Shown: positions 1 through 64,000 of the stretch, piece by piece
How the letters are laid out: every line of letters starts with the position of its first letter
Numbering within the stretch: position 1 is the first letter of the stretch
Source of the DNA: Escherichia phage Mimir124
Direction: 5' to 3' (one strand)
Length of the DNA stretch: 64,000 nt
Sequence record: PQ310662.1
Notes under the pieces: model-generated
Told to the model about the DNA's origin: nothing
Databases searched by the model: none
Seen by the model: the letters and a program-made list of their open reading frames with translations, nothing else
Made by a program: the position numbers and the translations under genes

Positions 1-1
1 A

Positions 2-181
2 CCTGTTGGTTCATCTGCTGGTACTTTGTCTATTAAGACTGCTCCGGATTCCGGTCGTGCTACAGCTACCATTTCTGGTAACGTACTGACGGTTAAACCA
101 GTGGCTGCTGGTAAAGCTACTTCTGTTGTAGTTACAAATGGTACTGTTGATGTAACCATCGCTATTACTGTTGCAGAATAA
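2..181 (+). CDS. 3' end of a gene encoding an Ig-like (Big_2-type) domain protein; 5' end lies outside the window; possibly a head decoration protein
   Basis: Open frame from the window edge to TAA at 179-181; translation ...ATISGNVLTVKPVAAGKATSVVVTNGTVDVTIAITVAE has the alternating hydrophobic, Thr/Val-rich beta-strand pattern of bacterial Ig-like domains; followed by a strong terminator. Confidence 0.4.
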   Translation, partial: PVGSSAGTLSIKTAPDSGRATATISGNVLTVKPVAAGKATSVVVTNGTVDVTIAITVAE

Positions 182-231
182 GGGTATCCCTTATTTGGGG
201 TTATAAACTCTGAGATAAAACCCTCAAGTTT

Positions 232-262
232 GACCTCCCTATTGAAGGGAGGTCTTTTTTTT
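232..262 (+). terminator. Rho-independent terminator
   Basis: GACCTCCC-tattgaa-GGGAGGTC stem-loop followed by a run of 8 T. Confidence 0.65.
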
Positions 263-287
263 GACTTAAACAAACTGGAGCCAGGAA

Positions 288-476
288 ATGTATAAAGAGA
301 TTGCATTCTTCTCGTTCTTGTTAGGTGGGTTAATTGGTGCAGGATTTGTAGCTATTTCTAATACCTACTTTGGTTCTACTCCAAACTCTGTAACGCAAAC
401 CCTCAAGCATGAATGTGAATTGAATATCCCTCGTAATCAAAGCTGCGTAATGCAGTTCGTACCGGAGAAGAAATGA
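288..476 (+). CDS. small hypothetical membrane protein
   Basis: 62-aa ORF with N-terminal hydrophobic helix (FFSFLLGGLIGAGFVAI); same strand as the block. Confidence 0.3.
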   Translation: MYKEIAFFSFLLGGLIGAGFVAISNTYFGSTPNSVTQTLKHECELNIPRNQSCVMQFVPEKK

Positions 477-658
477 AACTTACTCAGTCCCAAGCAATTT
501 TCCTTCGCATGGTTCAAGGTGGTTCTGCCACCAGCAACCGTAATAACAAAACGGCACAGTCTCTTAAGAAGCTGGGCTTAGTACAGTTCAATGCTGGTCT
601 TGGGTGGTCATTAACCCCTACCGGAGTACTTCAACTTAACGAATTAAAAGGTAACTAA
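473..658 (+). CDS. hypothetical protein
   Basis: 61-aa ORF, start overlaps the upstream stop (ATGA), typical phage gene packing. Confidence 0.3.
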   Translation: MKLTQSQAIFLRMVQGGSATSNRNNKTAQSLKKLGLVQFNAGLGWSLTPTGVLQLNELKGN

Positions 659-985
659 ATGAAAACTTTAATTGCTGTTGTTCTAGTAGCTTTATCAGTT
701 CTTTCATTCGGTGCTCAAGCATCTAGCCGTGCAACCTTATTGGAAGCTGCTGCTGATTACAAAGCCAATAATGCAAACTTTGTGAATCAGGGTTACTTCA
801 TGGGTATGGTTACTATGGGTGTGGAAGCAGGAAAAAATTGTGTACCTGACGATATGAAATTAGGGCACATTTTTGACAGAGTGGCATCTATTATTCTGTA
901 TGACCGAAAGGTTAATGCAGTAAAAGTACCATCAGACATGATTTTGTTGGCGATTGATACAGCGTATCCCTGCGTTAAATCTTAA
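659..985 (+). CDS. small secreted or periplasmic protein of unknown function
   Basis: N-terminal signal peptide (MKTLIAVVLVALSVLSFGAQA, AxA cleavage site), two Cys in mature part. Confidence 0.45.
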   Translation: MKTLIAVVLVALSVLSFGAQASSRATLLEAAADYKANNANFVNQGYFMGMVTMGVEAGKNCVPDDMKLGHIFDRVASIILYDRKVNAVKVPSDMILLAIDTAYPCVKS

Positions 986-1019
986 TTAGTAATTCCATTA
1001 ACTTTAGGAGAGTAAGTAA

Positions 1020-2072
1020 ATGGCGAGCATTGACTCCTTGACTGTATGTAATACACGCCAAGCCCGTAACTTTATTATCCGTGCCTTGCAAGCAGGTAAC
1101 GTGCCGTTCCTGACTTCATCACCAGGCATGGGTAAGTCTGCAATTATCCGTTCTGTTGCAGATGAATTTGGTATGAAGCTGATTGACCATCGTCTGTCTA
1201 CTTCTGCCCCAGAAGACTTATCTGGTCTGCCATTCCGTAATGGTGACCGCGCAGAGTTTATCCCTTTTGCTGACTTATTCCCTATTGAGGGGGATGAAGT
1301 ACCTGAAGGTTATAATGGCTGGCTCCTGTTCCTTGATGAGTTCAACTCAGCTAAGAAAGAAGTAGTAGCTGCTGCATACAAACTGATTCTCGACCGTATG
1401 ACTGGTCAGAAGAAACTTCACCCTAATGTAATGATTGTCTGTGCCGGTAACAAAGCTACTGACCGAGCCATCGTTAACCCACTGGGTACTGCAATGCAGT
1501 CCCGTGTTGTCCACTTCGAAATGGAACTTAACTTCGACATCTTTGTTGAAGACGTAATGATTCCGCAAGAATGGGATGAGCGTCTGGTTGCATTCTTACA
1601 TGCTAACCCTGGCTATCTGCACGACTTCGACCCTGCCCATAAGAACAAAACATTCTGTTGCCCTCGTACCTGGGACTTTGTTAACAAAGACCTTAAGAAC
1701 CGACCAGAAGGCGCTCTTCCTGATGAAGATTCTATCTACTATGCAGGTCACGTTACTGCCGGTAAAGCTACAGAGTTTGTTCAGTTCACTCAGGTATACA
1801 ATCGTATGATTACGATTGAGAAGGTAGTCAAAGACCCTTTGGGATGTACACTGCCTGAAGATAATAACCTGTGCTGGGCTACCGTTAACCATCTGGCTAA
1901 CAAGACCACTGAAGATAACTTCGCTGATGTTCTTCAGTATATTGAACGCTTTAAAACGTTCACTCATAAGATTCTGTACTTCCGTACAGTAGGCAAAGCA
2001 TTACCAGAAATTCAGGCTACCCCTGAATGGCGTAAGGCTGCTGCCAATATCTCTCGTTACATTCACGGATAA
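1020..2072 (+). CDS. AAA+ ATPase, MoxR-like
   Basis: Walker A SSPGMGKSA, Walker B LLFLDEFN; RBS AGGAG upstream; partner VWA gene downstream. Confidence 0.6.
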   Translation: MASIDSLTVCNTRQARNFIIRALQAGNVPFLTSSPGMGKSAIIRSVADEFGMKLIDHRLSTSAPEDLSGLPFRNGDRAEFIPFADLFPIEGDEVPEGYNGWLLFLDEFNSAKKEVVAAAYKLILDRMTGQKKLHPNVMIVCAGNKATDRAIVNPLGTAMQSRVVHFEMELNFDIFVEDVMIPQEWDERLVAFLHANPGYLHDFDPAHKNKTFCCPRTWDFVNKDLKNRPEGALPDEDSIYYAGHVTAGKATEFVQFTQVYNRMITIEKVVKDPLGCTLPEDNNLCWATVNHLANKTTEDNFADVLQYIERFKTFTHKILYFRTVGKALPEIQATPEWRKAAANISRYIHG

Positions 2073-2079
2073 TCACATC

Positions 2080-2556
2080 ATGAACTGGAATGACTTGTTC
2101 ACATACAGCAATGGTGCTCTTTACTGGAAAGTATCTAGAGGCCGTGCACTAGCTGGGGCTGTTGCCGGGAGTGTGGACAATAGTGGATACGTTAGAGTCA
2201 AATGCTTCAAAAAGATGTACTTGGTTCACCGTATAATCTATGAAATGGAAATCGGCCCAATCCCTGATGGCTACCAGGTAGACCATATTGACCATAACAG
2301 GTTAAATAACTACCCAAGTAACTTCCGTTTAGTCACCAATTTAGATAACTGCCGTAACCAAAAGAAAAGGATAACCAATTCTTCTGGTATTACAGGAGTC
2401 TATTGGCACTCCAGAGATGAAATATGGGCTGCTTCCATAAATGATAATGGTAAGCAAATTTATTTAGGAAAATTCCCTAGTAAAGAAGAAGCTGCTAAAG
2501 CCAGGAAAGAGGCTGAAAAGCTTATTGGTTACCATAAAAATCATGGAGCACCTTAA
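2080..2556 (+). CDS. HNH homing endonuclease with C-terminal AP2-type DNA-binding domain (copy 1)
   Basis: HNH_3-like motif YQVDHIDHNRLNNYPSNFRLVTNLDNCRN and AP2-like SSGITGVYWHSRDEIWAASINDNGKQIYLGKF..EEAAKARKEAE. Confidence 0.7.
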   Translation: MNWNDLFTYSNGALYWKVSRGRALAGAVAGSVDNSGYVRVKCFKKMYLVHRIIYEMEIGPIPDGYQVDHIDHNRLNNYPSNFRLVTNLDNCRNQKKRITNSSGITGVYWHSRDEIWAASINDNGKQIYLGKFPSKEEAAKARKEAEKLIGYHKNHGAP

Positions 2557-3731
2557 TGAATAACATACCTACACATACCCTTACTGATGAACAGTTAATG
2601 AGGGAGTACGACAGGATCCAAGCCAACGCATTTCTTGGACGCAGCGCAGCGTTTTTTGGTTCATTGCTGTGTAGTCTTAAGTTCTCATGGAAACGTGAGG
2701 ACTGTCCTACTGCATGTACCGATGGGATAGAACTCCATTTCAACCCAGACTTCTTTATCTGGATGTGTCCCGATGCAAGAGAAACAGTGCTAATGCACGA
2801 ACTCTGGCATGTGGCATATCTGCACGGCATCCGTTGTGGAAGCCGTGACCCGGAAGTCTGGAACCAGGCATGTGACCACTTCATCAACCTTCAGTTAGAA
2901 GAAGATGGTTACAAGTTCACTGGTATCGACAAAGGCATTTGCAAAGACCCTCAATATAAAGGATGGGTCGAAGAAGACATCTACGATGACCTGATGAAGA
3001 ACCCTCAGAAAAGGCAGAAGCCGTCAGGGGGTGCTGGAGCAGGTCTTGCTGGCGACATGAAAGCTCCCTCTTCGGGGCAGTCCCAGGGTGCTGTTGTCAA
3101 CAACGTAGTACGTGCAATGCAAAGCCAGAAGATGGCTGGTGGAATGATGCCCGGTAAAGGTGCTGGTCGTATGGAAGAGGTAATTACCCAATTCCTTAAA
3201 CCAGTGGTTCCTTGGCAGGAAGTCCTGCTGAACTTCTTTACCGACATTGATGACACACACTATACGTGGGCCAGACCTAATCGTCGTTTCACTGACATCT
3301 ATCTACCTTCTCTGGAAGATGATGAAGGACGCTTACGACACTTAGCTTACTTTGAGGATGTATCTGGTTCTATTAGTAGTGCTGACTCTCTGCGTTTTAA
3401 CTCAGAGGTTGCCTACGTTAAGAGCCAGTTCAATCCTAAGAAGATGACCCTTATTACCTTCGACGATATTATCCAAGAAGAAATAGACATCACTGAAGAA
3501 GATACTTTTGAAGAGATTAAGATTACCGGTCGTGGTGGTACAAACCTTGAACCAGTGCGTGAATGGATTATTAAGAATAAGCCAACCGCTGCAATCATAT
3601 TCTCTGATATGTATGTTAAACCAATGGAAGAATTACCATTTGATATCCCTATCATCTGGTGTGTTCTGAATAATCCCAATGCTACCGTACCTTTTGGGGA
3701 GGTAGTTCATATCCATAAAGGAATGAAATAA
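2556..3731 (+). CDS. VWA-domain protein with N-terminal HExxH metallopeptidase-like motif (partner of MoxR-like ATPase)
   Basis: HExxH (MHELWHVAYLH) in N-terminal part; MIDAS-like DxSxS (DVSGSIS) in C-terminal part; start overlaps the HNH stop. Confidence 0.5.
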   Translation: MNNIPTHTLTDEQLMREYDRIQANAFLGRSAAFFGSLLCSLKFSWKREDCPTACTDGIELHFNPDFFIWMCPDARETVLMHELWHVAYLHGIRCGSRDPEVWNQACDHFINLQLEEDGYKFTGIDKGICKDPQYKGWVEEDIYDDLMKNPQKRQKPSGGAGAGLAGDMKAPSSGQSQGAVVNNVVRAMQSQKMAGGMMPGKGAGRMEEVITQFLKPVVPWQEVLLNFFTDIDDTHYTWARPNRRFTDIYLPSLEDDEGRLRHLAYFEDVSGSISSADSLRFNSEVAYVKSQFNPKKMTLITFDDIIQEEIDITEEDTFEEIKITGRGGTNLEPVREWIIKNKPTAAIIFSDMYVKPMEELPFDIPIIWCVLNNPNATVPFGEVVHIHKGMK

Positions 3732-4237
3732 TGGTTGTTAACGGTAATTCTCTATATCGTTCGTCTCAATTGCTGGATGTACCAGACCGTAAGGTATCCG
3801 AGCATGGTGTAAGTTATGGGCTAGGTGAAGCCGGTTATGATATTCGTATCAAACAAGACATCACCTTCTATCGCTTATTTGGGTTGATTCCAATGGTGAA
3901 AATCGTTGATGGAAAACAAGTATCACGCCATCTCGGTAAATTCGCATTGGCTTCAGCAATTGAGAAGTTCAATATGTCCCCATCCTGTGTAGCTATCGTT
4001 CATGATAAATCCACATGGGCAAGACGTGCATTATCAGTATTTAATACCGTAATAGAACCAGGGTGGAAAGGTTGGCTTACTTTAGAGCTTGTCTACCATG
4101 GTCGTAAGAAATTGCATATCCCGGCTGGTTCTGGGATAGCTCAAGTATTATTTCATCTGGTTCAAGAACCTGCTAATTACAATGGCAAGTATATGAACCA
4201 GGAAAACAAACCAGTAGCTGCTAGACCTTCAAAATAA
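3731..4237 (+). CDS. dCTP deaminase / dUTPase-superfamily protein
   Basis: Motifs GEAGYDIRI and GWKGWLTLEL resemble dCTP deaminase signature regions; 168 aa. Confidence 0.45.
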   Translation: MVVNGNSLYRSSQLLDVPDRKVSEHGVSYGLGEAGYDIRIKQDITFYRLFGLIPMVKIVDGKQVSRHLGKFALASAIEKFNMSPSCVAIVHDKSTWARRALSVFNTVIEPGWKGWLTLELVYHGRKKLHIPAGSGIAQVLFHLVQEPANYNGKYMNQENKPVAARPSK

Positions 4238-4267
4238 AAGGCTATCCGGCTTAGTCAAGGAAACAAT

Positions 4268-4468
4268 ATGTCAGTATTTCAAGTAACTCCTGTTGGCAGT
4301 ACTATGCGTAAAACTATTGTTGCAACTAACGTAGTAGACGTAGATGAAACTCCGGCAGGTGCTGTAATTCGTCTGATTGATGGACGTTCAGTATATGTAG
4401 AAGAAAGTTATCGTTCAGTACGTGGTTATATTCGCAAAGCCATGACTACCGCTTCTGACGCAGAGTAA
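4268..4468 (+). CDS. hypothetical protein
   Basis: 66-aa ORF with RBS-like AAGGAAACA upstream. Confidence 0.35.
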   Translation: MSVFQVTPVGSTMRKTIVATNVVDVDETPAGAVIRLIDGRSVYVEESYRSVRGYIRKAMTTASDAE

Positions 4469-4505
4469 GTAGCTGCCTAAATAGCCCAGCATAATTGGGC
4501 TATTT

Positions 4506-4802
4506 GTGAAGAAACTAACTCAACCCTACATAGGAACCATCATGGAATCTTTAGCAGCAATCCTCGTTCTGTTATTCGCACTAGCTGTATACCTTATCCC
4601 TACTATTATTGCTTTTACACGAGGCCATGCCTCTAAGTGGGGTATTGGTGTACTCAATATCGTATTAGGCTGGTCTTTAGTCTTCTGGGTAGTAGCACTG
4701 ATTTGGTCACTGTCTAATAAAGGACAGTCTCAGACTACAATCGTTAACGTTGGTAGTGGTAATCAGTACAACGTGTCTCAAACGAGCCAGTCTGATAAGT
4801 AA
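4506..4802 (+). CDS. superinfection immunity-like small membrane protein (Imm family)
   Basis: Two TM helices and motif PTIIAFTRGHASKWGIGVLNIVLGWSLVFWVVALIWSLS matching the conserved core I recall for phage Imm proteins. Confidence 0.5.
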   Translation: MKKLTQPYIGTIMESLAAILVLLFALAVYLIPTIIAFTRGHASKWGIGVLNIVLGWSLVFWVVALIWSLSNKGQSQTTIVNVGSGNQYNVSQTSQSDK

Positions 4803-4877
4803 CTAACCTAAGCATCATTACATAGTGGTGCTTGCGGAAGTTACTTCCAGCTCATTGCTTATCCATCTCCTAATCCA

Positions 4878-4903
4878 AGCCCACCTAACCCGTGGGCTTT
4901 TTT
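4878..4903 (+). terminator. Rho-independent terminator
   Basis: AGCCCAC-ctaaccc-GTGGGCT followed by TTTTTT. Confidence 0.6.
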
Positions 4904-4919
4904 AATTACAGGTACTCGT

Positions 4920-5309
4920 ATGTCAAACAGACGAAATGGTAAGTCTATCTTGCAAGGGATGGACTTCGGTAAGCTGGAACAAACTGCAATGCTTACTTTA
5001 GGTAAAACTATGCACGACCTGGTGGAAAAGAATGGAATTAACTCTGATGTTTATGCAGCAATGCAGGTTCTTATTCAGAAAGGATGGACTACTAGTAGAC
5101 CTTTTAGCACCACTTCATACATTCCCCCAGAACCTCATCTGAAATCTAAGGTAGACCGAATCATAGATAAGTTCTGGGCATATCCAGGAGAAGGTCACAT
5201 GTACCTATACTTGGAGCAGTTACGAAAGAATCCCATTACTCGTGACTTGTTCAAGGGTAAAAGTACTACCCATCACTACCCCTGGTATAGAAGAGGTAGT
5301 AAATACTAA
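4920..5309 (+). CDS. hypothetical protein
   Basis: 129-aa ORF, compact spacing. Confidence 0.4.
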   Translation: MSNRRNGKSILQGMDFGKLEQTAMLTLGKTMHDLVEKNGINSDVYAAMQVLIQKGWTTSRPFSTTSYIPPEPHLKSKVDRIIDKFWAYPGEGHMYLYLEQLRKNPITRDLFKGKSTTHHYPWYRRGSKY

Positions 5310-5752
5310 TGCGTATCCCATTCCTAAGAAAAAGGGAACGAAATCCTGTTCTTTATAATAAAGGTATAGAGGATGAGTATGAACTCAACCGTAAAGCCCG
5401 TTCCTACACAACAAAATTATTTATGGGGACTAACAACCCTGATAGATTACTGGACTTTGTTTTTGAACAAGTCTTTATCATATACAGCTTAGCTATGTCT
5501 GCTGGTTCACAAGAAGTAAGTGATAAGGCAAGGGATGCTCTCTGTATGCTCCGTAAAGAGTATGAAGCCCTCCTGTATGAAGACTTGTACTCCTTTAAAA
5601 AAGAAACCGCTGTAGCGTGTTCTGTGGCTCTTACTGAAGGTATATCAGTATTACAGGAACTACCTCGTAGTGAGTTTAAGCTGGTATATGTTCAGGCCAG
5701 GAAGATTACAGAAAACCGTAGTGGTATTACTAACTATCTAAGGTCATTCTAA
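5309..5752 (+). CDS. hypothetical protein
   Basis: 147-aa ORF, start overlaps upstream stop. Confidence 0.4.
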   Translation: MRIPFLRKRERNPVLYNKGIEDEYELNRKARSYTTKLFMGTNNPDRLLDFVFEQVFIIYSLAMSAGSQEVSDKARDALCMLRKEYEALLYEDLYSFKKETAVACSVALTEGISVLQELPRSEFKLVYVQARKITENRSGITNYLRSF

Positions 5753-6696
5753 TGATTAAGGCAACTGTCATTGCAGATTCCGTTCATCATGCAACGGGTA
5801 CTCGTATTACTACCTTTGAATTGGTCTATCCCCGATTCATTCACAGTGAGTTTATGACTCACCGTGTGTTCAACCGCAATGCTTCAAGCAGTCGTGCTAT
5901 CCCCACATCTAAGTTCATCGAACAGGTTCGTAAGGAACCAGTGATGCCAAGTCACTGGGGCAAGAACCAGAAAGGTATGCAAGCAGATGAAGAACTCACT
6001 CCTATGGAGATTGAGGATGCTAAGTTTATCTGGGATAACGCTGCATCTGCTGCTGCTGTATATGCTGAACAACTCCGTCGTGGACAAGTACATAAGCAGA
6101 TTGTTAACCGTATTCTGGAACCATTCACGCATATCCGTGTAGTAGTAACTTCAACTAGCTGGGCTAATTTCTATGGCTTGCGTGACCATGAAGACGCTCA
6201 ACCAGAGATTCGTGAACTGGCCCAAGCAATGCGTAAGGCTCATAATGAAAGTGTTCCATCAAAACTCATGCAAGGACATTGGCATATGCCATATATCACT
6301 GCTAATGATCGTTTTGCTGCTTACGATTTCTGCAAACATCAACGAATTACTCGTGATGAACCAAGTGGTGCAGAAGTGTATGGACTACTTCTCAAAGTAA
6401 GTGCTGCACGTTGTGCCCGTGCTTCTTATAACAACTTCGAGGGGCGACCTTCTACTATTGAAGAAGACCTTGGCTTGTTCGCTAAGTTAGTGGAAGACCA
6501 GCCTATTCATGCTTCACCAACGGAGCATCAGGCTACGCCTATGAACCTTGGTGAGAAGTATGTGAATAACATGAACCCAGTTACCTGGGAACAAGGTGTT
6601 ACATCTATGGATAAAGAAGGAAATCTGTACTCAGGTAACCTGCTTCACTTTATCCAATTCCGTAAGTTAATTCCTGGTGAGACTATTACTGAATGA
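5752..6696 (+). CDS. thyX: FAD-dependent thymidylate synthase (ThyX-like)
   Basis: ThyX-like signature region HRVFNRNASSSRA (degenerate RHR-x7-S) and downstream DAQPEIRELAQAM; 314 aa. Confidence 0.45.
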   Translation: MIKATVIADSVHHATGTRITTFELVYPRFIHSEFMTHRVFNRNASSSRAIPTSKFIEQVRKEPVMPSHWGKNQKGMQADEELTPMEIEDAKFIWDNAASAAAVYAEQLRRGQVHKQIVNRILEPFTHIRVVVTSTSWANFYGLRDHEDAQPEIRELAQAMRKAHNESVPSKLMQGHWHMPYITANDRFAAYDFCKHQRITRDEPSGAEVYGLLLKVSAARCARASYNNFEGRPSTIEEDLGLFAKLVEDQPIHASPTEHQATPMNLGEKYVNNMNPVTWEQGVTSMDKEGNLYSGNLLHFIQFRKLIPGETITE

Positions 6697-6932
6697 AAAA
6701 ACTAGCCCTGTATGCAATGCTACTTAGTACCTTACTCACACTGACCTACGCATACAAAGTCGCCTTTGTCGTAGAAACAGATATGCAGTTCATTCGAGCT
6801 AGTATTCTGTTATTTGTAAGTGAGATTGGTTTGTGGTGTGTTTACTACTTTGCTCGTGACTATGAAGCTATTAAAGAGCATGATGAAGCAAAAGAACGTA
6901 TGAGACGTTTCGTTGAAGAAAATCGTAAGTAA
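6693..6932 (+). CDS. small membrane protein
   Basis: 79 aa, two hydrophobic segments, followed by terminator. Confidence 0.35.
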   Translation: MKKLALYAMLLSTLLTLTYAYKVAFVVETDMQFIRASILLFVSEIGLWCVYYFARDYEAIKEHDEAKERMRRFVEENRK

Positions 6933-6938
6933 ACCTAA

Positions 6939-6963
6939 GACCTCCCCCGGGAGGTCTTTTTTT
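6939..6963 (+). terminator. Rho-independent terminator
   Basis: GACCTCC-cccg-GGAGGTC followed by TTTTTTT. Confidence 0.65.
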
Positions 6964-6992
6964 GGTTTCAATTAACTCTTTTAGGAGGGCAT

Positions 6993-7205
6993 ATGCCTGC
7001 TAAATACCGTATCAAAGACACACCACTAATGTGTGAGGGTGAGAAAGGTGACATTGTATATGCCTGTATCCAAGACGATTTCAATGCTGCTCTGATGTTA
7101 ACCCAAATGACAAATACACTGCATGTATCAGTAACACTGGATCCTACCGGTGACTATCCATGCTTCCCTATCCCTGCCCACAACCTGGAGCAAATCCATG
7201 ATTAA
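6993..7205 (+). CDS. hypothetical protein
   Basis: 70-aa ORF with AGGAGGG RBS 7 nt upstream. Confidence 0.4.
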   Translation: MPAKYRIKDTPLMCEGEKGDIVYACIQDDFNAALMLTQMTNTLHVSVTLDPTGDYPCFPIPAHNLEQIHD

Positions 7206-7524
7206 TCCTGAAGTTATTCATAGTAAAACTGGTAAAGCTGTTCCACTCAGTGATATTGCAGTTACCGGTGATATTGCTGCTTGCCCAGCTAACATCGCCT
7301 CCCTATGTATGTGCATTGCTGCACTGGCAGAGGAACGTAAATTATGGCTGGAACCAAGCAAGGAGATGATTCAGGCTGGTTTAGCTGAAGTGCAGAATGT
7401 GCTTGATAACTGGGAAGATAACGGTCCGTTACCTTATGGTACGGTTAATGACATTACTGATGACATGGCATCAGATATGGCTGTATTCATCCTTCAAGCA
7501 ATGGCAGGTAAACGTAATGGCTAA
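7198..7524 (+). CDS. hypothetical protein (start chosen at internal ATG 7198; longest ORF begins 7150)
   Basis: Frame of the 7150..7524 ORF; ATG at 7198 avoids a 56-nt overlap with the upstream gene. Confidence 0.35.
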   Translation: MINPEVIHSKTGKAVPLSDIAVTGDIAACPANIASLCMCIAALAEERKLWLEPSKEMIQAGLAEVQNVLDNWEDNGPLPYGTVNDITDDMASDMAVFILQAMAGKRNG

Positions 7525-7735
7525 TGTAAATATCGCCTCAGAGAAAACGTATAGCATTCAGATCAATGGCTTAACAGAATAACAAGTCTTATTCCTAATG
7601 AATGCTTTTCAAAACAGTCCATTGGGTCACCACCCCAATGATGAACCGCTGGAAGAAGCTGAACTACGTAAAGCTATTTTTGATAAGTGTAAACAAGTAC
7701 TACTTTAAGCAACATTTAAACTGGAGAATAAATAA

Positions 7736-10303
7736 ATGTTAGTTGCAGATACCAATCAATCAGCCACTTCAGCGACACTGGGTGGCAAAGAAACAATTGC
7801 CTTTGGCATCTCTGATGACCCGGCATTCTTCCATGTATTAAGTACTTCCCTGTATAACAATCCTACTCTGGCAGTAGTCCGTGAGACTATCTGTAACAGT
7901 TGGGATGCTCATATTGAAGCAGGTAAGACTGATACTCCTATTCGTATCACTATTGATACAGACAACTTTATTACCTTCCGAGACTTCGGTAGCGGTATTC
8001 CAGATGAACTCATTGGTTCCATTTATGGTGTCTATGGTGCATCTACTAAGAAGTCCAACAGTAGTGTTACTGGTGGCTTCGGTCTGGGATGTAAATCCCC
8101 ATTCGCTTATACAGATAGCTTCCAGGTTACTTCATGGAACCAAGGAAAGATGTCTGTATATAACGTAGCTAAGGCTGCGATTGAGAATGATGGTAAACCG
8201 GGTATTGTTCCTATTGTTACCAATATTCCTACTGAGGAATCTGGTCTGGAAGTTAAATTCCAGTTAGGCAAGCATGATGTAAATACCTTCGTGCATTACA
8301 TCACATCAATTGTGTTTAACGGTGAGATTAAAGCTGAGCTTAGTATTCCTAAACTCGTTAAAACAGAAGAGGGTAACAGTATTCAGCAGGGTGATTACAC
8401 TCTACTGAATACACTGGGTATGTCATTTGAACCTGGTTCGTATGATATGTCTGATAGATGGTATCAAGGCTATATGGGTAGTAGTAACATATACGTTCGC
8501 TACGGTAACGTAATGTACCCAATAGTATCTAGCCCGGCTAGTGAAGAGGCTGTAGGGCTTATCCTCAACTTCATGAATATTATTGGTGCTTTTAATTTAG
8601 TAGTTCAGGCTGCACCAGACACCTTAGCTATTGCTCCTAGTCGAGAAACACTGTCTAACCAGAAGTTAACTGATGATGGTATTACTACTCTATGCGTAGA
8701 TTTAGTAGACCGTATGGAGAAAGAGATTAAGGCTAAGATTCCTGAAGCTATTAAACAGATTGAGGAATATGCCTCTGAATCCTCTACCCGTTTCTGGGAA
8801 TATCCATCATTCCTACTTGCCGTTACAGACAAAACTGTTCAACGCTATATGTCCTCTAGTTTGTGGGCTAAGCAACGTAAGCATCATATCAAGCACTGGC
8901 GTAACTTATCCAATAAGGCATTATTAGCTCGTCCTGAATATGCAGGTCTTAAGAAACTGTATGGTAAGGCTATGCGTGCTCTTAAGGATACTCGTGAAGA
9001 AAGTACATACTCCCCATTCCATGAATTAGTATATCGTCATCTGCACTTACCCCAGCTTGCTGCTTTAAAAGCTATAGGTATTAAGTGGTCTGGCTACATA
9101 GTGAACCAGGGTAACAGTGTTGACTTGGAGAAAGGTAAACTCGCTGACTACTTTAGAATATTCCATAACTCCCACCAGAGTATTGGCATATTCACTACCA
9201 AGAACGTTGTAGTTACTCGACGTTTGTCTGATTGTGCTGACTCTTTCTCATACTTCCCTGAATACAACAGAGGTGACTTGGAGCGTACAGCTTTTGTTCA
9301 CGTCGTTGGACCTAAGAAGGGTGCGGCAGAGGAAGCTGTAGCTAAGTTCACTGCTATGGGTTATCGGGTAATTGACCTTACTCAATACAATGAGTGGGAC
9401 AAACCAACTAACTTCCGTAGGGAACAGGCTAAGATAGCTGCTGAGAAACGAGCTAAGACAATAGCTACCAATAAAACCAAAGCAGGAGGTAAAACTAATG
9501 CTCTGATTTCATTGAATGCAGTTAATGGTACTACTATTGTACGGGATAAAAATGGTGATTGGTTATCTAAGCCTTATATTCAGAATGAGTTTGCTGACCC
9601 AAGCCGCCATGATAAATCTGGTTTCGTTGAAGTAGAGAAGCCAAAGTACTATGTACTGGCTAATCAGGTTGGTTCAGGTAGCCCAGTAACTGCCAGTATT
9701 GGAACCATGTGGAAATGGTATGAGTTATCTGATGAGATGAAAGCAGAGACTGTTGTCTGTCGTAATCAAATCGAAGCTAACAAGGCTAAACGACGAGGTG
9801 CTATCCACATTGATGATGTTCGCTTTAGTGAATTGATGTCAGTTATTACCAGTAAAGGCTTCAAGAAATATGTTACTGAACACCGCATCGGTATTCTGGA
9901 ATACGTAGGGCTGGATGACAGAGAGTATTGGGAAATCCTCGACATACTGGGTCTAACATTCAAACCATTACAGAATCTGATTTTTAAACCAGAATATGAA
10001 TGGGCATATGACTTTCTACGGAATCGCCCACTCAACAACAAAGAAAAACTTGTTGAAATGGGTTGTATTAAGTCAGTGAATGATTTAAAGCCATATGCAA
10101 GGATGGTTAACCCACGTAACCATAAGTACTATGAGATACTTAGTAGTTACAAAGAGTTATTCAGCTATAGCTGGAATAAAAATGACATCCTACAGACGCT
10201 GGACTTAGGTAGTTTGGTCAAACACCTTAAGAAGAATCCAGAGGATATTCCTGGGTTTAAGTCCCTCTACCGTAATCGTCTAAATAAACTGAAAGGTAAC
10301 TAA
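7736..10303 (+). CDS. rIIA: rIIA-like protein with N-terminal GHKL-type ATPase domain
   Basis: GHKL N-box ETICNSWDAH, G1 box DFGSGI, G2 box GGFGLG in first 120 aa; 855 aa; followed by rIIB-like gene. Confidence 0.5.
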   Translation: MLVADTNQSATSATLGGKETIAFGISDDPAFFHVLSTSLYNNPTLAVVRETICNSWDAHIEAGKTDTPIRITIDTDNFITFRDFGSGIPDELIGSIYGVYGASTKKSNSSVTGGFGLGCKSPFAYTDSFQVTSWNQGKMSVYNVAKAAIENDGKPGIVPIVTNIPTEESGLEVKFQLGKHDVNTFVHYITSIVFNGEIKAELSIPKLVKTEEGNSIQQGDYTLLNTLGMSFEPGSYDMSDRWYQGYMGSSNIYVRYGNVMYPIVSSPASEEAVGLILNFMNIIGAFNLVVQAAPDTLAIAPSRETLSNQKLTDDGITTLCVDLVDRMEKEIKAKIPEAIKQIEEYASESSTRFWEYPSFLLAVTDKTVQRYMSSSLWAKQRKHHIKHWRNLSNKALLARPEYAGLKKLYGKAMRALKDTREESTYSPFHELVYRHLHLPQLAALKAIGIKWSGYIVNQGNSVDLEKGKLADYFRIFHNSHQSIGIFTTKNVVVTRRLSDCADSFSYFPEYNRGDLERTAFVHVVGPKKGAAEEAVAKFTAMGYRVIDLTQYNEWDKPTNFRREQAKIAAEKRAKTIATNKTKAGGKTNALISLNAVNGTTIVRDKNGDWLSKPYIQNEFADPSRHDKSGFVEVEKPKYYVLANQVGSGSPVTASIGTMWKWYELSDEMKAETVVCRNQIEANKAKRRGAIHIDDVRFSELMSVITSKGFKKYVTEHRIGILEYVGLDDREYWEILDILGLTFKPLQNLIFKPEYEWAYDFLRNRPLNNKEKLVEMGCIKSVNDLKPYARMVNPRNHKYYEILSSYKELFSYSWNKNDILQTLDLGSLVKHLKKNPEDIPGFKSLYRNRLNKLKGN

Positions 10304-10307
10304 TCTG

Positions 10308-12356
10308 ATGAAAATCGAACTGATTTCTATCATCGCACTGGCAGTTGACAGTCGAAACCTCACACTGTGGAAGCCAGATGGCTCCACGGTTGTATATCCA
10401 CAAAGCGACCCACGGGTTGCTCGTATTGTATCTGAAGCACAGACTAAAGGTCTTGGCACTACCCAGGACCAAATAGAAGTAAACATTGCACCAGAAGTAG
10501 AACTTCGTACTGAATATCTGGAAGCAGAGAAGAACACCAACGGATTCGTCCGTTTCTTCAAGGTAGCTAAGGCTAAGCTAAAAGAGTTCTTCGAGGATGG
10601 TACAAGTGTTCAACCAGCCCGTATCATTTCAGATATTAAACTGGGTAATCCTACAAAGACTCTGGTGTCTAAAGCTATGGATACCTTCCTGGCTGGCCAG
10701 GCAAATGAACCAGAAGTAACGGTGGCAGATGGTTGTTACGACAAACGTGACAATCTGATGTGGGTTACTGGTTGGGATAAGGACCATAACCATCTTGCAC
10801 TGGTTCGTTTTATTAATGACGTACTGGGTTGGGGTTATGACCATACTAATCGCATCCTTGCACGGGAATGGCCTATTGGAATCCGTGCAGTATCCGATGA
10901 TGAAATGGGTGAGTTTGCTAAACAAGCCAAGCACATCAAAGGAGTACACATTGTATTCACCAGCCGTAAACATACCCCACCACCTTACATTGAAGTAGCT
11001 AAAACTACGAACCAGGATAAGCTGGCTGCTGCTTCTGAGAAGTTAGCTGCATTGGGTGCTATTAGTACCGATGACGCTAACTTCCACACTGAAGTGAAAG
11101 AAGATGAAGTGGTTGTTGCTGTTACCAACAATGGGGTTATCCCTGGAGTTGAGAACCTGCAACGTCACCTACGCCAATCTGCCAAACTGAAAGACTATAA
11201 GGGCTTTACTAAGTTCCTTGAGCGTCTGGCTCCGGTTATTAAAGACCGTTTGCACTCAGTGGAAGACTTGATGAAGTTCATGGAAACTGCTGAACTGCCT
11301 ATCGCTGATGATGGCTCTATCCTGTTCCTGAAACGCCTTAAGTTCCGGGGTACAGAAGACGGTAAACGTGTATTCGTTGACTGTCACTCAGGTAACATCC
11401 GTCAGTGGGTAGGCTGTAAAGTACAGGTACGAGAAGACCTGGTAGACCCTGACCGTCGTCAGGACTGCTCTAATGGCCTACACGTAGCATCCATGAGCTA
11501 TATCCGTAGCTTCGGTGGTAACGTAACTATCCTTGGTAAAGTAGCACCGGAAGATGTATTTGCTGTTCCTCAGTACAGCACCAATAAGATGCGTGTATCT
11601 GCATATCATATTATTGCTGAACTGCCGGAAGAAGAACGTAATAACGTTAACAATGGTATCTACCTGTCTAAGACAGAAGTAGGTAAAAAGTTGCTTAATG
11701 ATGCCATCGTTGGGAACCATAGTTCACCTACCACTCTTATTATGGTTGGTGGACATCGTGGTACTAACCTCAAATACACTAATCTTACATCTGGTTCTGT
11801 AGAACAATTCCGTACAGTTGCTAGTAAAGAAGCACTGAACATGGAAGAGTCACTGAATGAAGCCGTAGCTGCTGAACCAGTGAAGGCTACTGACCTTAAA
11901 CCTGTTATTAAGAAGGCTCCTACTGTGAAAGAACAAATCCAGGAACTGGTCAAAGAGTTCCTTAATGCAACAACCCCGGAAGATAAGTTAGCTGCTGCTG
12001 ACCTTCTGGTAGAACTGCGTTCCAAAGCCAGAAAGCCTTGGGGTGCATTCGACGTAGGTAGTGATGTAGTAGACGCTATTGCTACTATCCGTAGTACTCG
12101 TATTCCTGCACCTAAAGCTGTTAAGCAGGATAAGACAGTTAAACCTACACGTTCTGCTGCTGCCACTAAAGTAGCTCCGTCTGGTAAACACGCTGATAAT
12201 CTGCGTAGCATCCTGAACGATACGACGTACTCCGACTATCAGAAAGGCCATGCTCTGCAAGACTATAAGCGTCATGCTAAGAAGTCATTCACTGCAATGG
12301 GTCTGACTGAAGAAGAAGCTAAGTTAGCTACCAAGCTGGTTAAGGCTGCTAAGTAA
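10308..12356 (+). CDS. rIIB: rIIB-like protein
   Basis: 682-aa ORF immediately downstream of the rIIA-like gene; assignment by size and synteny only. Confidence 0.35.
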   Translation: MKIELISIIALAVDSRNLTLWKPDGSTVVYPQSDPRVARIVSEAQTKGLGTTQDQIEVNIAPEVELRTEYLEAEKNTNGFVRFFKVAKAKLKEFFEDGTSVQPARIISDIKLGNPTKTLVSKAMDTFLAGQANEPEVTVADGCYDKRDNLMWVTGWDKDHNHLALVRFINDVLGWGYDHTNRILAREWPIGIRAVSDDEMGEFAKQAKHIKGVHIVFTSRKHTPPPYIEVAKTTNQDKLAAASEKLAALGAISTDDANFHTEVKEDEVVVAVTNNGVIPGVENLQRHLRQSAKLKDYKGFTKFLERLAPVIKDRLHSVEDLMKFMETAELPIADDGSILFLKRLKFRGTEDGKRVFVDCHSGNIRQWVGCKVQVREDLVDPDRRQDCSNGLHVASMSYIRSFGGNVTILGKVAPEDVFAVPQYSTNKMRVSAYHIIAELPEEERNNVNNGIYLSKTEVGKKLLNDAIVGNHSSPTTLIMVGGHRGTNLKYTNLTSGSVEQFRTVASKEALNMEESLNEAVAAEPVKATDLKPVIKKAPTVKEQIQELVKEFLNATTPEDKLAAADLLVELRSKARKPWGAFDVGSDVVDAIATIRSTRIPAPKAVKQDKTVKPTRSAAATKVAPSGKHADNLRSILNDTTYSDYQKGHALQDYKRHAKKSFTAMGLTEEEAKLATKLVKAAK

Positions 12357-12582
12357 TGGTTAGCATTGATAAGGTGGATATACGGGAAGTAATCACACCC
12401 CTAAAGCAAACCGTTATAAGGATTTGTGTAAAGTACAACGGACACTTTGGTCAATTCTTTGAAGGCTTGTCTCTAGAAGATGCGATGAAAGAGTTCGGAG
12501 AATGGTATAAGAACCAGTCCTAGCCTGTTCAAAAGCCCTCACTTGTAATAAAGTGAGGGTAATTTTGAGGAGGAAATAAGCT

Positions 12583-12939
12583 ATGTCTAAAGTATTCAGA
12601 AGTAATCGCAAAGCAACTGATGAAGACATCATTCGCATGAATGCTGTTGGTCTGTCCCTCGCAACTATCGCTAAGACGTTGGGGGTTCACCCCACTACGG
12701 TTACACTTCGGCTACGTTCTTTGAATATAGAACCTGCGGATACAAGAAGAACCTTTATGGAAAATGTTCTAACTCCACTACCTACACCTATGATTGATTG
12801 GTTAGCTGAACAGCTCGGCCCTAAATATGAAATTAGGCAGTTTGTAAGGGATTTGCTGATAGATGCCTATAAGAATAGACAAGCAACAGACCTCCCTGCA
12901 CACATCCGTTACTTACGGGCATATGGGGGGGAAGAATAA
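12583..12939 (+). CDS. small helix-turn-helix DNA-binding protein
   Basis: HTH-like segment GLSLATIAKTLGVHPTTVTLRL; RBS GAGGAGG upstream. Confidence 0.4.
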   Translation: MSKVFRSNRKATDEDIIRMNAVGLSLATIAKTLGVHPTTVTLRLRSLNIEPADTRRTFMENVLTPLPTPMIDWLAEQLGPKYEIRQFVRDLLIDAYKNRQATDLPAHIRYLRAYGGEE

Positions 12940-12956
12940 TTTCCATAGAGGTACTA

Positions 12957-13436
12957 ATGCATAATTGGAATGAAATACTTACCTACTCTAACGGTAAGCT
13001 GTACTGGGCAATAAAACCGAAACGGGGTACACAAATAGGTGACCCCGTGGGAAATCCGAATAAAAACGGGTATTTACGTTTTCAATATAAAGGAAAACAT
13101 TATTTAGTCCACCGCATTGTGTGGGAAATGCACTATGGAGAAATACCCATGGGAATGCAGGTAGACCACATATGGCATAACAAGCTAGATAATAGGATAG
13201 AGAATCTTAGGTTAGTGACTCCTCTGGATAACCAGAGAAACAGAAGTAAAGCTCCAAAAAATACATCAGGAGTTACAGGTGTATGTTGGAGCAAACCAAG
13301 TGCTAAGTGGTTAGCGAGTATAACTGTTAAGGGTATTCGTAAACACTTAGGAATGTTTGACAATATAGAGGATGCTGCAAAAGCCCGTAAGCAAGCAGAA
13401 TTGCTTTACGGATTCCATCCTAATCACGGTAAATAA
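12957..13436 (+). CDS. HNH homing endonuclease with AP2 domain (copy 2)
   Basis: Same architecture as 2080..2556: NWNEILTYSNGKLYW, MQVDHIWHNKLDNRIENLRLVTPLDNQRN, SGVTGVCW..EDAAKARKQAE. Confidence 0.7.
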   Translation: MHNWNEILTYSNGKLYWAIKPKRGTQIGDPVGNPNKNGYLRFQYKGKHYLVHRIVWEMHYGEIPMGMQVDHIWHNKLDNRIENLRLVTPLDNQRNRSKAPKNTSGVTGVCWSKPSAKWLASITVKGIRKHLGMFDNIEDAAKARKQAELLYGFHPNHGK

Positions 13437-13438
13437 CT

Positions 13439-13891
13439 ATGAGTAATTCTTTAAACGATACGCTGGAAAACACACGGCAATGGTTTGAAATCGCAGTAGC
13501 GAATCCGACGAGTAAGAACATTAGTACCCAGATTGGTTGTCATCTGGAAGAAGTAGCTGAAATGCTGGAGACAATTAGTAGTATCTATAAAGATGACGCT
13601 AAAATACTTGCTTCCTTACACGATGCTATTAACTACGTAGCAGACCGTATTAAACAAAACGGTGGTATTGTTGTGAAAGACCCTATAGGACTTTTGGACA
13701 GCATTGCTGATCAGATTGTTACAGCAACTGGCGTCGGTACTTTCCTTGGGATGAATGTCCCTGGAGCATTGGCTGAAGTCAATCGCTCAAACTATTCCAA
13801 GTTCGAAGATGGGGAACCTATCTTCAACGAGAACAAGAAAGTCATGAAAGGGAAAGACTACACTCCCCCCGATTTATCACCTTACATCTAA
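13439..13891 (+). CDS. MazG-like nucleotide pyrophosphohydrolase
   Basis: EExxE-type motif (HLEEVAEMLE) and downstream acidic helix (LLDSIADQI) typical of phage MazG-like proteins. Confidence 0.45.
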   Translation: MSNSLNDTLENTRQWFEIAVANPTSKNISTQIGCHLEEVAEMLETISSIYKDDAKILASLHDAINYVADRIKQNGGIVVKDPIGLLDSIADQIVTATGVGTFLGMNVPGALAEVNRSNYSKFEDGEPIFNENKKVMKGKDYTPPDLSPYI

Positions 13892-13892
13892 C

Positions 13893-13913
13893 CCTCTACG
13901 GAGGGTTTTTTAC
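13893..13913 (+). terminator. Rho-independent terminator (short stem)
   Basis: CCCTC-tacg-GAGGG followed by TTTTTT. Confidence 0.5.
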
Positions 13914-13924
13914 TGGAGATTTAA

Positions 13925-15235
13925 ATGTTTTCCAAACCTACCAAAGCCCCATTGAACCAGGGGCAAGAAGCGGTTGCGAAGGAGTTCTTCGACTTCCTGC
14001 TCGACCCTAATGCCACAGAGTTCGGAATCAGTGGACCTGGAGGAACTGGTAAGACATTCCTGATGTCGCACCTGATTGATGACACTATGCCTGCATATAT
14101 GGAAACCTGTTCTTTGATGGGAACCAAGCCTCTGTATAACGAAGTTGTCATGACAGCGACCACGAACAAAGCTGCTGAAGTTCTGGCTCAAGCTACGGGG
14201 CGTCCAACCTCTACCTATCATTCCTTCCAGGGACTGATTGTTAAGAATGACTTTAAGACGGGTGAGGCTAATGTCGTACCTTCTAAATCATTCACTATTA
14301 AGAAGAACAAGATTATCTTCGTAGATGAAGCATCCATGATTGACCGTCAGTTACTTAAGTATGCTCGTGAAGGTACTCACCAGTGCAAACTGGTATTCGT
14401 AGGTGATGCTTCTCAGCTTCTGCCTGTTAAAGAGAGTAAGTCTCCAGTGTATGCAGGTAATATCCCAACACACTATCTGACCGAACAGATGCGTACTGAT
14501 ACACCAGAACTCAAAGCATTGCACCAGCAATTGCGTGATACGGTGGAAGGTAAGACAGGCTTCCTGCCTATTAAATGTATTCCAGGCATTATTGACTGGG
14601 TGCAGGGAGAAGAGATGGAGAAACTGGTTCTCAGTCACTTCACTCAGCCTACCAATAGCCGTATTGTTGCTTACACAAATGACCAGGTTATTAATTACAA
14701 TAACTACATACGTGAAGCTAACGGATATGTGGGTGAATACTCCATTGGCGAACAGTTAGTCTCTAACTCAGCCGTTCGCTTGGGCGTGGATGACCGTCTG
14801 TCTATCGAGCAGGACGTAAAACTCATTGACCAGGATAGCAGTACTCGCATGATTAAAGTTACAGGTGACCTGGAACTGGAAGTCCGTGACAGTACTCTAG
14901 ACCTTGGCTATGGTGGTATTGTAAGTGAAGTACCAGTTCCTACCGACCCAGACTACTTCAACCGTTTAGTTAAGTGGTTAGGTAAAGAGAAGAACTGGGA
15001 ACCTTACTTCCGTCTTAAAGAAACCATTCCAGACCTTCGTGCTACCCATGCATGTACTGTTCATAAATCACAAGGCTCTACTTACGACACAATCTTTATT
15101 GATGCAAATGACCTCTCAAGCTGTCGCCAACCTGATATGGTTGCCCGTCTGCTTTACGTCGCTGTGTCTCGTGCACGTAAGCGTGTAGTGTTCTATGGAA
15201 ATCTCGCCAGTAAGTACGGTGGTCTAACTTTCTAA
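13925..15235 (+). CDS. SF1 DNA helicase (Dda/RecD-like)
   Basis: Walker A GPGGTGKTF, Walker B FVDEASM, C-terminal TVHKSQGSTYD motif. Confidence 0.7.
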   Translation: MFSKPTKAPLNQGQEAVAKEFFDFLLDPNATEFGISGPGGTGKTFLMSHLIDDTMPAYMETCSLMGTKPLYNEVVMTATTNKAAEVLAQATGRPTSTYHSFQGLIVKNDFKTGEANVVPSKSFTIKKNKIIFVDEASMIDRQLLKYAREGTHQCKLVFVGDASQLLPVKESKSPVYAGNIPTHYLTEQMRTDTPELKALHQQLRDTVEGKTGFLPIKCIPGIIDWVQGEEMEKLVLSHFTQPTNSRIVAYTNDQVINYNNYIREANGYVGEYSIGEQLVSNSAVRLGVDDRLSIEQDVKLIDQDSSTRMIKVTGDLELEVRDSTLDLGYGGIVSEVPVPTDPDYFNRLVKWLGKEKNWEPYFRLKETIPDLRATHACTVHKSQGSTYDTIFIDANDLSSCRQPDMVARLLYVAVSRARKRVVFYGNLASKYGGLTF

Positions 15236-15245
15236 GGGAGGGTAT

Positions 15246-15776
15246 ATGCCTCAGATTGGTTCAGCGACTATTGGTCAGGTTGCCAATAGTAGTGAGATAG
15301 TCAAGCACCTGTTCTTAGCAGAACTAGTTCGTCTTGATGGTGTGTTAAACGGTATCATTGATAAGAATGACTGTATCAATGGTGTAGATGTATCGGCTGG
15401 CTTCCTTCACCAAGGGGAGTTCTATCAGCGTTCCAACGCTACCAGACCCCCAACCTATGGAGAACGATTAACACTTAATCCAGAACTTTGGCCTGCAATG
15501 GACAAGTATCTGAAAGCCTCCAGTCGTCTGATTATGGAAGTACACCTTGTGAACCAGACTGTATATCGACTGGTTCGTGGTTGTATGTCCTATCAGGATG
15601 TACGTGATGCTTTACCTGAATGTCTGGTAGCACAAGACCAGACTGGTCAGTACAAAGAGCTACCACGTACTCGTGAAGCAGCTTGGACTCTTGCTGGTGA
15701 TGCTATGGCAATCAAACAGTATGAGAAGATTTTACCTTCTATTGAATACTATGCAGCTTCACATCTGATTTTCTAA
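15246..15776 (+). CDS. hypothetical protein
   Basis: 176-aa ORF between helicase and polymerase, RBS GGGAGGG. Confidence 0.4.
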   Translation: MPQIGSATIGQVANSSEIVKHLFLAELVRLDGVLNGIIDKNDCINGVDVSAGFLHQGEFYQRSNATRPPTYGERLTLNPELWPAMDKYLKASSRLIMEVHLVNQTVYRLVRGCMSYQDVRDALPECLVAQDQTGQYKELPRTREAAWTLAGDAMAIKQYEKILPSIEYYAASHLIF

Positions 15777-15785
15777 GGTAAAGCT

Positions 15786-18365
15786 ATGCGTTACATCACC
15801 TCTCAGGATACTGGTAAGTATCCTATTGCTATCCTCGGTCATCAAATCCGAAGGGAGGAGATGATTAAAACCTACCTGCTGCCTTATGACCTAAGCATGG
15901 AAGATTTCATCTTCCTTGAACTTCATTCTGCCCCTGGCAAGAAGAAAACTCCTGCAAGGGAGATTAAAGAGTTCATTCAGCAGGAACTACAACAAGTACT
16001 GGATGATGCAGAGACTCAGTACATTATCTGTACCGACTCTGACTACTTCAAAATACTGACTAAAGAAGCTAAAGCAGAGGCTAACCTCGGCTATGTTTGC
16101 GACTCAGTATGGGGTAAACAGAAGGTTATCTATACACCTAGCTACAGGCAGGTCTTTTATGACCCACCTGTGGTAAAAGCCAAGATTGCTCAGGGTATGG
16201 ATGCATTACTTAACCACATTCGTGGGCAGTATGCTGAACCAGGTCAGGGAATCATTGAGTTTGAAGCCTATCCAGATACACCCGAAAAGATTAAAGCCTG
16301 GCTAGACCAGTTGCTTGAGATGAATAAGCCTCTGGCTATAGACATCGAATCATTCGGTTTAAAGCACTATAACGCAGGCATAGGAACGATTACGTTCTGT
16401 TGGAGCAAGACACAAGGCATAGCCTTTAATGTGGACTACGAGCCAATTAAGGGGGCTACTGAGGCTCCTTATGGGCGTATTAACAGGAATGATGTTGTTC
16501 GTAACCTGTTGCGTGAGTTCTTCATTAAGTACACTCAACGGCAGATGTATCACAACATTAGCTATGACGTGTACATACTTATCTATCAGTTATTCATGGA
16601 TAACCTGATTGATACGGAAGGCTTACTACATGGCATGGATATCATGCTACGTAATTGGGACTGTACTAAGTTAATCACCTACCTGGCTACTAACAGTTGT
16701 GCTGGCAATCACCTTAGTCTGAAAGAACAGGCCCAAGAGTATGCTGGTAACTACGCTCAGGATGATATTAAAGACATTCGTCTTATTCCTAATGAGCAAC
16801 TGCTACGCTACAACCTCATTGATGGTTTGTGTACGTGGTACACCTACGAGAAGCACTGGGATACTCTCATTGCTGATGACCAACTGGATGTTTACAACAA
16901 CATCTTTAAACCAGCCTGTGAAGACATTATTCAGATGCAGTTAACCGGTATGCCCATGAATATGGAAACCGTTAACCAAGTAGCTGAAGAGATGGAAACT
17001 GACAGGAACCAGGCTCTGAAAACTATTCGTGAGTCTAAGCTCATGAAGAATTTCACCCTGATGCTTCGTCAGGAATGGGTAGATGATAAGAATGCTAAGC
17101 TCAAGAAGAAACAAGTAACACTTGCTGACTGTGACATCGAGTTTAACCCAAACTCTGGTCCACAATTACAAAAACTGTTATTTGATTATATTGGCTTACC
17201 AGTTCTTGGTCTTACTAAGAGCAAGCAACCTGCTACTGACGGTGACACTATTAAAGCACTGCGTACACATACGCAGAGTGAAGATGTTAAGGAACTGCTC
17301 AATGCACTTATCGACTATAAGCTCGTGGATAAGATTATCACTAGCTTCATCCCGGCTTTTAGAAATGCCCAACCTGGGCCAGATGGTTGGCACTACCTAT
17401 TCGGCAACCTCAATTTGGGGGGAACAGTTTCTGGTAGATTATCTGCCTCTGAGCCAAACCTGCAAACCATACCGTCTGGTTCTAAGTATGCCAAGAAGAT
17501 TAAGAAATGCTTCGAAGCACCACCAGGTTGGATATTTTGTGGACTGGACTTTGCGAGCCTTGAAGACCGTATCTCAGCTTTAACTACTAAAGACCCACAG
17601 AAGCTTAAGGTATATACCGATGGCTACGATGGTCACAGTCTCCGTGCATATGCTTACTTCGGTGAGCAGATGCCAGACATAGTAGATACTGTAGAATCCA
17701 TTAACTCCATTCAGCATAAGTACAAATCCTTACGTAGTGACTCGAAGGCTCCAACCTTCCTACTTACCTATGGTGGTACATATATGGGCTTAATGAAAAA
17801 CTGTGGCTTCTCTGAAGAGAAGGCTAAGACTACAGAGAAGCGTTATCACGACCTCTATGTGGTAAGTGATATGTGGGTTCAGGCTAAGCTAGACGAAGCT
17901 GCCAAAACTGGTTATGTTACTGCTGCATTTGGTTTGAGAGTGCGTACTCCTTTACTGGCTCAGGTATTACGTGGGACATGTAAGACTCCATATGAAGCAG
18001 AAGCTGAAGGCAGAACTGCTGGCAATGCCTTGGGGCAAAGCTGGTGTCTACTGAATAACCGTGCTGGTTCAGAGTTTATGCGTAAAGTCAGAGCCAGTGA
18101 GTTCAGGCTAGATATACGCCCTAGTATTCACATTCATGATGCACAGTACTTCATGATTCGTGACAACATGGATACCTTGCAGTACACGAACAAGCATTTG
18201 GTTGAAGCCGTTAACTGGCAAGACCATCCTGATATTGCTCATCCAGAAGTTGGTTTGGGCGGGGAACTATCCTTGTTCTACCCAACGTGGGCTAACGAGA
18301 TTGAGATTCCAAATCACGCTACCCCAGAAGAAGTTCATCAAATAATTCAAAAGGCATTCGCATGA
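15786..18365 (+). CDS. family A DNA polymerase with 3'-5' exonuclease domain
   Basis: Exo motifs AIDIESFGL and YHNISYDVYIL; pol motif A DFASLEDRI, motif B RSDSKAPTFLLTYGG, motif C HIHDAQYF; 859 aa. Confidence 0.8.
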   Translation: MRYITSQDTGKYPIAILGHQIRREEMIKTYLLPYDLSMEDFIFLELHSAPGKKKTPAREIKEFIQQELQQVLDDAETQYIICTDSDYFKILTKEAKAEANLGYVCDSVWGKQKVIYTPSYRQVFYDPPVVKAKIAQGMDALLNHIRGQYAEPGQGIIEFEAYPDTPEKIKAWLDQLLEMNKPLAIDIESFGLKHYNAGIGTITFCWSKTQGIAFNVDYEPIKGATEAPYGRINRNDVVRNLLREFFIKYTQRQMYHNISYDVYILIYQLFMDNLIDTEGLLHGMDIMLRNWDCTKLITYLATNSCAGNHLSLKEQAQEYAGNYAQDDIKDIRLIPNEQLLRYNLIDGLCTWYTYEKHWDTLIADDQLDVYNNIFKPACEDIIQMQLTGMPMNMETVNQVAEEMETDRNQALKTIRESKLMKNFTLMLRQEWVDDKNAKLKKKQVTLADCDIEFNPNSGPQLQKLLFDYIGLPVLGLTKSKQPATDGDTIKALRTHTQSEDVKELLNALIDYKLVDKIITSFIPAFRNAQPGPDGWHYLFGNLNLGGTVSGRLSASEPNLQTIPSGSKYAKKIKKCFEAPPGWIFCGLDFASLEDRISALTTKDPQKLKVYTDGYDGHSLRAYAYFGEQMPDIVDTVESINSIQHKYKSLRSDSKAPTFLLTYGGTYMGLMKNCGFSEEKAKTTEKRYHDLYVVSDMWVQAKLDEAAKTGYVTAAFGLRVRTPLLAQVLRGTCKTPYEAEAEGRTAGNALGQSWCLLNNRAGSEFMRKVRASEFRLDIRPSIHIHDAQYFMIRDNMDTLQYTNKHLVEAVNWQDHPDIAHPEVGLGGELSLFYPTWANEIEIPNHATPEEVHQIIQKAFA

Positions 18366-18667
18366 CTAAAAGTACTAAAGAAACCGTCGTCAAAAAATAT
18401 CATTGGATGGTGGCAGCACAGGTAATCTTCCAGCTTCCTAAAGCCGATGATGGTTCCCTGCTTACCATGAACACAATGCTGCTCACTGACGAACCTCATG
18501 TGACGTATAAAGATTTGGCCCGTGTCAATCACTCTCTGAAGATTAGTCTGGACCAGCGTTTTGATACTTCGGTTGACCTGAAAGACATTGTTTATCTGTC
18601 CATCAATAACCTGGGTCTGATGTCTGAACCAGAGTTCCAGGCAAACATGATTCCCAAGGGGGAATAA
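18362..18667 (+). CDS. hypothetical protein
   Basis: 101-aa ORF, start overlaps polymerase stop. Confidence 0.35.
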   Translation: MTKSTKETVVKKYHWMVAAQVIFQLPKADDGSLLTMNTMLLTDEPHVTYKDLARVNHSLKISLDQRFDTSVDLKDIVYLSINNLGLMSEPEFQANMIPKGE

Positions 18668-19140
18668 TGACTAAGCTCTCCGGCGGATTGAATAACTGGT
18701 ATGTAGTACCAATTAAGAACCCCCAACGGAAAGAGCAAGAGCCATACCAAGCAGAGTGTGAGGATATTATCCAAGCACTGGGCATGACCTTTGATGAAGG
18801 TTGTGCCTTTAAAGCTCTATGGCGAAACGCTGCTGCCCGTATGGGTAATGGTAAACCTGGAAACACTACAGTGTATGATTGTGAGAAGCTAGTTCATTAT
18901 GCTAATCGTCTACTTGCTAAAGCTTACCTTGATTCTAGGGATAGTGGTGAAGTAGTTAAGTTGGAAGAATCCTGTACCGATTGGGTTTACAGTAATGAAA
19001 GACCTTCCTTCATGCGTAAGTGGAAGAAGATTGAGTATGAGTACAAAAACCATTGTAAAACATACACATGCTTTTCGGGAGAACCACAGTTCCAGTCTAT
19101 CAATTGGGCAGATATTTACCGTTATAGGATTTTCTACTAA
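18667..19140 (+). CDS. hypothetical Cys-rich protein
   Basis: 157-aa ORF with several Cys (CEDI, CEKL, CTDW, HCKTYTC). Confidence 0.35.
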   Translation: MTKLSGGLNNWYVVPIKNPQRKEQEPYQAECEDIIQALGMTFDEGCAFKALWRNAAARMGNGKPGNTTVYDCEKLVHYANRLLAKAYLDSRDSGEVVKLEESCTDWVYSNERPSFMRKWKKIEYEYKNHCKTYTCFSGEPQFQSINWADIYRYRIFY

Positions 19141-19211
19141 TGAAAATAACCAACAACCATGATGTCTCACTGGCCCTGGCTGTATGGCTATTGCATGACG
19201 AGTAACTAATT

Positions 19212-19709
19212 ATGAAACAGAGGATTGCCCATGACAGGCTTTTACAGCTTGTTAGTTATGACCCTATTTCCGGGATTTTTACTCGTAGGAATACCGGAAA
19301 GGTATCCGGTTACCTAATGAAGAGTGGCTACATTCAACTTCGTGTGGATAGCGTGTTGTACTATGGGCATATCCTTGCATGGTTTTATGTGCACGGTGTA
19401 TGGCCTACGGATAGGATTGACCATAAGGACAATATACGCCATCACAACTGGATAGATAACCTCAGAGAAGCGACCCACAAGCAGAATAACCAGAGTGCTG
19501 TTTTATCTAAAACAAACACATCTGGGTTTAAGGGTGTCTCCTTTTCAAAGAGTATGGGTAAGTACAGAGCAACTATTTGGGTTAATAGCAAACCAATTAC
19601 ATTAGGTTACACAGATAACCCAATAGAGGCTGCTGTTCTCTACGATGAAGCTGCTGTAACTCATTATGGTGAGTTTGCCAAAACCAACAAACAATTAGGA
19701 CTGTTATGA
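19212..19709 (+). CDS. HNH homing endonuclease with AP2 domain (copy 3)
   Basis: DRIDHKDNIRHHNWIDNLREATHKQN (HNH) and SGFKGVSFSKSMGKYRATIWVNSKPITLGYTDNPIEAAVLYDEAA (AP2-like). Confidence 0.65.
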   Translation: MKQRIAHDRLLQLVSYDPISGIFTRRNTGKVSGYLMKSGYIQLRVDSVLYYGHILAWFYVHGVWPTDRIDHKDNIRHHNWIDNLREATHKQNNQSAVLSKTNTSGFKGVSFSKSMGKYRATIWVNSKPITLGYTDNPIEAAVLYDEAAVTHYGEFAKTNKQLGLL

Positions 19710-20686
19710 AACTTACTAACAATCATGATGTTAGTCTTGCACTAGCTGTTTGGCTTGTTACAGATGATTATGATTACGTAGACAATCCTAAGTACCTGTC
19801 TGCTACTACATTGCTTAAACCTATTAAGCAAATCGTCATGAAGCATCGTGTAGATTTTAGTGACCAGTCAATTGATGTTATGGATTTCGTATCCACATCA
19901 ATGGGTACTGGCTTACATGACTCTATAGAGAAAGCCTGGAAGCTAGGTCATAAGACTGCATTGAAGAAGTTGGGTTACCCTCAACGAGTAATTGATGCAG
20001 TAGTCATTAACCCAACCAAAGCAGACTTTGCTACTAATCCTGACCTTATCCCAATCTACATTGAACAACGTGGAACCAAGCAGGTTAAGGGATGGACTAT
20101 TGGTGGTAAATTCGACATCGTAACAGAAGGTCTGTTACAAGACTTCAAGTCTACCTCAACCTATTCTTGGGTTGCTGGTTCCCGTGATGATGAACACAAG
20201 ATGCAAGGCAGCTTGTACCGTTGGATTCACAACGACATCATTACTGAGGATGTAATTCGTATTAACTACATCTTCACTGACTTCATGAAACACATGGCTA
20301 ACAGCAATCCGAACTATCCTGCTAATCGTATTATGCATAAGGATATACCGTTGCTGTCTGTCGAGAAGACTGAGCGTTGGGTGGAAGAGAAGATTCACTT
20401 AATCGAAAAGTACTGGGATGCACCTGAAGAGGAAATCCCTGAATGTACTGACGAGGAGTTGTGGCGAACAGAGCCACAGTTCAAATACTTCTCTGATGCT
20501 TCTAAGGTAGATGTACCTGGAGCCAGAAGTACCAAAAACTTTGACGATATGGCATCTGCCCGTATCTTCATGGCTGAAAAGGGTGGCAAGGGTGCTATCA
20601 AGGTCGTGGAGGGACAGGTTAAAAGATGTCTTTACTGCCCTGTCGCTTCTATTTGCAAACAAAGAGAGAGATATTTTCCATCATGA
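19706..20686 (+). CDS. putative PD-(D/E)xK nuclease with C-terminal CxxCx5C cysteine cluster (Cas4/RecB-like)
   Basis: D..E.K-like core (KFDIVTEGLLQDFK) and C-terminal KRCLYCPVASICK = C-x2-C-x5-C plus upstream Cys (PECTDEE). Confidence 0.4.
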   Translation: MKLTNNHDVSLALAVWLVTDDYDYVDNPKYLSATTLLKPIKQIVMKHRVDFSDQSIDVMDFVSTSMGTGLHDSIEKAWKLGHKTALKKLGYPQRVIDAVVINPTKADFATNPDLIPIYIEQRGTKQVKGWTIGGKFDIVTEGLLQDFKSTSTYSWVAGSRDDEHKMQGSLYRWIHNDIITEDVIRINYIFTDFMKHMANSNPNYPANRIMHKDIPLLSVEKTERWVEEKIHLIEKYWDAPEEEIPECTDEELWRTEPQFKYFSDASKVDVPGARSTKNFDDMASARIFMAEKGGKGAIKVVEGQVKRCLYCPVASICKQRERYFPS

Positions 20687-22836
20687 GTATTGACCTTACC
20701 GGAGTAGTGCACCATCCAGCGATTGAAGAAATCGTAGATGTGCTCTGCAATAAAACCCAGAATAATGACCGGGGATTCTTCCGTGTCGAAGTAGCCTACT
20801 TCTTGGCTAAAATGGCATCCTGCATGGGTGCAACCATCGTAACTAAAGACCGTGGTGACCTGCCGGTAAACATCTACGCTATGGCGTTGGCTACATCTGG
20901 TTTCGGTAAAGGTCACTCGGTAAATATTATTGAAGACGGGTTCATGACTGGATTCCGTAAGCGATTTATGGAAGACACCATGCCCGTCATTGCAAATGAC
21001 CGATTATGGAAGATTGCTAACGAACGTGCTGCTCGTCAGGGTACGGACCAGAATGATGAGTTCGACAAAGTTGAAGCAGAGTATAAACGTGCTGGGGCAT
21101 TCCCATTCACGTTCGACTCTGGTACAGCACCTGCTGTAAAACAACTTCGACACAAGCTGCTTATGGCTGGTTGCGGTGCTATTAACTTACAGATTGATGA
21201 GATTGGTTCCAACCTCATTGCCAACGTTGAAGTACTTAACCTGTTCCTTGAGTTGTATGACCAGGGGAAAGTAAAACAGAAGTTAACCAAGAACACTGCT
21301 GAAAGTATTCGTGGCGAAGAACTGGATGGTAAGACTCCTGCTAACCTGCTGCTGTTCGGTACTCCGAGTAAGCTGCTGGATGGTGGTCAGACTGAAGACC
21401 AGTTCTATGACTTCCTTGATACAGGGTATGCACGTCGTTGTCTGTTTGCCATTGGGCATTTAGACAAGCGAGCACATGCAACGATGACCCCGGAAGAAAT
21501 CTACCGTAACCTGATTAAGCAGGATAACGTTCAGTCTCTTGGTAAGTGGGCTAACCACTTCCATAGTCTGGCTGACCCAAACCTGTTTGGCTTTAAGATG
21601 ATTGTGGAAGATGCAGTGGGTATTGCTCTGATTACTTACAAAATTGATTGTGAGAAAAAAGCAGAAGCTATGGCTGACCACGAAGAAATTCGTAAGGCTG
21701 AAATATCCCACCGTTACTTCAAGGCTCTTAAGCTGGCAGGTGCACTGGCGTTTGTTGATCAGAGTTCATTCATTGAGATGTCTCACCTTAAACAAGCAAT
21801 CTTGCTCGTAGAAGAATCTGGGGCAGCATTCCAGGGTATTCTCAATCGTGAGAAAGCCTATGTGAAGCTGGCTAAGTACATTGCCTCCGTAGGCAAAGAG
21901 GTTACTCATGCTGACTTGCTGGAGTCATTACCTTTCTATAAGAGTGGCAATGCGGCTCGTAATGAGATGATGACTCTTGCTACAGCATGGGGTTACAAAC
22001 AGCACATCATTATTAAGAAGACCTTCAATGAGGGTATTGAGTTCTTCCGTGGTGAGACTCTGAAAGAGACTGACACCAATGAGATGATAGTGGCATATAG
22101 TGATAGCTTTGCTTATGACTATGTTGGTGAACGTGTACCGTTTGACCAGCTACATGTATTAACCCAAGCTCCCGGTATGCACTGGGTGAACCATCATATG
22201 AAGAATGGACATCGTTCTGAAGAGAACGTTATCCCAGGATTTAACATGATTGTTATTGACTGTGATGGTGGAGTACCACTGCATACGTGCCATGAACTGA
22301 TGAAGGAATATAAGTTCATGACCTATACCACTAAGCGTCATACCGACGAAGAGAACCGCTTCCGTCTGATTATTCCAATGAACTATGAGCTACACCTCGA
22401 CACTGAGGAATACAAAGAGTTCATGAATAACGTTATGGCTTGGCTACCATTCGAAACGGATGAGTCTGCTAACCAACGAGCCAAGAAGTGGATGTCCTGT
22501 GAGACTGGTTCCTATCATTACAACCTTGATGCGAATCTGTTGGATGTACGTGACTTTATTCCTCGTACCAGTAAGAACGAGCAGTTCCAGAACCAGATGA
22601 AGGAAGTACAGTCGCTGGACAATCTGGAGCGTTGGTTCGCTGGTCGTATTGCCTCCGGTAATCGTAATAATCAAATGATTAAGTACGCACTGGCATTAGT
22701 AGACAGTGGTTGGGACTTTGCTCAAGTACAGCAAGCCGTCTATTCATTCAATAAGAAACTGGCTAATCCATTGCCAGATGATGAATTGAATTCAACCGTA
22801 ATGGTCACCGTGGCTAAACGCTTCGCTGGCAAGTAA
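20683..22836 (+). CDS. putative DNA primase (primase-polymerase-like)
   Basis: 717 aa from ATG 20683 (ATGA overlap with upstream stop); hhhDxD-like motif VIDCDGGV; position between polymerase and SSB-like genes. Confidence 0.4.
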   Translation: MSIDLTGVVHHPAIEEIVDVLCNKTQNNDRGFFRVEVAYFLAKMASCMGATIVTKDRGDLPVNIYAMALATSGFGKGHSVNIIEDGFMTGFRKRFMEDTMPVIANDRLWKIANERAARQGTDQNDEFDKVEAEYKRAGAFPFTFDSGTAPAVKQLRHKLLMAGCGAINLQIDEIGSNLIANVEVLNLFLELYDQGKVKQKLTKNTAESIRGEELDGKTPANLLLFGTPSKLLDGGQTEDQFYDFLDTGYARRCLFAIGHLDKRAHATMTPEEIYRNLIKQDNVQSLGKWANHFHSLADPNLFGFKMIVEDAVGIALITYKIDCEKKAEAMADHEEIRKAEISHRYFKALKLAGALAFVDQSSFIEMSHLKQAILLVEESGAAFQGILNREKAYVKLAKYIASVGKEVTHADLLESLPFYKSGNAARNEMMTLATAWGYKQHIIIKKTFNEGIEFFRGETLKETDTNEMIVAYSDSFAYDYVGERVPFDQLHVLTQAPGMHWVNHHMKNGHRSEENVIPGFNMIVIDCDGGVPLHTCHELMKEYKFMTYTTKRHTDEENRFRLIIPMNYELHLDTEEYKEFMNNVMAWLPFETDESANQRAKKWMSCETGSYHYNLDANLLDVRDFIPRTSKNEQFQNQMKEVQSLDNLERWFAGRIASGNRNNQMIKYALALVDSGWDFAQVQQAVYSFNKKLANPLPDDELNSTVMVTVAKRFAGK

Positions 22837-22892
22837 GAAAACAGGAGTCTTTCTTTGGTTTGAAGGACTCCTAAACTAAACGAGGAAAAATA

Positions 22893-23645
22893 ATGTCCGA
22901 AGAAATCTCCAATGATATGAACACTCAGCTAATCCTGATTGCAGGATTCTCAGCGAGTGGTAAATCAGCATCACTGCGTAATATCCGGAACCAGGAACGC
23001 TGGTTGTATCTGAATACAGAAGCAGGTAAGCGTCTACCTTTCCGTAATAAGTTCAACACCTACAACATTGAAGACCCATATCAGATTTGGGAAGCATTTG
23101 ATGTTGCATCTCCAGGGGGTGAAATGGCAGACGATGTTGATGGTATCATTATCGACTCTGCCACCTTCATGATGGACATGCTGGAATCCCAGTATGTATT
23201 GCCATCTGCTAATACCCAGAAAGCCTGGGGGGACTTTGCACAGTTCTTTAAAATACTGCTGCAACAGAAAGTCGTTAAGTTTGGTAAGCCAGTAATCATT
23301 ACTGCCCATGCTAAAGATGAACTCGACGAAGCTGCTGGTGTGATGAAAACATTCATCCCAGTGAAAGGCTCCCTGAAGAATAATGGCCTTGAGGCTTACT
23401 TCTCTACAGTGGTTTACGCAGAACGCGTAGATATTAAGGAACTGGAGAAGTATGGCAACAAGATGCTTGATATTACGGAAGAAGAACGTGACTTAGGCTA
23501 TAAGCACGTATTCCAGACACGTCCAACCAAGAAGTCTGTTGGTAAACGTCTTCGCTCACCGATGGGTATGTTCGATAAGTCTCAGACTTACATTGATAAT
23601 GATGCCCAGAAACTCTTAGACCATCTGGCTGAATACTACGCTTAA
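22893..23645 (+). CDS. P-loop NTPase
   Basis: Walker A GFSASGKSA near N-terminus, hhhhD Walker B-like IIIDSAT. Confidence 0.45.
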   Translation: MSEEISNDMNTQLILIAGFSASGKSASLRNIRNQERWLYLNTEAGKRLPFRNKFNTYNIEDPYQIWEAFDVASPGGEMADDVDGIIIDSATFMMDMLESQYVLPSANTQKAWGDFAQFFKILLQQKVVKFGKPVIITAHAKDELDEAAGVMKTFIPVKGSLKNNGLEAYFSTVVYAERVDIKELEKYGNKMLDITEEERDLGYKHVFQTRPTKKSVGKRLRSPMGMFDKSQTYIDNDAQKLLDHLAEYYA

Positions 23646-23685
23646 GCGTTTGCCTGGTTGTTAATCACTTATTAGGAAAAATATT

Positions 23686-24489
23686 ATGTCACTGTTCGGT
23701 AACTTGAAAGAAAAGACCAAAAACGTTGAAGCTGCAAAAGACACTCTTGGTGGTGGTGGCTTCGGTGCAAAAGAATCTGATATCTACACCGGTACTGTAA
23801 AAGTAGCTTACGTAGGTAAAGCTGATTCTGGTGCAGACTGGATGCAGTTAATCATTGAAAACCTGAAAGGTTCTGATGGCAATGATGCTGGTGAGTTCCG
23901 TGCCCAGGTATACTTCACTTCCGGTAATGCTAAAGGCAATAAGCCGACTTACGAGAAGAATGGTAAAGAGTACTTCCTGCCTGGTTACACTGTCATTAAT
24001 GACATGATGCTGATGGCTACTGGTTGTGAACTGCCAGATGCAGACTTCGAAGAGAAGATTGTTAAAGTCTATGACTTCGACCTGAAAGCAGAAACCAATA
24101 AGTCTGTCATGGTTCCAGTTGATCTGGTGGGCCAGACTGTTACCTTCGCTCTGGAAAAGGTTCTGGAAGCTAAGCAGGTTAAGGGTGATAACGGTTACGT
24201 TGACTCCGGAGAAACTCGCGAAGTAAACGAGATTCAGAAAGTGTTTCACCCGGAACTGCTGGTTACAGTCGTCGAGGCTCAGGAAGCAGAGAAGGCTGAG
24301 AAAGAACTGACCCCAGAACTGGCTGTATTCTATACAGCATGGTTGGAAAAGAACAAAGGTAAAACCCGTGATAAGACCAAGGGTTCTGCTGGTGGTAATG
24401 GTAAAGGTGGCTTACCTCCTAAACCAGGTGCAGGTGCTGGCACAGGTACTACTCCTGCTGGGGGTAAATCTCTGTTCGGTAAGCGTTAA
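23686..24489 (+). CDS. putative single-stranded DNA-binding protein (assignment by position and size)
   Basis: 267 aa, Gly-rich termini; sits where an SSB is expected in N4-like gene order; no OB-fold motif verified. Confidence 0.3.
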   Translation: MSLFGNLKEKTKNVEAAKDTLGGGGFGAKESDIYTGTVKVAYVGKADSGADWMQLIIENLKGSDGNDAGEFRAQVYFTSGNAKGNKPTYEKNGKEYFLPGYTVINDMMLMATGCELPDADFEEKIVKVYDFDLKAETNKSVMVPVDLVGQTVTFALEKVLEAKQVKGDNGYVDSGETREVNEIQKVFHPELLVTVVEAQEAEKAEKELTPELAVFYTAWLEKNKGKTRDKTKGSAGGNGKGGLPPKPGAGAGTGTTPAGGKSLFGKR

Positions 24490-25043
24490 TGAAAATCCCA
24501 ATTGTCGGTGCAGATATTAGTCTCCGCAATTGGGGATTAGCTCGTGGGATGCTGGACATTGAGTCCGGTGTCTTCGAGCAGGTCGAACTTAAACTGGTTC
24601 AAACTGAAGTTGACCACAACAAACAAGTTCGAACCAACTCCAAAGATATACAAGCTGCCCATGATTTGTTTCTTGGTTGCAAAGAATGGTTACGGTCTGC
24701 TAAAGCAGTGTTTGTAGAAGTACCAGTAGGCTCTCAGTCTGCTAACGGTATGAAGTCCTATGGTGTATGCGTAGGATTAATCGGTGCATTCCGTGCATTG
24801 GGTTGCCCAATCTTTGAAGTATCCCCAATTGAAAACAAACTTGCACTGGTCGGTGATAAAACTGCATCCAAAGACACGATGATTCGTGCTGCTCATGCCA
24901 TCTATCCCGAAGCCAACTGGCTCACGGATAAGAAAGGTAAACTCCTGAATAAGAATGAGCACTTAGCTGATGCAATCGGTGCAATCCACGCTGGGGTAAA
25001 TCTACCAGCTTTCCAGAATCTCATTAAATTAATAAAGGCATAA
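24489..25043 (+). CDS. RuvC-like Holliday junction resolvase
   Basis: N-terminal IVGADISLRNWG (catalytic Asp context), FVEVPVGSQ, and C-terminal NEHLADAIGAIHAG resembling the RuvC DAxDAxAIA motif. Confidence 0.5.
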   Translation: MKIPIVGADISLRNWGLARGMLDIESGVFEQVELKLVQTEVDHNKQVRTNSKDIQAAHDLFLGCKEWLRSAKAVFVEVPVGSQSANGMKSYGVCVGLIGAFRALGCPIFEVSPIENKLALVGDKTASKDTMIRAAHAIYPEANWLTDKKGKLLNKNEHLADAIGAIHAGVNLPAFQNLIKLIKA

Positions 25044-25044
25044 T

Positions 25045-25494
25045 ATGCAAATCGTTCTGAACCAGTCTGAAGTAGAAGCTGCTATTGAAGCTTATGTAAA
25101 TGAACAAGTTAATCTTGCCGGGGACATTAATATCCTGGTGAATGCAGATGGTACTGCCACTATTGGTATCAATGAAGAGGTCGGTCATAGTGATGACACT
25201 CCCCCCGTGGTAGAGAAGAAGACTCGCCGTCCTCGTAAGAACCCACAAGAAGCCAAACACCGTCCGGTAGAACCGGAACCGGTTGTTGAGGATGAAGCTG
25301 AAGAAGAGGTAAAGGAAGAAGAAACCCAGACCTCTACTGGTGGACCGAACGGGAGTTCTACGCCGGAACCTGAAGAAGCAGTAGCTGAACCAGAAGCACA
25401 AGAAGAAGTTGTGCAGGAGGAAGTTAAGGCAGAAGAACCAGCAGAGAAACCTGCTGCGAAGCCTTCACTGTTCGCTGGCCTAAAACGTAGTTAA
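25045..25494 (+). CDS. protein with structured N-terminus, basic patch and long acidic Glu/Pro-rich tail
   Basis: 149 aa; KKTRRPRKNPQEAKHR followed by EPEPVVEDEAEEEVKEEE..EEAVAEPEAQEEVVQEEVKAEEPAEKP. Confidence 0.4.
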   Translation: MQIVLNQSEVEAAIEAYVNEQVNLAGDINILVNADGTATIGINEEVGHSDDTPPVVEKKTRRPRKNPQEAKHRPVEPEPVVEDEAEEEVKEEETQTSTGGPNGSSTPEPEEAVAEPEAQEEVVQEEVKAEEPAEKPAAKPSLFAGLKRS

Positions 25495-25725
25495 TCTGGT
25501 AGGTGGCTCAGAAGCTGCTGCTAGGTGTGGTAGTGTTTATAGTCCTGATGCTACTACTGGTCAGAATTATAGACGTGTCGGCTCCATACATAGCTTTTAT
25601 CATCACTGTCATTATCCTGTGGAAATGCAGTGGTAAACACGGTGGTGACAAGCCGCCAGAATAACAACAACCGAACCAGTGGATTGGAATACTCTCCCCA
25701 GTCCATTGGTTCAACCGGGGTTAAT

Positions 25726-25896
25726 ATGAACAAATTTACTATTCACTGGCTCAATGGAAAGGTTAGTTCTTTCATGGGTGAAGAACCTGCTGAAGGAAAC
25801 AAAGCATTCCACATTGATTCAGAAGGCTGCAAAATCTTAATACCTTATGCTTGGTATAAAGATGGTGAAGTTGAAGCATTGAAAAAGAGTAGTTAA
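25726..25896 (+). CDS. small hypothetical protein (start uncertain; longest ORF begins 25630)
   Basis: In-frame ATG at 25726 inside the 25630..25896 ORF; last + ORF before the ORF-poor region. Confidence 0.25.
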   Translation: MNKFTIHWLNGKVSSFMGEEPAEGNKAFHIDSEGCKILIPYAWYKDGEVEALKKSS

Positions 25897-26107
25897 TATC
25901 GTGAAGGGTTCTGTCAGAATCCTTTGAGATAGGAACTCCTATCATAACCTTTCTTAACTTAATCTTTGCCGTATGGCACTGACGCTAGGGGTGGCCCCCC
26001 ATCCGTCAGACAGACTATTTTAAGAATGGGTTATCTCAGAAAATGTAAAGCAACATTCGGGTTAATCAATGGCCTCTCCTATAGGGGCCATTTCTGAGTC
26101 TTAGGCT

Positions 26108-26135
26108 ATATCCCAAAGGTTAGTATCTTTGGGAT
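26108..26135 (+). repeat. perfect 10-bp inverted repeat (hairpin) with 8-nt loop
   Basis: TATCCCAAAG-gttagtat-CTTTGGGATA. Confidence 0.6.
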
Positions 26136-26577
26136 AAGGCTTCAGATCCCTTATCAAACTAGCTGCTCAATGTTGAGCATATTAATCAACCAAGCCCAAT
26201 AAGGGGGCGGGAGTTTAATGCCGGTAAGCATAAGCCTATCCGTCTACAACATCGAACTGTTAGATCTTACATGCAATATAGGGTATAAAGGGAGGACTCG
26301 TCCCCTCCCTCCTATTATGAACTATCGGAGAGTGCATTAGTTGATTAGCTGTGGAAGGTAGGCCGATGTCCACGAGCATGGCCCAGAGCTAGTGTACTCC
26401 CCGATAGTTTTCGTAGCGATTATGCGGTTTTTTAGAAACGAACCAATAACATAAATGCAAACGAAGAAGCGTATCTGATGGTCGCCTAACAGCGTAACCT
26501 CAGTCAGGAGTGAGTCGTCCTGATTATCAAACGACCGTGGAGTTCTCCCGTCCATGTATTAGAAACGGGGGACCAAT

Positions 26578-26701
26578 TACCAGTTGCACGAGATGGCTTG
26601 ACATGTTCAAGTTTGGACTAAGTGTGACACCGCTAGATTGGAGGGCTGCTGCGGTAAGCTATAGACTCCAACCGGAGGTTCGAATCCTTCACTGGTAACC
26701 A
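26578..26701 (+). ncRNA. tRNA-like element: perfect 7-bp acceptor-type helix plus canonical T-arm and encoded CCA, but about 121 nt long (non-canonical)
   Basis: TACCAGT (26578-84) pairs ACTGGTA (26691-97); T-arm GGAGG-TTCGAAT-CCTTC; discriminator A then CCA; interior cannot be folded into a standard cloverleaf by hand. Confidence 0.3.
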
Positions 26702-26777
26702 ATTCAAAGTAGCACTGTATCTTTAAATGTTTCCCGGCATTCAAAGAACCCACCGTGACAGTGCTACTCTGAATTGG
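26699..26777 (+). repeat. long inverted repeat: 19-bp stem with one A/C mismatch and 41-nt loop
   Basis: CCAATTCAAAGTAGCACTG (26699-26717) pairs CAGTGCTACTCTGAATTGG (26759-26777); starts at the CCA of the upstream tRNA-like element. Confidence 0.55.
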
Positions 26778-26805
26778 AAGAATTAAGACGGGTCTGGTTG
26801 AAGTA

Positions 26806-26899
26806 GATGGGGTTCGATTACCTCCGGTGGAGTAATCCACTAGCGTGCTTGGTGCACGAATAAGACTTAGTACTGGTGGTTCGATTCCATCCCCCGTTA
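26806..26899 (+). ncRNA. second tRNA-like element (T-arm and acceptor-type pairing present, cloverleaf unresolved, about 94 nt)
   Basis: T-arm GGTGG-TTCGATT-CCATC, 3' strand CCCCGTT pairs GATGGGG at 26806-12 with G-U pairs; interior has 4- and 5-nt hairpin loops, not a canonical anticodon arm. Confidence 0.2.
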
Positions 26900-27093
26900 C
26901 CTGAAGTCGCCAGGTACTTATGGCAAACGGGTAGTAACGAACTAGTCATTCGTCAAACGCCCACCCAATTATGAGTCAGCAAGAACGCCTTCACTTAAAC
27001 TTAAACAAAAAAGCTTAACGCAATAATTATGTAGGGGTATGTAAGGATTGCGAAGAAGGAGCCAGTTAGAGCCTGGCATGACTCACCTATTAT

Positions 27094-27167
27094 GTCCACT
27101 TAGCTTAGACTGGGAAAGCAACCGACTAATAATCGGAAGGTCACTGGTTCAAATCCAGTAGTGGATA
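27094..27167 (+). tRNA. tRNA, canonical cloverleaf; anticodon reads AAT (Ile-type, unusual A34)
   Basis: Acceptor GTCCACT/AGTGGAT (one G-U), D-stem GCTT/AAGC with GG in D-loop, anticodon stem ACCGA/TCGG(A) with loop CTAATAA, T-arm ACTGG-TTCAAAT-CCAGT; 74 nt, CCA not encoded. Confidence 0.6.
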
Positions 27168-27402
27168 CTTATTCAGCAGTAACATAGTCCTGATTGCATA
27201 GCACTCTAAAGACAACACTGGTAAGACAGTCCAGTGGCTGCTAATGTATTGTTATTCCCCTCGACGGGAATTTCGCTAGTGAAGGTAACACTTAAAAATC
27301 CAAACCTACGTCTTACTACTATCGGGCTATCAACCCACGGTCGCTTAACCCTGTAGTGATAGTAGTTTGACGGCCTGCCTCGTTGACTGCGTTAAAGTCA
27401 CT

Positions 27403-27439
27403 AAGTCCCTCGGAGCCGTCACTCTGGGGGACTTTTTTA
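27403..27439 (+). terminator. putative terminator closing the ORF-poor region
   Basis: AAGTCCC...GGGGACTT stem with long loop followed by TTTTTTATTT. Confidence 0.4.
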
Positions 27440-27609
27440 TTTGAGAACTGTTTATTGGACGATTCATATGATTGACCTAATCTTAACCCCGTATGCCTAT
27501 GAGGTAACGGATAACCGAGGACGTAAGTCTTTGGTGTTTGCAGGTAGCGTAGCCTATAACAACGCAGTCATGTTTAAATACAAACTTAAACCACTTTATG
27601 AGGCTAATA

Positions 27610-27990
27610 ATGGCAACAGTAAGTAAAGAATCAATCGAAGCTAAGATTAAGAGCGTTTACTATTTCAATGGTGCTGATGCAGTAAAGACTGCATTCGTTA
27701 ACCCTTCTGCACTTCCGGCAGACGATTTGGCTAACCTGAGCCTGGTAACCTACTGTATTATCATCCTGGAAAACGGATTCAAAGTTGAAGGTGTATCTGC
27801 CTGTATTGACCCAACCATCTATGATGAACAAAAAGGCCGTCAGTATGCATATGAAAATGCATTCAATAAGATTTGGGAAATAGAGGGTTACCTGCTACGT
27901 CAGGCATTGCATGAGAAAGAGGAGACTACTAAGGCTCTGGCTTCCTTTGCAGAAAACAACACCTGTGATGGTGGTGGTTGCACCATTTAA
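27610..27990 (+). CDS. conserved phage protein, possibly N4 gp49-like family
   Basis: 126 aa from ATG 27610 (longest ORF starts 27598); sits shortly upstream of the giant RNAP gene; family assignment is from memory of a Pfam family name and is unverified. Confidence 0.35.
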   Translation: MATVSKESIEAKIKSVYYFNGADAVKTAFVNPSALPADDLANLSLVTYCIIILENGFKVEGVSACIDPTIYDEQKGRQYAYENAFNKIWEIEGYLLRQALHEKEETTKALASFAENNTCDGGGCTI

Positions 27991-28109
27991 CAAACAGGTG
28001 TAAGGTAGTTTTTACCGAAAGGTACTGAACTACCCAACATGTGGTAAGGCTCTAGAAGCCAAAACAAAACAAGCCCTCCTAGTGAGGGCTTTATCATTTG
28101 AGGTAGTTA

Positions 28110-28597
28110 TGTCCGAAGAAATTAAAATTCACTTCACCAACTACATTGGAACCAAGTGTGTAAATGGTTTCAAGATGAACAAGGAAACATATTGCAAACT
28201 TCGTGGCTGGGATGTGCCTGCTAATGAAGACCCATTAGAAGAAGGTTACTTAGTAGAGTACCCAGACTCTAAACCTAACCATGAGCAATTCCGTGGTTAT
28301 ATTAGCTGGTCACCAAAAGCTGCATTTGAGGCTGCATATTGTGACGTAACTAAGGGTTGTACTTTTGGTCACGCAGTAGAACTTTTGAAGTCTGGTTTTA
28401 GACTGTCCCGTAAAGGCTGGAATGGAAAAGGAATGTATATCACCTTGGTACCGGGTAAATATTGGTCCATGGCTAAACATGAGAACTCCATTTGTGAGAA
28501 ACGGGATTGGTTGGGCATCAAAACTGTTGATGACCAGTTTATGCCTTGGGTTCCATCCCAATCGGATGTATTAGCTGAAGACTGGGTAATTCTGTAG
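28110..28597 (+). CDS. DUF2829 (Tad2-like) domain protein with about 70-aa N-terminal extension; candidate immune-signal sponge
   Basis: C-terminal 90 aa: GHAVELLKSGFRLSRKGWNGKGMYITLVPG ... PWVPSQSDVLAEDWVIL matches my recollection of the DUF2829 consensus (GWNGKGM, PW..SQ.DLLAEDW); RBS GAGGTAG before ATG 28110. Confidence 0.45.
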
Positions 28598-28606
28598 GAA
28601 ACTATT

Positions 28607-28837
28607 ATGACACAAGTATCTATTACCTCTGTTGTTCGTGAATCCATTCTCAACAATACTGTCCGTACATATTCATTCGATGAAATCGCAGAGAAGCTGG
28701 GAGTAACTCGTTACGTAGCTAAAAAACTCTACTTCACATTCCTGTGGTTCCCTACGGAGGAAACATTACGGAAGATTAAAGAGACTGGTAAATTTCCAAG
28801 TGAAGGACGTAAGCCTAAAATGTGGAAAACACCCTGA
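28607..28837 (+). CDS. small HTH-like protein
   Basis: 76 aa; SFDEIAEKLGVTRYVAKKL resembles a helix-turn-helix; last + gene before convergent terminator. Confidence 0.35.
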   Translation: MTQVSITSVVRESILNNTVRTYSFDEIAEKLGVTRYVAKKLYFTFLWFPTEETLRKIKETGKFPSEGRKPKMWKTP

Positions 28838-28845
28838 CTTCTAAA

Positions 28846-28876
28846 AGCAAAGCCCCTCTAATGAGGGGCTTTTTTA
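28846..28876. terminator. bidirectional Rho-independent terminator at the junction of convergent gene blocks
   Basis: AAGCCCCTC-taatga-GGGGCTT flanked by T-run on + side and A-run on the other side (T-run for - strand). Confidence 0.65.
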
Positions 28877-28878
28877 TT

Positions 28879-31800
28879 TTAATTTACCAGGTTCATCCAA
28901 GGGTTAAGGTTGTGAGCACGAAGCCCCTGACCAAAGCCCCATGAGTAATCCAGACTACCCTTAGCAGCAATGCTAAAGATGTTGTCCTGAATAGGTAAGC
29001 CAACGTTACCAAACATGGTAGGAGTTGGAGCCAACATAGCCATAGCAGCATGCACTGGGTTATTACGAATCATGGACACTGCAACTTTTGCAGAACGAAT
29101 CTTAAAGTTGTAGAACCACATTAAACCAACACTTTCCATATACCCACGGAAGCGACCAGGTAAACGATCATAGTTAATGAACTCTTCCGTTACACGTCCT
29201 AGTGCTTCTTCACGAGTCTTACCTTTACGCTGGGTCAATTCATCATAGATGATTGCTTTAGCGATAAAGTCAGAGTACTCAACGGTCTTCTGGATACCCT
29301 GGAATAAAGCAGTATCCTTAGTGATAAGTGCATAACGTCCGGCAGTACGTACTGACTTAGGTAGCTTATCTGCCAATTTACTCATGTACTCTTGAAGTTT
29401 ACCTTCGGTAATAAGGATGTCATCACGACCGATACCAGCGTCTGCAATTGAAGAGAACTCACCAGCTTCTAACAGAGGCCAGATACTCATACGCTTATGG
29501 CTATCAGTAATGGACTGAATCTCAGCCTTAAGTTTACGAATCTGGTTCGGGTTAGTAGCTGCACGTAATTCTGCTTCTGCATCTACCTGACGCAGACGAG
29601 ACTTCAGGTACTGGTTAATCTCAGCAGTTTTCTGTGGAATGCTCTTAGCAATGTTCTTAACCGGTACGCCACGGGCAACCATCTGGTAAAGGTTAGCCAA
29701 GAAGTTAACAGCAGGTACGACTACTGACTTAACTACAATCAGAGTCTTGGCTTCTTTAACTAAGTTCTGAACCAGGTTCTCACCACCCATAGTGTACTTA
29801 TAAGCACGGTTGCCAAATACACCCAGCATAGCTTTCTTGAAGGTATCCAGGGTTTCCGGGGACCAACGAGAATTACCAGACCAGGCATCACCAACAGAAG
29901 CTGCACGATAACCAAGTGCATCATTCAGCATGTCACGACGCACCCACAGTTCGCCATCACCAAACAGGCTTTCTGCTTTCCGTCGAGTTTCACTGTTCAT
30001 CAGCTTAAGTGCATCAGCAGTTACTGGGTCCAGTTTAGAACCAAGAAGGTTCACATACTGGGACTTGTTAGAGGCAGACATCTTTATGTCGTTCTCATAC
30101 ATACTATGCAGGTTCTCAATCAGCATATCGTTGAAACGCTGTGCCTTAGCCTCTTCCACCTGACGCCCACGCCATACACCAATTGCACGTGCAAGATGGT
30201 TCTCACCTTCAATATGCTTCAGCATGTTAGGGTCAATGGATTGCTCATAAGCAACTACATTACCTTTATCATCATATACAGGCAGGAGTGGTTCATTACC
30301 ACGTTCACCACGAGCCAGTGCTTTAGTGATACGGTCTACGGAAGGCTTGTCAGTGATACGACCTGCTACCATGGAACCCATCGTAAAGCCTGTACCCAGG
30401 TCTACACCACCAGCAGTATTACGAACGTTCTGTAGGATACCCTGTGAGAATGGAGCCTGTGCCTGTACTGGTGCAAAGTAATAACTACGTGCCGGACCAC
30501 GGTTAGCAGAACTACCTTGATAAGTACCCAGACGTACATAGGACTTCTCAATCAAATCAGCAAACTGACTATCTTCAGCAACAATCAGATTAACGCCCTG
30601 TTTAGTCTCACTAGGGATATGCCCTTTGTACTGGTTCAGGGTTGCACGCATATCAGATTTGGCTTTAGCCATTTCATCTTTACGCTGACCAACCAGATAA
30701 GAAGTAGCAAAGTCCATTCCCTCAACTTCTGATTGAGCCAGTGAAGATAACATCTCACGGTCGGACTTATTCATTGCTTCCAGTGCATACAGGGTAATCA
30801 GTTTATCCAGTTGAGCTACATCTACAGTAGAACGAGCAGCCTGACGTTCACCCAGCATACGAGAGATTGCAGTAGCATTACGCAGCAGGTTATTACCGAC
30901 TGTACCATTAATCATGTACTGAGCCAGTTGCTTAGATTTACGACTAATAAGAGGCCAGTTACGACCAGCTTGTTTTTGCAAATCTGCTTCCAGCTTATTC
31001 ACTTCACGGTCAACAATCTTCTGGTCAGTCAGCAGGTCACGGATTTCAGCCAGAGACATAGTGTCACGCAGAACAGCTAAGTCAGTTTTACCCATACCAG
31101 TGTGCATTGCTTTCCACTCATCTTTAGTCAGCTTACGGCTGAACTTAGATGCGATAGTGGTGGGCAGGTGTTCACGAAATTGTTGACGGTCTGCTTGTAC
31201 CTGTGCACGAACTGCTTTAATTAAATCATATACAGAAGCATTACTCTTAGTACGACCAGTTAGGTCATTAACTAAGTCATGGAAAGGTTGCCATACCTTG
31301 CCTTGGTTCATTGCAGCCATAACACCTTCAGCTACGATTACACCATTCTTCTCTGTAGCAATGGCAGCTACCAGTTGTGCAGCATGAGCAGCACCTTTAA
31401 CCAACGGGTTCTTGGTATTAGCTGCAACTTCACGAGCACTTTCTAAAGCACGGGTGGACAGTGCATCAATAGAATCCACCAGATACTGGTTAGCACGGTC
31501 GATAGCATTACCACTAGGTATAGCAACGGAATCATAAAATGACTGTGCATTGAGGCTGGTCTGCATGATTGTCTGAGCCAGTGCATCCGTCCCTTCCTGC
31601 ACATTGGTGGCTTTGGTATCACCTGTTACACGAGCATTCAGGCTAGACATTGCAGCAGTACCGATGTTAGTCAGCATTGCATCAATGGTATTACCAGATT
31701 TCTTATCTGCTTTCATAACAGGAATGTTAGCCAGTACATTACGTACTTCTTCACTAACCATTGCCAGACCAACAAAGGTAGGCAATAAGGAAGAACGACC

Positions 31801-34800
31801 CTGTGCATCAAACTCAATGTTGTTAGCACCCATGATGGTATCAAACTTCTGTTGAGCATAGTAACGGTCAGCAGGGTTAGTGCTATCAGGGTCAGCCATG
31901 AATGCTTCAACGGTCAGGTTCTTAGTGACGTGTGCGTAGTATTCCTGTGCACGAGAAAGAGCAGCCGGACTAATAGCAGCTTCAGTAGCCAAAGCAGCAA
32001 CAATGTTAGTGAACAGTCGCTGTTCCTGCATATTCATAGTGAAGCCATGAGCCTGAACATCACGAGTTACTTTAGTTGCATTCACTACTGCATCAGAGAA
32101 CTTACCCTTACGAATTACTTGCTGTACCGGTTCTGAACCAATGTAGTTAGTAATCAGCTTATCAAAGGTCTGCCCCAACTCTTCCAGACGGGTATTGTCA
32201 CCGTATGCTTTGTTATGGAACAGAGTAGTGTCTTTGGCTACAGCAGCAGTAGGAGCCTGCCCACGCATAACTACAGAAGAGTTAAACAGTAAGCCAGAGA
32301 ACATATCATCTGCGTTAGCAGGGGCTTTCTTACGACCAAATACCAGACGTTTGATTGCTTCATATACAGCCTGAACCATGGCCTTAAGTGCAGTGGTTTT
32401 CTTCTGCTTACCAATCAATTCACGGTTGGTTAAACCCCATGCCATGTACTCATTCAGTGCAGCAGCTTTAGCCATTGCTGGTTCAATAAAGCCATTAGAC
32501 AAGTGACCATTAATGGTATTGAGTGCATCAGCATATGCTTCACGTACTGCCGGGGATTCATCCTTAACATCCAGAGTACGGAACTGGTTCATCAGGTCTT
32601 CAATATTCTGGACTGCTTCATTAGAAGTACCTTCATAGTGAGCCAGTACAGATTCAAAAGTAGAAGCATGTACCAATTCATGAACCAGAGTCTCTAAGGA
32701 AGGAGTAACTAAGTAGATGGTCTTATCTTCAAAGTTAGTCCAGCCATATGCATTACCAGCTTCAGCAGCTTCAATATCTTCCGGTGCTGGGCGAGTAATG
32801 TTCTTCTCAATAGCATAAGCATCCAGTTGAGCAGGAGTACCATAAACAACCTTGTAGTCTTTAGCAGCAAGGGATTTCTGTACTTCTTTCAATACTGCTT
32901 GCTGTTCTGGGGACATCTCTTTAGCCAGCTTAGTGATAGCAGTATTGGACAGCAGACGTACACCGGACTTCAGTACACGACCTACCTTCTCCATTGCTGG
33001 TACTTCTTTCACTGGTTCTGCTTTAGCAGCACGTACTGCATCACGACGCTTATTTAATTCAGCATCAAACAGCTCGTTCAGCTTAGCTACTTGTTGGTCT
33101 ACAGTCAGACCTTCCAGAGAAATTTTACCGTTGTTCACATAAGGAGCACCTACAGCAGCCATCTGGTCAACAGTAGTCTGTACCTGGTTCATTACTTTGT
33201 GGCGAATATCTACACCCAGAGCAATGTTACGCAGATTACGTTCAATCTGTTCAGCACCAATACGTAACAGGTCATCAGTAGCACCTTCACGTTGGTCATA
33301 TTCCAGAGCAGATTTAGCGATAGCCTGTTTGGTTTCATCAGACAGTTTGCTGAAGTCTACGTTCTTCATGAACTTAGCGAAGGAGTCATAAACATTCTTG
33401 ATAGGGTTTCCTTGCCAAGAAGTATATACAGCCTCGTTAGCTTTACGACTTGCATCAGTAATGTCATTAATACCAATGTTCATACCATCAAAGATTTTCA
33501 GGGTATTCTTCGGAGCACCCTTCATAGTAGAAAGAGTCTGCATCATCATGCCATCACCAGTACCGATGGTCATAAATGGAATACCTGCAACACCTGCCTG
33601 TGAAGGAGCATAGATGCTCATTGGCACACGCATACGGTCATCTAAGTTGGTAGCCAGTACTTGGTTAGCAACATCAGTGTTCTCACTACCAGCAATGTAG
33701 AAAGTCTGTGAGCCAGTCTCAATCATTGGAGCCAGCGGAGATAAGCTATTCTGAATTTCATTCAGTTCTTTCTGCGTTAAGAAATCACCTTTCTTCCATG
33801 TTGAGTCTTTTTCTTTTTCTGCAAGTTTAGCCTGTACTGCCTGTTGGAACATATCCTGCAATACCAGAGACTGAATCTGGGTAGCCTTCTGTAAGTTCTC
33901 AGTAGAATGCATCAGACCTTCACCAACAGTATTTCGAATACCAGTACGCATTGGTTCAACGAACAGGTGAAGCATGTTCTCTTGTAAGTTCTTCAGGGCA
34001 TTACCAGATACAGTAAACTTCTGTGGGTCTAACTTACCAGTCAGAGCACCTTCTACCTGCTGAATAGATAACTCACCCTTACGCATAACTGGAACATTGC
34101 CAGTCAGTGCTTCCATAGAAGTAAGGAAAGTATCCAGCATAGCCTGAGCATCAGCCTCAGATGCAGCCTCCTTACCAAACATTGCCATAGCCGGGGAAAT
34201 ACTAGGGTCAGCAGCACGAGCTTGCAGAACGTCGCTGAAGCGTTCGTAGATGGTATCAGTAATTGCACTAACCATCTTGCCAGCAATACCACGAGCACCA
34301 GAACCATAGATGGTAATGGTTAGTGGGTTTTTAGCGATACCACGTTTCAGGTCCAGTGTACCGTCTTCATTCAGGTTAAAGTCTTTGATGAACAGGTCCA
34401 TTAACTTCTGGAGATGATTCATCTGGCTCATAACAGGAACGTTGTTACGGTAAGTACTACGTAATTCACCAAGTGCTTGTTGCAGACCATTAGTAGATGC
34501 TTCATACAGGTCAACACTGTCATCCTGTGAGCGATGCTCGTTCATAGTCTTACCAGCTTTACCGAAGAACAAACCACCCTTAGCAGTATTCTTAATCCAG
34601 TCTGGAGTGAACTTACCACCGGTCATTAATACCATTGCGTTGATTGGGCCATTGGTTACACCATCAGCTTCAACGTACAGTGGGGTATTAAAATTGGCAC
34701 GGTCATCGCTATTCAGGTAACGGGCATATTCCATCAGAGCCATGAGAGCTACGAATGATTTATCACCACCCAAAGAGGTCTTAAGAATATCCACTGCATC

Positions 34801-37800
34801 AACTGGTAAGTAACCAGACTTATCAAACTCAACCATCATATCAACAGCAGGTTTCAGGTTACCTTCCAGAGCTTTGGTCAGCTTTTCAGACATAGCTTCA
34901 CGGGACATGTTATGTACCTTGATGCCTAATGCCTGAGCCAGACCTAACTGAAAGTCAGAGAACGCTTGGCTGTTTTCATTACTCAAGTCAATAGTAGAGA
35001 AGGTTGGCAGAATTGCTTCACGAACCAGCTTACTGGATTGTGGGTTATTCTTACCAAGCATCTGCATACGACCTACACGGGTCATGTTGTAACCATAGTG
35101 AATAGGAGTATCCAGTCCATTCTCCTGTTCCTGAACCTGATTGATTACCCCAAACAAGGAATCGTATGCCATAGACACGGACAGGTTCTTACATTCCAAT
35201 GATTTAGCAGTGTTTACGTTCAGTAGTTCAGGATTAATCGTACCAGCACCCATCAGTTCCAGAATGTTGTCACGACCCAATGCTTCATAGAAATTAACCA
35301 TCGGCATGTGTACACGGAACTCAGTAGCCTGTTCTGCTTTAAGAGCAGCTTTCTGTTCTGGAGTATTCTTGACAGCCGGGTTACGTAACTGAGTTTGAGC
35401 CACGGAAGGAATATCATCCCCGAAGTACATTTTCTCTTCCGGTTCTACGAGGACAGCTTCCTCAATAGCAGTAGGGAAATTGTTAATGGCATCGTTATCA
35501 TCCAGCTTCTCAATGGTGTACAGACCTACAGTCTTATTGGAGGCTGGGTCAATTTCAGACACATCCAGCATAGACTCTTTAACTTCACCCATCTCAATAA
35601 AGGAAGACAGAATCTCTGTAGCCATTGCCATTGGGATACCCTTGGTATAACCCAGTGGTGCATTAGGATTACGATTCAAACCCCAATAGGATTCAATCTT
35701 TTGAGCCAGTGAGTTAGTAGCTTCAACCAGGGTCTGAGCATTCTCGAAGTCAGCCAGAATACCTTCAGGTAACAGGGATGCTTCTACACCAGTAATAGCA
35801 GCTACATCTTTCATGTCTTTAATGGCAGCATTCTGTGTAGCAGTCAGTCGCCATTGCAAACCAGCAAGTACAGCAGTCTCTAGCAACTGGTCATTGAACT
35901 TAAAGGTGTCACCATCCTTCTCAACGATATTCAGCAGTTTACCACCCACCCAACGGTTAGCTTCAGTACCTTCTGCAAAACGTTTACCAACATTCTTGTT
36001 AGCAAGGAACTTAGCTAGACGGTCAGAAAGAGTAGTCTTCAGGGTTTCACCAAAATCAAACAAGTCCTGATAACGCTTAATCACATCACTTGTGAGAGCG
36101 TTATTTTCTTTTTGAGTAAATGCTTCAAAACGAGCAACAGAAGACAGTGCTTTCTTAACATCAGTCAAAGGAGACTCAGAACCAATGGTACGAGACTTAG
36201 GTTCTTCCGGTAGGGTAAATGCTTTCAGGAACTGGTTCGGTGTCTTTTCATTGTTATAGACAGGGAACACTGTTTCCATTTCTGTTTTGGTTTCGACTAC
36301 TTCCTGGGTAGTATCTACTGTTTCAGACTTAGTAGTAGAGACTTCTTCTGTTTTTGGGCTAGTCTCCATAGTAGGAGCAGTCTTATTTTCTACCACTGGT
36401 TTAGCTTTAGGCTGTACAGTAGTAGTGTCCTCTTGCACTGGTGCAGGAGTTTCATCAACCTGATTCACTGGTTCATTGGTCTGTTGGGATTGAGCAGCGT
36501 CAAGATTGCCCTGACGGAACTCTTTAACTACCTGGGCAGCAGGCTTGTCCAGACGTGAATCCAATGGGGTAACTTTCACATGAGAAACATTAAGCTCCGG
36601 GTAAGCCGTAGCAAGTGCGTTAGCAATATCAGCTACGGTTTTGGCCTCCAGTCCTACTTGCTGGGCAAACTTAACAGACTTGGTATCGTAAGGATTGACA
36701 CCGAGTCCAGTACGACTACGTACCCATTCACGGGAAGGCGAGAGAGCCTGATAATGAACAGACTTATTCTTATCCGCATTCCCAGAAATCAGATGCTCAT
36801 TCAACGCTCCGACCTTATTCTGCATGTGCTGGGCGAACTTCATAAAGTCGCTCAGATAAGCGGAGGCCAAATCGAAGTTACCAGAGTTATACGCAGAACG
36901 AATGCGTTTCGCATGTTGCAACGCAGAGTACTGTCCTTCGTTAGAACGAGACTCATCGGTTTTAATTTGTTTACTAACAATGTCTTGAGGACGTAAGCCC
37001 AGTTCTTCTGCTTTAGCGTCGAACTCACGTGCACCCTGTAACAAGGCAGCAGCAGATTGCAGGGCAGCACGTTGATGATTCCCCAGTGTAATCTTACCTT
37101 CACTTGCATGTTTCAGAACCATGTTCACTGAATCTGCATCCAGTACTTCTGGGGATACATCAGCAGCCATAGCAATGTTGTTTGCTTGGGCTTGATTAGC
37201 TTCTTCAGTAGCTTTCAGCTTACCTGCTTCAGCCTGTTCCTGAATCATGGAATGGATAGCACGGTATGCACGGAGTACTTTAGGTGTATTCTGTACGTTA
37301 GCCATCAGGCCAGAGAACTGGTCTACGATAGTAGCAGCAGGGGAACCTTGTTCCAGATTAGCCAGAGCACCTGGGTCACGGTTAATGAAGCTATCCATAG
37401 ACATAATGTTGTCATACATCTGGATTGCAGCTTCCATTTGAACGTTAGGATCTTCAGCAGTATTAACCAGGTCAGCCATCTTCTGAATAGCTTCTACACG
37501 GTTAGTGGAACCAGAAACAGCTTCACGGATTACCAGGTTAGCTTGTTCCAACTCTACTGGGTCGAACTTCATTGCCTGAGTTAAGTCAGCAGCATACTGA
37601 GTAGCAGCAGCTTTCTCTTCTGGAGTGATATCCATTGCATCTACTGCTTCCTGTACAGTTGCTTGTGCCTGCTCTGCCTGAGCAGCAGCTTCCTGTGCAG
37701 CAGCGTTAACCGTAGCATCAGCTACAGGGGATGCTTGTTCATTACGCTTAGCAACTTCTTCCCCACGTTGAACCAGGATGTTAGTAAGAGGAGATGCAGC

Positions 37801-39228
37801 TTTTGCTAATGTTTTACCAACCAGAGAAGCACCAGCCAGAGTAGTACGTAGAGCAGGACCAGCAGAAGCACCAACTGCTTTAACAGTTGCACCTGGAGCT
37901 TGAGCAACCCCAGCACTACCGAAGCCATAAAGTGCACCAAGACCTGCTTGCTCACCAACCCCTTTGAGAGTGTCACGGGATGCATCAACATTTTCCTTGA
38001 TTGCACGGTTCTGGGCATACTGACCGAAGCCGGATTGAATACCCTCTTCTACAGTTTCACGGAGCATGTTAGAACCAGCACCAGCCAGTGAACCTACCTT
38101 AAGTGGGTTAAGTTCAAAACGAGATACCAGTGGGCCGGTAGCAGCAGCAACTGGAGCAGTTAAGCCAGCAGCAATAATACCTGTTTCAGATGCAGTCTGA
38201 CGACGTGCTTCATCAGGGGATAATCCATCAGCAATATGTTGTTGGTAAACAGGAGACTTACTTGCCAAATCTTGATGGGACATCTTCATGATTTCAGAAG
38301 CAGTCTGTTGGTATGCACCACCAGCTTCCATACCACCAATTGCAATAGCAGGTGCAGCAACACGACCAGCAGACAATGCAACCTGTGCAGGGCGTGAACC
38401 TAACTCAGCAGCTAAGGTAATACCCTTAACAGCTTTATCACCACCTACCATTACTTTACCAAGTGCAGATACACCACGGATAAGTGGACCACCAGTAAAG
38501 AGGGAACCAACACCTTCACTCAGTCCGTCGGAAGCAGCCATACCATTATCAAGTGTATTAGCAACAGAATCGAAAGCATCACGACCAATGCGAGACAAGG
38601 AGGCAACCAAATCGCTCTCCCCATTTTTGACGTCTTGTTCATAGAGTTTCTGGTTCTTTTGAGCAGAAATCTGGTTCTGATTCTGAACAACTTTACGGGT
38701 AGCATTCAGTGCATCAGATTGTAAATTGTGTACACCTTCATTCAACCAATCCATCCCGGAAGCAATGGATGCCCCGGCATTATCATTGACCAGACCTGTG
38801 CCAAGAGCAGCAATGCCCCCAAGGGTATTAGCAACACCAAGACCAACACCAGAAAGAGTATCGCCAAATGCTTCTGCGTTAGTACGTTGTTTAGATAAGT
38901 CCTGACGTACAACATCAGCAGCATTAGCTCGGCTATTAAGAATTTGTAGACCTTGCTCATTACCGTACTTATTAATGATTTCTAATGGAGAGGCTTGAGT
39001 GAAATCTGCCTGAAGTGAACCCGGTTCGAATGCACCGATTCCAAGATTACCTACTCGTCCAGTCTGGAGATTGTAAGCGTTCTCTGGGGTTAATTGGAAA
39101 GGGCTTTGCCCTTGTGCAGCTTGCTTCTGAGAGGTTGCAGTAGAGACATCGACTTGCTTAGCAGTAGTGATGCTGTCTGCGAAACCTGCCAGACGGTCAA
39201 ATGTTGACATAGCATGTTTCCTGTTCAA
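28879..39228 (-). CDS. giant virion-encapsidated RNA polymerase (N4 vRNAP-like)
   Basis: Single uninterrupted 3449-aa ORF, a size class essentially unique to N4-like phage virion RNAP; position at start of the leftward structural block. Confidence 0.75.
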   Translation of the reverse strand: MNRKHAMSTFDRLAGFADSITTAKQVDVSTATSQKQAAQGQSPFQLTPENAYNLQTGRVGNLGIGAFEPGSLQADFTQASPLEIINKYGNEQGLQILNSRANAADVVRQDLSKQRTNAEAFGDTLSGVGLGVANTLGGIAALGTGLVNDNAGASIASGMDWLNEGVHNLQSDALNATRKVVQNQNQISAQKNQKLYEQDVKNGESDLVASLSRIGRDAFDSVANTLDNGMAASDGLSEGVGSLFTGGPLIRGVSALGKVMVGGDKAVKGITLAAELGSRPAQVALSAGRVAAPAIAIGGMEAGGAYQQTASEIMKMSHQDLASKSPVYQQHIADGLSPDEARRQTASETGIIAAGLTAPVAAATGPLVSRFELNPLKVGSLAGAGSNMLRETVEEGIQSGFGQYAQNRAIKENVDASRDTLKGVGEQAGLGALYGFGSAGVAQAPGATVKAVGASAGPALRTTLAGASLVGKTLAKAASPLTNILVQRGEEVAKRNEQASPVADATVNAAAQEAAAQAEQAQATVQEAVDAMDITPEEKAAATQYAADLTQAMKFDPVELEQANLVIREAVSGSTNRVEAIQKMADLVNTAEDPNVQMEAAIQMYDNIMSMDSFINRDPGALANLEQGSPAATIVDQFSGLMANVQNTPKVLRAYRAIHSMIQEQAEAGKLKATEEANQAQANNIAMAADVSPEVLDADSVNMVLKHASEGKITLGNHQRAALQSAAALLQGAREFDAKAEELGLRPQDIVSKQIKTDESRSNEGQYSALQHAKRIRSAYNSGNFDLASAYLSDFMKFAQHMQNKVGALNEHLISGNADKNKSVHYQALSPSREWVRSRTGLGVNPYDTKSVKFAQQVGLEAKTVADIANALATAYPELNVSHVKVTPLDSRLDKPAAQVVKEFRQGNLDAAQSQQTNEPVNQVDETPAPVQEDTTTVQPKAKPVVENKTAPTMETSPKTEEVSTTKSETVDTTQEVVETKTEMETVFPVYNNEKTPNQFLKAFTLPEEPKSRTIGSESPLTDVKKALSSVARFEAFTQKENNALTSDVIKRYQDLFDFGETLKTTLSDRLAKFLANKNVGKRFAEGTEANRWVGGKLLNIVEKDGDTFKFNDQLLETAVLAGLQWRLTATQNAAIKDMKDVAAITGVEASLLPEGILADFENAQTLVEATNSLAQKIESYWGLNRNPNAPLGYTKGIPMAMATEILSSFIEMGEVKESMLDVSEIDPASNKTVGLYTIEKLDDNDAINNFPTAIEEAVLVEPEEKMYFGDDIPSVAQTQLRNPAVKNTPEQKAALKAEQATEFRVHMPMVNFYEALGRDNILELMGAGTINPELLNVNTAKSLECKNLSVSMAYDSLFGVINQVQEQENGLDTPIHYGYNMTRVGRMQMLGKNNPQSSKLVREAILPTFSTIDLSNENSQAFSDFQLGLAQALGIKVHNMSREAMSEKLTKALEGNLKPAVDMMVEFDKSGYLPVDAVDILKTSLGGDKSFVALMALMEYARYLNSDDRANFNTPLYVEADGVTNGPINAMVLMTGGKFTPDWIKNTAKGGLFFGKAGKTMNEHRSQDDSVDLYEASTNGLQQALGELRSTYRNNVPVMSQMNHLQKLMDLFIKDFNLNEDGTLDLKRGIAKNPLTITIYGSGARGIAGKMVSAITDTIYERFSDVLQARAADPSISPAMAMFGKEAASEADAQAMLDTFLTSMEALTGNVPVMRKGELSIQQVEGALTGKLDPQKFTVSGNALKNLQENMLHLFVEPMRTGIRNTVGEGLMHSTENLQKATQIQSLVLQDMFQQAVQAKLAEKEKDSTWKKGDFLTQKELNEIQNSLSPLAPMIETGSQTFYIAGSENTDVANQVLATNLDDRMRVPMSIYAPSQAGVAGIPFMTIGTGDGMMMQTLSTMKGAPKNTLKIFDGMNIGINDITDASRKANEAVYTSWQGNPIKNVYDSFAKFMKNVDFSKLSDETKQAIAKSALEYDQREGATDDLLRIGAEQIERNLRNIALGVDIRHKVMNQVQTTVDQMAAVGAPYVNNGKISLEGLTVDQQVAKLNELFDAELNKRRDAVRAAKAEPVKEVPAMEKVGRVLKSGVRLLSNTAITKLAKEMSPEQQAVLKEVQKSLAAKDYKVVYGTPAQLDAYAIEKNITRPAPEDIEAAEAGNAYGWTNFEDKTIYLVTPSLETLVHELVHASTFESVLAHYEGTSNEAVQNIEDLMNQFRTLDVKDESPAVREAYADALNTINGHLSNGFIEPAMAKAAALNEYMAWGLTNRELIGKQKKTTALKAMVQAVYEAIKRLVFGRKKAPANADDMFSGLLFNSSVVMRGQAPTAAVAKDTTLFHNKAYGDNTRLEELGQTFDKLITNYIGSEPVQQVIRKGKFSDAVVNATKVTRDVQAHGFTMNMQEQRLFTNIVAALATEAAISPAALSRAQEYYAHVTKNLTVEAFMADPDSTNPADRYYAQQKFDTIMGANNIEFDAQGRSSLLPTFVGLAMVSEEVRNVLANIPVMKADKKSGNTIDAMLTNIGTAAMSSLNARVTGDTKATNVQEGTDALAQTIMQTSLNAQSFYDSVAIPSGNAIDRANQYLVDSIDALSTRALESAREVAANTKNPLVKGAAHAAQLVAAIATEKNGVIVAEGVMAAMNQGKVWQPFHDLVNDLTGRTKSNASVYDLIKAVRAQVQADRQQFREHLPTTIASKFSRKLTKDEWKAMHTGMGKTDLAVLRDTMSLAEIRDLLTDQKIVDREVNKLEADLQKQAGRNWPLISRKSKQLAQYMINGTVGNNLLRNATAISRMLGERQAARSTVDVAQLDKLITLYALEAMNKSDREMLSSLAQSEVEGMDFATSYLVGQRKDEMAKAKSDMRATLNQYKGHIPSETKQGVNLIVAEDSQFADLIEKSYVRLGTYQGSSANRGPARSYYFAPVQAQAPFSQGILQNVRNTAGGVDLGTGFTMGSMVAGRITDKPSVDRITKALARGERGNEPLLPVYDDKGNVVAYEQSIDPNMLKHIEGENHLARAIGVWRGRQVEEAKAQRFNDMLIENLHSMYENDIKMSASNKSQYVNLLGSKLDPVTADALKLMNSETRRKAESLFGDGELWVRRDMLNDALGYRAASVGDAWSGNSRWSPETLDTFKKAMLGVFGNRAYKYTMGGENLVQNLVKEAKTLIVVKSVVVPAVNFLANLYQMVARGVPVKNIAKSIPQKTAEINQYLKSRLRQVDAEAELRAATNPNQIRKLKAEIQSITDSHKRMSIWPLLEAGEFSSIADAGIGRDDILITEGKLQEYMSKLADKLPKSVRTAGRYALITKDTALFQGIQKTVEYSDFIAKAIIYDELTQRKGKTREEALGRVTEEFINYDRLPGRFRGYMESVGLMWFYNFKIRSAKVAVSMIRNNPVHAAMAMLAPTPTMFGNVGLPIQDNIFSIAAKGSLDYSWGFGQGLRAHNLNPWMNLVN

Positions 39229-39269
39229 ACTTATATCGTATATAGGTAACTTACTCTACAGTAAGCCAG

Positions 39270-39296
39270 TTAAAGAAAAAAGCCCCGTAGGGCTTT
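39270..39296 (-). terminator. Rho-independent terminator on - strand between upstream virion gene and vRNAP gene
   Basis: Reverse complement reads AGCCC-tacg-GGGCT followed by TTTTTT. Confidence 0.5.
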
Positions 39297-39304
39297 TATT
39301 AGTA

Positions 39305-41044
39305 TTACCGATTTTGCCTTGGTTGCATATACTCAGGCAGTCCCTGTGCCTGACGTAAGTACCTTGCAGCACGCTCTTCGTCTTCCTTAGCTCGTGCTCT
39401 ATCCACACTAGCCTGTGACCGGAAACCCCTTGGAGCCAGGTTAGCTGGGTCAGCTTGAACCTGTGCCTGTGCAGCTTGGAGCATTGCAGCAGCTTTAGTA
39501 ACAGCCTCCTGACGTGCAGGTAAAAGAGCAGTAAGACCACTTTGTCCGGTGTTAATCTTGTTCTGGGTATTTGCCAGTGCAGCTACAGCAGCATCATACG
39601 CAGTCTGTGCTGCCTGAATATTCTGCATAGCCTGAGCACGACCTAGGTTACGAACACTACCTTCCAGTGGTTCTCCCCGTTTCACACCCTCAATTAACTG
39701 TTCTACCTGACGGTCATTAAGACGCATACCATTACCGGCTTCATTGGTAATGAATGGGTTAACTGCATCAATAGCACGACTAATATAACCTTCCGGTACA
39801 CCAGTCTGTGCACGCTGCATAACAGCAGCAGCCATAGCTGGTGACATATTCCCACGCTGGGAAATATCATTCAGTCGGTTCAGTACCCAGTTACGGTCAG
39901 CACCTTTAAAATCACCTTCCAACAAACGGTTAGCAATCTCACCTACTGGGGTATTATCAGTGACAGTACCGAGGAAGTCAGTATTAAGACTACCGGTGTT
40001 ATCCTGCATAGAACGAGTACCAATCATACCCTGAGCCAGAGTAGATACTGCCTGATTGCCCTGATTATTCTGAACCATAGCAAGTGGGTCAGCCCCTACT
40101 TCAGCTTGGGCAATAACAGGTTTAATCTCTTCCCATGTCATATCCTTATAAGCACCAGGGGTAGAGTTAGGCAGTGCAGCCCAAGTATCTTTAAGGTTGC
40201 CATTCTTACGAGATTCGAAGATAGCCTTACCAATCTTATCCTGGTTCTCAGGAGAAAGGGGCTGGCTTTGCCAATCTGAACCAAGAACTTTGGGAGCGAA
40301 GTCTTTCAGTGTAGCTTGGTTAATCTGGAACGCACCAACAGGTGAAGCACCCTGGTTAGACTTCATACCATCCTGGTGTTTAATTACATCACCAATACTC
40401 ATTTGAGTAATAGGAGTAGATGTACCAGCAAACTGGTAAGTAACATCGTAAGGGGAACCCTGACGAGTACCAGCAGTACCAGGAGCAGATGCAGCACCTA
40501 CGCCATTGCCATATACACCCGGGTAAGCATTAGCCAGTAATCCCTGCAAGCGTGCCTGTGCAACTGGGGACAGGTTCTTACTATATGCTTCTGCCAACAG
40601 ACGGGCATCGTTGGGGTTCTCAGCACCACGGGTAATCTGTGACATTACACCCATAGCTGCCTGACTATCGGCATCATTACGTTGAGCAACACCCAAATCA
40701 AAACGGTTCTGTGCTTGACTAATAGCCTGACCTTGTTGAGTCAGAAGTGTACCTGCTCTCTCATCCAGATTCTGGAGAGTACGCTGGTTTACCAGAGAAG
40801 GGTCAACTCCCTGAAACAATGCACCTGATGCCAAAGCATTACGATACTCAGTTGGGTCTTGATATTGCATAGCATTCATCATGACGGCATTGCCAGCCTC
40901 CTGCTTGGCAGCGTTCTGGAAATTACCCAGTGCATCACTTAAGCCGGAGGTGGCGTTACCAATCATGCTACCAAATGTGCGAATGCTGTCACCAACTCCA
41001 GAGAAGTTAGGTGCATCAACATTACGCCATGTTATCTGACTCAT
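39305..41044 (-). CDS. virion-associated protein (function unknown)
   Basis: 579-aa ORF in structural block next to vRNAP. Confidence 0.4.
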   Translation of the reverse strand: MSQITWRNVDAPNFSGVGDSIRTFGSMIGNATSGLSDALGNFQNAAKQEAGNAVMMNAMQYQDPTEYRNALASGALFQGVDPSLVNQRTLQNLDERAGTLLTQQGQAISQAQNRFDLGVAQRNDADSQAAMGVMSQITRGAENPNDARLLAEAYSKNLSPVAQARLQGLLANAYPGVYGNGVGAASAPGTAGTRQGSPYDVTYQFAGTSTPITQMSIGDVIKHQDGMKSNQGASPVGAFQINQATLKDFAPKVLGSDWQSQPLSPENQDKIGKAIFESRKNGNLKDTWAALPNSTPGAYKDMTWEEIKPVIAQAEVGADPLAMVQNNQGNQAVSTLAQGMIGTRSMQDNTGSLNTDFLGTVTDNTPVGEIANRLLEGDFKGADRNWVLNRLNDISQRGNMSPAMAAAVMQRAQTGVPEGYISRAIDAVNPFITNEAGNGMRLNDRQVEQLIEGVKRGEPLEGSVRNLGRAQAMQNIQAAQTAYDAAVAALANTQNKINTGQSGLTALLPARQEAVTKAAAMLQAAQAQVQADPANLAPRGFRSQASVDRARAKEDEERAARYLRQAQGLPEYMQPRQNR

Positions 41045-41056
41045 GATGGTTTCCTA

Positions 41057-41521
41057 TTAACGAGTTAGTTTATTGGCTGCAATGTAAGCATCAGCCGAAG
41101 ACTGGTCACGGTTCTCTGCCGTAGCACGACTACGAGCACGGTCTTCCAGTGCAGTGTTATAAGACTTAATCTGGTTATTCAGGTTAGTGTTAGTAACACT
41201 CTTAGTAAAGTTCAACTGGTCTTTGGCTAACTTATTAGCCTGGAAACCACTGTAAATATTAGCTAATGAACCAAGTGCACCTAATCCTAGTTGGAAGGTA
41301 GGTACGTTCATGCCCAACTGATTAGCTGAACCAGACAGGAAAGAAGTAGGGGAAGCTACTCCCGAACCTGCCCCCATACCAATAGCAGCACCTGGGTTGT
41401 AGTTCATAGCCGGGGTATTAAAGTTCTGATTGTTATTAGACATCCAAGACATAGCCGCTGGCTGTGGGGCTTGGTTACCTGTTAAGAATGACAAATCCAT
41501 GAGGATTCTCCTGTTAAGCAA
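41057..41521 (-). CDS. hypothetical structural-block protein
   Basis: 154-aa ORF, Asn/Gly-rich. Confidence 0.35.
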   Translation of the reverse strand: MLNRRILMDLSFLTGNQAPQPAAMSWMSNNNQNFNTPAMNYNPGAAIGMGAGSGVASPTSFLSGSANQLGMNVPTFQLGLGALGSLANIYSGFQANKLAKDQLNFTKSVTNTNLNNQIKSYNTALEDRARSRATAENRDQSSADAYIAANKLTR

Positions 41522-44156
41522 GGTCAGTATTAAGGGTCATGTCAGAGTAGCTGCCAATCATGTTTAAAGACAAGTCAGCTATATCCGAACCAGTCATAAG
41601 AGTACGTGATAAGAAAGAATCCATCGACTCCATTGACACGAATTGCATAGGGTCAATTACACCCTGCCCAGCAGTACCAAACATTTCTTCATACTGCTTA
41701 TTGATTGCCATCATATCAGTATTGTACTGCTGCATTACACTCTCTGCTTTCTGAATAGTAGCAGCCGTGGATGCATTAATATACTGACTAATACCATTAC
41801 CTACTGAGCTGGTAAGCTGCATGATGTTTTGGGCATTCATCATTTCACCTGCTAAGGTAGATAATGATGTACCAGTAGACAAAGCAGTACCAACATTCAT
41901 AGCTACCATTGAAGCAATAGCAGCAACGATAAAGCCTAGTTTATCTCCAAACAGTGAAGTGGATACTTTTGTGACAAGGGATACCAGAATCATTCCAGCA
42001 ATGGCATTTGCTACAGCACCAACTATTACAGCAGCTAATCCAACAAAACCTAGTGATGCACCAACTGCACCATATGCCCCAAGTATACCTGCACCACCAG
42101 CACCAGCAGTAAATACCGATACAACGACAGCAACCACAACAACTACAATCTTAAAGGCAGAAGACTGATACCACTTTTTCTTAACCTTTTTATATGAGTT
42201 CATTACTAAGTAAGAACAGGCAGTAGATAACTGAGTACTACGAACCAGTGACATTGAACGGTAGATGTTAGTGTGTAGTGGAATGATGAAACCACTCTCT
42301 TCTGCATCACTCATTGCTTCAGCAACATCAATGTTTACTGATTTATTTTTATATACCCTGTTATTGTGGTGTAGACCCAGTACTCTAAGTTTACGGTAAG
42401 AGTTATTACCATCCTGCCAAAGTAATTCATACTCCTGCATAGAGTAAAACGTGGGGGTAATCTCTAGTTTTTTGCTATCACTTGTACGTATGTTCTTGCG
42501 AGTAAGAGTTATATCTCCTGCATACCTGGCTCGTAGTTGTCCCTGTTTAGCACCAGCCCATGCTTGTCCTGAGTGGGTAGTTTCAGATGCGTAGTTCCAG
42601 CCAATAGTCATGTCGTATTTGTAATGTTTACTACTATGCACCCTAAACTCACGCTTAGGTATGACTGGGTATTCCGGTAGCGATGGAGGTGTTCCAACAA
42701 TCTGGCCTTCCTGCCTGTTCCACCATGCTACATAGTCATCAACTGCATCATTAGCTGCCTGATAACCTGCAATGACTGCCTCCAAAGTAGGATAAGTTGG
42801 GTCGGGTGGGAATGCTTCAGTAGCCATCTGAAAGAAACGGTAGATGTATTCCTTAGCAGTATCCTCTGGTGTATTAAGAGATACACCGAATGAGCCACAG
42901 ATGTATTGAATATCCCCAATGTCATCATTCTTCTTAAGCTCTGATGTTACTTTATTGAGTTTTCCTCCAGTAGCTTTATAAAGAGCCTTCTTGCAGTGAG
43001 GGTAGATTGGGTCATTCTCTACCCATTGTTTATCGTTCCTTATTGGGATGAATGGGTAGAACCGGTTATCAGTAGCCTCAGTTTCAAACAGTGAGTCTAG
43101 TGCAACGTTACCAGAGTTCTGTTTATAGATAAGCATCTTAGGTGTACCAGCAGCAGCCATTTCTGTATCAGTACGAGTAGTCTGTGATGAATACTTGCGA
43201 ACCAGTGACTCTGTAGTTGTAGTAATTGTGTCGGTGCGAGTAACACCACCACCTATATCAACTACATTGGTAGTTACAGCAGTACTGGATTGAATCTCAC
43301 CAAACTTTGTATGAGTCATTACTCTGTCAGATACAACTACAGTCACATCATCAGGTTTCTCAGTGAATCCTCTACGATAAACCTTAACGTAAGAGTTCCA
43401 GTTATCCACACTTGGTTCTGTGACAGTGCTGTCTTCATCCGGCCTACCATCAGAGTATACAGAATGAGTCTGTATAGTCTTGGTAAGGTTAGTTGTATTA
43501 GCAGTCATATCACTTGAGATGGTAGTCCATAGCAAAGTGGAGGGTAAGTCATCCTCATCATCATAGACAGTAGTCGGACCTTCTACTGGTGGATTGGTAG
43601 TAGGTGACTTATAGAATGTGTAGTCAGCATAGAGATACAAAGCACCTGGTTCAAAGTTAGTAGGTGTGAATGTAATAGTAGAGCCTCCATCTAAGGAGGT
43701 CATAGTAATTTCATTGGTATCTTCATCAATGTCTATGTCGAATCGTTCCATGATTCGACTTGGGGCATTCTCATAAAGATACTGGTCACACCATTGTTCA
43801 AAGTCAGCAAAGCCAATCTCTGCTGCCTGAACATAGACAGATTCCCCAGCAGGTGGAGTAATTTGACCCTCTATAACAGTAGGGTCAATCTTAGCCAGTA
43901 CGCCTAATGAAGAGCCTGCCATACCAACTTCTGAATCATAGTGGTTCTTACTCCAGCTGGAGAACAGTCGCATACGAATACCTGGTCCATTCAGATAACT
44001 ATCAGAGATAGTATCTGCCATAGTGAATCCTGTATTGGAAATAATGTTGCCAATGACTACAGTCTTCATATAGTTAGGACGTTTATGTATATCCCCTGCC
44101 ATGTTATAGACAGAGGATGCTACGTATACTTTGGTCTTCCCACTGAATAAGCCCAT
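41514..44156 (-). CDS. large virion protein with Gly/Ala-rich hydrophobic C-terminal region (candidate ejection/channel protein)
   Basis: 880 aa; C-terminal third contains VVVVAVVVSVFTAGAGGAGILGAYGAVGASLGFVGLAAVIVGAVANAIAGMILV and further hydrophobic segments. Confidence 0.4.
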   Translation of the reverse strand: MGLFSGKTKVYVASSVYNMAGDIHKRPNYMKTVVIGNIISNTGFTMADTISDSYLNGPGIRMRLFSSWSKNHYDSEVGMAGSSLGVLAKIDPTVIEGQITPPAGESVYVQAAEIGFADFEQWCDQYLYENAPSRIMERFDIDIDEDTNEITMTSLDGGSTITFTPTNFEPGALYLYADYTFYKSPTTNPPVEGPTTVYDDEDDLPSTLLWTTISSDMTANTTNLTKTIQTHSVYSDGRPDEDSTVTEPSVDNWNSYVKVYRRGFTEKPDDVTVVVSDRVMTHTKFGEIQSSTAVTTNVVDIGGGVTRTDTITTTTESLVRKYSSQTTRTDTEMAAAGTPKMLIYKQNSGNVALDSLFETEATDNRFYPFIPIRNDKQWVENDPIYPHCKKALYKATGGKLNKVTSELKKNDDIGDIQYICGSFGVSLNTPEDTAKEYIYRFFQMATEAFPPDPTYPTLEAVIAGYQAANDAVDDYVAWWNRQEGQIVGTPPSLPEYPVIPKREFRVHSSKHYKYDMTIGWNYASETTHSGQAWAGAKQGQLRARYAGDITLTRKNIRTSDSKKLEITPTFYSMQEYELLWQDGNNSYRKLRVLGLHHNNRVYKNKSVNIDVAEAMSDAEESGFIIPLHTNIYRSMSLVRSTQLSTACSYLVMNSYKKVKKKWYQSSAFKIVVVVVAVVVSVFTAGAGGAGILGAYGAVGASLGFVGLAAVIVGAVANAIAGMILVSLVTKVSTSLFGDKLGFIVAAIASMVAMNVGTALSTGTSLSTLAGEMMNAQNIMQLTSSVGNGISQYINASTAATIQKAESVMQQYNTDMMAINKQYEEMFGTAGQGVIDPMQFVSMESMDSFLSRTLMTGSDIADLSLNMIGSYSDMTLNTDLA

Positions 44157-44157
44157 A

Positions 44158-45000
44158 TTAGTTCAGCCCGTTGTTAGACTTCAGCTTGGTCAAAATGGTA
44201 TCAATACTTGCGTTAGTGAAACCATTTGGTGGATTCAAGCCTTCATCAATAGTCTTCTGAGTAATCCATGCATCAGTAAACAATTTAGATGCTTTAACTT
44301 CTGCATCACGTTGATATGAAGTAATCTGCTGGTCATACAACTCCTTCTGCTTACCAATACTACCTTTGATTGGTAAAGAGTCAGAACGTGTTTCCATAGT
44401 CTGTGCACGTTGTACTTCATACTGCTCTTGCAGTAAACGCCCCTGAGCTGGAAGAATCTCATCCATATTGAACTTTGCAGCACAGTAATTCTGGCCCTCA
44501 ATAGAGAGTTTCATCTTAGTTAAGGCATACTCAGACTTAGTAGACAGTGCCTGTACCTTAGCAAGTACAAACTGAGCCTTAGCTGTTGCCAAACCAACAC
44601 GTGCAGTAACTGCCTGAATCTGTGCCAGTGCTGCCTGGAAGTAAGCAGAGTCACGACCCAGAAGGAATTGAACAGCGTTACCCATACATGCTTCCAAGGT
44701 AGCAATATAGGCTTTAGTGTACTCACCACCTGTAATTCGGTTTTCTTTAAACTCAGCTTTAAGGTGCTTACTAGCAGATTCCATTAATGCATCAAATACA
44801 CCAGAGCCGCCTACTTCACGAGTAGTAAGGGATTCGTTAGTGATTCGGGGTACTTCTGCAAAGATTGGTGAATTATCCCCACCAGGGATATCCCATTCAG
44901 GTCCAGTCATATCAATGTTGGGAAGGGTAAAATCATCACCCTTGGTTAACTCTTCTAGGAGTCGGTTAGCTTCTACCTCAGCAGAACAAGACATAATCAT
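44158..45000 (-). CDS. hypothetical structural-block protein
   Basis: 280-aa ORF; coiled-coil-like central region. Confidence 0.35.
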
Positions 45001-45070
45001 TCCTCTTGGTTCAAAAAGAAACGGCCCACGGAGTTACCCCAGTGAGCCGTGTTGAACTGTAGCTTATACG

Positions 45071-45712
45071 TTAATCGTTCAGGCTACCAGCAGCAATCTG
45101 TGCTTGAGCCAGTTGAGCCAATTCTGCTTCAGTCAACGGAGGCAATACTTCAATGGAGAACTCACGTGCTTCAGTTGCACGGATATCCGGTAAGCCATTC
45201 TTACCTTTACGAGTAGTAATGTTGATGAACTTACGTTCTTTAAGGAACTCGTAGATACAGTACGGGATATGATAACCATTGTCGGTTACTTCACCGAACG
45301 GAACAAACTTACGTACAGTACCCATATATTCATTAGCTACGGTGATAATCTCACCTGGCAGGTCTTTCTTCTTAGGGTCAAGGTTCTGGATACGTACACG
45401 AATCAGCCGAGTCTGTTCTGCACGAATCTTCTGACCCAGGGTCATCTTCTTAACACCTGCTTCTTGTTTAGCACCCAGTGGGTTAACAGCATCTTCTTCT
45501 ACTTCTGGTTCATCGCTTGCTTGTGCAGCTTCAATCTTCTCACGAAGTTTCTCAACGGAGATGTTGTTAGAGAACTTAATATTCATCAACGTTGCACGTT
45601 GCTTAAGAACTTCAAGTTCACTAGGCATTGCAATATCGTTAACGGTATCTTCGTTGCCCTGTACGTTCAGTTCTACGTCAGTGGTCGGTTTATCGTTAAT
45701 GCTCATGTTCAT
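45071..45712 (-). CDS. hypothetical head-related protein
   Basis: 213-aa ORF immediately downstream (in transcription) of the capsid gene. Confidence 0.35.
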   Translation of the reverse strand: MNMSINDKPTTDVELNVQGNEDTVNDIAMPSELEVLKQRATLMNIKFSNNISVEKLREKIEAAQASDEPEVEEDAVNPLGAKQEAGVKKMTLGQKIRAEQTRLIRVRIQNLDPKKKDLPGEIITVANEYMGTVRKFVPFGEVTDNGYHIPYCIYEFLKERKFINITTRKGKNGLPDIRATEAREFSIEVLPPLTEAELAQLAQAQIAAGSLND

Positions 45713-45779
45713 ATTTCCTGTGGTTCATTTAGTTTTATTAAGAGGGGGACTAATGTCCCCCTTGTTTTATTTCGGACTA

Positions 45780-46982
45780 TTACAGAGGAGCAACAGTCTT
45801 AATCAGAGCCAGACGTTCTGGGCGTTTAACCAGAATACCGTAGTACCACTTGATAGAACTGAAACCAGTCTCACCATACGGGTCATTACGGTCAGCAGTT
45901 TCTTTACCTGGCATCTTAGTCATGATGGTGAACTTAACAGACTTACCATCAGTCTGGAAGCCAATGGTAGAGAAGGAGTCATCACCAACTACCAGCATCG
46001 GGAATACGTCGTAGTGTTCTTCACCACTAACCATAGAAGAACGATAACCCGGGTTAGTAGTAACCTGAGCACCAGCACCTGCCCAATGCAGCATCTCAGG
46101 AACCTGGATAATACGGAACTTGTCGATACAACCAATCTCACCATTCATCAGAGTACCAGCATCAGCATAGTGCTGAACCTCGATGAATGCTTTGTTACCG
46201 AACAGGTCTTTCATCGCTTTCAGTTCTGGAACCAGCTCAGAACCTACGTACATTACACGAGTACCACCAAGTACTTTGGTATCAGTAAGTTTAGAACCAG
46301 TGATGATAGTAGTCTGGGTCGGAGTACGGTTCTCAGTAAGAATCTGGTCAAGACGCATCAGGTTCTTATAAGAAACTACAGACGGGGTAGCACCTTCACC
46401 AGTGATGGTAGCATCAGAGGTAGCAGCACCTGCATACAGTACAGTACCAGCAGCAGCCAACAGGTCTTTCTGGAGAACAGCTTCAGTCAACTGTACAGCA
46501 CCGTTCATCAGTTCACGAGACAGGTGTTCTTTCAGTTGGTCATCAGAATCAAAGTCCAGGGACTCTTGAGTAAATTCATAGAAGAAACCGAACTTATGAA
46601 TGGAACCTTCACGAGACAGACGAGTAAAGCCTACACGGTTAACACGACCACCATTCTCTGTCAGCAGAGGCAGTTTAGAGGTGATGTTACCAACGTCTCT
46701 GGAAGAGCCATACAGGTTACCATTAACGATGGTAGCTCCATTAGCATCAATACCCTGGTCGTTGATGTTCTTATCATCAAGCAATGGAACGTACTCATAC
46801 ACCTTAACAGTCTTACCGTAGTTCTTCGGCATGTTAATGGTGTTAGCCAGTGGCATGAAATACTGGTCTTTACGGGACTGAATAATAGCTTTCTTCAGCC
46901 AGTAATAGGTATTCATCTGGTCGGAACCAGCACCATCAATGCTAGATTTCTGACCGTCAATTGGGGCGTTATAGTTTAACAT
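45780..46982 (-). CDS. major capsid protein
   Basis: 400 aa, matching the size class of the N4 major capsid protein; position between scaffold-like and head genes; hairpin just downstream. Confidence 0.55.
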
Positions 46983-46998
46983 ATCATCTTATTCCTGT

Positions 46999-48219
46999 TT
47001 AAAGACTACCCGGTACTGGGAGTTTAGCGAAATCTTCATCACTCATAGCGAGTGGGTTTACAATAGGTGTTGCTTTACGTGTAGCAGCCCGATTGAGGGA
47101 AGCTGCTTTAGCTTGCTCACTGTTAGCCAGAGTCTGCTTAGGTTGTGCTACACGCACTACCGGCTGAACCACTGGCTTAACTGCTTGTACCGGTTCTGGC
47201 TTAGCTACTCGGTTAAATGCCCCTTGCTGTGCAAGGAGGTTACCGACGTGGTTATAAGCCTGAATGAACGGAGTACCTACCGGAATCTGGCCTAACATCT
47301 GAAGACGGTTCACTTCGTTTGCAATGGTGTCATAAATACCATTCTCACGTTGTTCGTGAATAGTCTGGAGTAGGCCACGATTCTGGTAAAGAGCATCTTT
47401 ACTGGCAGCATCCCATGTCGAGCCGATAACACCTAATGTAGCTTGTCCTTCTTGAGTAGACTTTAAGTCGTCAATTTCGGTTGCAAAATCTGCTTCGGTG
47501 TCGGTAACACGGTGATTGCCACCCTGGTAATTAATTTCCTCATCTGGGTTAAAGTCCAGAGGATCTGTACCAGAGTCTTTGAGCAACTTCTTAATGGCTT
47601 CAGGATTCTTTTTATCCAGGTCAATCAGGAAAGAAAGTTTATCCTCATCCATTAAACCGTTGTTCTGTAACATCAGCATTACCTTACGGTAAGGCTTTAG
47701 TTCTTGCATCTTACGAGTATAGTTAGCACCCATCTGCATCAGGCTAATGGCCTCCTCCGGTGAACGGGGAGTAATCACTTTGCCGTTAGCTTTAAAAGGA
47801 GCCATCAACTTTTCGTAACTTTCCTTATAGTTGAAGTCAGCAGGCAGACCTTCAGACTGTTTGCCTTCTTCTTCCTGTTCCTGGCCTGGTTCAGCAGTAG
47901 AAGGTTCAGCTTTAGTAATCGGCTCGCCGTTACTATCAACTTCTGTGTCAACAACTTTATCATCAACTTTATCAGAAGTTAAAGGATTTGCTGAATCTTC
48001 TTCATCTAGTTCGACTTCAGGGGAGGTTTCTTCGGTTGGTAGGTCTTCAACAGCAGGGGTGTCAACTTCTTCTTCAGGAGTCTGTACGCCGTTGGTTTCT
48101 GGGTTGTTCTGAGTGGAAGTATCTTCCTCAGCAATAATTGCTGGGGCTTCCATATTCAGAATCTCATCATCCGACATTGCGAGAATGTCGGAAGCTGTGG
48201 TTGCAGCTTCCGTAGTCAT
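46999..48219 (-). CDS. putative scaffolding / head assembly protein
   Basis: 406 aa, strongly acidic low-complexity N-terminal half, between portal and capsid genes. Confidence 0.35.
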   Translation of the reverse strand: MTTEAATTASDILAMSDDEILNMEAPAIIAEEDTSTQNNPETNGVQTPEEEVDTPAVEDLPTEETSPEVELDEEDSANPLTSDKVDDKVVDTEVDSNGEPITKAEPSTAEPGQEQEEEGKQSEGLPADFNYKESYEKLMAPFKANGKVITPRSPEEAISLMQMGANYTRKMQELKPYRKVMLMLQNNGLMDEDKLSFLIDLDKKNPEAIKKLLKDSGTDPLDFNPDEEINYQGGNHRVTDTEADFATEIDDLKSTQEGQATLGVIGSTWDAASKDALYQNRGLLQTIHEQRENGIYDTIANEVNRLQMLGQIPVGTPFIQAYNHVGNLLAQQGAFNRVAKPEPVQAVKPVVQPVVRVAQPKQTLANSEQAKAASLNRAATRKATPIVNPLAMSDEDFAKLPVPGSL

Positions 48220-48238
48220 AGGAAATATCTCCGGTTAA

Positions 48239-48583
48239 TTATTCGTCTTCAGGTTCAGCACGAACTGCGTCGAGTTCTTCTTCTACCTGTAGAATAACGT
48301 CAGCTTCGTTTTCGCCCATACGAATAGCGAGGTCAAGCCAACGACGTAAGTGACCAGCAGCTTGAGCCATGTTCAATGCATCTGCACGGTTATTAGCTTC
48401 AAGCAGTGGGTCACCAGACTCTTGCACGTAACGTGCACAATCTTCCGTACAGAACTGGCGAAGGATTACTTTACGGAACAGTGGATTCTCCAGAAGTTTA
48501 CGTACATCTTCTGCATGTGCAACTGCACCTTTAGCAGCTTCCAGTCGATGTTCCAGTCCAGCGATTGTTGATTCTTTACTCAT
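48239..48583 (-). CDS. hypothetical protein
   Basis: 114-aa ORF between portal and scaffold-like genes. Confidence 0.35.
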   Translation of the reverse strand: MSKESTIAGLEHRLEAAKGAVAHAEDVRKLLENPLFRKVILRQFCTEDCARYVQESGDPLLEANNRADALNMAQAAGHLRRWLDLAIRMGENEADVILQVEEELDAVRAEPEDE

Positions 48584-48596
48584 GTGAAGGTCTGCC

Positions 48597-50867
48597 TTAC
48601 AGGTTCATGCCAAGAGCCGATGCTGGGTCTTGGCTAGGGTCATAGAATTGGGAACTAAGTGAATAAGCCGGGTCTTGCTGAGCAGCTATATCACGTTCTG
48701 GTATAGAGTTCCCATCAGTCAAAGTATTATATCCAACAGCAGCAGATATGTTGGGGGTAGTTTCCCCTTCTTTAATAGGTGTTGTCAATGCCTTAGTTAT
48801 CTGAAGGTTCTGGTTTCCTTGAGACTGTGCTTTTTGTTTTTCCATATCACGAGCATGTTTAGTACCAGATTCCTGTTCCAGATAATCCAAGTCTTTAAGG
48901 TCACCAGCAGAAGCAGCCTCTTTAGCCTTAGCCATATTGAGTGCAATCTTACTCTGCAACTCTTCATTCTCAAGCTGTGCTTTCTGAATTGCCAATTGCT
49001 TAAGCTGTTCTTCCATAGGGTCTGGTTGTGGTTGCCAAGTACGTAATTCATGAGCCAGGTCAGGCATACGTTTAAGTTCTGCAATCTTAGCTACGAGAGA
49101 TAACGTAATAGTCTGGTCAACCGTATTACCCAATGTTTGAACCATGAAGCTCAAATCCTGAGACTTCTGGTTATCAATTTCAGCAGTGTTAATATCAACC
49201 TCAATGTCGAAGTTACCTTTAAGGTCTTCACGGTTAATCTCTACATACTGCTCGTTAGTAATACGTACTACTTCTTTCTCAGATAAGAACACAGCATTCA
49301 TTGCACAAATCTTAGTACCAATGTCTGCCATACCCTTAGCTAATCGACGAAGGATTGCCATCTCTCGTTTAGATGCTGCATCAAGTGCACCACGAATACC
49401 AGCAGCCACGTCCCCATAAGCTGAGCCAGTTACACCACCAGAGAATGCTTTAACACCAGTTAGGGATTCTGCTTCCTGGTTTTGCATCTGGGTCATTACT
49501 ATTGCCGACTGAGGTAACTCTGGGAACTTATGTTCCATAATGGCCTGACTAGGATTACCCTGCATTGGGTTATATTCATAGTCTTGCCCATCGTCATATC
49601 GACGTCGGTTCAGTGTATCCAGCATCCCTTTAGGGTAGCCACGTTGACCATTTGCACTTCGACCTAACAGGTCAATCATCCCACGCATAGTTGCACCAAG
49701 AATTGCTTGGTTATCCCCTAATAGTTCAGCATCAGCTTCACCAAAGAGTTCGCGTTTACGTGGCATGTAAGGAACAACTACTAAAGGTAACTTACCATCC
49801 GGGAATGGGTTCTTCTCCATACGAATAAGAGTAGAACCAATCCAGGTAGCAACAATTGGTTCCAGAGAACCATCATCGTTGATGTCGTAAAATCCCCAGT
49901 ACTCATAAGCAACAACTTTCTTACGAAGTGCATCCTTAAACTGGAAGTCACTAGGAGTTTTACTTTCATGGTCTGGGTCAGTCATAGGGCTGGAGCTTTC
50001 CCAATCAATCTTATCCAGGTTGTGATAACGGTCTTTGTTCTTCATGAGGTCTGCTTTGCATGTCTCGAATGAAATGACTGCATAAAGAGCCTTATCCAAA
50101 TCACCATTACAGCTTGGGTCAATAACTACGTTATTAGGGTTAAGCATTTCAACGGTAGGTCTGTTAACCAGTGCTTTCTCTACCTCTACCTCAGTAACTC
50201 CAGTCTGGATTGCATAAGTAGCTTCACCAGTTTCATTAAAGTAGTTAACAGCTTCCTTAATATCTTCAGACATTGTTTCATCATACTCACGAGGATTCTC
50301 AGCCTGAAGTTGTAAAGCCTGTTGAAGAACATCTGCCTGTTCCTGTTTCTCAATGGGATACAGCTGGAAGACTGGGGTTTCTGTTTTAATCTTAACAGTC
50401 TTACGTTCCCAACCGATACGAGCAATACCAGTACCATCGTCTACGATACTATGCACGTAATCATCCACCAGTTTTACTTTATTAAGCTGGGTACGGAATT
50501 GGTAGTTAAGAACTAACTCATTCTGACGTGCAGCTAACTCATCTTCAAAAGTAACAGGTGTTAGCTTAAAGAGTTTACTGGATGAGAGGAATGGTTCAGA
50601 TAATGGTGCATAACGCCACTCCGCCTGACGGCGAACCAGTCTAGGCTGGACTTGTGAACGTCCCTTAATCTTTGGGGGTTTAGCTTTACCCTTGACTTCC
50701 ATTAGGTCATTCCACTCACGAATCTGAGACATGATTGCATCATGAGCAGGTTTAGCAGATTCCAAATCACCCTTCAGTAATTGGATACTTGGTTCCTTCT
50801 TCCAGTCCGTTAACTTCTCTGATTGAGTCGGGTCTGGTAAAGGCTTAAAAGAGTCTTGGTGTTCCAT
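48597..50867 (-). CDS. portal protein
   Basis: 756 aa; size and position upstream of scaffold and capsid genes. Confidence 0.5.
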
Positions 50868-50875
50868 AGTTATTC

Positions 50876-51397
50876 CTATTCAAAAAGTTTACGGTCAGCC
50901 TGAATTTGTTTACCCAACTCAATTAGTTGGTTGTCACGGAGTCTAACAGTTGCCCGGAGTTCTTCAACCAAACGTCTGCCTTCTTCAAGACTATTGTCGA
51001 GTCTGGCTGCATGGCTTGCAAGACTTCTGCACTCAAAGGCTCCGGCTTCGGCTTGACGTTTATATACCGATGCTCGTCTTTCAGACTGTTGCATCCGGCT
51101 GTCATAATCACTGCTAACGCGAGCAAGCTCGCTTGCGTAATTACTCTCAGCCGTCTGCAACCGGGAAGTGAGTAACCCGACTTCATAACTATGGTTTCTT
51201 TGGAGAGCATTGTATTTGTCCTGTAATTTTTGTGTTGCCTTAAGGTCTTCGACCTTTTGGTCATCCCACTTCTTTTGAACAGTAGACTGTCCATTGGAAT
51301 TACCCCAAAAGTAAATGGTGGCCCCAAGGACCACCACCAGAAGATAAGGCCAACCTTTAGAGATTAGCATCTTCATTACATGCCTCCAGTGGCACAT
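50876..51397 (-). CDS. Rz-like i-spanin
   Basis: N-terminal TM helix ([16 protein letters not shown]) followed by coiled-coil-prone periplasmic domain; overlaps endolysin 3' end. Confidence 0.5.
50923..51186 (-). CDS. Rz1-like o-spanin embedded out of frame within Rz
   Basis: Within ORF 50923..51327: signal peptide plus lipobox ([22 protein letters not shown]), Pro-rich mature part (KPKPEP); start at Met48 assumed. Confidence 0.4.
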   Translation of the reverse strand: MKSGYSLPGCRRLRVITQASLLALAVIMTAGCNSLKDEHRYINVKPKPEPLSAEVLQAMQPDSTIVLKKADVWLKNSGQLLDSVTTN

Positions 51398-51992
51398 TGC
51401 CTATTCGGTTAGCTACCCAACCATACGTAAAGTCTGGCATGTTTAATGAGGTGTAGTGGTTCAGTTGTTTGGCATCTAGTAACTTAATTATTACCTGACA
51501 TGCTGCAACTTTGCCTCTTTTTTTCTGTAATGCTTTATATGCATTAACAGTACCTGCACCGACTTTACCATCAACCTGTATTTTAGGGTAGTCTTTGCCA
51601 TCACGGGACATTTCATTAAGAGATAGCTGCAACCACTTAGCCGGACGGGATACACCAGTGTTAACACCAGCATCAACCAGTTTGTGCGTTATAGCAGGAG
51701 ATATATCAGCGAAGGCTACGAAGTTAGGCTTAAGTACGTAGTCATCAATGTATATCTCAGCAGCCATCTCTTTAGATAAACCTTTCATAGAACCATCCCA
51801 ACCATACTCAGTAGCCAGAACTTCTTTATGGGTCTTAGCTACTGATTGGGTAATACCATGATTAGTTTCCCCACCTGGGTCGCGAGGATTGTTTACGTAC
51901 CCTCCTTCCATATAGAACACTGCCCCCAGAATAGCAGCGACAACTCCTCCCACTGCACCCCCTTTTGCAGCGAGTTTCTGTTTAGCTTTCAT
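51357..51992 (-). CDS. endolysin, GH108-type N-acetylmuramidase with peptidoglycan-binding domain
   Basis: EGGYVNNPRDPGGETNHGIT signature near N-terminus; C-terminal PG-binding-like region. Confidence 0.65.
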   Translation of the reverse strand: MKAKQKLAAKGGAVGGVVAAILGAVFYMEGGYVNNPRDPGGETNHGITQSVAKTHKEVLATEYGWDGSMKGLSKEMAAEIYIDDYVLKPNFVAFADISPAITHKLVDAGVNTGVSRPAKWLQLSLNEMSRDGKDYPKIQVDGKVGAGTVNAYKALQKKRGKVAACQVIIKLLDAKQLNHYTSLNMPDFTYGWVANRIGNVPLEACNEDANL

Positions 51993-52308
51993 GAGATTTT
52001 TCCTTCGGTTGGAATCGTATTAATCTGCCTACAATGTTTAGGGCAAACAGTGCGATTGTAATACTGGAGCCATGTGGAATATCTTCCAGAATGTGACGAG
52101 GTAGTCCTGTTAGCATTGGTTGGATAATATCTACAGCAGAAAATAGTATTAACCCAAACGTACTAATCTGAACAGATGCCCACTTCCAGGACTTCTTCCA
52201 GTTAGGTACTAACTCAATCTTTCTTTTTAGCCTGCGAACCATGCGAATATCTCCCGTCTTGCAGCAGCCAATACACCAATAATTGCACCTGCTCCTGCCC
52301 ATACCCAC
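51982..52308 (-). CDS. putative holin (two TM helices; true start possibly Met at 52242)
   Basis: Hydrophobic segments ISTFGLILFSAVDIIQPML and SSITIALFALNIVGRLI; immediately upstream of endolysin. Confidence 0.4.
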   Translation of the reverse strand: MGMGRSRCNYWCIGCCKTGDIRMVRRLKRKIELVPNWKKSWKWASVQISTFGLILFSAVDIIQPMLTGLPRHILEDIPHGSSITIALFALNIVGRLIRFQPKEKSHES

Positions 52309-52592
52309 TTACCGAAGATACCAGCACCAACCACTTTGTGCTTAATGGTAATAAACTCTTCAATGGTGGGTTCCGACTTAGCAAGGCTATCCTCTACGTT
52401 TTTAAGTCTGCCTTCCATTTGCTGAACAGACTCCTTCAAACCAGATAAGGTTTGTTCCAGTTTATCCTTAGAACGTTCCTCCTTTTCTTGGTTCTTAAAT
52501 AATGTTTCCAGTCTTTCCTCCAATCGGGCAAGAAGAACCGAAGTCGATTCATCGCTCATGAGAAAGTCCTTATTGTTTGTAGTGACACCCAT
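52227..52592 (-). CDS. coiled-coil protein with C-terminal TM segment (lysis-associated?)
   Basis: 121 aa; C-terminal GAGIFGKWVWAGAGAIIGVLAAA. Confidence 0.3.
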   Translation of the reverse strand: MGVTTNNKDFLMSDESTSVLLARLEERLETLFKNQEKEERSKDKLEQTLSGLKESVQQMEGRLKNVEDSLAKSEPTIEEFITIKHKVVGAGIFGKWVWAGAGAIIGVLAAARREIFAWFAG

Positions 52593-52684
52593 ACGGGACG
52601 TATCAGAAGAGTCTGACTGAAAGATAATACTGATTTAGGTTTGTAGAGGGAAGTGAGAAAAGCCTCCCGCATGGGAGGCTTATT

Positions 52685-52945
52685 TTAAACAGACTGTTTT
52701 AGTGCAGCTTCTGCTTCTGCAATGGGATTACCAGAACCAGAATAGGTAAAGGGGAATCGGTTAGCACTACCCTGCTTACCGTCTATGGTAACAAGGTACT
52801 CTGCTACACCATCATTACCAAATAAGCTGACAATACCCTTAACATCAAAAGTTGCCGTAACTTGTTCCATGACAGAGTCAGAGATTACATTGTACTCTGG
52901 GTAAGAACTTTTTTTACTAGTATTAATTTGCTTAGTAAAAGACAT
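52685..52945 (-). CDS. hypothetical protein
   Basis: 86-aa ORF downstream of tail fiber gene. Confidence 0.35.
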   Translation of the reverse strand: MSFTKQINTSKKSSYPEYNVISDSVMEQVTATFDVKGIVSLFGNDGVAEYLVTIDGKQGSANRFPFTYSGSGNPIAEAEAALKQSV

Positions 52946-52953
52946 AAATAACC

Positions 52954-55320
52954 TTAGCTGGATGCCAGCACTTTATTTGCTATAAGAGAAGCAATCAACG
53001 CATTAACGGCCACAGAAGCTGGGTCAGTACCTGTACTTGGAGTTACTGCTGCTCCCTTAGTGACAGGACCTACTACTATGACACCAGACGGATTATCTGA
53101 TGTTGGTTTGTTAGAGGACAGCCTCAAGTAACCATCAGAACCTACCCAGCAATAATACCCATTAAGGATGATATAGCCATCACGATAATCCCCAACGTAA
53201 GCAGTTCCTCCCTTCTGCCTTGACCCAATCCAACCCGAACCAGCAGACATAGTTTTACGGAGTTGGTTACCCTGCATACAAGGGTTGGTCACATTAGAAG
53301 ATAGGACCACAGACTGAGATACAGTAGGTCTATCCATACAGCCTGCCCCAACTATTGGGTAGTCTTCCTGAGACAGCTGCATAGTAATGGCATCCGTAGA
53401 TGTAGACAACCCATTAATATTATAGAGATTATTGCTACCAATAGTCTGAGCTGCACCTGTAACGGGGTTAGTGGTCCCAGCACCTGTACGGAAAGCGATG
53501 TTTATACTACTACCAGTACCTACACCTGTGCAGGTAATATTGTACGTAGAATCAGAACCACCCAATTTCAGGCCAGACTTACATACGGCAGTTACGATAC
53601 AACCAACCAAATCTCTCAGCTCTATTGCATATTTAGCTATACTAATTCCAGAGAACACAGTAGTAGAGCAACCTTGTAGAAAAGTCTGTCCACCAATTAA
53701 CCCATCTACAACAGAATCACGCAATCCGTATAACCAGATACTACGAAGCACCGTAGACCGAGATGGTTCCACCCGAATTCCCTGTATAACCATATTTCTA
53801 TTGGGTACATAGTAAGGAGTAAAGATGGCATCTACGTAGAAACCGTAGTTACCCTGAGAACCAGTGGCATTCGCATCTTTGGTTGAGATTTTACCAATCA
53901 CCAGACCGGGGGAACTCATTACCTTGAATACAGCATTATCGGTAGTAGAGCTAGAACCAGATAAAGTCACACTATCTATAATTGAGTGACCGAATACATA
54001 AGTAGTATTCATACTGGATGGTTCATACGCACCTAACACATTATTGTTAGTAAAATGAAAGTTATATAAGAAGCTGTTAACAGATCGCCCAATAGTAACA
54101 CCATCTACCTTAACCCCAGCAGATTGTCTAATCTCCAATCGTTTTATATAACCAGCCCCTACGATTGAGACATTTTCAATGTAACCAACTTTAGCAATCC
54201 AAGGGTTAACATGAGTAAATTCCAACCGCTTATCCAGAACAATACTGGTAGACGTAATGGACTTAACTCGAACCACTTCGAAGTAGGCAGACTTGGCCTC
54301 TACCCCATCAGTACCATCAGTGTTCTCAATACGCAGTAAATCATTTACTGCGAATAGGGCTGTATAATCCCCCGGTATAGTATAACCATCTGATGACAGA
54401 GTACCTGTGTACTTGACGGCAGACTTGAGAATGGAGATTACAGGTTTCTGGTAAGGGTAACGAAGACCGGAACTCAAGGTAAGAGATGAGCTGGACGCAG
54501 CAGCTACAGTAGCAATATCAGAGCCAATTTCATTACCCTGAGAGGCACTACCTCCGTCAGTATCGTTAAGACGTACTACAACAGTGTCTCCTACGTTAAA
54601 ATCCAGAGCATTACCCTGAGAGGCACTACCTCCGTCAGTATCGTTAAGACGTACTACAACAGTGTCTCCTACGTTAAATCCAGAGAAGTCACCAGATAAT
54701 ACTGTGGTTCCTGCTGGGATATCTGACCATGCAGCGTCACTGTTTACTGTCCTTGTAGTGGAGAAGTACTCGCCTTTAACAATTACAGAGAACTGTAAGT
54801 TAGCATTCTGATTCAGCTGGATACTAACGCTTTTGTCAATGTTAAGTGTGTTACCTATGTAATTACCAGCTGGGAAAACCAGAGGCCACTTTTTAGATAT
54901 TGCAGCATTGGCAGCTAATAGTATTGCAGCAGTATCGTCAGTAACACCATCCCCTTTAGCCCCATACATTTGAGGAGTAACGTAGTTAAGACCACCGATA
55001 AGGGATGTTCCTGTCAGAGAAGACAGAGCATCTGCTAACCAACCCCCAGGTTGAGCCTTGGTTAGTGTAAATTGTCCAACATCTGTAGTAAGAATCAGGG
55101 AATCAGACGATACTGACCATGCTACAGGAGTACCTGTGGCGTTACCCGTAAACCAACAGGTTTCAGTAATTGGGTCATACAAAACTGTATACCCATTCAC
55201 AGGTGAATGCTTATTTATATAACCAACAGCAGATACAGCAATGCCAAGCATCCTGGCTATGGCTTGCTTGTTGGTCTGTTTAGCCACTGGGCCAGTAGGC
55301 TGAGTAAACATCTTATTCAT
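52954..55320 (-). CDS. tail fiber / tail appendage protein with internal 26-aa tandem duplication
   Basis: 788 aa, Gly/Ser/Thr/Asn-rich beta-rich sequence; contains FNVGDTVVVRLNDTDGGSASQGN twice. Confidence 0.5.
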   Translation of the reverse strand: MNKMFTQPTGPVAKQTNKQAIARMLGIAVSAVGYINKHSPVNGYTVLYDPITETCWFTGNATGTPVAWSVSSDSLILTTDVGQFTLTKAQPGGWLADALSSLTGTSLIGGLNYVTPQMYGAKGDGVTDDTAAILLAANAAISKKWPLVFPAGNYIGNTLNIDKSVSIQLNQNANLQFSVIVKGEYFSTTRTVNSDAAWSDIPAGTTVLSGDFSGFNVGDTVVVRLNDTDGGSASQGNALDFNVGDTVVVRLNDTDGGSASQGNEIGSDIATVAAASSSSLTLSSGLRYPYQKPVISILKSAVKYTGTLSSDGYTIPGDYTALFAVNDLLRIENTDGTDGVEAKSAYFEVVRVKSITSTSIVLDKRLEFTHVNPWIAKVGYIENVSIVGAGYIKRLEIRQSAGVKVDGVTIGRSVNSFLYNFHFTNNNVLGAYEPSSMNTTYVFGHSIIDSVTLSGSSSTTDNAVFKVMSSPGLVIGKISTKDANATGSQGNYGFYVDAIFTPYYVPNRNMVIQGIRVEPSRSTVLRSIWLYGLRDSVVDGLIGGQTFLQGCSTTVFSGISIAKYAIELRDLVGCIVTAVCKSGLKLGGSDSTYNITCTGVGTGSSINIAFRTGAGTTNPVTGAAQTIGSNNLYNINGLSTSTDAITMQLSQEDYPIVGAGCMDRPTVSQSVVLSSNVTNPCMQGNQLRKTMSAGSGWIGSRQKGGTAYVGDYRDGYIILNGYYCWVGSDGYLRLSSNKPTSDNPSGVIVVGPVTKGAAVTPSTGTDPASVAVNALIASLIANKVLASS
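54533..54688. repeat. tandem direct repeat, 2 units of 78 bp (first 68 bp identical) inside tail fiber CDS
   Basis: TTACCCTGAGAGGCACTACCTCCGTCAGTATCGTTAAGACGTACTACAACAGTGTCTCCTACGTTAAA at 54533-54600 and again at 54611-54678. Confidence 0.8.
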
Positions 55321-55372
55321 GGGATAATCCTCATGTTGTAGTTTTAATGGGCCACATAAAGTGGCCCATGGT

Positions 55373-58168
55373 TTACATAGCTTCCGTCCTAAAAGTAGGA
55401 GCTACATAGCTAACTGCACCATCTGTTACAGAGGCGTCACAAGCTACATCAACCTTAATAGTAGTACCTTGTATGTCCAAGACTCGTTTGCTACCAGAGA
55501 CTCCGGCTATAGCTATAACGCAACCTCTATACACATTAGTAATGTTATTAAGAGTAACTGTTTTACTACCTGCTACAGTAGTACCTGTTACATCGTTTAA
55601 TGTACCAAAGGTTCCGTCGGTTAGGATAGTGTAGCGATTCCCACCAACGTAATCAGTAATGGTACTGCTGGCATAGTGAGTACCGGCATTAGGTGCTCCA
55701 AGCTTAGTCTTACCTATACCTTTATAAGCAGCAGAACCTGAACCGATGGCAATGTTGTTATCGGATTGGTTTGCTTCAATAAAAGACAGTGGACTAACGT
55801 TGTTAACCAAAATCCCTTGTCTTGCCGGTAAGGTATCACTAATAGCCTGACCCCTTACCTGATTACCCACCAACTCTAAGATGATGTTGTAATCGGACGG
55901 CCTAACCAGAATACCGTTAGGAAGCTGTCCCAGGTTAGGGGATAAACCATAACCATCAATCGTATTATAAGAAATCTTAGCTCTCACCTTAGAGAAATCC
56001 CCTGTAATTGACCCACTTACGTGGTCTAGGTAGATTCCTCCAGAGTGCGAGTTAAACATCCTGTTATCTGTGATTTCCAGATTATTGTCACATTGATGAA
56101 TACGAATAAATGGTCTGCTACCCGTAAGGGATAGTGGGGCATCCTTAAAGGTATTACTGTTGATAAACAGGTTAGAGAACCTTTTGTAGTTATCCTGCGT
56201 AACAGCAGCTACACCGGAACCACACTCACTAATCGTGTTATTGTAGATGTGGATGTTATCAATACTAGCCACAGAGTTTTGAACGGTATCATCGGGCCAG
56301 AAACGTAAACGTACACCACCGGCAGTATTGTTAGTTAACTCAAGACCAACGATATTATAAAACTCGTTATCAGATATTCGCACATTACGTACGTAAGAGT
56401 TGTTAAGCGAGTTCTTATCATTGGTCAGATATACACCACCTTCATGCCCATGCTTAAAGATGTTCTTTTCAATGATAGCCCCATCTACATAACTGTAGAG
56501 TTTAATAGTGCCATGTACTCTGTTAATACGGTTGTTAATAAAGTTAATGTTCGAACAAGGGAACAGTGGGTCAAAAGAACCAGAAGATAAGGCATCATCC
56601 CCGATTTCTTCAATTACGTTATTGTATGCCCATACGTCAGTGCACTTGTAGAAGTGCATCCCATCCGAGCCTGCTTTTGGAGAAGCATACGTACCCTGGT
56701 GATAACCAGCGTAGGAATCTCTTACAGTAACTCGGTTACAGAATACAAAAAAGATACCGTAACCGATGGCGTTAAGTTCCTTAACATCCTCCATTAAAAA
56801 CGGAGAGAAGTTGCCAAAGGAGAAACTCTTAGGTCCAGACGAGCTAGGTCCATTCAAATAGTTAGGACGAACACAGCCACAACCCTTTAGCTTACCTGGG
56901 TATTTAGTAACGCTGTTTGTCTCAGGACCAAATGTCAAACCTGCCGATAAGTGGTCGTAAACAAAAGTAGTTAGCTCGGAACCAAGTCCCTCGAAGCTTA
57001 CTGCCCCATTGCCTAAAGTTACTGACCGGGTTAGCCGATACTTTGCTGGTTGCTTCTCCACGATAGGCAGGCGAGTGGAAAATACCCGTAGTACTGCATC
57101 GGTATCGTCAGCACCAGTGATAGTAGTTCCACTAATGGAGGCATTACCAATTGCCCCACCATCTTGCATGCAGATGCCATTTCGAACATCCCGTGCCCAA
57201 CCAAATGAGTTATTAACACGGAAGAAGGTAACACCGTCATCTGCTCGGCTAGATGAGCTAATGCCTATAAGCATGCCACCACCCAAACCAGAACCTTCTG
57301 CATACTCTTTAAGGAAAATTCGCTGACCAGCTACGCCAGGTATAGTACGTAATGTGTCTACATCTTTACACTGACCAATTAGCTTTAAACCATCATAGTT
57401 TGCAAAGTCTGTTCTTACGTTAGCTACACTTTCTTGCAGGCTGTCTAAAGCAGCTTGTACAGTTTCTCCAGACTGGGTGCCAATGTTAGATGCACCATCG
57501 CTATTCTTGAGTATGGCGAAAACATCCACATCCAAATCTGGGTCAGTTATACCTATAATAACGGTAACCAGATTACCAGCTTCCAGAGAGTCAGCTAATG
57601 TGATTGTAGCTGTGCCTTCATTGTAGGAGAAGCCTTCATTGTAGGAGAAGCCTTCATTGATGTCCTGTCTTACACCCTCCACGTAAATGGTCTGCACTCC
57701 AACAATTGGAATATCCGTGGGTAGCTCTATCGAAGTAATGCCATCAGCCTCAGCCCGATACTTCCAGATACGCACGAAAGATGCATTAGAGCCGGTAGCT
57801 TTCGTACTTAACCAGGAACCAGTTGCAGTTGGGTCATTTGATGGGATACCAGTAGTATCGTCTGCTACATACAGGTAGTCAGTGAAGTAGTACCCAGCCG
57901 TTTCTGATTTATTGTATACGCGAGCGAACTTACCAATAGATAATGGGATATCCTTGATTGCATCCTCACTGTCTACAGTAATAATCAGACCGTACTTCTG
58001 TAGGTAGTTATAGATGTAGGTAAGGTTACCTAATGCAAGGTATACCTCTTTAACTACGTGGTAGGCATCACCAATGATACGGTCTACTAATTGGTCAGCA
58101 GAACGAAAATCATTGGTGCACCCACCGTCACCACCAGTGTTAAACGGGTTATGAGAATTCATATCCAC
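55373..58168 (-). CDS. tailspike with right-handed parallel beta-helix (candidate polysaccharide depolymerase)
   Basis: 931 aa; repetitive N-x-x-I/V turns (NNRINRVHG, NVRISDNEFYN, IHIYNNTISE) typical of pectate-lyase-fold tailspikes. Confidence 0.5.
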   Translation of the reverse strand: MDMNSHNPFNTGGDGGCTNDFRSADQLVDRIIGDAYHVVKEVYLALGNLTYIYNYLQKYGLIITVDSEDAIKDIPLSIGKFARVYNKSETAGYYFTDYLYVADDTTGIPSNDPTATGSWLSTKATGSNASFVRIWKYRAEADGITSIELPTDIPIVGVQTIYVEGVRQDINEGFSYNEGFSYNEGTATITLADSLEAGNLVTVIIGITDPDLDVDVFAILKNSDGASNIGTQSGETVQAALDSLQESVANVRTDFANYDGLKLIGQCKDVDTLRTIPGVAGQRIFLKEYAEGSGLGGGMLIGISSSSRADDGVTFFRVNNSFGWARDVRNGICMQDGGAIGNASISGTTITGADDTDAVLRVFSTRLPIVEKQPAKYRLTRSVTLGNGAVSFEGLGSELTTFVYDHLSAGLTFGPETNSVTKYPGKLKGCGCVRPNYLNGPSSSGPKSFSFGNFSPFLMEDVKELNAIGYGIFFVFCNRVTVRDSYAGYHQGTYASPKAGSDGMHFYKCTDVWAYNNVIEEIGDDALSSGSFDPLFPCSNINFINNRINRVHGTIKLYSYVDGAIIEKNIFKHGHEGGVYLTNDKNSLNNSYVRNVRISDNEFYNIVGLELTNNTAGGVRLRFWPDDTVQNSVASIDNIHIYNNTISECGSGVAAVTQDNYKRFSNLFINSNTFKDAPLSLTGSRPFIRIHQCDNNLEITDNRMFNSHSGGIYLDHVSGSITGDFSKVRAKISYNTIDGYGLSPNLGQLPNGILVRPSDYNIILELVGNQVRGQAISDTLPARQGILVNNVSPLSFIEANQSDNNIAIGSGSAAYKGIGKTKLGAPNAGTHYASSTITDYVGGNRYTILTDGTFGTLNDVTGTTVAGSKTVTLNNITNVYRGCVIAIAGVSGSKRVLDIQGTTIKVDVACDASVTDGAVSYVAPTFRTEAM
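57614..57659. repeat. 18-bp tandem repeat, about 2.5 copies, in tailspike CDS (encodes EGFSYN repeats)
   Basis: CCTTCATTGTAGGAGAAG x2 then CCTTCATTGA. Confidence 0.7.
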
Positions 58169-58866
58169 CCTCTTCTTTCAAATAATGTATTGGTGTTTGA
58201 CTCACTGCTGCTTCCAAGGTCGTAGTCCTTAACCTCTCCACAGATGGATTCGTACATTTGTAAGTACTCTGCTGCTTTGGATGTACTCTCAGCAGTATTG
58301 AGTCCAGTGTAGTAACTATACGCTATCCAGTACTTTAAAGCAGGTAGTAAAGAATCAGGCAAGTCAACTTCCTGATTCTCACCATCTACAGTAAGAGTTG
58401 GATGCTTCGCCTGATAAGTTACAGTAAGTACCTCACAATGACGAGGGCGAATACACTGTAGTGTGTCTGGTCTTGGGGTAAATAACCCGTGTGGATTGTG
58501 GCTGTCGTTAAGTCCTCGACGTTCCCCCCAAGAGTCATACACCATCAGTATCTTTATCACATTCTCCTCAAATGGGTTGGTTACTGAATCCATTATGAAA
58601 GGGTACTGGGCTAACTCAGGGTCAAACCCCATAAAAGAGTATCGCTTGAGTAATGGGTATTCTGTTCTACCCTCCCTCATTTCTACGAATATATTCTCAG
58701 TTTTAAGAGGGAACCTGCCGTGTAAACGGGTAAGCCCCTCATTAATAAATTCGAGGATGTATTCTTTCTTATCTGCCTCAATGTCCTTCTTATCATCAGT
58801 AACAACACTGGTGTTATTCAGAACACTTAGAGCCAGACTCTTATACAGCTCGGTTAGTTTAATCAT
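58159..58866 (-). CDS. hypothetical virion or tail-associated protein
   Basis: 235-aa ORF between terminase and tailspike. Confidence 0.35.
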   Translation of the reverse strand: MIKLTELYKSLALSVLNNTSVVTDDKKDIEADKKEYILEFINEGLTRLHGRFPLKTENIFVEMREGRTEYPLLKRYSFMGFDPELAQYPFIMDSVTNPFEENVIKILMVYDSWGERRGLNDSHNPHGLFTPRPDTLQCIRPRHCEVLTVTYQAKHPTLTVDGENQEVDLPDSLLPALKYWIAYSYYTGLNTAESTSKAAEYLQMYESICGEVKDYDLGSSSESNTNTLFERRGWI

Positions 58867-58872
58867 AATTCC

Positions 58873-60483
58873 TCATACAATATATGAACGTAGTGGGTTA
58901 ACACTATCTTCTTCTTCCTCATCCCACATTGGGTCACCCTTACTATCCACCATAGTCATACCTGCTTGTGGTTTCCAAGGATTGAGATAACCCAGCATGG
59001 AGATAGTATCAATACAGTCATCCTTACCTTTGATCCCATTAATGGTAGCTAGTTTAATCTGGCCCATGAACAGACCCATAATAGTTGTATCTCTCAACTC
59101 TTCCGGGAAATACATCTTACCAGCCTTGAACCATGGAACTACCAGGTTAAAGCGTGACAGTTTAGAGGTTACAGGACGAATGCCTGGCTTACCACCCTCA
59201 GAGGAAGCAAAGTTAAAGAAGACATTACGGTTAATCATTTCTTTCTGAAGAAGTGAAATGAACCCACCCTGTTGACCTGTGATTTCGACCCCAACGTTTT
59301 GAGGTTGATATTCCTGAACCAGACGGAACAGGTCGTCAAAGTTTTTATCCATAAGCTGACGATTAGCCACACCATCAACCCAGAACCAATCTCCATTAGA
59401 ACTATAAGCCCAAACTGATATGACACTGTAGTCACTGGTCTGTTTCTCCGAAGTAGCAAAGTCAGTTGTAATATAATAGTTGTAACAGGACTTCATCCTT
59501 AATAGTTGCTGTCTGCTGTACCATTTAATCTCACTATCCTGAACCAGTCTCTCATCCTCAGAACTAATACGAAGCATAAGTTCCTGATAGAATCCTGCCA
59601 GCTTACCGGTCTTAACTGCCATGTCATACTGAGCTTTGATGTAGTCGTAAGAGAAACGGTCATCCCATGCACCCTGAAATTCTTCTTCACTACAGGGGAA
59701 CTTCTCACATACGGGCCATACGTTGACATCCCATGCACCAGACTCAACTGCTTCAATGATAATGTCTTCCTTATTAAAGGGAGTACCATTGAAGATTACT
59801 TTACGACGAGTCGGGTCAAGAGCATGGTTCACACCTTTATAGACAGTATCCTTAATAGCTTCCATACTTGTCTTGGAGTTAGCATCACCATCACTAATCA
59901 AGTCATCCAGTACACAGAGTGTTGGACGTTTACCATATATCTTAGTACCACGAAGACCTGTCTTAGCACCAAACAGCTTAACACCCAGTCGATGCCCTTC
60001 TGCATTACGAAACTCTAACAGGTTATCTGTAAAGGTAGCTTCAGGTATCCACTGCTGAAGGAACTCACTATTCTTGTACCGGAACTCAATATTCTTACGT
60101 GCAGACTTAGCACCGTTATCCATTGAGTCGGATACGTAAATCATTCCTTCTACTTTTCCCAGACTTGGTAAGTGACCAAAAACTGCCAGGAACAAAGTAA
60201 AGTATTCCATGAACACGGCAGTCTTACCTGCCCCACGAAAACACAGGTTAACTACATACTGGTTAGGGCTAATCATCTTATCCAGCATCTTCAGGTGAAC
60301 TGGGGGTGTTTTGTTGGATTCACCTTCCTTACCATTAACCAACTTAATAAAGTTGGCAAAGGTAAGAGCAAACTGACTAGGAACATAGTTGGAAGAATTA
60401 AGGTGGGAGTAATCCACCTGGTCTAGCCATTCATCTAGTTCCTGTTTAATTAACTCAGACATCTGTAATGTCCTCATCTGCAC
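58873..60483 (-). CDS. terminase large subunit
   Basis: 536 aa; Walker A-like FRGAGKTA, Walker B-like LCVLDDLISD, C-terminal acidic nuclease-like region. Confidence 0.6.
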   Translation of the reverse strand: MQMRTLQMSELIKQELDEWLDQVDYSHLNSSNYVPSQFALTFANFIKLVNGKEGESNKTPPVHLKMLDKMISPNQYVVNLCFRGAGKTAVFMEYFTLFLAVFGHLPSLGKVEGMIYVSDSMDNGAKSARKNIEFRYKNSEFLQQWIPEATFTDNLLEFRNAEGHRLGVKLFGAKTGLRGTKIYGKRPTLCVLDDLISDGDANSKTSMEAIKDTVYKGVNHALDPTRRKVIFNGTPFNKEDIIIEAVESGAWDVNVWPVCEKFPCSEEEFQGAWDDRFSYDYIKAQYDMAVKTGKLAGFYQELMLRISSEDERLVQDSEIKWYSRQQLLRMKSCYNYYITTDFATSEKQTSDYSVISVWAYSSNGDWFWVDGVANRQLMDKNFDDLFRLVQEYQPQNVGVEITGQQGGFISLLQKEMINRNVFFNFASSEGGKPGIRPVTSKLSRFNLVVPWFKAGKMYFPEELRDTTIMGLFMGQIKLATINGIKGKDDCIDTISMLGYLNPWKPQAGMTMVDSKGDPMWDEEEEDSVNPLRSYIV

Positions 60484-61144
60484 GTACTAGTTTAGAACCA
60501 GCAATCTCTTTGGTAGGTACACCACTATTGATTGCATTGATTTGCTGTTCAGCTAGTGCAGCAAGTGTTGCCTTGAGGTCGGTTAACCCGGAGTTCTCTC
60601 TCAAGTCCAGATTGATATTTGTCACCTGGTCTTTTGGTTTAGCTAAGTGAGTAAGGATAGAGTTAGCTGCATCACATCTTACCTTCTCACTTGCTGCTGT
60701 AGTCATTAGTTCAACCTGAACGTTGATTGCCTTCTGATAATTGTCTTGGTTCACAATCCACACTGGAACCAAACTTTGTTCCATGATGAGGTTAACTAGC
60801 TTACCCCTGTGGTAAGCAGATACATAAGCACTAATATCTTTCTCACTGGTTCCACGTGCTACAAGTTCTGCTTGTCGGTTAGGGAATGTTTTAAAGTAGG
60901 CTTCCTTATTGGAATAGCCCATATGTTTGTAAGTCACATACTGAACTGCATTCATGTAGTCCTGTGTCTTGAACTTACCCTCCTTCATAACACCAGAGTA
61001 GGAGATGAAGTTTTCACGGAATGCCTCAGCAACCAGTTGGTCTTGGGTTATGTTGTTGATCGTGTCTACCAATTCCTGGCTTACACTATTTTTGAAGTTA
61101 GCAGGTAGTGCATTAATAATTTGCTGTCTGGTTAACTCACTCAT
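60455..61144 (-). CDS. putative terminase small subunit
   Basis: 229 aa immediately upstream of TerL, overlapping its start; assignment by position. Confidence 0.3.
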   Translation of the reverse strand: MSELTRQQIINALPANFKNSVSQELVDTINNITQDQLVAEAFRENFISYSGVMKEGKFKTQDYMNAVQYVTYKHMGYSNKEAYFKTFPNRQAELVARGTSEKDISAYVSAYHRGKLVNLIMEQSLVPVWIVNQDNYQKAINVQVELMTTAASEKVRCDAANSILTHLAKPKDQVTNINLDLRENSGLTDLKATLAALAEQQINAINSGVPTKEIAGSKLVRADEDITDV

Positions 61145-61315
61145 ACTTATCTCTCTACAAAGTTATGTCTATTAACGAAGATTCTTTTCTTGGGGTGAGA
61201 TACCCCTTGAAGAAACCATACCATACAGTTACACTTTAGTCATGATATAGAAAAAGTTCATGATACTAAATAGTATGTAATGTTCCGATGACCTTATTCC
61301 CTAAAGGAGTAACCT

Positions 61316-61606
61316 TTGAGAATCTATATGAGAGTCTACGACTCTAAAGATGAATACAAAGAGCTAGACCACACCAAGGCTGGTATTCTTTCAGATGATA
61401 TTATCATTACACATGATGAAGATATCTATCATGAATTAGCTGGGATGATGCTGTTAGAGAATCGTCCAGGCATTAAGATCTTAGAACCAAGAGAAACTTA
61501 CTCTTTAGAAAAACGCTTTTCAGCTCTTGTGTTCTTCACAAAATTACCTCATAGTGTCTCCATCAAACGAAGCAAAGACAGAGTTCGGATGACGGTGACG
61601 ATGTGA
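61316..61606 (+). CDS. small early-region protein, paralog family member 1
   Basis: Shares motif YHELAGMMLLENRPGIKIL with downstream paralogs. Confidence 0.4.
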   Translation: MRIYMRVYDSKDEYKELDHTKAGILSDDIIITHDEDIYHELAGMMLLENRPGIKILEPRETYSLEKRFSALVFFTKLPHSVSIKRSKDRVRMTVTM

Positions 61607-61754
61607 TTAGTCATACCGCCTAGTAGACAGTGGCGGTACTCGTAAAGAGTTAATAACTTCTACAGTCAGGGTTGCCCGGCTCCTTTCCTACCTAGTAGGC
61701 TAACGATACACATGTATCTAGGGTGATGAACTGACCCGTGATAGAAAACGGTAA

Positions 61755-61790
61755 GGGGTAGAGTCGAGAGGCTCTGCCCCATTTCTTTTT
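61755..61790 (+). terminator. hairpin plus T-run (terminator or attenuator)
   Basis: GGGGTAGAG-tcgagagg-CTCTGCCCC followed by ATTTCTTTTT. Confidence 0.45.
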
Positions 61791-61806
61791 CAGGAGGTAT
61801 GCAACT

Positions 61807-62205
61807 ATGAGCATCTACGCTTTTGATATTGATATTACTGGAGTACTTCATAAGCAGGAACCCTATCTACTTGGGGAACCAGAAACAGTAAGTAAGTTCA
61901 TTGCCCCGTGGCAATCTGTGTTCTTACCTAACTGTGAAGAGTCCCATGAGATTGTTGGTTCTCTCTTCTTATCAAACCTACAACTTAATACTGAGATACT
62001 TACCGAACCAAAGGTGTATGACCTCACTCGTTATGATGGATTCAATGAGTTCTTCCCTGGTATACGTTTCTATAAAATACCCGGTTGGGAATTGATAGCT
62101 GCCCATAATGTCTTTAATAAAACACTTTCCATTTACTTCAGACCTATTCCTAAAGGAAGGAGAATCAATCATGAAATTCATAATGACCGCCCCCAGTTTT
62201 ATTAA
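61807..62205 (+). CDS. small early-region protein, paralog family member 2
   Basis: SHEIVGSLFLSNLQLNTEIL motif. Confidence 0.4.
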   Translation: MSIYAFDIDITGVLHKQEPYLLGEPETVSKFIAPWQSVFLPNCEESHEIVGSLFLSNLQLNTEILTEPKVYDLTRYDGFNEFFPGIRFYKIPGWELIAAHNVFNKTLSIYFRPIPKGRRINHEIHNDRPQFY

Positions 62206-62485
62206 AGGGGAATTATTGTTTACAACTGACTTCACTTTAGAAGAAGTGATGAACAGCAGTCCCCAACGAGTAATACTGGTTCCTACTTTAGAAGATTATC
62301 ATGAAGTAAGGGGTCAGCTATTCTTAGCTGGTTGTGACCGTAAGGTTGTATGTATCATTCCTCCCTCAGTATACACCGTTAGTTGTGCATATGATGCTCT
62401 ACCTTTCATGATGATATCTCATGACTACCAGTGGGATAGTCGTCATGATAATGATGACTATCGTTACTACTATGTAAGGAAGTAA
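62171..62485 (+). CDS. small early-region protein, paralog family member 3 (start chosen at ATG with RBS; longest ORF starts 62108)
   Basis: YHEVRGQLFLAGCDRKVVCI motif; GGAAGGAG RBS before ATG 62171. Confidence 0.4.
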   Translation: MKFIMTAPSFIKGELLFTTDFTLEEVMNSSPQRVILVPTLEDYHEVRGQLFLAGCDRKVVCIIPPSVYTVSCAYDALPFMMISHDYQWDSRHDNDDYRYYYVRK

Positions 62486-62488
62486 GTT

Positions 62489-62809
62489 ATGCACTTCTAT
62501 GGTTTGAGTTATCGTAGTACCAGTCCCCTTAATCTGGGGGTAGGTAAATCCCATTGGTTGAGGATAAGCACACCTATGACCATGTACTACGAACAATGTG
62601 AAAAAGCGGATGAGTTCATCGGAACCTGCCTCATGTTGGGTGTACCTATTACCTTTATTAAAATAGATACTTCCATTGAAGTTCCAGAGAATGTAGTTGT
62701 ATACATCTACTCCTCCTGTGAACCTATGGTAGTAACTACCTTAACTGGCAGACTTATTACCCTCTGCCCTTCTACCTCAAATTTATCTAGCGACGAGTGT
62801 ACCTTATGA
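62489..62809 (+). CDS. small early-region protein, paralog family member 4
   Basis: ADEFIGTCLMLGVPITFIKI motif. Confidence 0.35.
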   Translation: MHFYGLSYRSTSPLNLGVGKSHWLRISTPMTMYYEQCEKADEFIGTCLMLGVPITFIKIDTSIEVPENVVVYIYSSCEPMVVTTLTGRLITLCPSTSNLSSDECTL

Positions 62810-63147
62810 ATAGAGTACTGTACCTCCATCAGTATACGGATGAAGTCTCTGTTTACTCTGAGAACATTACTAAAGCTATTGATTGGTTACTCCCCCAAGA
62901 CTGTCATATGCTTATGCTACCTGGAGAGTTAGCAGATAGTACCCGTGGTTCCATCCTTCTTCTCAATAGTCCAGCTAAGTTAACCATCCTTAATCCGAGG
63001 GAATCCATAAAGATACCTGCTGGTGAATCTGCATTCTTGTTCTTTGAACCAAGGATAGAAGAAGGGTTTGTTGGGCTTACTATAGACAGTAGACCTAATA
63101 AAGATTTTAAAAGAGTACGTATCATTACCCCAAGGGTGCTCTTATGA
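62797..63147 (+). CDS. small early-region protein, paralog family member 5
   Basis: PGELADSTRGSILLLNSPAKLTIL..ESIKIP motif, closest to member 6. Confidence 0.4.
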   Translation: MYLMNRVLYLHQYTDEVSVYSENITKAIDWLLPQDCHMLMLPGELADSTRGSILLLNSPAKLTILNPRESIKIPAGESAFLFFEPRIEEGFVGLTIDSRPNKDFKRVRIITPRVLL

Positions 63148-63186
63148 AATCAAACACATCTCCTTACCGGATATGGATACTAAAAC

Positions 63187-63525
63187 ATGAACGTTAAGCT
63201 CTTAGGAATGAAAGGTACAGACTTACTGCATTATTCTTCTGTACCAGAGAAAGTAATCCTCCACGTTATGTCTCATGGAACTTCTACACTAATAATGGAA
63301 CCAGGAGAGTTAGCAGAATTTGCACAGGGACATAAGCTAATTACTAACAGTAACGCAGAGATAGTTATCCTGCAAAATGGTGAGTCAGTCTTCATACCAT
63401 ATGGTGATTATGCCCATGTATTTATCAAAGATGCTACCGTAAGGAATAGTAGTGGTGGTAATAACCATCCGGACTATTACCCTGGTATAGCACGCATAAT
63501 CACCCGAAAGCTTCCTCCTATTTAA
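63187..63525 (+). CDS. small early-region protein, paralog family member 6
   Basis: PGELAEFAQGHKLITNSNAEIVIL..ESVFIP motif. Confidence 0.4.
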   Translation: MNVKLLGMKGTDLLHYSSVPEKVILHVMSHGTSTLIMEPGELAEFAQGHKLITNSNAEIVILQNGESVFIPYGDYAHVFIKDATVRNSSGGNNHPDYYPGIARIITRKLPPI

Positions 63526-63742
63526 CTGCTTATAATTAGGATAGCTATCATATTTTTGCATACCATTTTGGTCATAGCTATGTATAGCTACAGTGGTGGT
63601 GGCTAGGGCTACACCCTTACACTCAACCATCCCCCCCGGTATGTTGACGGTGTAGCCACTACCCTACCCCACCTTACACGTTACACATGCTCCGCATGTT
63701 ATGGACATGTCGTCCTATCATCAACTATTGGAGCTATCATCA

Positions 63743-64000
63743 TGACTACTACCGCTTCTGTACGTATGACCGCAGGAACTTTACTTGGTACTGTTAACTC
63801 AGCTGCTACTACTGTTGCAGATACCTTCGGTACTGCAACTAAAGCAGTAGGTATGCTTAATTCATATGTTAGTACTATGGCAGAGAAACAGGCCATCCGT
63901 ACTAAATTAGAAATGCATACCTTTGTTAATAAACTGGCAGAGGAAACAGCTATGAACGAGACTCTGCGTAAGAAAAGTATCGAAGATTTCTGCAAGGATT
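63743..64000 (+). CDS. 5' part of a + strand gene running off the window end
   Basis: ATG at 63743 opens a frame with no stop to the window end (MTTTASVRMTAGTLLGT...); absent from the ORF track because it is incomplete. Confidence 0.4.

Follow-up and report, generated by a model that had tools for sequence, protein, structure and literature searches.

Three genes in the window (the whole 64-kb stretch of DNA analysed) are very probably free-standing, site-specific HNH homing endonuclease genes (HEGs) with an I-HmuI-like HNH_3 domain and an AP2 domain, each occupying its own slot. The window is a Gamaleyavirus sequence (G7C-like, Schitoviridae; an N4-family coliphage) with ~92% identity to G7C. 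The three ORFs were present exactly where the first-pass annotation had placed them, all intact and on the + strand: HEG1 (2080-2556; 158 aa), HEG2 (12957-13436; 159 aa) and HEG3 (19212-19709; 165 aa), all in the replication / nucleotide-metabolism module between gp24 and gp43. HEG1 and HEG2 share 52% identity and HEG3 is 28% identical to either; a phmmer search of the window's ORFs returned no further homologue. The kind of element is already known: HNH-AP2 proteins are an established class of HEG (PMC10448857), HEGs have been noted at variable loci of G7C-like phages (bioRxiv 10.1101/542787), and G7C gp24.1 and gp41.1 carry prior annotation as HNH homing endonucleases. A terminase-associated HNH (an HK97 gp74-like packaging factor) was considered and rejected, the genes lying in the replication module and being absent from most relatives.

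The HNH_3 plus AP2 architecture claimed for all three copies was upheld. Pfam HNH_3 matches exceeded the gathering cut-off of 24.8 bits in HEG1 (E 9e-19; 67.3 bits), HEG2 (E 5e-21; 74.5 bits) and HEG3 (E 2.7e-9; 36.9 bits), while for AP2 (gathering score 33.3 bits) HEG1 was above the threshold (E 9e-9; 35.9 bits) and HEG2 (E 3e-3; 18.1 bits) and HEG3 (E 5e-4; 20.7 bits) were below it. A C-terminal AP2 domain in HEG2 is suggested by its identity to HEG1. The N-terminal signature W-N-(D/E)-(L/I)-(F/L)-T-Y-S-N-G-x-L-Y-W was found in copies 1 and 2 as reported, and all three proteins matched PHROG 99 'HNH endonuclease' (E 1e-60 to 1e-68). In HEG1, residues D68, H69, N81 and N90 line up with D74, H75, N87 and N96 of I-HmuI, the catalytic / metal-binding residues of the beta-beta-alpha-metal motif in the 1U3E work; these four positions are invariant across the three window copies and 25 homologues. 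AlphaFold models of HEG1 and HEG3 (pLDDT 86.6 and 87.7) had I-HmuI 1U3E as their top Foldseek match (HEG1, E 1.6e-4; HEG3, E 1.8e-3, rmsd 3.0 A over 91 columns), followed by the AP2 domains of plant TEM1 and ERF1 (rmsd 1.5-2.8 A, probability 1.00).

HEG1-HEG3 are insertion polymorphisms relative to close relatives. Exact empty sites were found in PhAPEC7, PhAPEC5, IME11, PE007 and AN24P2, with PhAPEC7, IME11 and others empty at all three positions, and no record among the phage records searched carried all three HEGs. Site 1 was filled in a minority of Gamaleyavirus records (G7C, four UE phages, the Bp4 group and Moonfish, whose decayed copy has a 31-nt deletion), site 2 in two (K57alpha1.2 and NAN33P5; HEG2 relative, 72% aa) and site 3 in 12. 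Possible frameshifts were seen in the HEG copies of Bp4 and NAN33P5. Metagenome contigs carried HEG1 relatives in the site-1 slot (99%, 82% and 58% identical, the 99% being protein identity) and, in two cases, a 91% identical HEG2 relative in the site-2 slot. Empty sites in relatives and patchy occupancy support the mobile-endonuclease invasion proposed in the first-pass annotation, and the synteny comparison it suggested showed that their presence at these sites is not fixed among relatives. Because the genus is highly mosaic throughout, some of this patchiness could come from ordinary recombination.

Each HEG travels as a cassette with a rewritten end of the adjoining gene: roughly 50 nt at the start of gp25 for HEG1, the tail of gp35 and head of gp36 for HEG2, and gp42 codons 1-21 for HEG3. 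The cassettes take three forms: capture of the gp25 start codon, separation of the gp35/gp36 overlap, and a 21-codon gp42 stump with a recoded duplicate. The features of site 1 are as follows.

1020..2072, + strand: gp24, AAA ATPase (Pfam AAA, E 6.6e-6), upstream neighbour of HEG1; counterpart of G7C gp24
2080..2556, + strand: HEG1, 158 aa; HNH_3 at aa 47-90 (nt 2218-2349), AP2 at aa 102-141 (nt 2383-2502)
2080..2085, + strand: captured start, ATGAAC, which opens gp25 in empty alleles and HEG1 in the window (junction alignments)
2556..3731, + strand: gp25, DUF2201_N plus DUF2201 (VWA-like); its ATG overlaps the HEG1 stop (TAATG)
2562..2603, + strand: HEG-linked recoded block at the gp25 5' end, with divergence raised over 2556-2645

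At the site-1 junction the empty allele reads ...TAATCACAACATGAAC and then, across the insertion point, CAGATACCT; the window reads ...TAATCACATCATGAAC and then TGGAATGAC. The HEG1 insert takes the ATG-AAC of gp25 and furnishes gp25 with a replacement start. All 8 columns that separate seven HEG+ from eight HEG- alleles of gp25 lie at nt 7-48 of 1170, with zero fixed differences between the same alleles in the other ~1,100 nt. The gp25 mismatch profile showed 23-38 mismatches in the first 90 nt and 0-3 per 30 nt thereafter, and divergence from empty alleles was not raised at the gp24 3' end. The gp25 block is likely the target region of HEG1. The features of site 2 are listed below.

12583..12939, + strand: gp35, weak sub-threshold HTH match; C-terminus rewritten and shorter (118 aa vs 131 aa in empty alleles)
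12881..13463, + strand: site-2 cassette, 583 nt in place of 46 nt of the empty allele (11-allele alignment, frame analysis)
12957..13436, + strand: HEG2, 159 aa; HNH_3 at aa 49-94, AP2 at aa 104-143 (sub-threshold)
13439..13891, + strand: gp36, starting 2 nt past the HEG2 stop

This cassette places HEG2 between a new tail for gp35 and a new head for gp36, and it abolishes the 77-nt gp35/gp36 overlap of empty alleles. HEG2 is preceded by a GAGG Shine-Dalgarno (12948-12951), and a terminator-like hairpin at 13890-13907, at the end of gp36, ends the unit. Site 3 comprises the following features.

18667..19140, + strand: gp41, upstream neighbour; its 3' half forms a mosaic module of its own
19140..19205, + strand: gp42 stump, the 21 original first codons (MKITNNHDVSLALAVWLLHDE) followed by TAA
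19212..19709, + strand: HEG3, 165 aa; HNH_3 at aa 50-94, AP2 at aa 104-148 (sub-threshold)
19706..19768, + strand: recoded gp42 codons 1-21 (MKLTNNHDVSLALAVWLVTDD), brought in by the cassette and fused in frame to the remaining gp42
19706..20686, + strand: gp42 exonuclease, weak sub-threshold PD-(D/E)XK match; its ATG overlaps the HEG3 stop (ATGA)

HEG3 is inserted after gp42 codon 21. The stump protein is identical to the N-terminus of empty-allele gp42, and G7C and Bp4 have the same stump; between stump and recoded head, 20 of 63 nt are changed. In gp42 the fixed HEG+/HEG- differences number 17 and all fall at nt 6-63 of 975, leaving none in the other ~900 nt. Across 71 records, only the 12 with HEG3, K57alpha1.2 and NAN33P5 had the recoded head. 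HEG3 matches G7C at 97-98% identity, but the adjoining 3' half of gp41 is ~50% different from it, and a breakpoint separates gp41 from the HEG3 cassette. Most of the neighbours named in the first-pass annotation held: gp24 is an AAA protein and gp25 is VWA-like, and the HTH protein (gp35) and the nuclease (gp42) correspond to the sub-threshold matches above. The MazG-like label for gp36 found no Pfam match, though the G7C counterpart is an NTP pyrophosphohydrolase family protein in RefSeq. The HEGs are translationally coupled to the downstream gene and so are not polar.

HEG1-HEG3 are not intron-borne. A reading as intron-encoded endonucleases, in which for example the 566-nt gp42 insert would be spliced out and the stump rejoined to the remaining gp42, is very hard to sustain. 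Removing 19203-19768 by splicing would indeed give an in-frame gp42, and in relatives the DNA polymerase and ATPase genes do contain group I introns that harbour HNH ORFs. However, an Rfam scan of the three HEG regions gave no group I intron match at E <= 1, while the positive controls in PhAPEC7 and NAN33P5 were detected (E 6e-8, 7e-7). The site-3 insert leaves only 9 nt and 59 nt outside the HEG ORF, and the downstream ORFs are already complete without splicing (ATGA, TAATG and 2-nt junctions). The 3' 63 nt of the insert still match gp42 codon by codon, most of the changes being synonymous, and so are translated. Because the elements are free-standing, the proper cleavage substrates are HEG-less alleles and not the intron-less or intein-less alleles originally suggested.

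In the HEG tree the genes clustered by insertion site with positional counterparts from other phages, not by genome, and HEGs of unrelated phages fell between HEG1 and HEG2. This indicates three independent lineages rather than duplicates within this genome, so that 'paralogous', as the genes had been called, holds at the family level only. Duplication and transposition inside this genome, giving true recent paralogues, would account for the common architecture and for the N-terminal signature of copies 1 and 2, but is already contradicted by the grouping by site and has next to no probability: HEG1-HEG2 identity is far below that to positional counterparts (99/82/77% for HEG1, 91/72% for HEG2), and HEG2 is nearer a Salmonella phage HEG (61%) than HEG1. 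Between HEG1 or HEG2 and their positional counterparts, DNA identity was 67-75% and synonymous sites were saturated; against G7C gp24.1, HEG1 showed 77% aa and 74% nt identity (dN 0.16, dS saturated), whereas dS was 0.20-0.23 for the flanking gp24 and gp25 and 0.20-0.30 for the flanks of HEG1 and HEG2 overall. HEG history thus differs from that of the flanking genes, which points to horizontal movement. The site-1 and site-2 slots have been held, or re-invaded, by anciently diverged lineages, and because the counterparts are so diverged, long residence there is as likely as recent invasion. HEG3 alone looks recently shared, by its 98.2% DNA identity to G7C gp41.1; the claim of recent invasion fits this copy only.

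HEG3 and the G7C/UE site-1 HEG are under purifying selection (dN/dS 0.07-0.08 for HEG3; 0.07-0.10 with the G7C/UE pair), and HEG1 and HEG2 had dN of 0.13-0.21, saturation of their synonymous sites making the ratio not computable. Such constraint, similar to that on neighbouring essential genes, together with intact frames and the deep lineages kept by the same slot, would fit domesticated accessory nucleases or DNA-binding proteins that benefit the phage and are no longer selfish homing elements. Possible roles would be exclusion of co-infecting relatives, cutting of host DNA or AP2-mediated regulation, and the authors of PMC10448857 caution that sequence does not by itself establish homing. 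Domestication is nevertheless unlikely: every slot is vacant in most close relatives, decayed copies occur, and HEG-linked recoded target blocks are a prediction of homing that a housekeeping role does not need. Exclusion of competitors is not a separate mechanism, as it uses the same cutting as homing. Still less probable is that the window copies are inactive relics, former HEGs that no longer cut and are drifting to loss. The Moonfish deletion and the possible frameshifts in Bp4 and NAN33P5 are signs of such decay in relatives, but in the window all three ORFs run to full length and their catalytic residues are invariant, the HEG1 and HEG3 models are confident, and dN is far under dS.

The window HEGs have several known counterparts. 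The closest are G7C gp24.1 and gp41.1, which occupy the gp24/gp25 and gp41/gp42 slots as HEG1 and HEG3 do, in cassettes of the same anatomy (captured gp25 start, gp42 stump, recoded head); G7C has no HEG at site 2, unlike the window. The closest solved structure is I-HmuI of Bacillus phage SPO1 (PDB 1U3E; sequence E 4e-5), an HNH nicking homing endonuclease that shares N-terminal beta hairpins and the beta-beta-alpha-metal core with the window HEGs, but is group I intron-encoded and has a C-terminal helix-turn-helix region where the free-standing window HEGs have AP2. HNH-AP2 HEGs of phages, cyanobacteria and protists, including ICP1 IPA-HNH, likewise combine an N-terminal HNH with a C-terminal AP2 domain beside essential phage genes (PMC10448857), although the ICP1 domains are too diverged for Pfam HNH_3, which the window proteins match strongly. 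HNH proteins of T1-like and other enterobacterial siphophages (TLS EndZ, T1, LPST10, STP-SP5) also belong to PHROG 99 and are 50-61% identical to the window HEGs in aa and locally 70-78% identical in DNA, but they lie in other genomes, at other insertion sites and in separate tree clades. T4 SegF, SegG and MobE are free-standing between conserved genes and patchy among relatives, as in the window, and are inherited with co-conversion of flanking sequence (PMC2988022, PMC2790892). The Seg proteins are GIY-YIG enzymes and MobE is an HNH without AP2, and homing is experimental in T4 and inferred only for the window HEGs.

In the homing cycle that we propose, the enzyme would, during mixed infection, nick or cut a HEG-less allele inside or beside the differing segment; candidate cut regions are gp25 nt 1-50, the gp35/gp36 overlap and the gp42 codon 21/22 junction. 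Recombination from the HEG-carrying genome would then repair the break, copying the HEG and its linked recoded segment. This would amount to intronless homing with co-conversion, processes described together with marker exclusion (PMC2988022). The recoded segment would make the carrier allele uncuttable, and at site 3 recoding would also make the two 63-nt copies less alike; without it, their homology would promote loss of the HEG by deletion. The decayed Moonfish copy and the HEG-less recoded alleles of K57alpha1.2 and NAN33P5 may represent later stages of this cycle. The HEG-linked differences in the window abut the insert, whereas T4 free-standing HEGs frequently cut hundreds of bp from their own insertion point (PMC2988022), so the true target may sit outside the proposed blocks. 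The recoded blocks could also be old sequence carried along with the HEG and not shaped by selection for immunity.

We tentatively suggest, as a possibility with the odds somewhat against it, that each HEG is a self-immunising cassette with a recoded target-gene end that edits essential replication genes while spreading. Such an anatomy may already be described for other phages. If this is correct, it is HEG invasion instead of drift that would determine the N- and C-terminal sequences of these genes, and how they overlap, throughout the Gamaleyaviruses, and recoded HEG-less alleles of the K57alpha1.2 type would be resistant survivors of the homing cycle.

The first 22 kb of the window matched 53 phage records with at least 80% length coverage and about 91-93% identity, all of them G7C-like N4-family coliphages (genus Gamaleyavirus, Schitoviridae). 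Gene order was as in G7C and N4, with the gp24 ATPase and the VWA-like gp25 followed by dCTP deaminase, thymidylate synthase, rIIA and rIIB, and then by gp35, gp36, helicase, DNA polymerase, gp40, gp41, the gp42 exonuclease and primase (gp numbers follow G7C). The three homing endonuclease genes (HEGs) reported in this module by the first-pass annotation were located at exactly the positions claimed:

HEG1, 2080-2556, + strand: 158 aa, between gp24 and gp25 (site 1)
HEG2, 12957-13436, + strand: 159 aa, between gp35 and gp36 (site 2)
HEG3, 19212-19709, + strand: 165 aa, between gp41 and gp42 (site 3)

The HNH_3 plus AP2 architecture ascribed to all three held in full for HNH_3, which scored above the Pfam threshold in each, and in part for AP2, which was above it in HEG1 and sub-threshold in HEG2 and HEG3. 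The N-terminal signature described for HEG1 and HEG2 is real. All three matched PHROG 99, with 52% identity between HEG1 and HEG2 and 28% between HEG3 and either of them, and no fourth family member was found across the 64-kb window.

Each HEG was searched against 50,697 phage records, none of which held all three. Full-length relatives of HEG1 were limited to G7C (gp24.1) and four UE phages (74-75% DNA identity), with a more distant variant in Bp4, PD38 and Uz-1. Relatives of HEG2 were limited to K57alpha1.2 and NAN33P5 (68%), and HEG3 occurred in 12 records at 91-98%, with G7C gp41.1 the best match. Metagenome relatives of HEG1 (99%, 82% and 58% identical) occupied the same slot, and two metagenome contigs carried a 91% identical HEG2 relative in the same arrangement. 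The synteny check proposed with the original claim showed that the genes are not fixed, every slot being empty in PhAPEC7, PhAPEC5, IME11, PE007 and AN24P2; by their very numbers, gp24.1 and gp41.1 are extras to the N4 scheme. The three genes are insertions relative to the relatives with empty sites. The K57alpha1.2 record (OY979416.1) labels its replication module with names for virion RNA polymerase, portal and capsid; this annotation seems to be shifted relative to the sequence and was left out of the analysis.

The possibility that the HEGs are intron-encoded was rejected, as Rfam identified no intron in the window and none in the three HEG regions at E <= 1, while the same scan recovered a group I intron in the PhAPEC7 DNA polymerase insert as a positive control (E 6e-8). 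Judged from the sequence, each HEG is coupled to its downstream gene, through TAATG (gp25), 2-nt (gp36) and ATGA (gp42) junctions. A sigma-70 and terminator scan, with N4-type promoters outside the range of the tool, found no promoter or terminator proper to HEG2 above shuffle expectation and no separate terminator after it, the sole exception being a shared terminator after gp36.

Introns and other inserts do occur elsewhere in the relatives (coordinates on their locus extracts). A group I intron with an HNH ORF sits inside the gene for DNA polymerase in PhAPEC7 (16759-17462) and PhAPEC5 (16878-17581), for which window position 17458 represents the intron-less allele. NAN33P5 has two inserts of ~870 nt within the gp24 ATPase gene (2415-3296 and 3631-4494), equivalent to positions 1334/1335 and 1668 in the window's gp24. 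The Rfam scan used for the HEG regions gave a group I intron signal in each (E 7e-7 and 0.07), and one contains an HNH ORF. In metagenome contig L014 gp24 is split by a NUMOD4+HNH_3 ORF; the gp24 of the window is uninterrupted. The window also carries a single tRNA gene (27094-27167, + strand; Rfam 62.6 bits).

At site 1, empty alleles (loci of relatives without the HEG) read TAA-TCACAAC-ATGAAC followed by CAGATACCT, and gp25 begins at ATGAAC. In the window the same ATGAAC begins HEG1 instead (ATGAAC/TGGAAT) and a new gp25 start overlaps the HEG1 stop (TAATGAAT). When gp25 was compared between seven HEG-bearing alleles (the window, G7C, UE-S5a, Bp4, Moonfish and two metagenome contigs) and eight HEG-less alleles, every column with no nucleotide common to both groups fell within nt 7-48 of 1170. 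Mismatches to empty alleles numbered 23-38 over the first 90 nt of gp25 and then 0-3 per 30 nt, and the same profile showed no raised divergence on the gp24 side. The HEG-less gp25 of Bas96 has the original first 50 nt and is window-like thereafter, a switch that marks a breakpoint there. In the Shigella phage Moonfish (2052-2500 on its extract) the site-1 HEG is a decaying copy, truncated by a 31-nt internal deletion; the recoded gp25 head behind it is still of the window type (94.7%).

At site 2, gp35 (131 aa) and gp36 of the empty alleles share 77 nt, read in different frames. A block takes the place of 46 nt of this region in the window, K57alpha1.2 and NAN33P5; in the window it spans 583 nt (12881-13463). 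It supplies a shorter, different gp35 tail (gp35 118 aa) and a new gp36 head with the HEG between them, which removes the overlap. Upstream, between rIIB and gp35, a 55-aa ORF (12356-12523) is present only in IME11, K57alpha1.2, NAN33P5 and metagenome contig L017, and is missing from G7C, PhAPEC7 and others.

At site 3, the gp42 start of empty alleles overlaps the gp41 stop. The window, G7C and Bp4 keep the original gp42 codons 1-21 after gp41 as a stump running into TAA (19140-19205 in the window), HEG3 starts 6 nt beyond it, and the ATG of the complete gp42 overlaps the HEG3 stop. The first 21 codons of this complete gene are a recoded copy differing from the stump at 20/63 nt, with four amino-acid changes. 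Stump and copy together set the limits of the cassette (the HEG plus the rewritten end of its neighbour) at 19203-19768, inserted at the gp42 codon 21/22 boundary. The 17 differences that are fixed between HEG3-bearing and original gp42 alleles all lay at nt 6-63 of 975. Among 71 records surveyed, the recoded head (identity of at least 87%) occurred in all 12 that carry HEG3 and otherwise only in K57alpha1.2 and NAN33P5, the remainder scoring 74-81%. The gp42 of K57alpha1.2 (~19405 on its extract) and NAN33P5 (~21377) is without HEG3 and has the recoded head from ~nt 12 onward; either the HEG was lost via exchange between the 63-nt copies, or this is the allele type in which the cassette first formed. 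Both are candidate resistant alleles remaining after HEG loss. A long co-conversion tract 3' of HEG3 was considered and rejected: identity to G7C is 96-98% there, yet the HEG3-less PhAPEC7, K57alpha1.2 and NAN33P5 reach 94-99%, and the comparison revealed no tract past the 63-nt block.

PhAPEC5 carries a further HNH gene, gp49 (20179-20751 on its extract), between gp42 and primase, in a slot that is empty in the window (~20686). Weak DNA matches suggest relatives in PBM-2, PBM-3, UE-M6 and ZQ2. The PhAPEC5 gene (51.5% aa identity) was the nearest to HEG3 in a neighbour-joining tree, in which HEGs clustered by insertion site with HEGs of unrelated phages falling between the clusters.

HEG3 gave dN/dS of 0.07-0.08 against G7C and Bp4, and the site-1 HEG gave 0.10 between G7C and UE-S5a, values matching those of flanking genes (0.04-0.07). 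For HEG1 and HEG2 against their positional counterparts synonymous saturation precluded dN/dS and dN alone is given. HEG1 and G7C gp24.1 had a dN of 0.16 with synonymous sites saturated, against a dS of 0.20-0.23 in the adjacent gp24 and gp25, and HEG2 and its K57alpha1.2 counterpart showed the same pattern, which indicates a HEG history much deeper than that of the surrounding backbone. The initial observation holds and its interpretation is supported once two points are corrected: each gene belongs to a lineage of its own, specific to its site, rather than being a recent paralogue of the others, and HEG3 alone looks recent.

Identity to G7C is 97-98% in HEG3 and the DNA downstream. For the 3' half of the adjacent gp41 (18920-19120) there are two allele types, ~50% different, that do not track with HEG3 presence; the window resembles IME11, K57alpha1.2 and AN24P2 and is unlike G7C and PhAPEC7, which places the cassette on a different upstream backbone. 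At 4250-7700 and 8250-10250, identity to single relatives varies between ~66% and 100% from one block of a few hundred nt to the next, K57alpha1.2 being 100% identical over parts of rIIA, and Gamaleyavirus is a strongly mosaic genus. A target sequence common to the three empty sites, as for ectopic homing between HEG1 and HEG2, had no support from local alignment with 500 shuffles (P = 0.32, 0.06 and 0.52); the best site-1/site-2 match (ATAATCACAACATGAACCA and ATAATCGCCACCTTAACCA) spans both junctions and is not significant.

AlphaFold models of HEG1 and HEG3 (pLDDT 86.6 and 87.7) share one topology of N-terminal beta hairpins, a beta-beta-alpha core and a three-stranded sheet that packs against a helix. 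Foldseek ranked the HNH homing endonuclease I-HmuI first for both, followed by plant AP2 domains (TEM1, ERF1), and I-HmuI was the sole significant PDB match by sequence (E 4e-5). Residues D74, H75, N87 and N96 of I-HmuI align with HEG1 D68, H69, N81 and N90, and these positions are invariant across the three copies and 25 homologues. The I-HmuI-like fold suggests that the HEGs may nick DNA. The AP2 DNA-binding domain is common to plant and apicomplexan transcription factors, and we know of almost no biochemistry on AP2-type HNH enzymes.

Intronless homing is supported as the best reading for the three HEGs, from which we infer cutting, target position and immunity of recoded alleles. The enzyme would nick or cut the HEG-less allele in a co-infecting relative, and repair would then copy the HEG plus linked sequence. 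Such homing is established for T4 free-standing endonucleases (PMC2988022), HNH-AP2 is a recognised HEG architecture (PMC10448857) and the variable loci noted in G7C-like phages include HEGs (bioRxiv 10.1101/542787). The HNH homing endonuclease annotation of G7C gp24.1 and gp41.1 is of long standing; HEG3 is essentially a known gene, and the new members are HEG1 and HEG2, both diverged, of which HEG1 occupies a slot already known. The site-2 slot was annotated as a HEG in none of the records searched, and our limited literature search found no description of the cassette anatomy.

The value of these loci is mostly that of a clean worked example rather than a discovery. One genome holds three natural experiments on intronless homing, each independent of the others, and sequenced relatives supply alleles that are empty, filled, decayed and candidate resistant. 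The predicted targets are narrow (~50-60 nt each), so the sites recognised by three AP2-type HNH enzymes can be tested directly. In phage genomics and in therapy work, these HEGs should be treated as selfish insertions and not as core replication machinery, and their loci as exchange hot spots between co-infecting Gamaleyaviruses.

Follow-up and report, generated by a model that had tools for sequence, protein, structure and literature searches.

Which function is served by the open reading frame at positions 19,706 to 20,686 of the window, the 64,000-nucleotide stretch of Escherichia phage Mimir124 DNA analysed here (PQ310662.1), and what does the cysteine cluster close to the C-terminus of its product hold? 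The window belongs to an N4-like coliphage (Gamaleyavirus) and shares 97% nucleotide identity with phage G7C. The product of the frame matches the phrog_2139 profile, labelled 'exonuclease', with an E-value of 1.3e-152 (residues 1-325 on profile positions 2-324 of 330) and is 70% identical in amino acid sequence to N4 gp42. By these matches it is the ortholog of the gp42 proteins of N4 and G7C, both of which are annotated as exonucleases, and its gene has the same place as in these two phages, in an N4-type replication module where it is flanked by gp41 and the gp43 primase. At a coverage of at least 80%, the gene is found in 471 phage records, nearly all of them N4-like and spanning many host genera, while the gp42-like clade comprises 479 clusters (50% identity) at E <= 1e-30, with thousands of more distant members. 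RefSeq, UniProt and PHROGs, as well as several papers on phage genomes, already list the family as 'exonuclease' or 'PD-(D/E)XK nuclease', and as a gene call the assignment brings nothing new. The earlier note on this DNA, made from the letters alone, was unaware of the existing N4 annotation.

The reading frame is a genuine gene. An AGGA motif resembling a Shine-Dalgarno sequence lies directly 5' of its ATG, which overlaps the stop codon of the upstream HNH gene (ATGA, 19,706-19,709), and the sense frame is the one kept at the protein level in more than 470 phage records. Its TGA (20,684-20,686) shares a second ATGA with the primase ATG at 20,683, confirming the overlap with the primase start that had been pointed out before; this ATG is the start in the G7C annotation as well as the one implied by the PHROG match, and a longer, mechanically listed primase frame from 20,626 probably does not begin at the true start. 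The same mechanical list contains antisense frames of 68-87 codons' worth of amino acids within the gene. A search of the region for Rfam families gave none, promoter-like and terminator-like sites did not exceed the expectation from shuffled sequence, and the only repeat was one 14-nt pair, attributable to chance. The features of the locus are collected in the table.

Features of the gp42-type gene and its neighbourhood (positions in the window)
Feature	Position	Strand	Basis
HNH_3 + AP2 free-standing homing endonuclease (G7C gp41.1)	19212..19709	+	Pfam HNH_3 36.9 bits; phrog_99 E 2e-60
gp42-type exonuclease gene	19706..20686	+	ORF list; 326 aa, 37.5 kDa, pI 6.2; ATG start
RecB motif I region G67-x3-H71-x3-E75, long helix 58-88	19904..19930	+	alignments
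~34-aa insertion, residues 85-118, N4-like branch only	19958..20059	+	alignment
Predicted catalytic core D137-x8-D146-F-K148, RecB motifs II and III, DIVTEGLLQDFK (residues 137-148)	20114..20149	+	conservation
QhxxY motif Q167-G-S-L-Y171	20204..20218	+	conservation
P-E-C247-T-D-E-E-L-W motif, non-canonical fourth Cys	20438..20464 (C247 codon 20444-20446)	+	alignment
Beta-beta-alpha-beta subdomain, ~residues 254-305, between C247 and Cys triad	20465..20620	+	
C308-x2-C311-x5-C317 triad, R-C308-L-Y-C311-P-V-A-S-I-C317	20627..20656	+	codons read directly
gp43 primase (PriCT_1)	20683..22836	+	phrog_2135 E 0; PriCT_1 30.5 bits; G7C annotation
gp44 Sak4-like ssDNA-annealing ATPase (AAA_24)	22893..23645	+	AAA_24 43.3 bits (GA 27); phrog_124 E 8e-50
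gp45 N4-type single-strand DNA-binding protein	23686..24489	+	phrog_743 E 5e-89
gp46 RuvC-like Holliday-junction resolvase	24489..25043	+	phrog_159 E 3.9e-42

General nuclease models match the sequence of the window protein weakly. Links to Cas4 at the sequence level come from phrog_1706, labelled 'CRISPR/Cas associated', which the window protein matches at E 4e-12, and from distant family members, for which the Cas4 models of PADLOC give E-values of 5e-6 to 2e-5. Searches against the sequences of solved structures with the single protein, a 28-sequence profile and a 76-sequence profile returned nothing relevant, NCBIfam gave no match for the window protein, and Pfam PDDEXK_1 (PF12705) was matched at 16.9 bits (E 0.0065) over the C-terminal two thirds, below its cutoff of 22, so that the PD-(D/E)xK assignment is carried by fold and motifs instead. 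The AlphaFold model (pLDDT 88.7, pTM 0.78) has a restriction-endonuclease-like alpha/beta core; Foldseek comparison with the PDB retrieved 4ic1 (E 5.8e-7), a Cas4 and the closest solved structure, as well as RecE (E 6e-5), and the fold matches in BFVD are viral Cas4-like and PD-(D/E)xK proteins. The Cas4/RecB-like nuclease fold had been proposed from the letters, with structure prediction named as its check, and both the Foldseek and the BFVD comparisons of the predicted model bear this proposal out.

Conservation was analysed in 151 sequences, i.e. the query and 150 representatives of clusters formed at 50% identity. D137, D146, K148, Q167 and Y171 are 100% conserved in this set and are also found in all 80 relatives from IMG/VR. 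Within the region of motif I, G67 and H71 are invariant in every alignment, including relatives at 25-28% identity, and E75 is conserved in 96%; the catalytic and cysteine positions are likewise invariant at this distance. The AlphaFold model puts D137, D146 and K148 on neighbouring beta strands (130-135, 138-140 and 143-150); the acidic/lysine segment to which they belong had earlier been suggested as a source of catalytic residues. The QhxxY motif has been named critical for Cas4 activity (PMC4176176). Residues 85-118 are present in the window protein and in N4 gp42 and correspond to a gap in the relatives from LE4, Pag-Yong1, Baldr and vir555. Sequence and predicted structure together mark gp42 as a putative stand-alone nuclease of the PD-(D/E)xK type, which in structure would belong to the 'iron-staple' class of RecB/Cas4.

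The cysteines set this family apart. The window protein has four in all, C247, C308, C311 and C317, and these are the C-x2-C-x5-C cluster and the fourth upstream cysteine that the earlier note had described. Of the 151 sequences, 148 have the triad (98% conservation of C308, C311 and C317) and 99% have C247; in relatives at 25-28% identity, C247, T248 and W253 are all invariant. A random protein of 326 amino acids with about 1.2% cysteine would contain a C-x2-C-x5-C motif approximately 5e-4 times by our own arithmetic; given this expectation and the conservation of all four residues, the triad is not due to chance. The further claim that the arrangement is that of Cas4 and AddB holds for one half of it. 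The spacing of the triad is identical in the Fe-S Cas4 enzymes SSO0001 (C188/C191/C197) and Pcal_0546 (C200/C203/C209) (PMC4176176). In the Cas4 and AddB families, however, the fourth cysteine lies N-terminal to motif I (PMC4176176, PMC3466216), whereas C247 follows the nuclease core and precedes the triad by about 60 residues. No cysteine precedes residue 247 in the query, no alignment column ahead of motif I reaches 5% cysteine, and 133 of the 151 sequences are devoid of any cysteine before this motif. This misplaced fourth cysteine, which is family-wide, is the unusual point of an otherwise ordinary gene.

The invariance of these residues, and the position of C247 and C308 on either flank of a compact inserted subdomain in the predicted structure, suggest that C247 and the triad converge on a single metal site. 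The metal centre bound there would be structural, with an Fe-S cluster as its likeliest form, and would close the C-terminal lobe around the small inserted subdomain. Zinc, or a purely structural knuckle devoid of Fe-S, is a possible if doubtful alternative, in which a nuclease of the Cas4 fold has departed from the 'iron-staple' class. It would be consistent with the loss of the canonical N-terminal ligand across the gp42 family, with a triad spacing that has drifted to C-x3-C or C-x4-C among non-N4 relatives, and with the zinc carried at the equivalent site by the structural relative 3L0A, which may nevertheless be an overexpression artefact according to those who discussed that structure; against it, SSO0001 and Pcal_0546, both of them Fe-S enzymes, have exactly the spacing seen in the N4-like branch. 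The gp42-like clade could tentatively be read as a rewired 'iron-staple' nuclease, in which the N-terminal ligand was lost and replaced by the cysteine of a P-E-C-T-D-E-E-x-W motif after the core, and the centre clamps the base of the ~50-aa subdomain instead of stapling the N- to the C-terminus. A motif of the form S-x-T-x-L-x-x-(x)-P would then occupy the place of C-P-R, which Cas4 presumably carries at the matching position. With one ligand moved and a domain placed inside the ligand loop, the family amounts to an experiment of nature on how plastic the metal cluster of Cas4/AddB-type nucleases is.

A role in counter-defence, in which gp42 subverts the CRISPR adaptation of the host, had been put forward as well. 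In its favour, no solved structure is closer than that of a Cas4, and one relative is annotated as 'CRISPR-associated exonuclease, Cas4 family'. Type I-E adaptation in E. coli is not known to use Cas4, which speaks against such a role. The window protein itself matches neither Pfam Cas_Cas4 nor any PADLOC Cas4 model, no cas genes are annotated near gp42 in G7C, where the locus is a phage replication module, and the gene lies in this module in every N4-like record examined, across many host genera, with recombination and replication genes as its neighbours. Hooton and Connerton (2015) are cited for a link between phage Cas4-like proteins and spacer acquisition by the host; Cas4-like phage proteins of the pfam12705 type are described as not CRISPR-associated (PMC5704561). 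Subversion of CRISPR adaptation is unsupported and, as an extremely improbable function of gp42, was rejected on the contrary points listed here.

The neighbourhood points to recombination instead. The gene for the Sak4-like gp44 begins about 2.2 kb downstream of gp42, with the primase gene in between, and is followed by that for the single-strand DNA-binding protein (SSB); gp44 is likely the partner of gp42. The gp46-like protein of N4 has been described as a RuvC-like resolvase (PMC7845610), and N4SSB is, by the title of Choi et al. (1995), needed for replication, recombination and late transcription. Genes for a dCTP deaminase and a thymidylate synthase lie upstream of gp42 in the early/middle region, and a nuclease in this company might degrade host DNA to scavenge nucleotides for phage synthesis. 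N4 is not known to break down the chromosome of its host, and a scavenger would not be expected to be paired so consistently with annealing proteins and resolvases; this very improbable reading was rejected on both counts. The known host shut-off of N4 acts on the clamp loader, as the title of Yano and Rothman-Denes (2011) indicates.

The same association is seen beyond the N4 group. In Leptospira phage LE4, the gp42 relative adjoins RecT (78 bits), in vir555 it overlaps the gene for a Rad52-family annealing protein, and in Planktothrix phage Pag-Yong1 an Erf gene is nearby. Among 80 non-N4 loci from IMG/VR, a Sak- or Erf-type annealing protein is encoded downstream on the same strand in 63, at a median gap of 388 nt (60-member neighbour cluster), and a RusA-like resolvase is present in 56. 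The 80 loci cannot be counted as separate lineages: clustering at 70% identity leaves 36 groups, 25 of them with an annealing neighbour, and clustering at 50% identity leaves 10, five of them with one. The neighbours were counted using an HMM built from the neighbour cluster (62 loci) and Pfam checks of divergent members, while BLAST with a single representative gave 30; the cluster is a mixture of Sak and Erf proteins joined by a common C-terminal tail. A primase-helicase-like frame occurs in 53 of the 80 loci, on the opposite strand and about 1.3 kb upstream. The role in recombination-dependent replication that the earlier note had envisaged is accordingly supported by gene context, both in the window and in distant relatives.

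The model that we consider probable on this basis is that gp42 is an N4-type Cas4-like exonuclease and, like lambda Exo or RecE in function, the 'exo' partner in a phage recombinase of two components. It builds on the fold, the motifs, their conservation, synteny and the co-occurrence with annealing proteins. D137, D146 and K148, together with H71/E75 and Q167/Y171, would make up a Mg2+-dependent active site for 5'-end degradation of DNA, allowing gp42 to resect 5' strands wherever the genome ends or is broken. The 3' single strands left behind would be coated by the N4-type SSB gp45 and annealed by gp44, and annealing via the terminal repeats would yield concatemers or primers for the phage DNA polymerase, with gp46 cutting the junctions. 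Characterised Cas4 enzymes are 5'->3' ssDNA exonucleases and have been proposed as makers of recombinogenic 3' tails (PMC3466216), and annealing by Sak4 is stimulated by its cognate SSB, a distant relative of N4 SSB (PMC5928155). Cleavage in both directions and endonuclease activity are also on record for some Cas4 enzymes (PMC4176176), so that a 5'->3' polarity of gp42 is not guaranteed; the polarity, like the metal and a physical partnership with gp44 and gp45, is extrapolated from the comparisons above.

Lagging-strand maturation represents a different use of the same activity: together with the primase and a polymerase that has no exonuclease of this kind, gp42 would remove RNA primers or 5' flaps in a Dna2- or FEN-like manner, instead of or besides resecting ends. 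The 4-nt overlap of gp42 with the primase gene would fit this role, and N4 replication also needs the 5'->3' exonuclease of host Pol I, which would suggest overlapping functions. The N4-type DNA polymerase is indeed devoid of a 5'->3' exonuclease domain (PMC2784036), which counts in favour of the recombinase model as well. Outside the N4 group, however, the same-strand downstream neighbour is the annealing protein and the primase-helicase-like frame lies on the other strand, and LE4, vir555 and Pag-Yong1 pair their gp42 relatives with RecT, Rad52-like and Erf proteins, respectively. Maturation is consequently regarded as unlikely, and the two roles are not mutually exclusive.

For the preferred recombinase model, two further consequences can be drawn. 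An N4-coded 5'->3' exonuclease was reportedly purified in 1986, and the searchable literature contains no paper tying it to an open reading frame. The early/middle region of G7C has no other annotated nuclease besides those of the HNH type, which leaves gp42, by elimination only, as the sole plausible candidate; if this identity with the historical enzyme is correct, that activity would gain a sequence. Furthermore, gp42, gp44, gp45 and gp46 can be framed as an exo, Sak4, SSB and resolvase recombination set of N4-like phages, which bears on concatemer formation by terminally redundant genomes and on the recombineering of N4-like therapeutic phages.

In comparison with known systems, no substantive difference separates the window protein from N4 gp42 and phrog_2139, and the gene order DNAP, gp40, gp41, gp42, primase, Sak4-like protein, SSB is common to both. 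The window and G7C carry the HNH-AP2 homing endonuclease gene inserted directly 5' of gp42, which is absent from N4 and several Gamaleyaviruses. Relative to SSO0001 of Sulfolobus solfataricus (PDB 4IC1), a decameric [4Fe-4S] Cas4 with 5'->3' ssDNA exonuclease activity, the identical C-terminal triad spacing contrasts with only 16-19% identity and no sequence-level match, and with a length of 326 instead of 202 residues. The N-terminal C32 of SSO0001 is missing in gp42, which has its fourth cysteine after the core, the ~50-aa subdomain between C247 and the triad and the ~34-aa insertion after motif I, and which occurs outside any cas gene or CRISPR context. The 'iron-staple' domains of AddB, AdnB, Dna2 and Exo5 staple an N-terminal helix to the C-terminus via the first cysteine, whereas all four putative ligands of gp42 come from its C-terminal third; AddB, AdnB and Dna2 are also fused to helicase or helicase-like domains, while gp42 stands alone. 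The DUF3799 putative exonuclease EUBREC_2131 (PDB 3L0A) was crystallised with zinc and no Fe-S, and its cysteine arrangement is described as AddB/Cas4-like, i.e. with the N-terminal ligand, from which gp42 differs. With lambda Exo (Red-alpha) and RecE, neither of which is known to have a cysteine metal cluster, gp42 shares the genomic logic of a nuclease gene beside that of an ssDNA-annealing protein. These two work with no partners other than Red-beta and RecT, whereas the annealing proteins found with gp42-like nucleases are of the Sak4, Sak, Erf, Rad52-like or RecT kind; in the rewired arrangement proposed above, the subdomain clamped by the metal centre could dock interchangeable annealing-protein or SSB partners, which would explain how one nuclease family came to be associated with five families of annealing proteins.

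The window is DNA of an N4-like coliphage (genus Gamaleyavirus); over nt 19000-23000, its identity is 97.3% to Escherichia phage vB_EcoP_G7C and 92-97% to several dozen relatives. The 326-aa ORF studied here is present in a mechanical ORF listing and is the counterpart of G7C gp42 (gp42 in the following), which the G7C record describes as 'similar to gp42 from phage N4'; RefSeq labels both the G7C and the N4 protein 'exonuclease'. In PHROGs, gp42 belongs strongly to phrog_2139 'exonuclease' (E 1.3e-152), next to a weak match to phrog_1706 'CRISPR/Cas system associated' (E 4e-12), and its family is N4 gp42/phrog_2139. The gp42 ATG and the stop codon of the preceding HNH gene share ATGA, as do the gp42 stop codon and the ATG of the primase gene gp43 at 20683, where G7C annotates the primase start. 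The mechanical listing places this start at 20626, 61 nt within gp42, which is unsupported because the PHROG match begins only at residue 22 of that ORF; the true overlap is therefore 4 nt, and the overlap with the primase start that had been noticed from the sequence holds in this form. In the gp42 region, no Rfam families and no meaningful repeats were found, and promoter-like and terminator-like sites are not in excess.

Across phages, gp42 is a real, conserved feature. Using tblastn, the protein was recovered at 80% coverage or more in 471 phage records. Nearly all of these are N4-like (their hosts include Vibrio, Pseudomonas, Escherichia, Klebsiella, Erwinia, Achromobacter and Rhizobium), with identities as low as 35%, and Leptospira phage LE4 was matched at 23.5% identity. 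When 1.84 billion cluster representatives were searched with a profile, 4033 clusters matched at E <= 1e-3, of which 479 reached E <= 1e-30. Among the query and its 150 best representatives (clustered at 50% identity), D137, D146, K148, Q167 and Y171 are 100% conserved, G67, H71 and C247 99%, and C308, C311 and C317 98%; the conserved residues stay invariant when the alignment takes in relatives from unrelated phages at only 25-28% identity. Following the motif I helix, the N4-like branch alone has an insertion of ~34 residues, which is missing in the distant relatives from phages LE4, Pag-Yong1, Baldr and vir555.

Sequence models are of little help for gp42: Pfam PDDEXK_1 scores 16.9 bits, under the cutoff of 22, NCBIfam gives no match, and sequence searches of the PDB found nothing relevant. 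An AlphaFold2 model, for which 28 sequences were aligned, is of high confidence (pLDDT 88.7, pTM 0.78), and this structure prediction, proposed as a check in the earlier note, resembles Cas4 4IC1 (E 5.8e-7) and RecE (E 6e-5) in Foldseek. The sole close match in a viral structure library is the homolog of an N4-like Delftia phage (TM 0.88), followed by viral PD-(D/E)xK and Cas4-like proteins. RecB motifs I-III and the QhxxY motif, on which Cas4 activity depends according to mutagenesis (PMC4176176), can be assigned in gp42, and the acidic/Lys core reads D137-IVTEGLLQ-D146-F-K148, exactly as first described. Given the agreement of model and Foldseek, the nuclease fold and the catalytic residues had been chosen correctly; by fold and motifs, gp42 belongs to the RecB-like PD-(D/E)xK superfamily.

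The only cysteines of gp42 are C247 and a C-terminal triad, C308-L-Y-C311-P-V-A-S-I-C317, which is the C-x2-C-x5-C pattern originally proposed and is spaced identically to those of Cas4 SSO0001 (C32/C188/C191/C197) and Pcal_0546 (C64/C200/C203/C209) (PMC4176176). The defining feature of Cas4, AddB and their relatives is a set of one near-N-terminal and three C-terminal cysteines, which jointly hold a [4Fe-4S] or [2Fe-2S] 'staple' (PMC4176176, PMC3466216). The claimed Cas4/AddB-type arrangement is accurate for the triad but not for the fourth cysteine, which follows the core, and the N-terminal ligand of Cas4/AddB is absent: gp42 has no cysteine before residue 247, and among the 151 aligned sequences no column before motif I reaches 5% cysteine, 133 having none there at all. 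The invariant C247 lies in a conserved P-E-C-T-D-E-E-x-W motif past the last core helix, and the ~50 residues up to the triad are modelled as beta-beta-alpha-beta. Since C247 and C308 flank this inserted compact subdomain, they are expected near each other in space, which points to a single four-cysteine metal site. This predicted site may bind Fe-S or Zn, and gp42 is a candidate member of the 'iron-staple' Fe-S class; in the related structure 3L0A, the corresponding site holds Zn, which could be an artefact (PMC3466216). The arrangement of C247 plus triad is kept in the relatives from LE4, Pag-Yong1, Baldr and vir555 and in 80 IMG/VR relatives, where the first triad gap is x4 in 56, x3 in 23 and x2 in one. 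Relatives outside the N4 group (IMG/VR loci L008-L087, L002 and L005) show R-C-x3/4-C-x5-C with a conserved Tyr preceding the second Cys, and the N4-like branch retains the canonical two-residue gap.

Features of gp42 and of its neighbours in the window
Feature	Position, nt (strand)	gp42 residues	Remarks
DNA polymerase	15786-18365		upstream of gp42
Two small conserved ORFs			between DNA polymerase and HNH-AP2 gene
gp41	18667-19140 (+)		157 aa; one of these two ORFs
HNH-AP2 homing endonuclease	19212-19709 (+)		directly upstream of gp42
gp42	19706-20686 (+)		
RecB motif I helix		G67/H71/E75	
N4-branch insertion	19958-20059	85-118	
RecB motif II		D137	
RecB motif III		D146-x-K148	
QhxxY		Q167...Y171	
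Segment between C247 and triad		strands 258-262, 277-279, 297-301; helix 282-291	AlphaFold2 model
gp43 primase			directly downstream of gp42; PriCT_1
gp44 AAA_24/Sak4-like annealing ATPase			after gp43; AAA_24 43.3 bits; phrog_124 E 8e-50
gp45 N4-type SSB			after gp44; phrog_743 E 5e-89
gp46 RuvC-like Holliday-junction resolvase	from 24489 (+)		phrog_159 E 4e-42
gp47	25045-25494 (+)		RusA-like, weak; phrog_14238 E 8e-7

The N4 SSB is said, in the title of a 1995 paper by Choi and colleagues, to be needed for replication and recombination. Sak4 is a RecA-core annealase, and its activity is raised by a cognate SSB, itself a distant relative of the N4 SSB (PMC5928155). The ORF after gp46, gp47, may form with it two junction-processing proteins in tandem. 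Upstream, the free-standing HNH_3 and AP2 gene (G7C gp41.1, between gp41 and gp42) is absent from N4 and from other phages including phi G17, IME11 and KKP 3715, and in those other phages the region is matched as two pieces at 87% coverage; it looks like a mobile insertion beside an essential gene. The N-terminal ~87 residues of gp41 are a module common to much longer phage proteins, among them phrog_7063 '3'-phosphatase, 5'-polynucleotide kinase' (E 7e-19), and gp41 relatives are sometimes annotated as PNK though gp41 is without the matching enzyme part. Near 28 kb, the sign of the GC skew reverses, consistent with the N4-type turn from rightward early/middle to leftward late genes, which start with the giant virion RNA polymerase.

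The strongest functional evidence for gp42 is the gene context of its relatives outside the N4 group. In LE4, RecT (PF03837, 78 bits) and one small ORF precede the gp42-like gene; in Caudoviricetes vir555 this gene and that of a Rad52-family annealing protein (76.9 bits) overlap, and in Planktothrix phage Pag-Yong1 an Erf protein (44.7 bits) is two genes away. At least 577 relatives emerged when IMG/VR was scanned with a profile built from the non-N4 members, and the best 80 loci were analysed (median pairwise nuclease identity 43%; 36 clusters at 70% identity). A same-strand member of one neighbour cluster occurs in 62 of them; this 60-member cluster lies at a median gap of 388 nt downstream of the nuclease, and its divergent members belong either to Sak (PF06378, 125 bits) or to Erf (39-65 bits). 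One more locus encodes an Erf protein (135 bits), and a RusA-like resolvase and a NinB/Orf mediator are found in 56 and 17 of the 80, respectively. The loci L008-L087 share a divergent layout: the forward strand carries nuclease, Sak or Erf annealase, a ~99-aa ORF (49/80) and sometimes NinB/Orf, and the opposite strand the RusA-like resolvase and, ~1.3 kb upstream of the nuclease, a ~585-aa primase-helicase-like ORF (53/80, judged by eye).

Five different annealase families are thus paired with a single gp42-like nuclease family, as is characteristic of the exonuclease half in two-component phage recombinases. Together with the gene context in the window, these neighbours support the role in recombination-dependent replication suggested in the earlier note. 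Characterised Cas4 enzymes are 5'->3' ssDNA exonucleases and proposed makers of recombinogenic 3' tails (PMC3466216), which, combined with the annealase pairing, suggests a 5'-resection model. Here, gp42 would resect 5' DNA ends, gp45 and gp44 would capture and anneal the 3' tails, e.g. via terminal repeats, the annealed tails would yield concatemers or prime the polymerase, and gp46 would resolve the junctions. As gp42 adjoins the primase, it may also, or instead, remove primers or flaps, which would be a reasonable function. Guinta and colleagues reportedly purified an N4-coded 5'->3' exonuclease in 1986. The N4-type polymerase is without a 5'->3' exonuclease domain (PMC2784036) and the G7C annotation has no further non-HNH nuclease in the early/middle region, which would leave gp42 as the only candidate for that enzyme. 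In roseophage vB_DshP-R7L, a gp42-like exonuclease and a gp45-like SSB were identified from virion SDS-PAGE bands (PMC11934525); their occurrence in virions is unexpected for replication enzymes and may reflect contamination or genuine packaging.

The other suggested role, subversion of host CRISPR adaptation, is unsupported: gp42 matches neither the PADLOC nor the Pfam Cas4 models, the gene lies in the replication module in every N4-like record examined and occurs across N4-like phages with many host genera, and its conserved neighbours are recombination genes, with nothing in favour of such interference. Cas4-like phage proteins of the pfam12705 type are not linked to CRISPR (PMC5704561).

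As the family is already annotated as exonuclease or PD-(D/E)XK nuclease in RefSeq, UniProt names and PHROGs, and in phage-genome papers (PMC7845610, PMC11934525), the nuclease finding itself is already known. What novelty is left lies in the changed place of the fourth ligand, along with the subdomain that the ligand loop encloses, and in the pairing with many annealases; a limited literature search found neither described. In function, gp42 would resemble a Cas4/AddB-type nuclease, yet should not be filed as Cas4; neither the N-terminal cysteine nor a match to Cas4 profiles nor a cas context was found when sought. The proposed exonuclease-half role is that of lambda Exo and RecE, which have the same fold as gp42.

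Follow-up and report, generated by a model that had tools for sequence, protein, structure and literature searches.

A tmRNA-like RNA without a tRNA-like domain in the small-RNA island of an N4-like coliphage and in unrelated enterobacterial phages

RESULTS AND DISCUSSION

A tmRNA-like template RNA in phage Mimir124

Sequence comparison and covariation show that Escherichia phage Mimir124 encodes an RNA derived from tmRNA, in which the template half is kept and the tRNA-like half is missing (positions 26403 to 26571 of the window, the 64,000-nucleotide stretch of record PQ310662.1 analyzed here). On the same evidence, this RNA is conserved, with an intact tag open reading frame (ORF), in many unrelated enterobacterial phages. 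The cassette was absent from an earlier note on this DNA. It comprises the following features:

26403 to 26571, + strand: tmRNA-derived RNA (~170 nt), an mRNA-like domain without a tRNA-like domain (weak Rfam matches, 116 copies, covariation)
26403 to 26427, + strand: 5' arm GAUAGUUUUCGUAGCGAUUAUGCGG, with complementarity to nt 74-107 of E. coli tmRNA
26426 to 26444, + strand: nearly invariant hairpin GGUUUUUUAGAAACGAACC before the tag template, at the place of tmRNA pseudoknot 1 (predicted fold; alignment columns invariant, so that covariation is not assessable)
26457 to 26489, + strand: tag reading frame GCA AAC GAA GAA GCG TAT CTG ATG GTC GCC TAA, ANEEAYLMVA* (sequence)
26475 to 26503, + strand: helix containing the 3' half of the tag ORF; its loop carries the stop codon, as in tmRNA helix 5 (covariation)
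26504 to 26535, + strand: H-type pseudoknot, stem 1 26504-08/26519-23, stem 2 loop GUCG (26514-17) with CGAC (26532-35) (covariation)
26545 to 26571, + strand: terminal hairpin; its conserved loop is UGUAUUAGAAA in Mimir124 and UGUGAUUAAUAA in most other phages

An in-frame UAG stands upstream of the tag ORF, which lacks an in-frame start codon. The nucleotides immediately before the ORF, ..CAUAAAU, have U at -5 and A at -4, which is a tmRNA-type resume context (..AUAAAU followed by GCA). In all 116 collected copies, the ORF starts with GCA AAC GA.. and runs for 10 codons to a TAA. The 16 tag variants among these copies (ANDDVVLMAA, ANEEMYLAVA, ANEEAYLMVA, ANDNTFLAVA, and others) hold to the pattern AN[DE][DENQ]x[hydrophobic]L.[AV]A. 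Changes in codons 3, 4, 9, and 10 are concentrated at the third codon position, and the single-stranded 5' half of the ORF is variable in sequence and tag-like throughout. The tag template is apparently under coding selection.

Covariation was observed in the stop-codon helix and is strong in the pseudoknot and the terminal hairpin. The stop-codon helix occurs as CUGA/UCAG, CUGG/CCAG, and UGAU/AUCA (95.3% paired, versus 86.4% with permuted partners), and its inner pairs also form (GGC/GCC, AGC/GCU, CGC/GCG). As part of the tag ORF lies in this helix, RNA structure accounts for some of the sequence constraint. Among 91 distinct sequences, stem 1 of the pseudoknot was 99.3% paired, compared to 82.5% after permutation, while stem 2, which exists in four versions (CCGA:UCGG, CCAG:CUGG, CCAA:UUGG, and GUCG:CGAC), was 99.7% paired versus 70.2%. 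Likewise, three stem versions of the terminal hairpin occur among the 69 copies that share loop UGUGAUUAAUAA (99.3% versus 61.4%). For both pseudoknot stems and the terminal hairpin, the observed pairing was equalled by no permutation.

In tmRNA, the tRNA-like domain combines a 7-bp acceptor stem (G3:U70) with a T arm and a 3' CCA. No T arm was found inside the tmRNA-like element, whose borders are a promoter in T1-like phages and spacer hairpins in other carriers, and no strand complementary to nearby CCA-ending 3' strands was found at its 5' end. The sole Rfam signals in the Mimir124 cassette were tmRNA_permuted (23 bits) and beta_tmRNA, both confined to the tag region, and the pattern was no different in a T1-like phage, SE131, Ag3, and selz (22-30 bits). 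None of these matches reached the gathering score (RF00023, 11.3 bits in SE131; RF04321, 22-30 versus 47 bits; RF01850, 14-17 versus 84 bits), and ARAGORN in tmRNA mode made no call for the window or for 16 relatives.

Occurrence in unrelated phages

BLAST detected the tmRNA-like RNA in 329 phage records, which include N4-like phages, siphoviruses of ~45-49 kb, Ackermannviridae, SE131, HK620, and P1; lambdoid prophages likewise carry it. It is almost never annotated in these records, and no published description of such a phage RNA was found in the literature. Its genomic setting differs among carriers. One T1-like phage has a TTGACA-17-TAGATT promoter whose end lies 7 nt ahead of GAUAG, with no T arm near. 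In a lambdoid prophage the element stands alone between PR'/tR' and the lysis genes, and in P1 it lies in the leader of the ban operon, directly after an annotated 'dicF-like region'.

A small-RNA island of exchangeable cassettes

Mimir124 is a G7C-like N4-type coliphage (Gamaleyavirus), with PhAPEC5 as its closest match (95% identity). Positions 25900 to 27440 are a small-RNA island that closes the rightward replication-gene block and consists of about nine co-oriented + strand cassettes, head to tail. The island is flanked by homologues of gp44-47 upstream and of gp48/gp49 downstream, and the 3449-aa vRNAP gene is convergent with it. Apart from the tmRNA-like RNA, it contains the following features:

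25900 to 26181, + strand (assumed from the neighbors): cassette A, nested long hairpins (25979-26009, 26068-26092, 26099-26146), in Gamaleyavirus relatives only
26182 to 26411, + strand: cassette B, hairpin 26291-26310 and a helix with 21-nt arms (26320-26340/26389-26409; inverted repeat)
26578 to 26701, + strand: tRNA-like RNA D (124 nt), with acceptor stem 26578-84/26691-97, T arm 26674-26690, and encoded ACCA 26698-26701
26699 to 26777, + strand: spacer hairpin E, an inverted repeat with 20-nt arms, 95% complementary
26803 to 26901, + strand: tRNA-like RNA F, with two T-loop-type hairpins, a GNRA-type hairpin, a CGUGC/GCACG hairpin, and the 3' end CCCCGUUACC
26904 to 27093, + strand: cassette G, structured spacer with two inverted repeats, in Gamaleyavirus only
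27094 to 27168, + strand: tRNA-Ile, anticodon AAU, the sole canonical tRNA of the stretch (ARAGORN; Rfam tRNA, 62.6 bits; annotated in relatives)
27169 to 27402, + strand: cassette I, structured trailer with hairpins at 27309-27372 (inverted repeats)
27403 to 27440, + strand: intrinsic terminator at the end of the island; annotations of PhAPEC5, PhAPEC7, and G7C also place a terminator at the homologous site

The earlier note had described this region as lacking a convincing ORF, dense in stem-loops, and ending in a terminator-like hairpin, and had read it as a set of structured RNAs or a replication origin. The first of these alternatives held, in that the region contains one tRNA, two tRNA-like RNAs, spacer hairpins, and a terminator, whereas G+C content, skew, and repeats lend no support to an origin. 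All hairpins that it named were located: 25979-26009 (arms CTGACGCTAGGGG / CCCCATCCGTCAG), 26068-26092 (arms AATGGCCTCT / AGGGGCCATT), 26109-26136 (a perfect 10-bp core within a longer inverted repeat, 26099-26146), and 26291-26310 (GGGAGG / CCTCCC). The terminal hairpin proved to be a 13-bp stem (27403-27434) followed by TTTTTTATTT. Additional long inverted repeats, which it had not listed, are present at 26320-26340/26389-26409, 26699-26718/26758-26777, 26954-72/27023-41, and 27309-23/27358-72.

The stretch is more structured than chance would predict. MFE z-scores against dinucleotide shuffles, for which four coding controls gave -0.6 to -3.7, were -7.0 (25900-26181), -5.0 (26699-26800), -3.2 (26182-26411), -2.8 (cassette G), and -2.7 (cassette I). 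The tmRNA-like and tRNA-like cassettes scored -0.4 to -2.0, which is not significant versus shuffles; their structure was accepted because of covariation, not MFE. Compensatory changes were found in cassettes D and F and in the tmRNA-like RNA; the earlier note had named a lack of covariation as a possible refutation of structured RNAs.

The comparison with N4-like genomes that it had also proposed revealed a mosaic of whole cassettes with sharp breakpoints. BLAST breakpoints in 16 relatives recur at ~26318/26336, 26390, 26493, 26569/70, 26720, 26785, 26903, 27088-94, and 27160-67, which shows that the cassettes are separate evolutionary units, inserted, deleted, and swapped whole between relatives. 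Extra tRNAs (Ala, Cys-ACA, and a pseudo-tRNA) lie between cassettes in some relatives, and single cassettes reappear in other, unrelated phage families. This mosaic, whose cassettes also occur in unrelated phage families, was likewise absent from the earlier reading.

Cassette A is 94-99% identical in 19 loci, too alike for a covariation test, and is possibly a leader, processing, or stability element. In cassette B, the predicted precursor fold pairs 26320-26340 with 26389-26409, and this helix encloses a possible GGCC:GGCC pseudoknot. The 3' strand of the helix extends into the start of the tmRNA-like RNA, which makes the helix a candidate RNase III-type processing hairpin. Unannotated homologues of cassette B occur in phiEco32-type coliphages of ~75-78 kb (76-89% identity), and those of its core (26340-26386), also unannotated, in Ackermannviridae. 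Spacer hairpin E, whose 3' strand ACAGUGCUACUCU is similar to the AGUGCUCUU motif in spacer hairpins of T1-like phages, lambdoid phages, and P1, is a candidate processing site or cassette linker. The 3' end of cassette G carries a pseudo-tRNA with a 6-nt anticodon loop in some relatives, and the first ~75 nt of cassette I are common to Klebsiella N4-like phages. The island would be cotranscribed with the upstream genes, and single RNAs may be released by RNase III-type cuts at the long spacer hairpins, as judged from hairpin shape alone, with the tRNA-like ends as possible further processing points (RNase P, 3' trimming).

Three T-arm motifs, only one of them in a canonical tRNA, had been noted before, and this was borne out: they are GGTTCGAATCC at 26677, GGTTCGATTCC at 26878, and GGTTCAAATCC at 27147, and tRNA-Ile(AAT) is the sole ARAGORN/Rfam tRNA. 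A fourth, degenerate motif, GGGTTCGATTACC, lies at 26810. Cassettes D and F are tRNA-like RNAs, with helices maintained through compensatory changes. In D, two long extra arms replace the D and anticodon arms, and an anticodon loop is absent; ARAGORN made no tRNA call, and Rfam gave no tRNA match at E<=10. Its acceptor stem occurs as TACCAGT/ACTGGTA, TATCAGT/ACTGATA, and TACTGGT/ACCAGTA and its T stem as GGAGG/CCTTC and GGGGG/CCCTC, and the long arm has compensatory changes as well. RNA D was found in 43 records, in N4-like phages of E. coli and Klebsiella only. The two T-loop-type hairpins of F are an internal 24-nt duplication, and all four of its hairpins stay paired via compensatory changes among N4-like and T4-like homologues, the latter inside tRNA clusters of phages VR5 and PEi20. 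ARAGORN made no call for F, and its sole Rfam match (E<=10) was tRNA-Sec (19.3 bits versus a threshold of 47). The tRNA-like RNAs may serve as processing handles or tRNA mimics.

We give hardly any credence to a missed protein-coding gene. Some records do annotate hypothetical proteins of 40-70 aa here (nine in Bas96; 51.1 and 51.2 in PhAPEC5). However, the ORFs between 25897 and 27440, of which the longest are 77, 72, and 62 aa, lie on both strands, overlap one another and the structured cassettes, and span breakpoints that vary among relatives, and a Pfam search of five ORFs, including these three, gave no match at E<=1. The earlier note had named a missed gene as a possible refutation; its view that the stretch lacks a convincing ORF stands. 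It is also very improbable that the stretch is a replication origin or another DNA-level element with hairpins acting in DNA. The adjoining replication genes, the dense inverted repeats, and equally good folding on both strands would fit, but there is no AT-rich tract (G+C of 0.42-0.48, as in the flanks), a search for iterons and tandem repeats in the stretch found none, and the GC skew turns outside it, at ~28.7 kb, where gene orientation flips. Moreover, entire cassettes are dispensable in relatives, and the contents are recognizable one-strand RNA genes with a terminator at the end.

Predicted pairing with host tmRNA and possible roles

The segment of E. coli tmRNA to which the 5' arm is complementary (nt 74-107) takes in the resume codon and codons 3-6 as well as the 3' strand of PK1. 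Within E. coli tmRNA, nt 96-106 gave the longest stretch of perfect complementarity for 31 of 34 representatives. RNAduplex placed nine divergent arms at the same best site (74-106/108; dG of -24 to -34), with 23-29 pairs predicted in silico with tmRNA nt 74-108. In the alignment, the invariant blocks of the arm are the predicted paired parts, and its variable linker is a predicted internal loop. For Mimir124, dG was -24.1 versus -18.5±2.4 for shuffles, 11 of 400 of which were as good. The duplex statistics are modest (z of about -2 to -3) and come from nine homologous arms that are not independent tests; seven of the nine were matched by 0-11 of 400 shuffles, while the duplexes of SE131 (85/400) and an Erwinia prophage (59/400, against E. 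coli tmRNA) were weak. Pairing of the arms with their own templates was much weaker (dG of -12 to -24), and in the MFE fold of the Mimir124 variant the arm can pair instead with its own template.

Our best guess, offered as an inference, is that the phage RNA docks via its 5' arm on host tmRNA and replaces or blocks the tag template. Docking would mask the host template and tie the phage template to the alanyl-tRNA-like domain of the host and to SmpB, so that rescued ribosomes would resume on a phage-specified tag, as in a hybrid 'two-piece' tmRNA. Alternatively, pairing may block host tagging. To our knowledge, the docking model has no precedent, and a tag ORF without a tRNA-like domain has no established route to translation. 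The RNA-island explanation as a whole, with processing and with docking on or blocking of tmRNA, we hold with slightly more confidence than doubt. Its more specific version, a hybrid two-piece tmRNA in which the host template is silenced and phage tags (ANEEAYLMVA, ANDDVVLMAA, and others) are added to rescued products, is possible but tentative. Relative to the host tag, the phage tags alter residues that presumably determine SspB binding. As a counterpoint to docking, the phage tags are still degron-like, and a benefit of replacing the host tag is not evident.

A pure antisense inhibitor, a sponge or anti-sRNA that shuts down or destroys host tmRNA (RNase III could, for instance, cut the duplex), is rather unlikely. 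The tag ORF would then be untranslated and kept as RNA structure or as a protein-binding mimic. All arm variants are complementary to tmRNA nt 74-107, the tRNA-like domain is absent, a conserved helix takes in part of the ORF, and anti-sRNAs of prophages, AgvB and AsxR among them, are an established class of regulator. However, a mere antisense RNA would have no need of third-position-biased changes in codons 3, 4, 9, and 10, of a tag pattern kept across 16 variants, or of the U(-5) A(-4) context. The single-stranded 5' half of the ORF changes in sequence yet remains tag-like. Another proposal makes the template RNA the coding piece of a split phage tmRNA whose acceptor piece is a separate tRNA-like RNA, here the adjacent D with its T arm and ACCA. 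D directly follows the template RNA in Mimir124, PhAPEC7, and F22 and is under structural selection, the SE131 element is followed 181 nt after the resume codon by a T arm and an acceptor-like 3' end, and unannotated T-arm motifs lie 134-221 nt downstream in many contexts. Yet D closes its own covarying acceptor stem, which leaves no free strand for a coding piece, and its 3:70 pair is C-G, whereas alanylation requires G-U. In most relatives the two cassettes are 210-335 nt apart, at times with a tRNA-Cys between them, and D occurs in only 43 records versus 329 for the template RNA. Many carriers, including several T1-like and HK620-type contigs, have no T-arm motif within 1.5 kb, and the inspected lambdoid prophage and P1 intervals hold no tmRNA-type partner. 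We therefore regard a split phage tmRNA as improbable.

Another view is decay, in which a decaying tRNA cluster has gained a dead fragment of host ssrA by recombination and only tRNA-Ile is functional. Close relatives do gain and lose cassettes, ARAGORN reports pseudo-tRNAs with 6-nt anticodon loops in relatives, one T-loop hairpin of Mimir124 cassette F is damaged by a C-to-A change compared to relatives, and annotations here read 'tRNA-OTHER' or 'Pseudo'. Against this, the helices of D, F, and the tmRNA-like RNA are maintained by compensatory changes, and each of the 116 copies, which come from unrelated phage families and include those of P1 and HK620, retains an intact tag ORF. In addition, the element departs from host ssrA exactly where self-pairing is thereby avoided, with the arm still complementary to the host, and decay is thus highly improbable.

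Relation to known systems

Like one-piece tmRNA (SsrA; RF00023, clan CL00001), the phage RNA has a GCA resume codon with an A/U-rich linker ahead of it (U at -5, A at -4 in both RNAs), a 10-codon tag ORF of the ANxxxxLxAA type clearly related to E. coli ANDENYALAA, and a hairpin that holds the stop codon and the 3' half of the ORF (helix 5), followed by a pseudoknot. Unlike it, the phage RNA lacks the acceptor stem, the D-loop, the T arm, and the CCA, so that by itself it can be neither alanylated nor admitted to the ribosomal A site. It also has one pseudoknot instead of four, with a hairpin at the place of PK1, is ~170 rather than 363 nt long, scores 11-30 bits in Rfam versus thresholds of >=47, and carries an extra 5' arm antisense to tmRNA. 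The two-piece (circularly permuted) tmRNAs of alpha- and betaproteobacteria and cyanobacteria similarly have a template RNA separate from the 3' acceptor/T-arm part and need intermolecular helices, and 'tmRNA_permuted' is the best Rfam model for the phage RNA. However, a single gene yields both of their pieces, with the 5' acceptor strand provided by the coding piece, and the phage RNA lacks this strand; its proposed partner is an intact one-piece host tmRNA, bound via the template region. Complete tmRNAs of cluster C mycobacteriophages and some huge phages are likewise phage-borne ribosome-rescue RNA genes beside tRNA genes, but these are recognized by ARAGORN, whereas the phage RNA described here is not and has no tRNA-like half.

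Prophage sponges (AgvB and AsxR of EHEC Stx phages) and the prophage sRNA DicF are also short phage RNAs that pair with host RNA, often from leaders of early or late operons; for the tmRNA-like RNA, the pairing is predicted. Extended conserved complementarity to a host regulatory RNA, as in sponges, was found in silico, although the predicted target is tmRNA and not an Hfq sRNA or mRNA. We know of no sponge with a conserved template ORF. The alternation of tRNA genes with tRNA-like stable RNAs that have a T arm and an acceptor-like end recalls T4 rnaC and rnaD (species 1 and 2), which, like the tRNA-like RNAs of the island, are presumably freed by tRNA-processing enzymes. Homology of D or F to rnaC or rnaD was rejected, as BLASTN at word size 7 matched them to the window over no more than 12-22 nt, at the level of chance; VR5 does have an rnaD homologue, but this is a neighboring element distinct from the homologue of F. 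Finally, short conserved hairpins also flank small cassettes shuffled among phage genomes in the T4-type mobile regulatory cassettes (PeSL-type stem-loop linkers). In contrast to these, the linkers of the island (CACAACAGGUAAGAGCA ... AGUGCUCUUUCCGUUGUGG and related sequences) lie on either side of RNA genes and recur across families (T1-like, lambdoid, P1, and N4-like), with a putative role in recombination or RNase III processing.

Significance

tmRNA is thought to function only as a unit, with the tRNA-like and mRNA-like halves covalently joined or co-encoded. A lone conserved template half in 329 phage records from several unrelated lineages, including P1, challenges this single-unit picture. 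The tmRNA-like RNA is a new RNA gene for phage annotation, where records are now blank or show spurious small ORFs, and the island shows small RNA cassettes, such as tRNA-like RNAs and spacer hairpins, moving as units between phage families. Since P1, HK620, and T1-like phages are among the carriers, the RNA can be tested directly with standard genetics. If the hybrid reading is true, this would be the first virus to rewrite the output of trans-translation and the first natural tmRNA template given in trans by another genome, in P1, HK620, T1-like, Vi1-like, and N4-like phages. Overall, these findings suggest an unrecognized route by which phages may manipulate ribosome rescue and protein quality control.

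Genomic setting and structured RNA content

BLAST places the source of the window among the G7C-like N4-type coliphages (Schitoviridae, Gamaleyavirus). Over positions 25900-27440 (the island), PhAPEC5 is 95% identical and some forty related records are 88 to 97% identical. Upstream, the + strand carries homologues of N4 gp44, gp45 (SSB), gp46 and gp47, then two small ORFs ending at 25896.

Features of the island and its surroundings
25833-25850 and 27479-27496, 18-nt imperfect direct repeat bracketing the whole island (AATCTTAATACCTTATGC and AATCTTAACCCCGTATGC)
26182-26411, + strand, cassette B
26403-26571, + strand, tmRNA-like element, a ~170-nt relative of the mRNA-like domain of tmRNA (5' arm, 26403-26427)
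26578-26701, + strand, cassette D, a tRNA-like RNA
26699-26777, spacer hairpin E
26803-26901, + strand, cassette F, a tRNA-like RNA
27094-27168, + strand, tRNA-Ile (anticodon AAU)
27403-27440, + strand, terminator
27598-27990, + strand, gp48 homologue 3' of the island (by homology)
39228 to 28879, converging on the island, virion RNA polymerase (vRNAP) gene, 3449 aa (ORF)

Each copy of the 18-nt repeat falls in a small flanking ORF, and the encoded peptides are similar (ILIPYA and LILTPYA). Reading the repeat as an insertion footprint or as a sign of paralogous ORFs was rejected, as the two small proteins have no overall BLASTP similarity. In PhAPEC7 and Bas96 the gp44/Sak4-like gene is annotated as two joined pieces, which suggests an intervening element, and the G7C locus (L008) has an HNH homing endonuclease gene at 1794-2291, between gp47 and gp47.2; mobile elements have therefore been active around this block in relatives. 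Record annotation is inconsistent over the region, with nine small hypothetical proteins in Bas96 and a "tail spike protein" in Klebsiella phage K57alpha1.2. Likewise, the vRNAP is labeled "gram positive anchor domain protein" in ECBP1 and "DNA polymerase" in ST4 and PD205.

The earlier note had described the island as free of convincing protein-coding ORFs and dense in stem-loops, and both observations held. A missed protein-coding gene is not supported: the longest ORFs reach at most 77 aa, occur on both strands and overlap one another, and none of the five tested has a Pfam match. All of the named hairpins are present, along with several longer inverted repeats with 15- to 21-nt arms, and ARAGORN and Rfam accept the tRNA-Ile and no other tRNA, in agreement with the single canonical tRNA claimed. 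The terminator is present too, and the records of PhAPEC5, PhAPEC7 and G7C annotate one at this position. Of the two functions proposed for the island, a set of structured RNAs (tRNA, tRNA-like and others) gains support from covariation in the tmRNA-like element and in cassettes D and F, while a replication origin is not supported, as composition is ordinary, the skew turn lies elsewhere and there are no iterons. Relative to dinucleotide shuffles, folding energy z scores were -7.0 (25900-26181), -5.0 (26699-26800) and -3.2 (26182-26411), compared with -0.6 to -3.7 for coding controls (n = 4). Both strands fold equally well; the stretch was assigned to the + strand because the tRNA and the terminator, as well as the oriented RNA genes, point that way.

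The tmRNA-like element

A permissive Rfam scan gave two weak matches, to tmRNA_permuted (23 bits) and beta_tmRNA, both over AUAAAUGCAAACGAAGAAGCG...GCCUAA; the element is below Rfam thresholds. Read from GCA, the presumptive resume codon (the first template codon), the window encodes GCA AAC GAA GAA GCG TAT CTG ATG GTC GCC TAA, i.e., the tag peptide ANEEAYLMVA*. Similar tags are encoded by homologues in SE131, a bat-faeces siphovirus, Ag3 and selz, four unrelated phages.

Tag peptides of homologous sequences, with that of E. coli tmRNA for comparison
SE131, ANDNAFRVAA
Bat-faeces siphovirus, ANEEMYLAVA
Ag3, ANDDVVLMAA
selz, ANDNTFLAVA
P1, ANDDLMMVAA
E. coli tmRNA, ANDENYALAA

Ten codons followed by TAA were found in 116 of 116 copies (IMG/VR pattern-scan matches plus fetched loci), which encode 16 different tags. 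Upstream of the ORF there is an in-frame UAG and no in-frame start codon. GCA is preceded by ..AUAAAU, which shares U at -5 and A at -4 with E. coli tmRNA; these two bases help to set the tmRNA resume frame. When 91 distinct sequences are compared, variation in codons 3, 4, 9 and 10 is nearly confined to the third position (entropies at positions 1/2/3 of 0/0/0.96, 0.55/0/1.3, 0/1.0/1.61 and 0/0/1.52, respectively), a pattern that reveals coding-like constraint on the putative tag ORF. A +1-frame ORF from the AUG in AAAUGCA was rejected; it lacks a Shine-Dalgarno sequence, and neither its peptide nor its length is kept (MQTKKRI*, MQTMMLF*, MQTMM* and others).

The structure was derived from alignments and from motif-anchored counts of paired bases against permuted partners. 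At the place of tmRNA PK1, 6 to 12 nt before the resume codon, is a near-invariant hairpin, GGKUUUUWAGAAAC..ACC. Sequence past the stop codon forms a helix with the 3' half of the ORF, which leaves C-UAA-CA as the loop; the outer pairs of this helix (CUGG/CCAG, CUGA/UCAG, UGAU/AUCA) covary and are paired in 95.3% of cases versus 86.4% with permuted partners, in a count whose motif-anchored extraction favors the proposed register and was also used for the permutation control. On the same count, the next hairpin is 99.3% paired (82.5% permuted), and three of its positions show three to five types of pair; four alternative pairings join its loop to a tetramer downstream (CCGA:UCGG, CCAG:CUGG, CCAA:UUGG and GUCG:CGAC; 99.7% versus 70.2%), forming an H-type pseudoknot. 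In the 69 copies with the conserved loop UGUGAUUAAUAA, a terminal hairpin is built from three different stems (99.3% versus 61.4%); the window itself has the other loop version, UGUAUUAGAAA. The order of parts, from linker and template to helix 5 (its loop holding the stop codon) and pseudoknot, is that of the tmRNA template region.

ARAGORN, whose search includes tmRNA, detected none in the window or in 16 relatives. The ~45- to 49-kb siphoviruses have a TTGACA-17-TAGATT promoter that ends 7 nt before the first conserved base of the element, and many of them have no T-arm motif within 1.5 kb. A lambdoid E. coli prophage carries the element by itself, flanked by spacer hairpins, in the interval from PR'/tR' (downstream of Q) to the lysis genes. 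As the element lacks a tRNA-like domain, it is not a tmRNA by the defining feature of that family. A one-piece tmRNA spanning 26200-26701 was rejected, since the sole covarying partner of ACTGGTA-ACCA is TACCAGT at 26578, inside cassette D, and 210 to 335 nt are inserted between the template and D in relatives. TGCCGGT at 26211 is a possible further 5' acceptor strand for ACTGGTA-ACCA. A permuted tmRNA with its acceptor piece upstream was likewise rejected: the strand pairing with the bases before GAUAG (26320-26340) is followed by GCAUUAG and not by NCCA, and the preceding hairpin (26291-26310) has no T-loop.

Complementarity of the 5' arm to host tmRNA

Within the element there is no good partner for (R)GUUUUCGU, the most conserved 5' motif; it exactly complements E. 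coli tmRNA ACGAAAAC, i.e., the tag codons GAC GAA AAC. When 34 representatives were compared with the 363-nt E. coli tmRNA, whose resume codon starts at nt 90, this motif gave the longest perfect complement, at nt 96-106, in 31. The next two conserved arm blocks, GCGAY and UWUGCGG, complement tmRNA GUCGC (nt 87-91) and CCGCAAA (nt 75-81, the PK1 3' strand). Longer arms are nearly collinear with the host sequence (one reverse complement reads CCGCAAA-GTCGC-TAACG-TGACGAAAAC, compared with host CCGCAAAAAATAGTCGCAAACGACGAAAAC), and the variable part of the arm falls in a predicted internal loop.

RNAduplex placed the interaction at tmRNA nt 74-106/108 for all nine divergent arms, which are not independent (window, T1-like phage, lambdoid prophage, P1, Ag3, SE131, two Erwiniaceae prophages and one more). 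Predicted energies were -24 to -34 kcal/mol, equaled by 0 to 11 of 400 shuffles for seven of the arms; the weak cases were SE131 (85/400) and an Erwinia prophage against E. coli tmRNA (59/400). Pairing of arms with their own templates was markedly weaker (-12 to -24). The element template departs from the host sequence exactly where the latter is complementary to the arm, with AAU for GUC before the resume codon and differences in codons 3 to 6. In the window variant, the minimum free energy fold does pair the arm with its own template, and in the precursor fold the first bases of the arm lie within a 26320-26409 helix. Whole-RNA RNAduplex without restriction allows huge loops and was uninformative. 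A sense reading, in which the arm would be homologous to the tmRNA D-loop/helix 2 (UUCG...UUUGCG), was rejected at 10 matching nt versus at least 22 in antisense. Overall, these comparisons show conserved complementarity of the arm to the host tmRNA template region.

Cassette mosaic and tRNA-like RNAs

Alignment to 16 relatives revealed recurrent identity breakpoints at about 26318/26336, 26390, 26493, 26569/70, 26720, 26785, 26903, 27088-94 and 27160-67, at which whole blocks have been gained, lost or swapped; the cassette boundaries used here are these BLAST breakpoints. Long imperfect helices close or separate most blocks. Blocks inserted in relatives include, by ARAGORN, tRNA-Ala(CGC), tRNA-Cys(ACA) and a pseudo-tRNA whose anticodon loop has 6 nt.

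Occurrence of island segments elsewhere
26182-26411, phiEco32-type phages; core 26340-26386 in Ackermannviridae
26403-26500, hundreds of phages
26571-26720, only N4-like phages of E. coli and Klebsiella (43 records)
26803-26893, T4-like phages VR5 and PEi20, within their tRNA clusters

The core of cassette B (GCUGUGGA-AGGUAGGCCGAUG-UCCACGAGC-AUGGCC) is 85 to 87% conserved in Ackermannviridae, including Salmonella and Dickeya phages; its hairpin loop GGCC could pair with a downstream GGCC, making a pseudoknot possible. A spacer-hairpin motif (5' strand CACAACAGGUAAGAGCAUU, 3' strand AGUGCUCUUUCCGUUGUGG) flanks RNA cassettes in T1-like phages, lambdoid prophages and P1 (loci L018, 1670-1760, and L150, 3925-4010 and 4176-4200; P1, L151, 2664-2740), and a diverged form occupies 26699-26777 of the window. 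The motif may serve as an RNase III site, link cassettes for shuffling by recombination, or do both. Several relatives have a near-duplicate with a 6-nt anticodon loop 5 to 10 nt upstream of tRNA-Ile ("tRNA-??? (ac)" in ARAGORN). A wobble-position adenosine, which is unusual in bacteria, is found in tRNA-Ile(AAU) of the window and in tRNA-Cys(ACA) of Bp4 and ECBP1; these tRNA observations cover 27094-27168 of the window and about 3276-3356 of relatives L014/L015.

Cassette D resembles a tRNA in its 7-bp acceptor stem, canonical T arm and encoded ACCA; two long arms take the place of the D and anticodon arms. Compensatory versions are found for the acceptor stem (TACCAGT/ACTGGTA, TATCAGT/ACTGATA and TACTGGT/ACCAGTA) and the T stem (GGAGG/CCTTC and GGGGG/CCCTC), and a long arm covaries too. 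Its 3:70 pair is C-G, so that it has no alanine identity. Cassette F contains two T-loop-type hairpins, an internal duplication, as well as a GNRA-type hairpin and a CGUGC/GCACG hairpin; in N4-like and T4-like homologues, pairing is kept by compensatory changes in all four, while the window copy has a disruptive C-to-A change in the first T-loop hairpin. Unannotated F homologues lie in VR5 (L145, 1501-1587, between tRNA-Met and tRNA-Arg) and PEi20 (L146, 601-687, after tRNA-Met), the former being distinct from the rnaD homologue at VR5 1682-1798. T4 rnaC and rnaD were rejected as homologues of D and F, with no BLAST similarity to either; all four are tRNA-like RNAs that sit within a phage tRNA cluster.

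Distribution of the element

BLAST matches to 26400-26512 were found in 329 phage records, by genus name mainly Salmonella (100), Klebsiella (99) and Escherichia (83), with fewer from Shigella, Serratia, Cronobacter, Enterobacter and Erwinia and one from a Vibrio phage. Carrier lineages include N4-like phages, ~45- to 49-kb siphoviruses, Ackermannviridae, SE131 (Grimontviridae), HK620, P1, D6 and SJ46, and almost every match is without annotation. Prophage copies occur in E. coli, Erwinia phyllosphaerae and Pantoea agglomerans; a scan of genome contigs found only the latter two. tRNA genes usually adjoin the element. In P1 (AF234172; stretch 2391-2662 of locus L151), it begins immediately past the terminator of the annotated "dicF-like region" in the C1-controlled ban-operon leader, with tRNA-Asn and tRNA-Thr following, which makes this leader a small-RNA island as well. 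The P1 GenBank record (535 features) annotates the dicF-like region and leaves the element blank. The element is placed in transcribed leaders and tRNA clusters.

In Ag3 (L019), a ~1.85-kb unannotated structure-rich stretch (833-2685) holds the element and several tRNA-like pieces, one with an acceptor stem and T arm (~1285-1350), and includes a subthreshold Rfam match to the Salmonella sRNA family STnc100 (2199-2308; 33.7 bits, threshold 47). Mycobacteriophages and huge phages are known to carry complete tmRNAs. No description of a template-only phage tmRNA RNA was found in the literature searched in full text, a scope that leaves out most subscription journals, so that a prior description is possible.

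Possible function

The adjacency of the template and an acceptor-like piece in the window and in SE131 would fit a phage-only split tmRNA with cassette D as the acceptor piece. However, several facts contradict this: the acceptor stem of D is self-contained and lacks G3:U70, most relatives have insertions between the template cassette and D, and many carriers have no nearby T arm. Decay of a tRNA array explains part of the data, namely, the variable cassette content and the pseudo-tRNAs, but leaves unexplained both the covariation and an ORF that stays intact in every copy across phage families. A serious rival, if an unlikely one, is a pure antisense inhibitor of tmRNA, which leaves the coding-type conservation of the tag unexplained.

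We tentatively propose docking and substitution instead, a possible mechanism that may well prove wrong. The RNA would be cut from longer transcripts at the flanking long helices or, in T1-like phages, made from its own promoter. It would then pair with host tmRNA nt 74-107, rendering the host template double stranded and putting the phage linker and template in the place of the host ones, with the phage hairpin at the position of PK1. Ribosomes rescued by the host alanyl-tRNA-like domain and SmpB could then resume on the phage template. The phage tags presumably keep a C-terminal A-A or V-A recognized by proteases, with SspB-binding residues changed. Such a mechanism might serve to reroute tagging, to accelerate it or simply to block it. 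Overall, comparative sequence analysis establishes the element as a conserved, structured putative RNA gene with only the template half of tmRNA.
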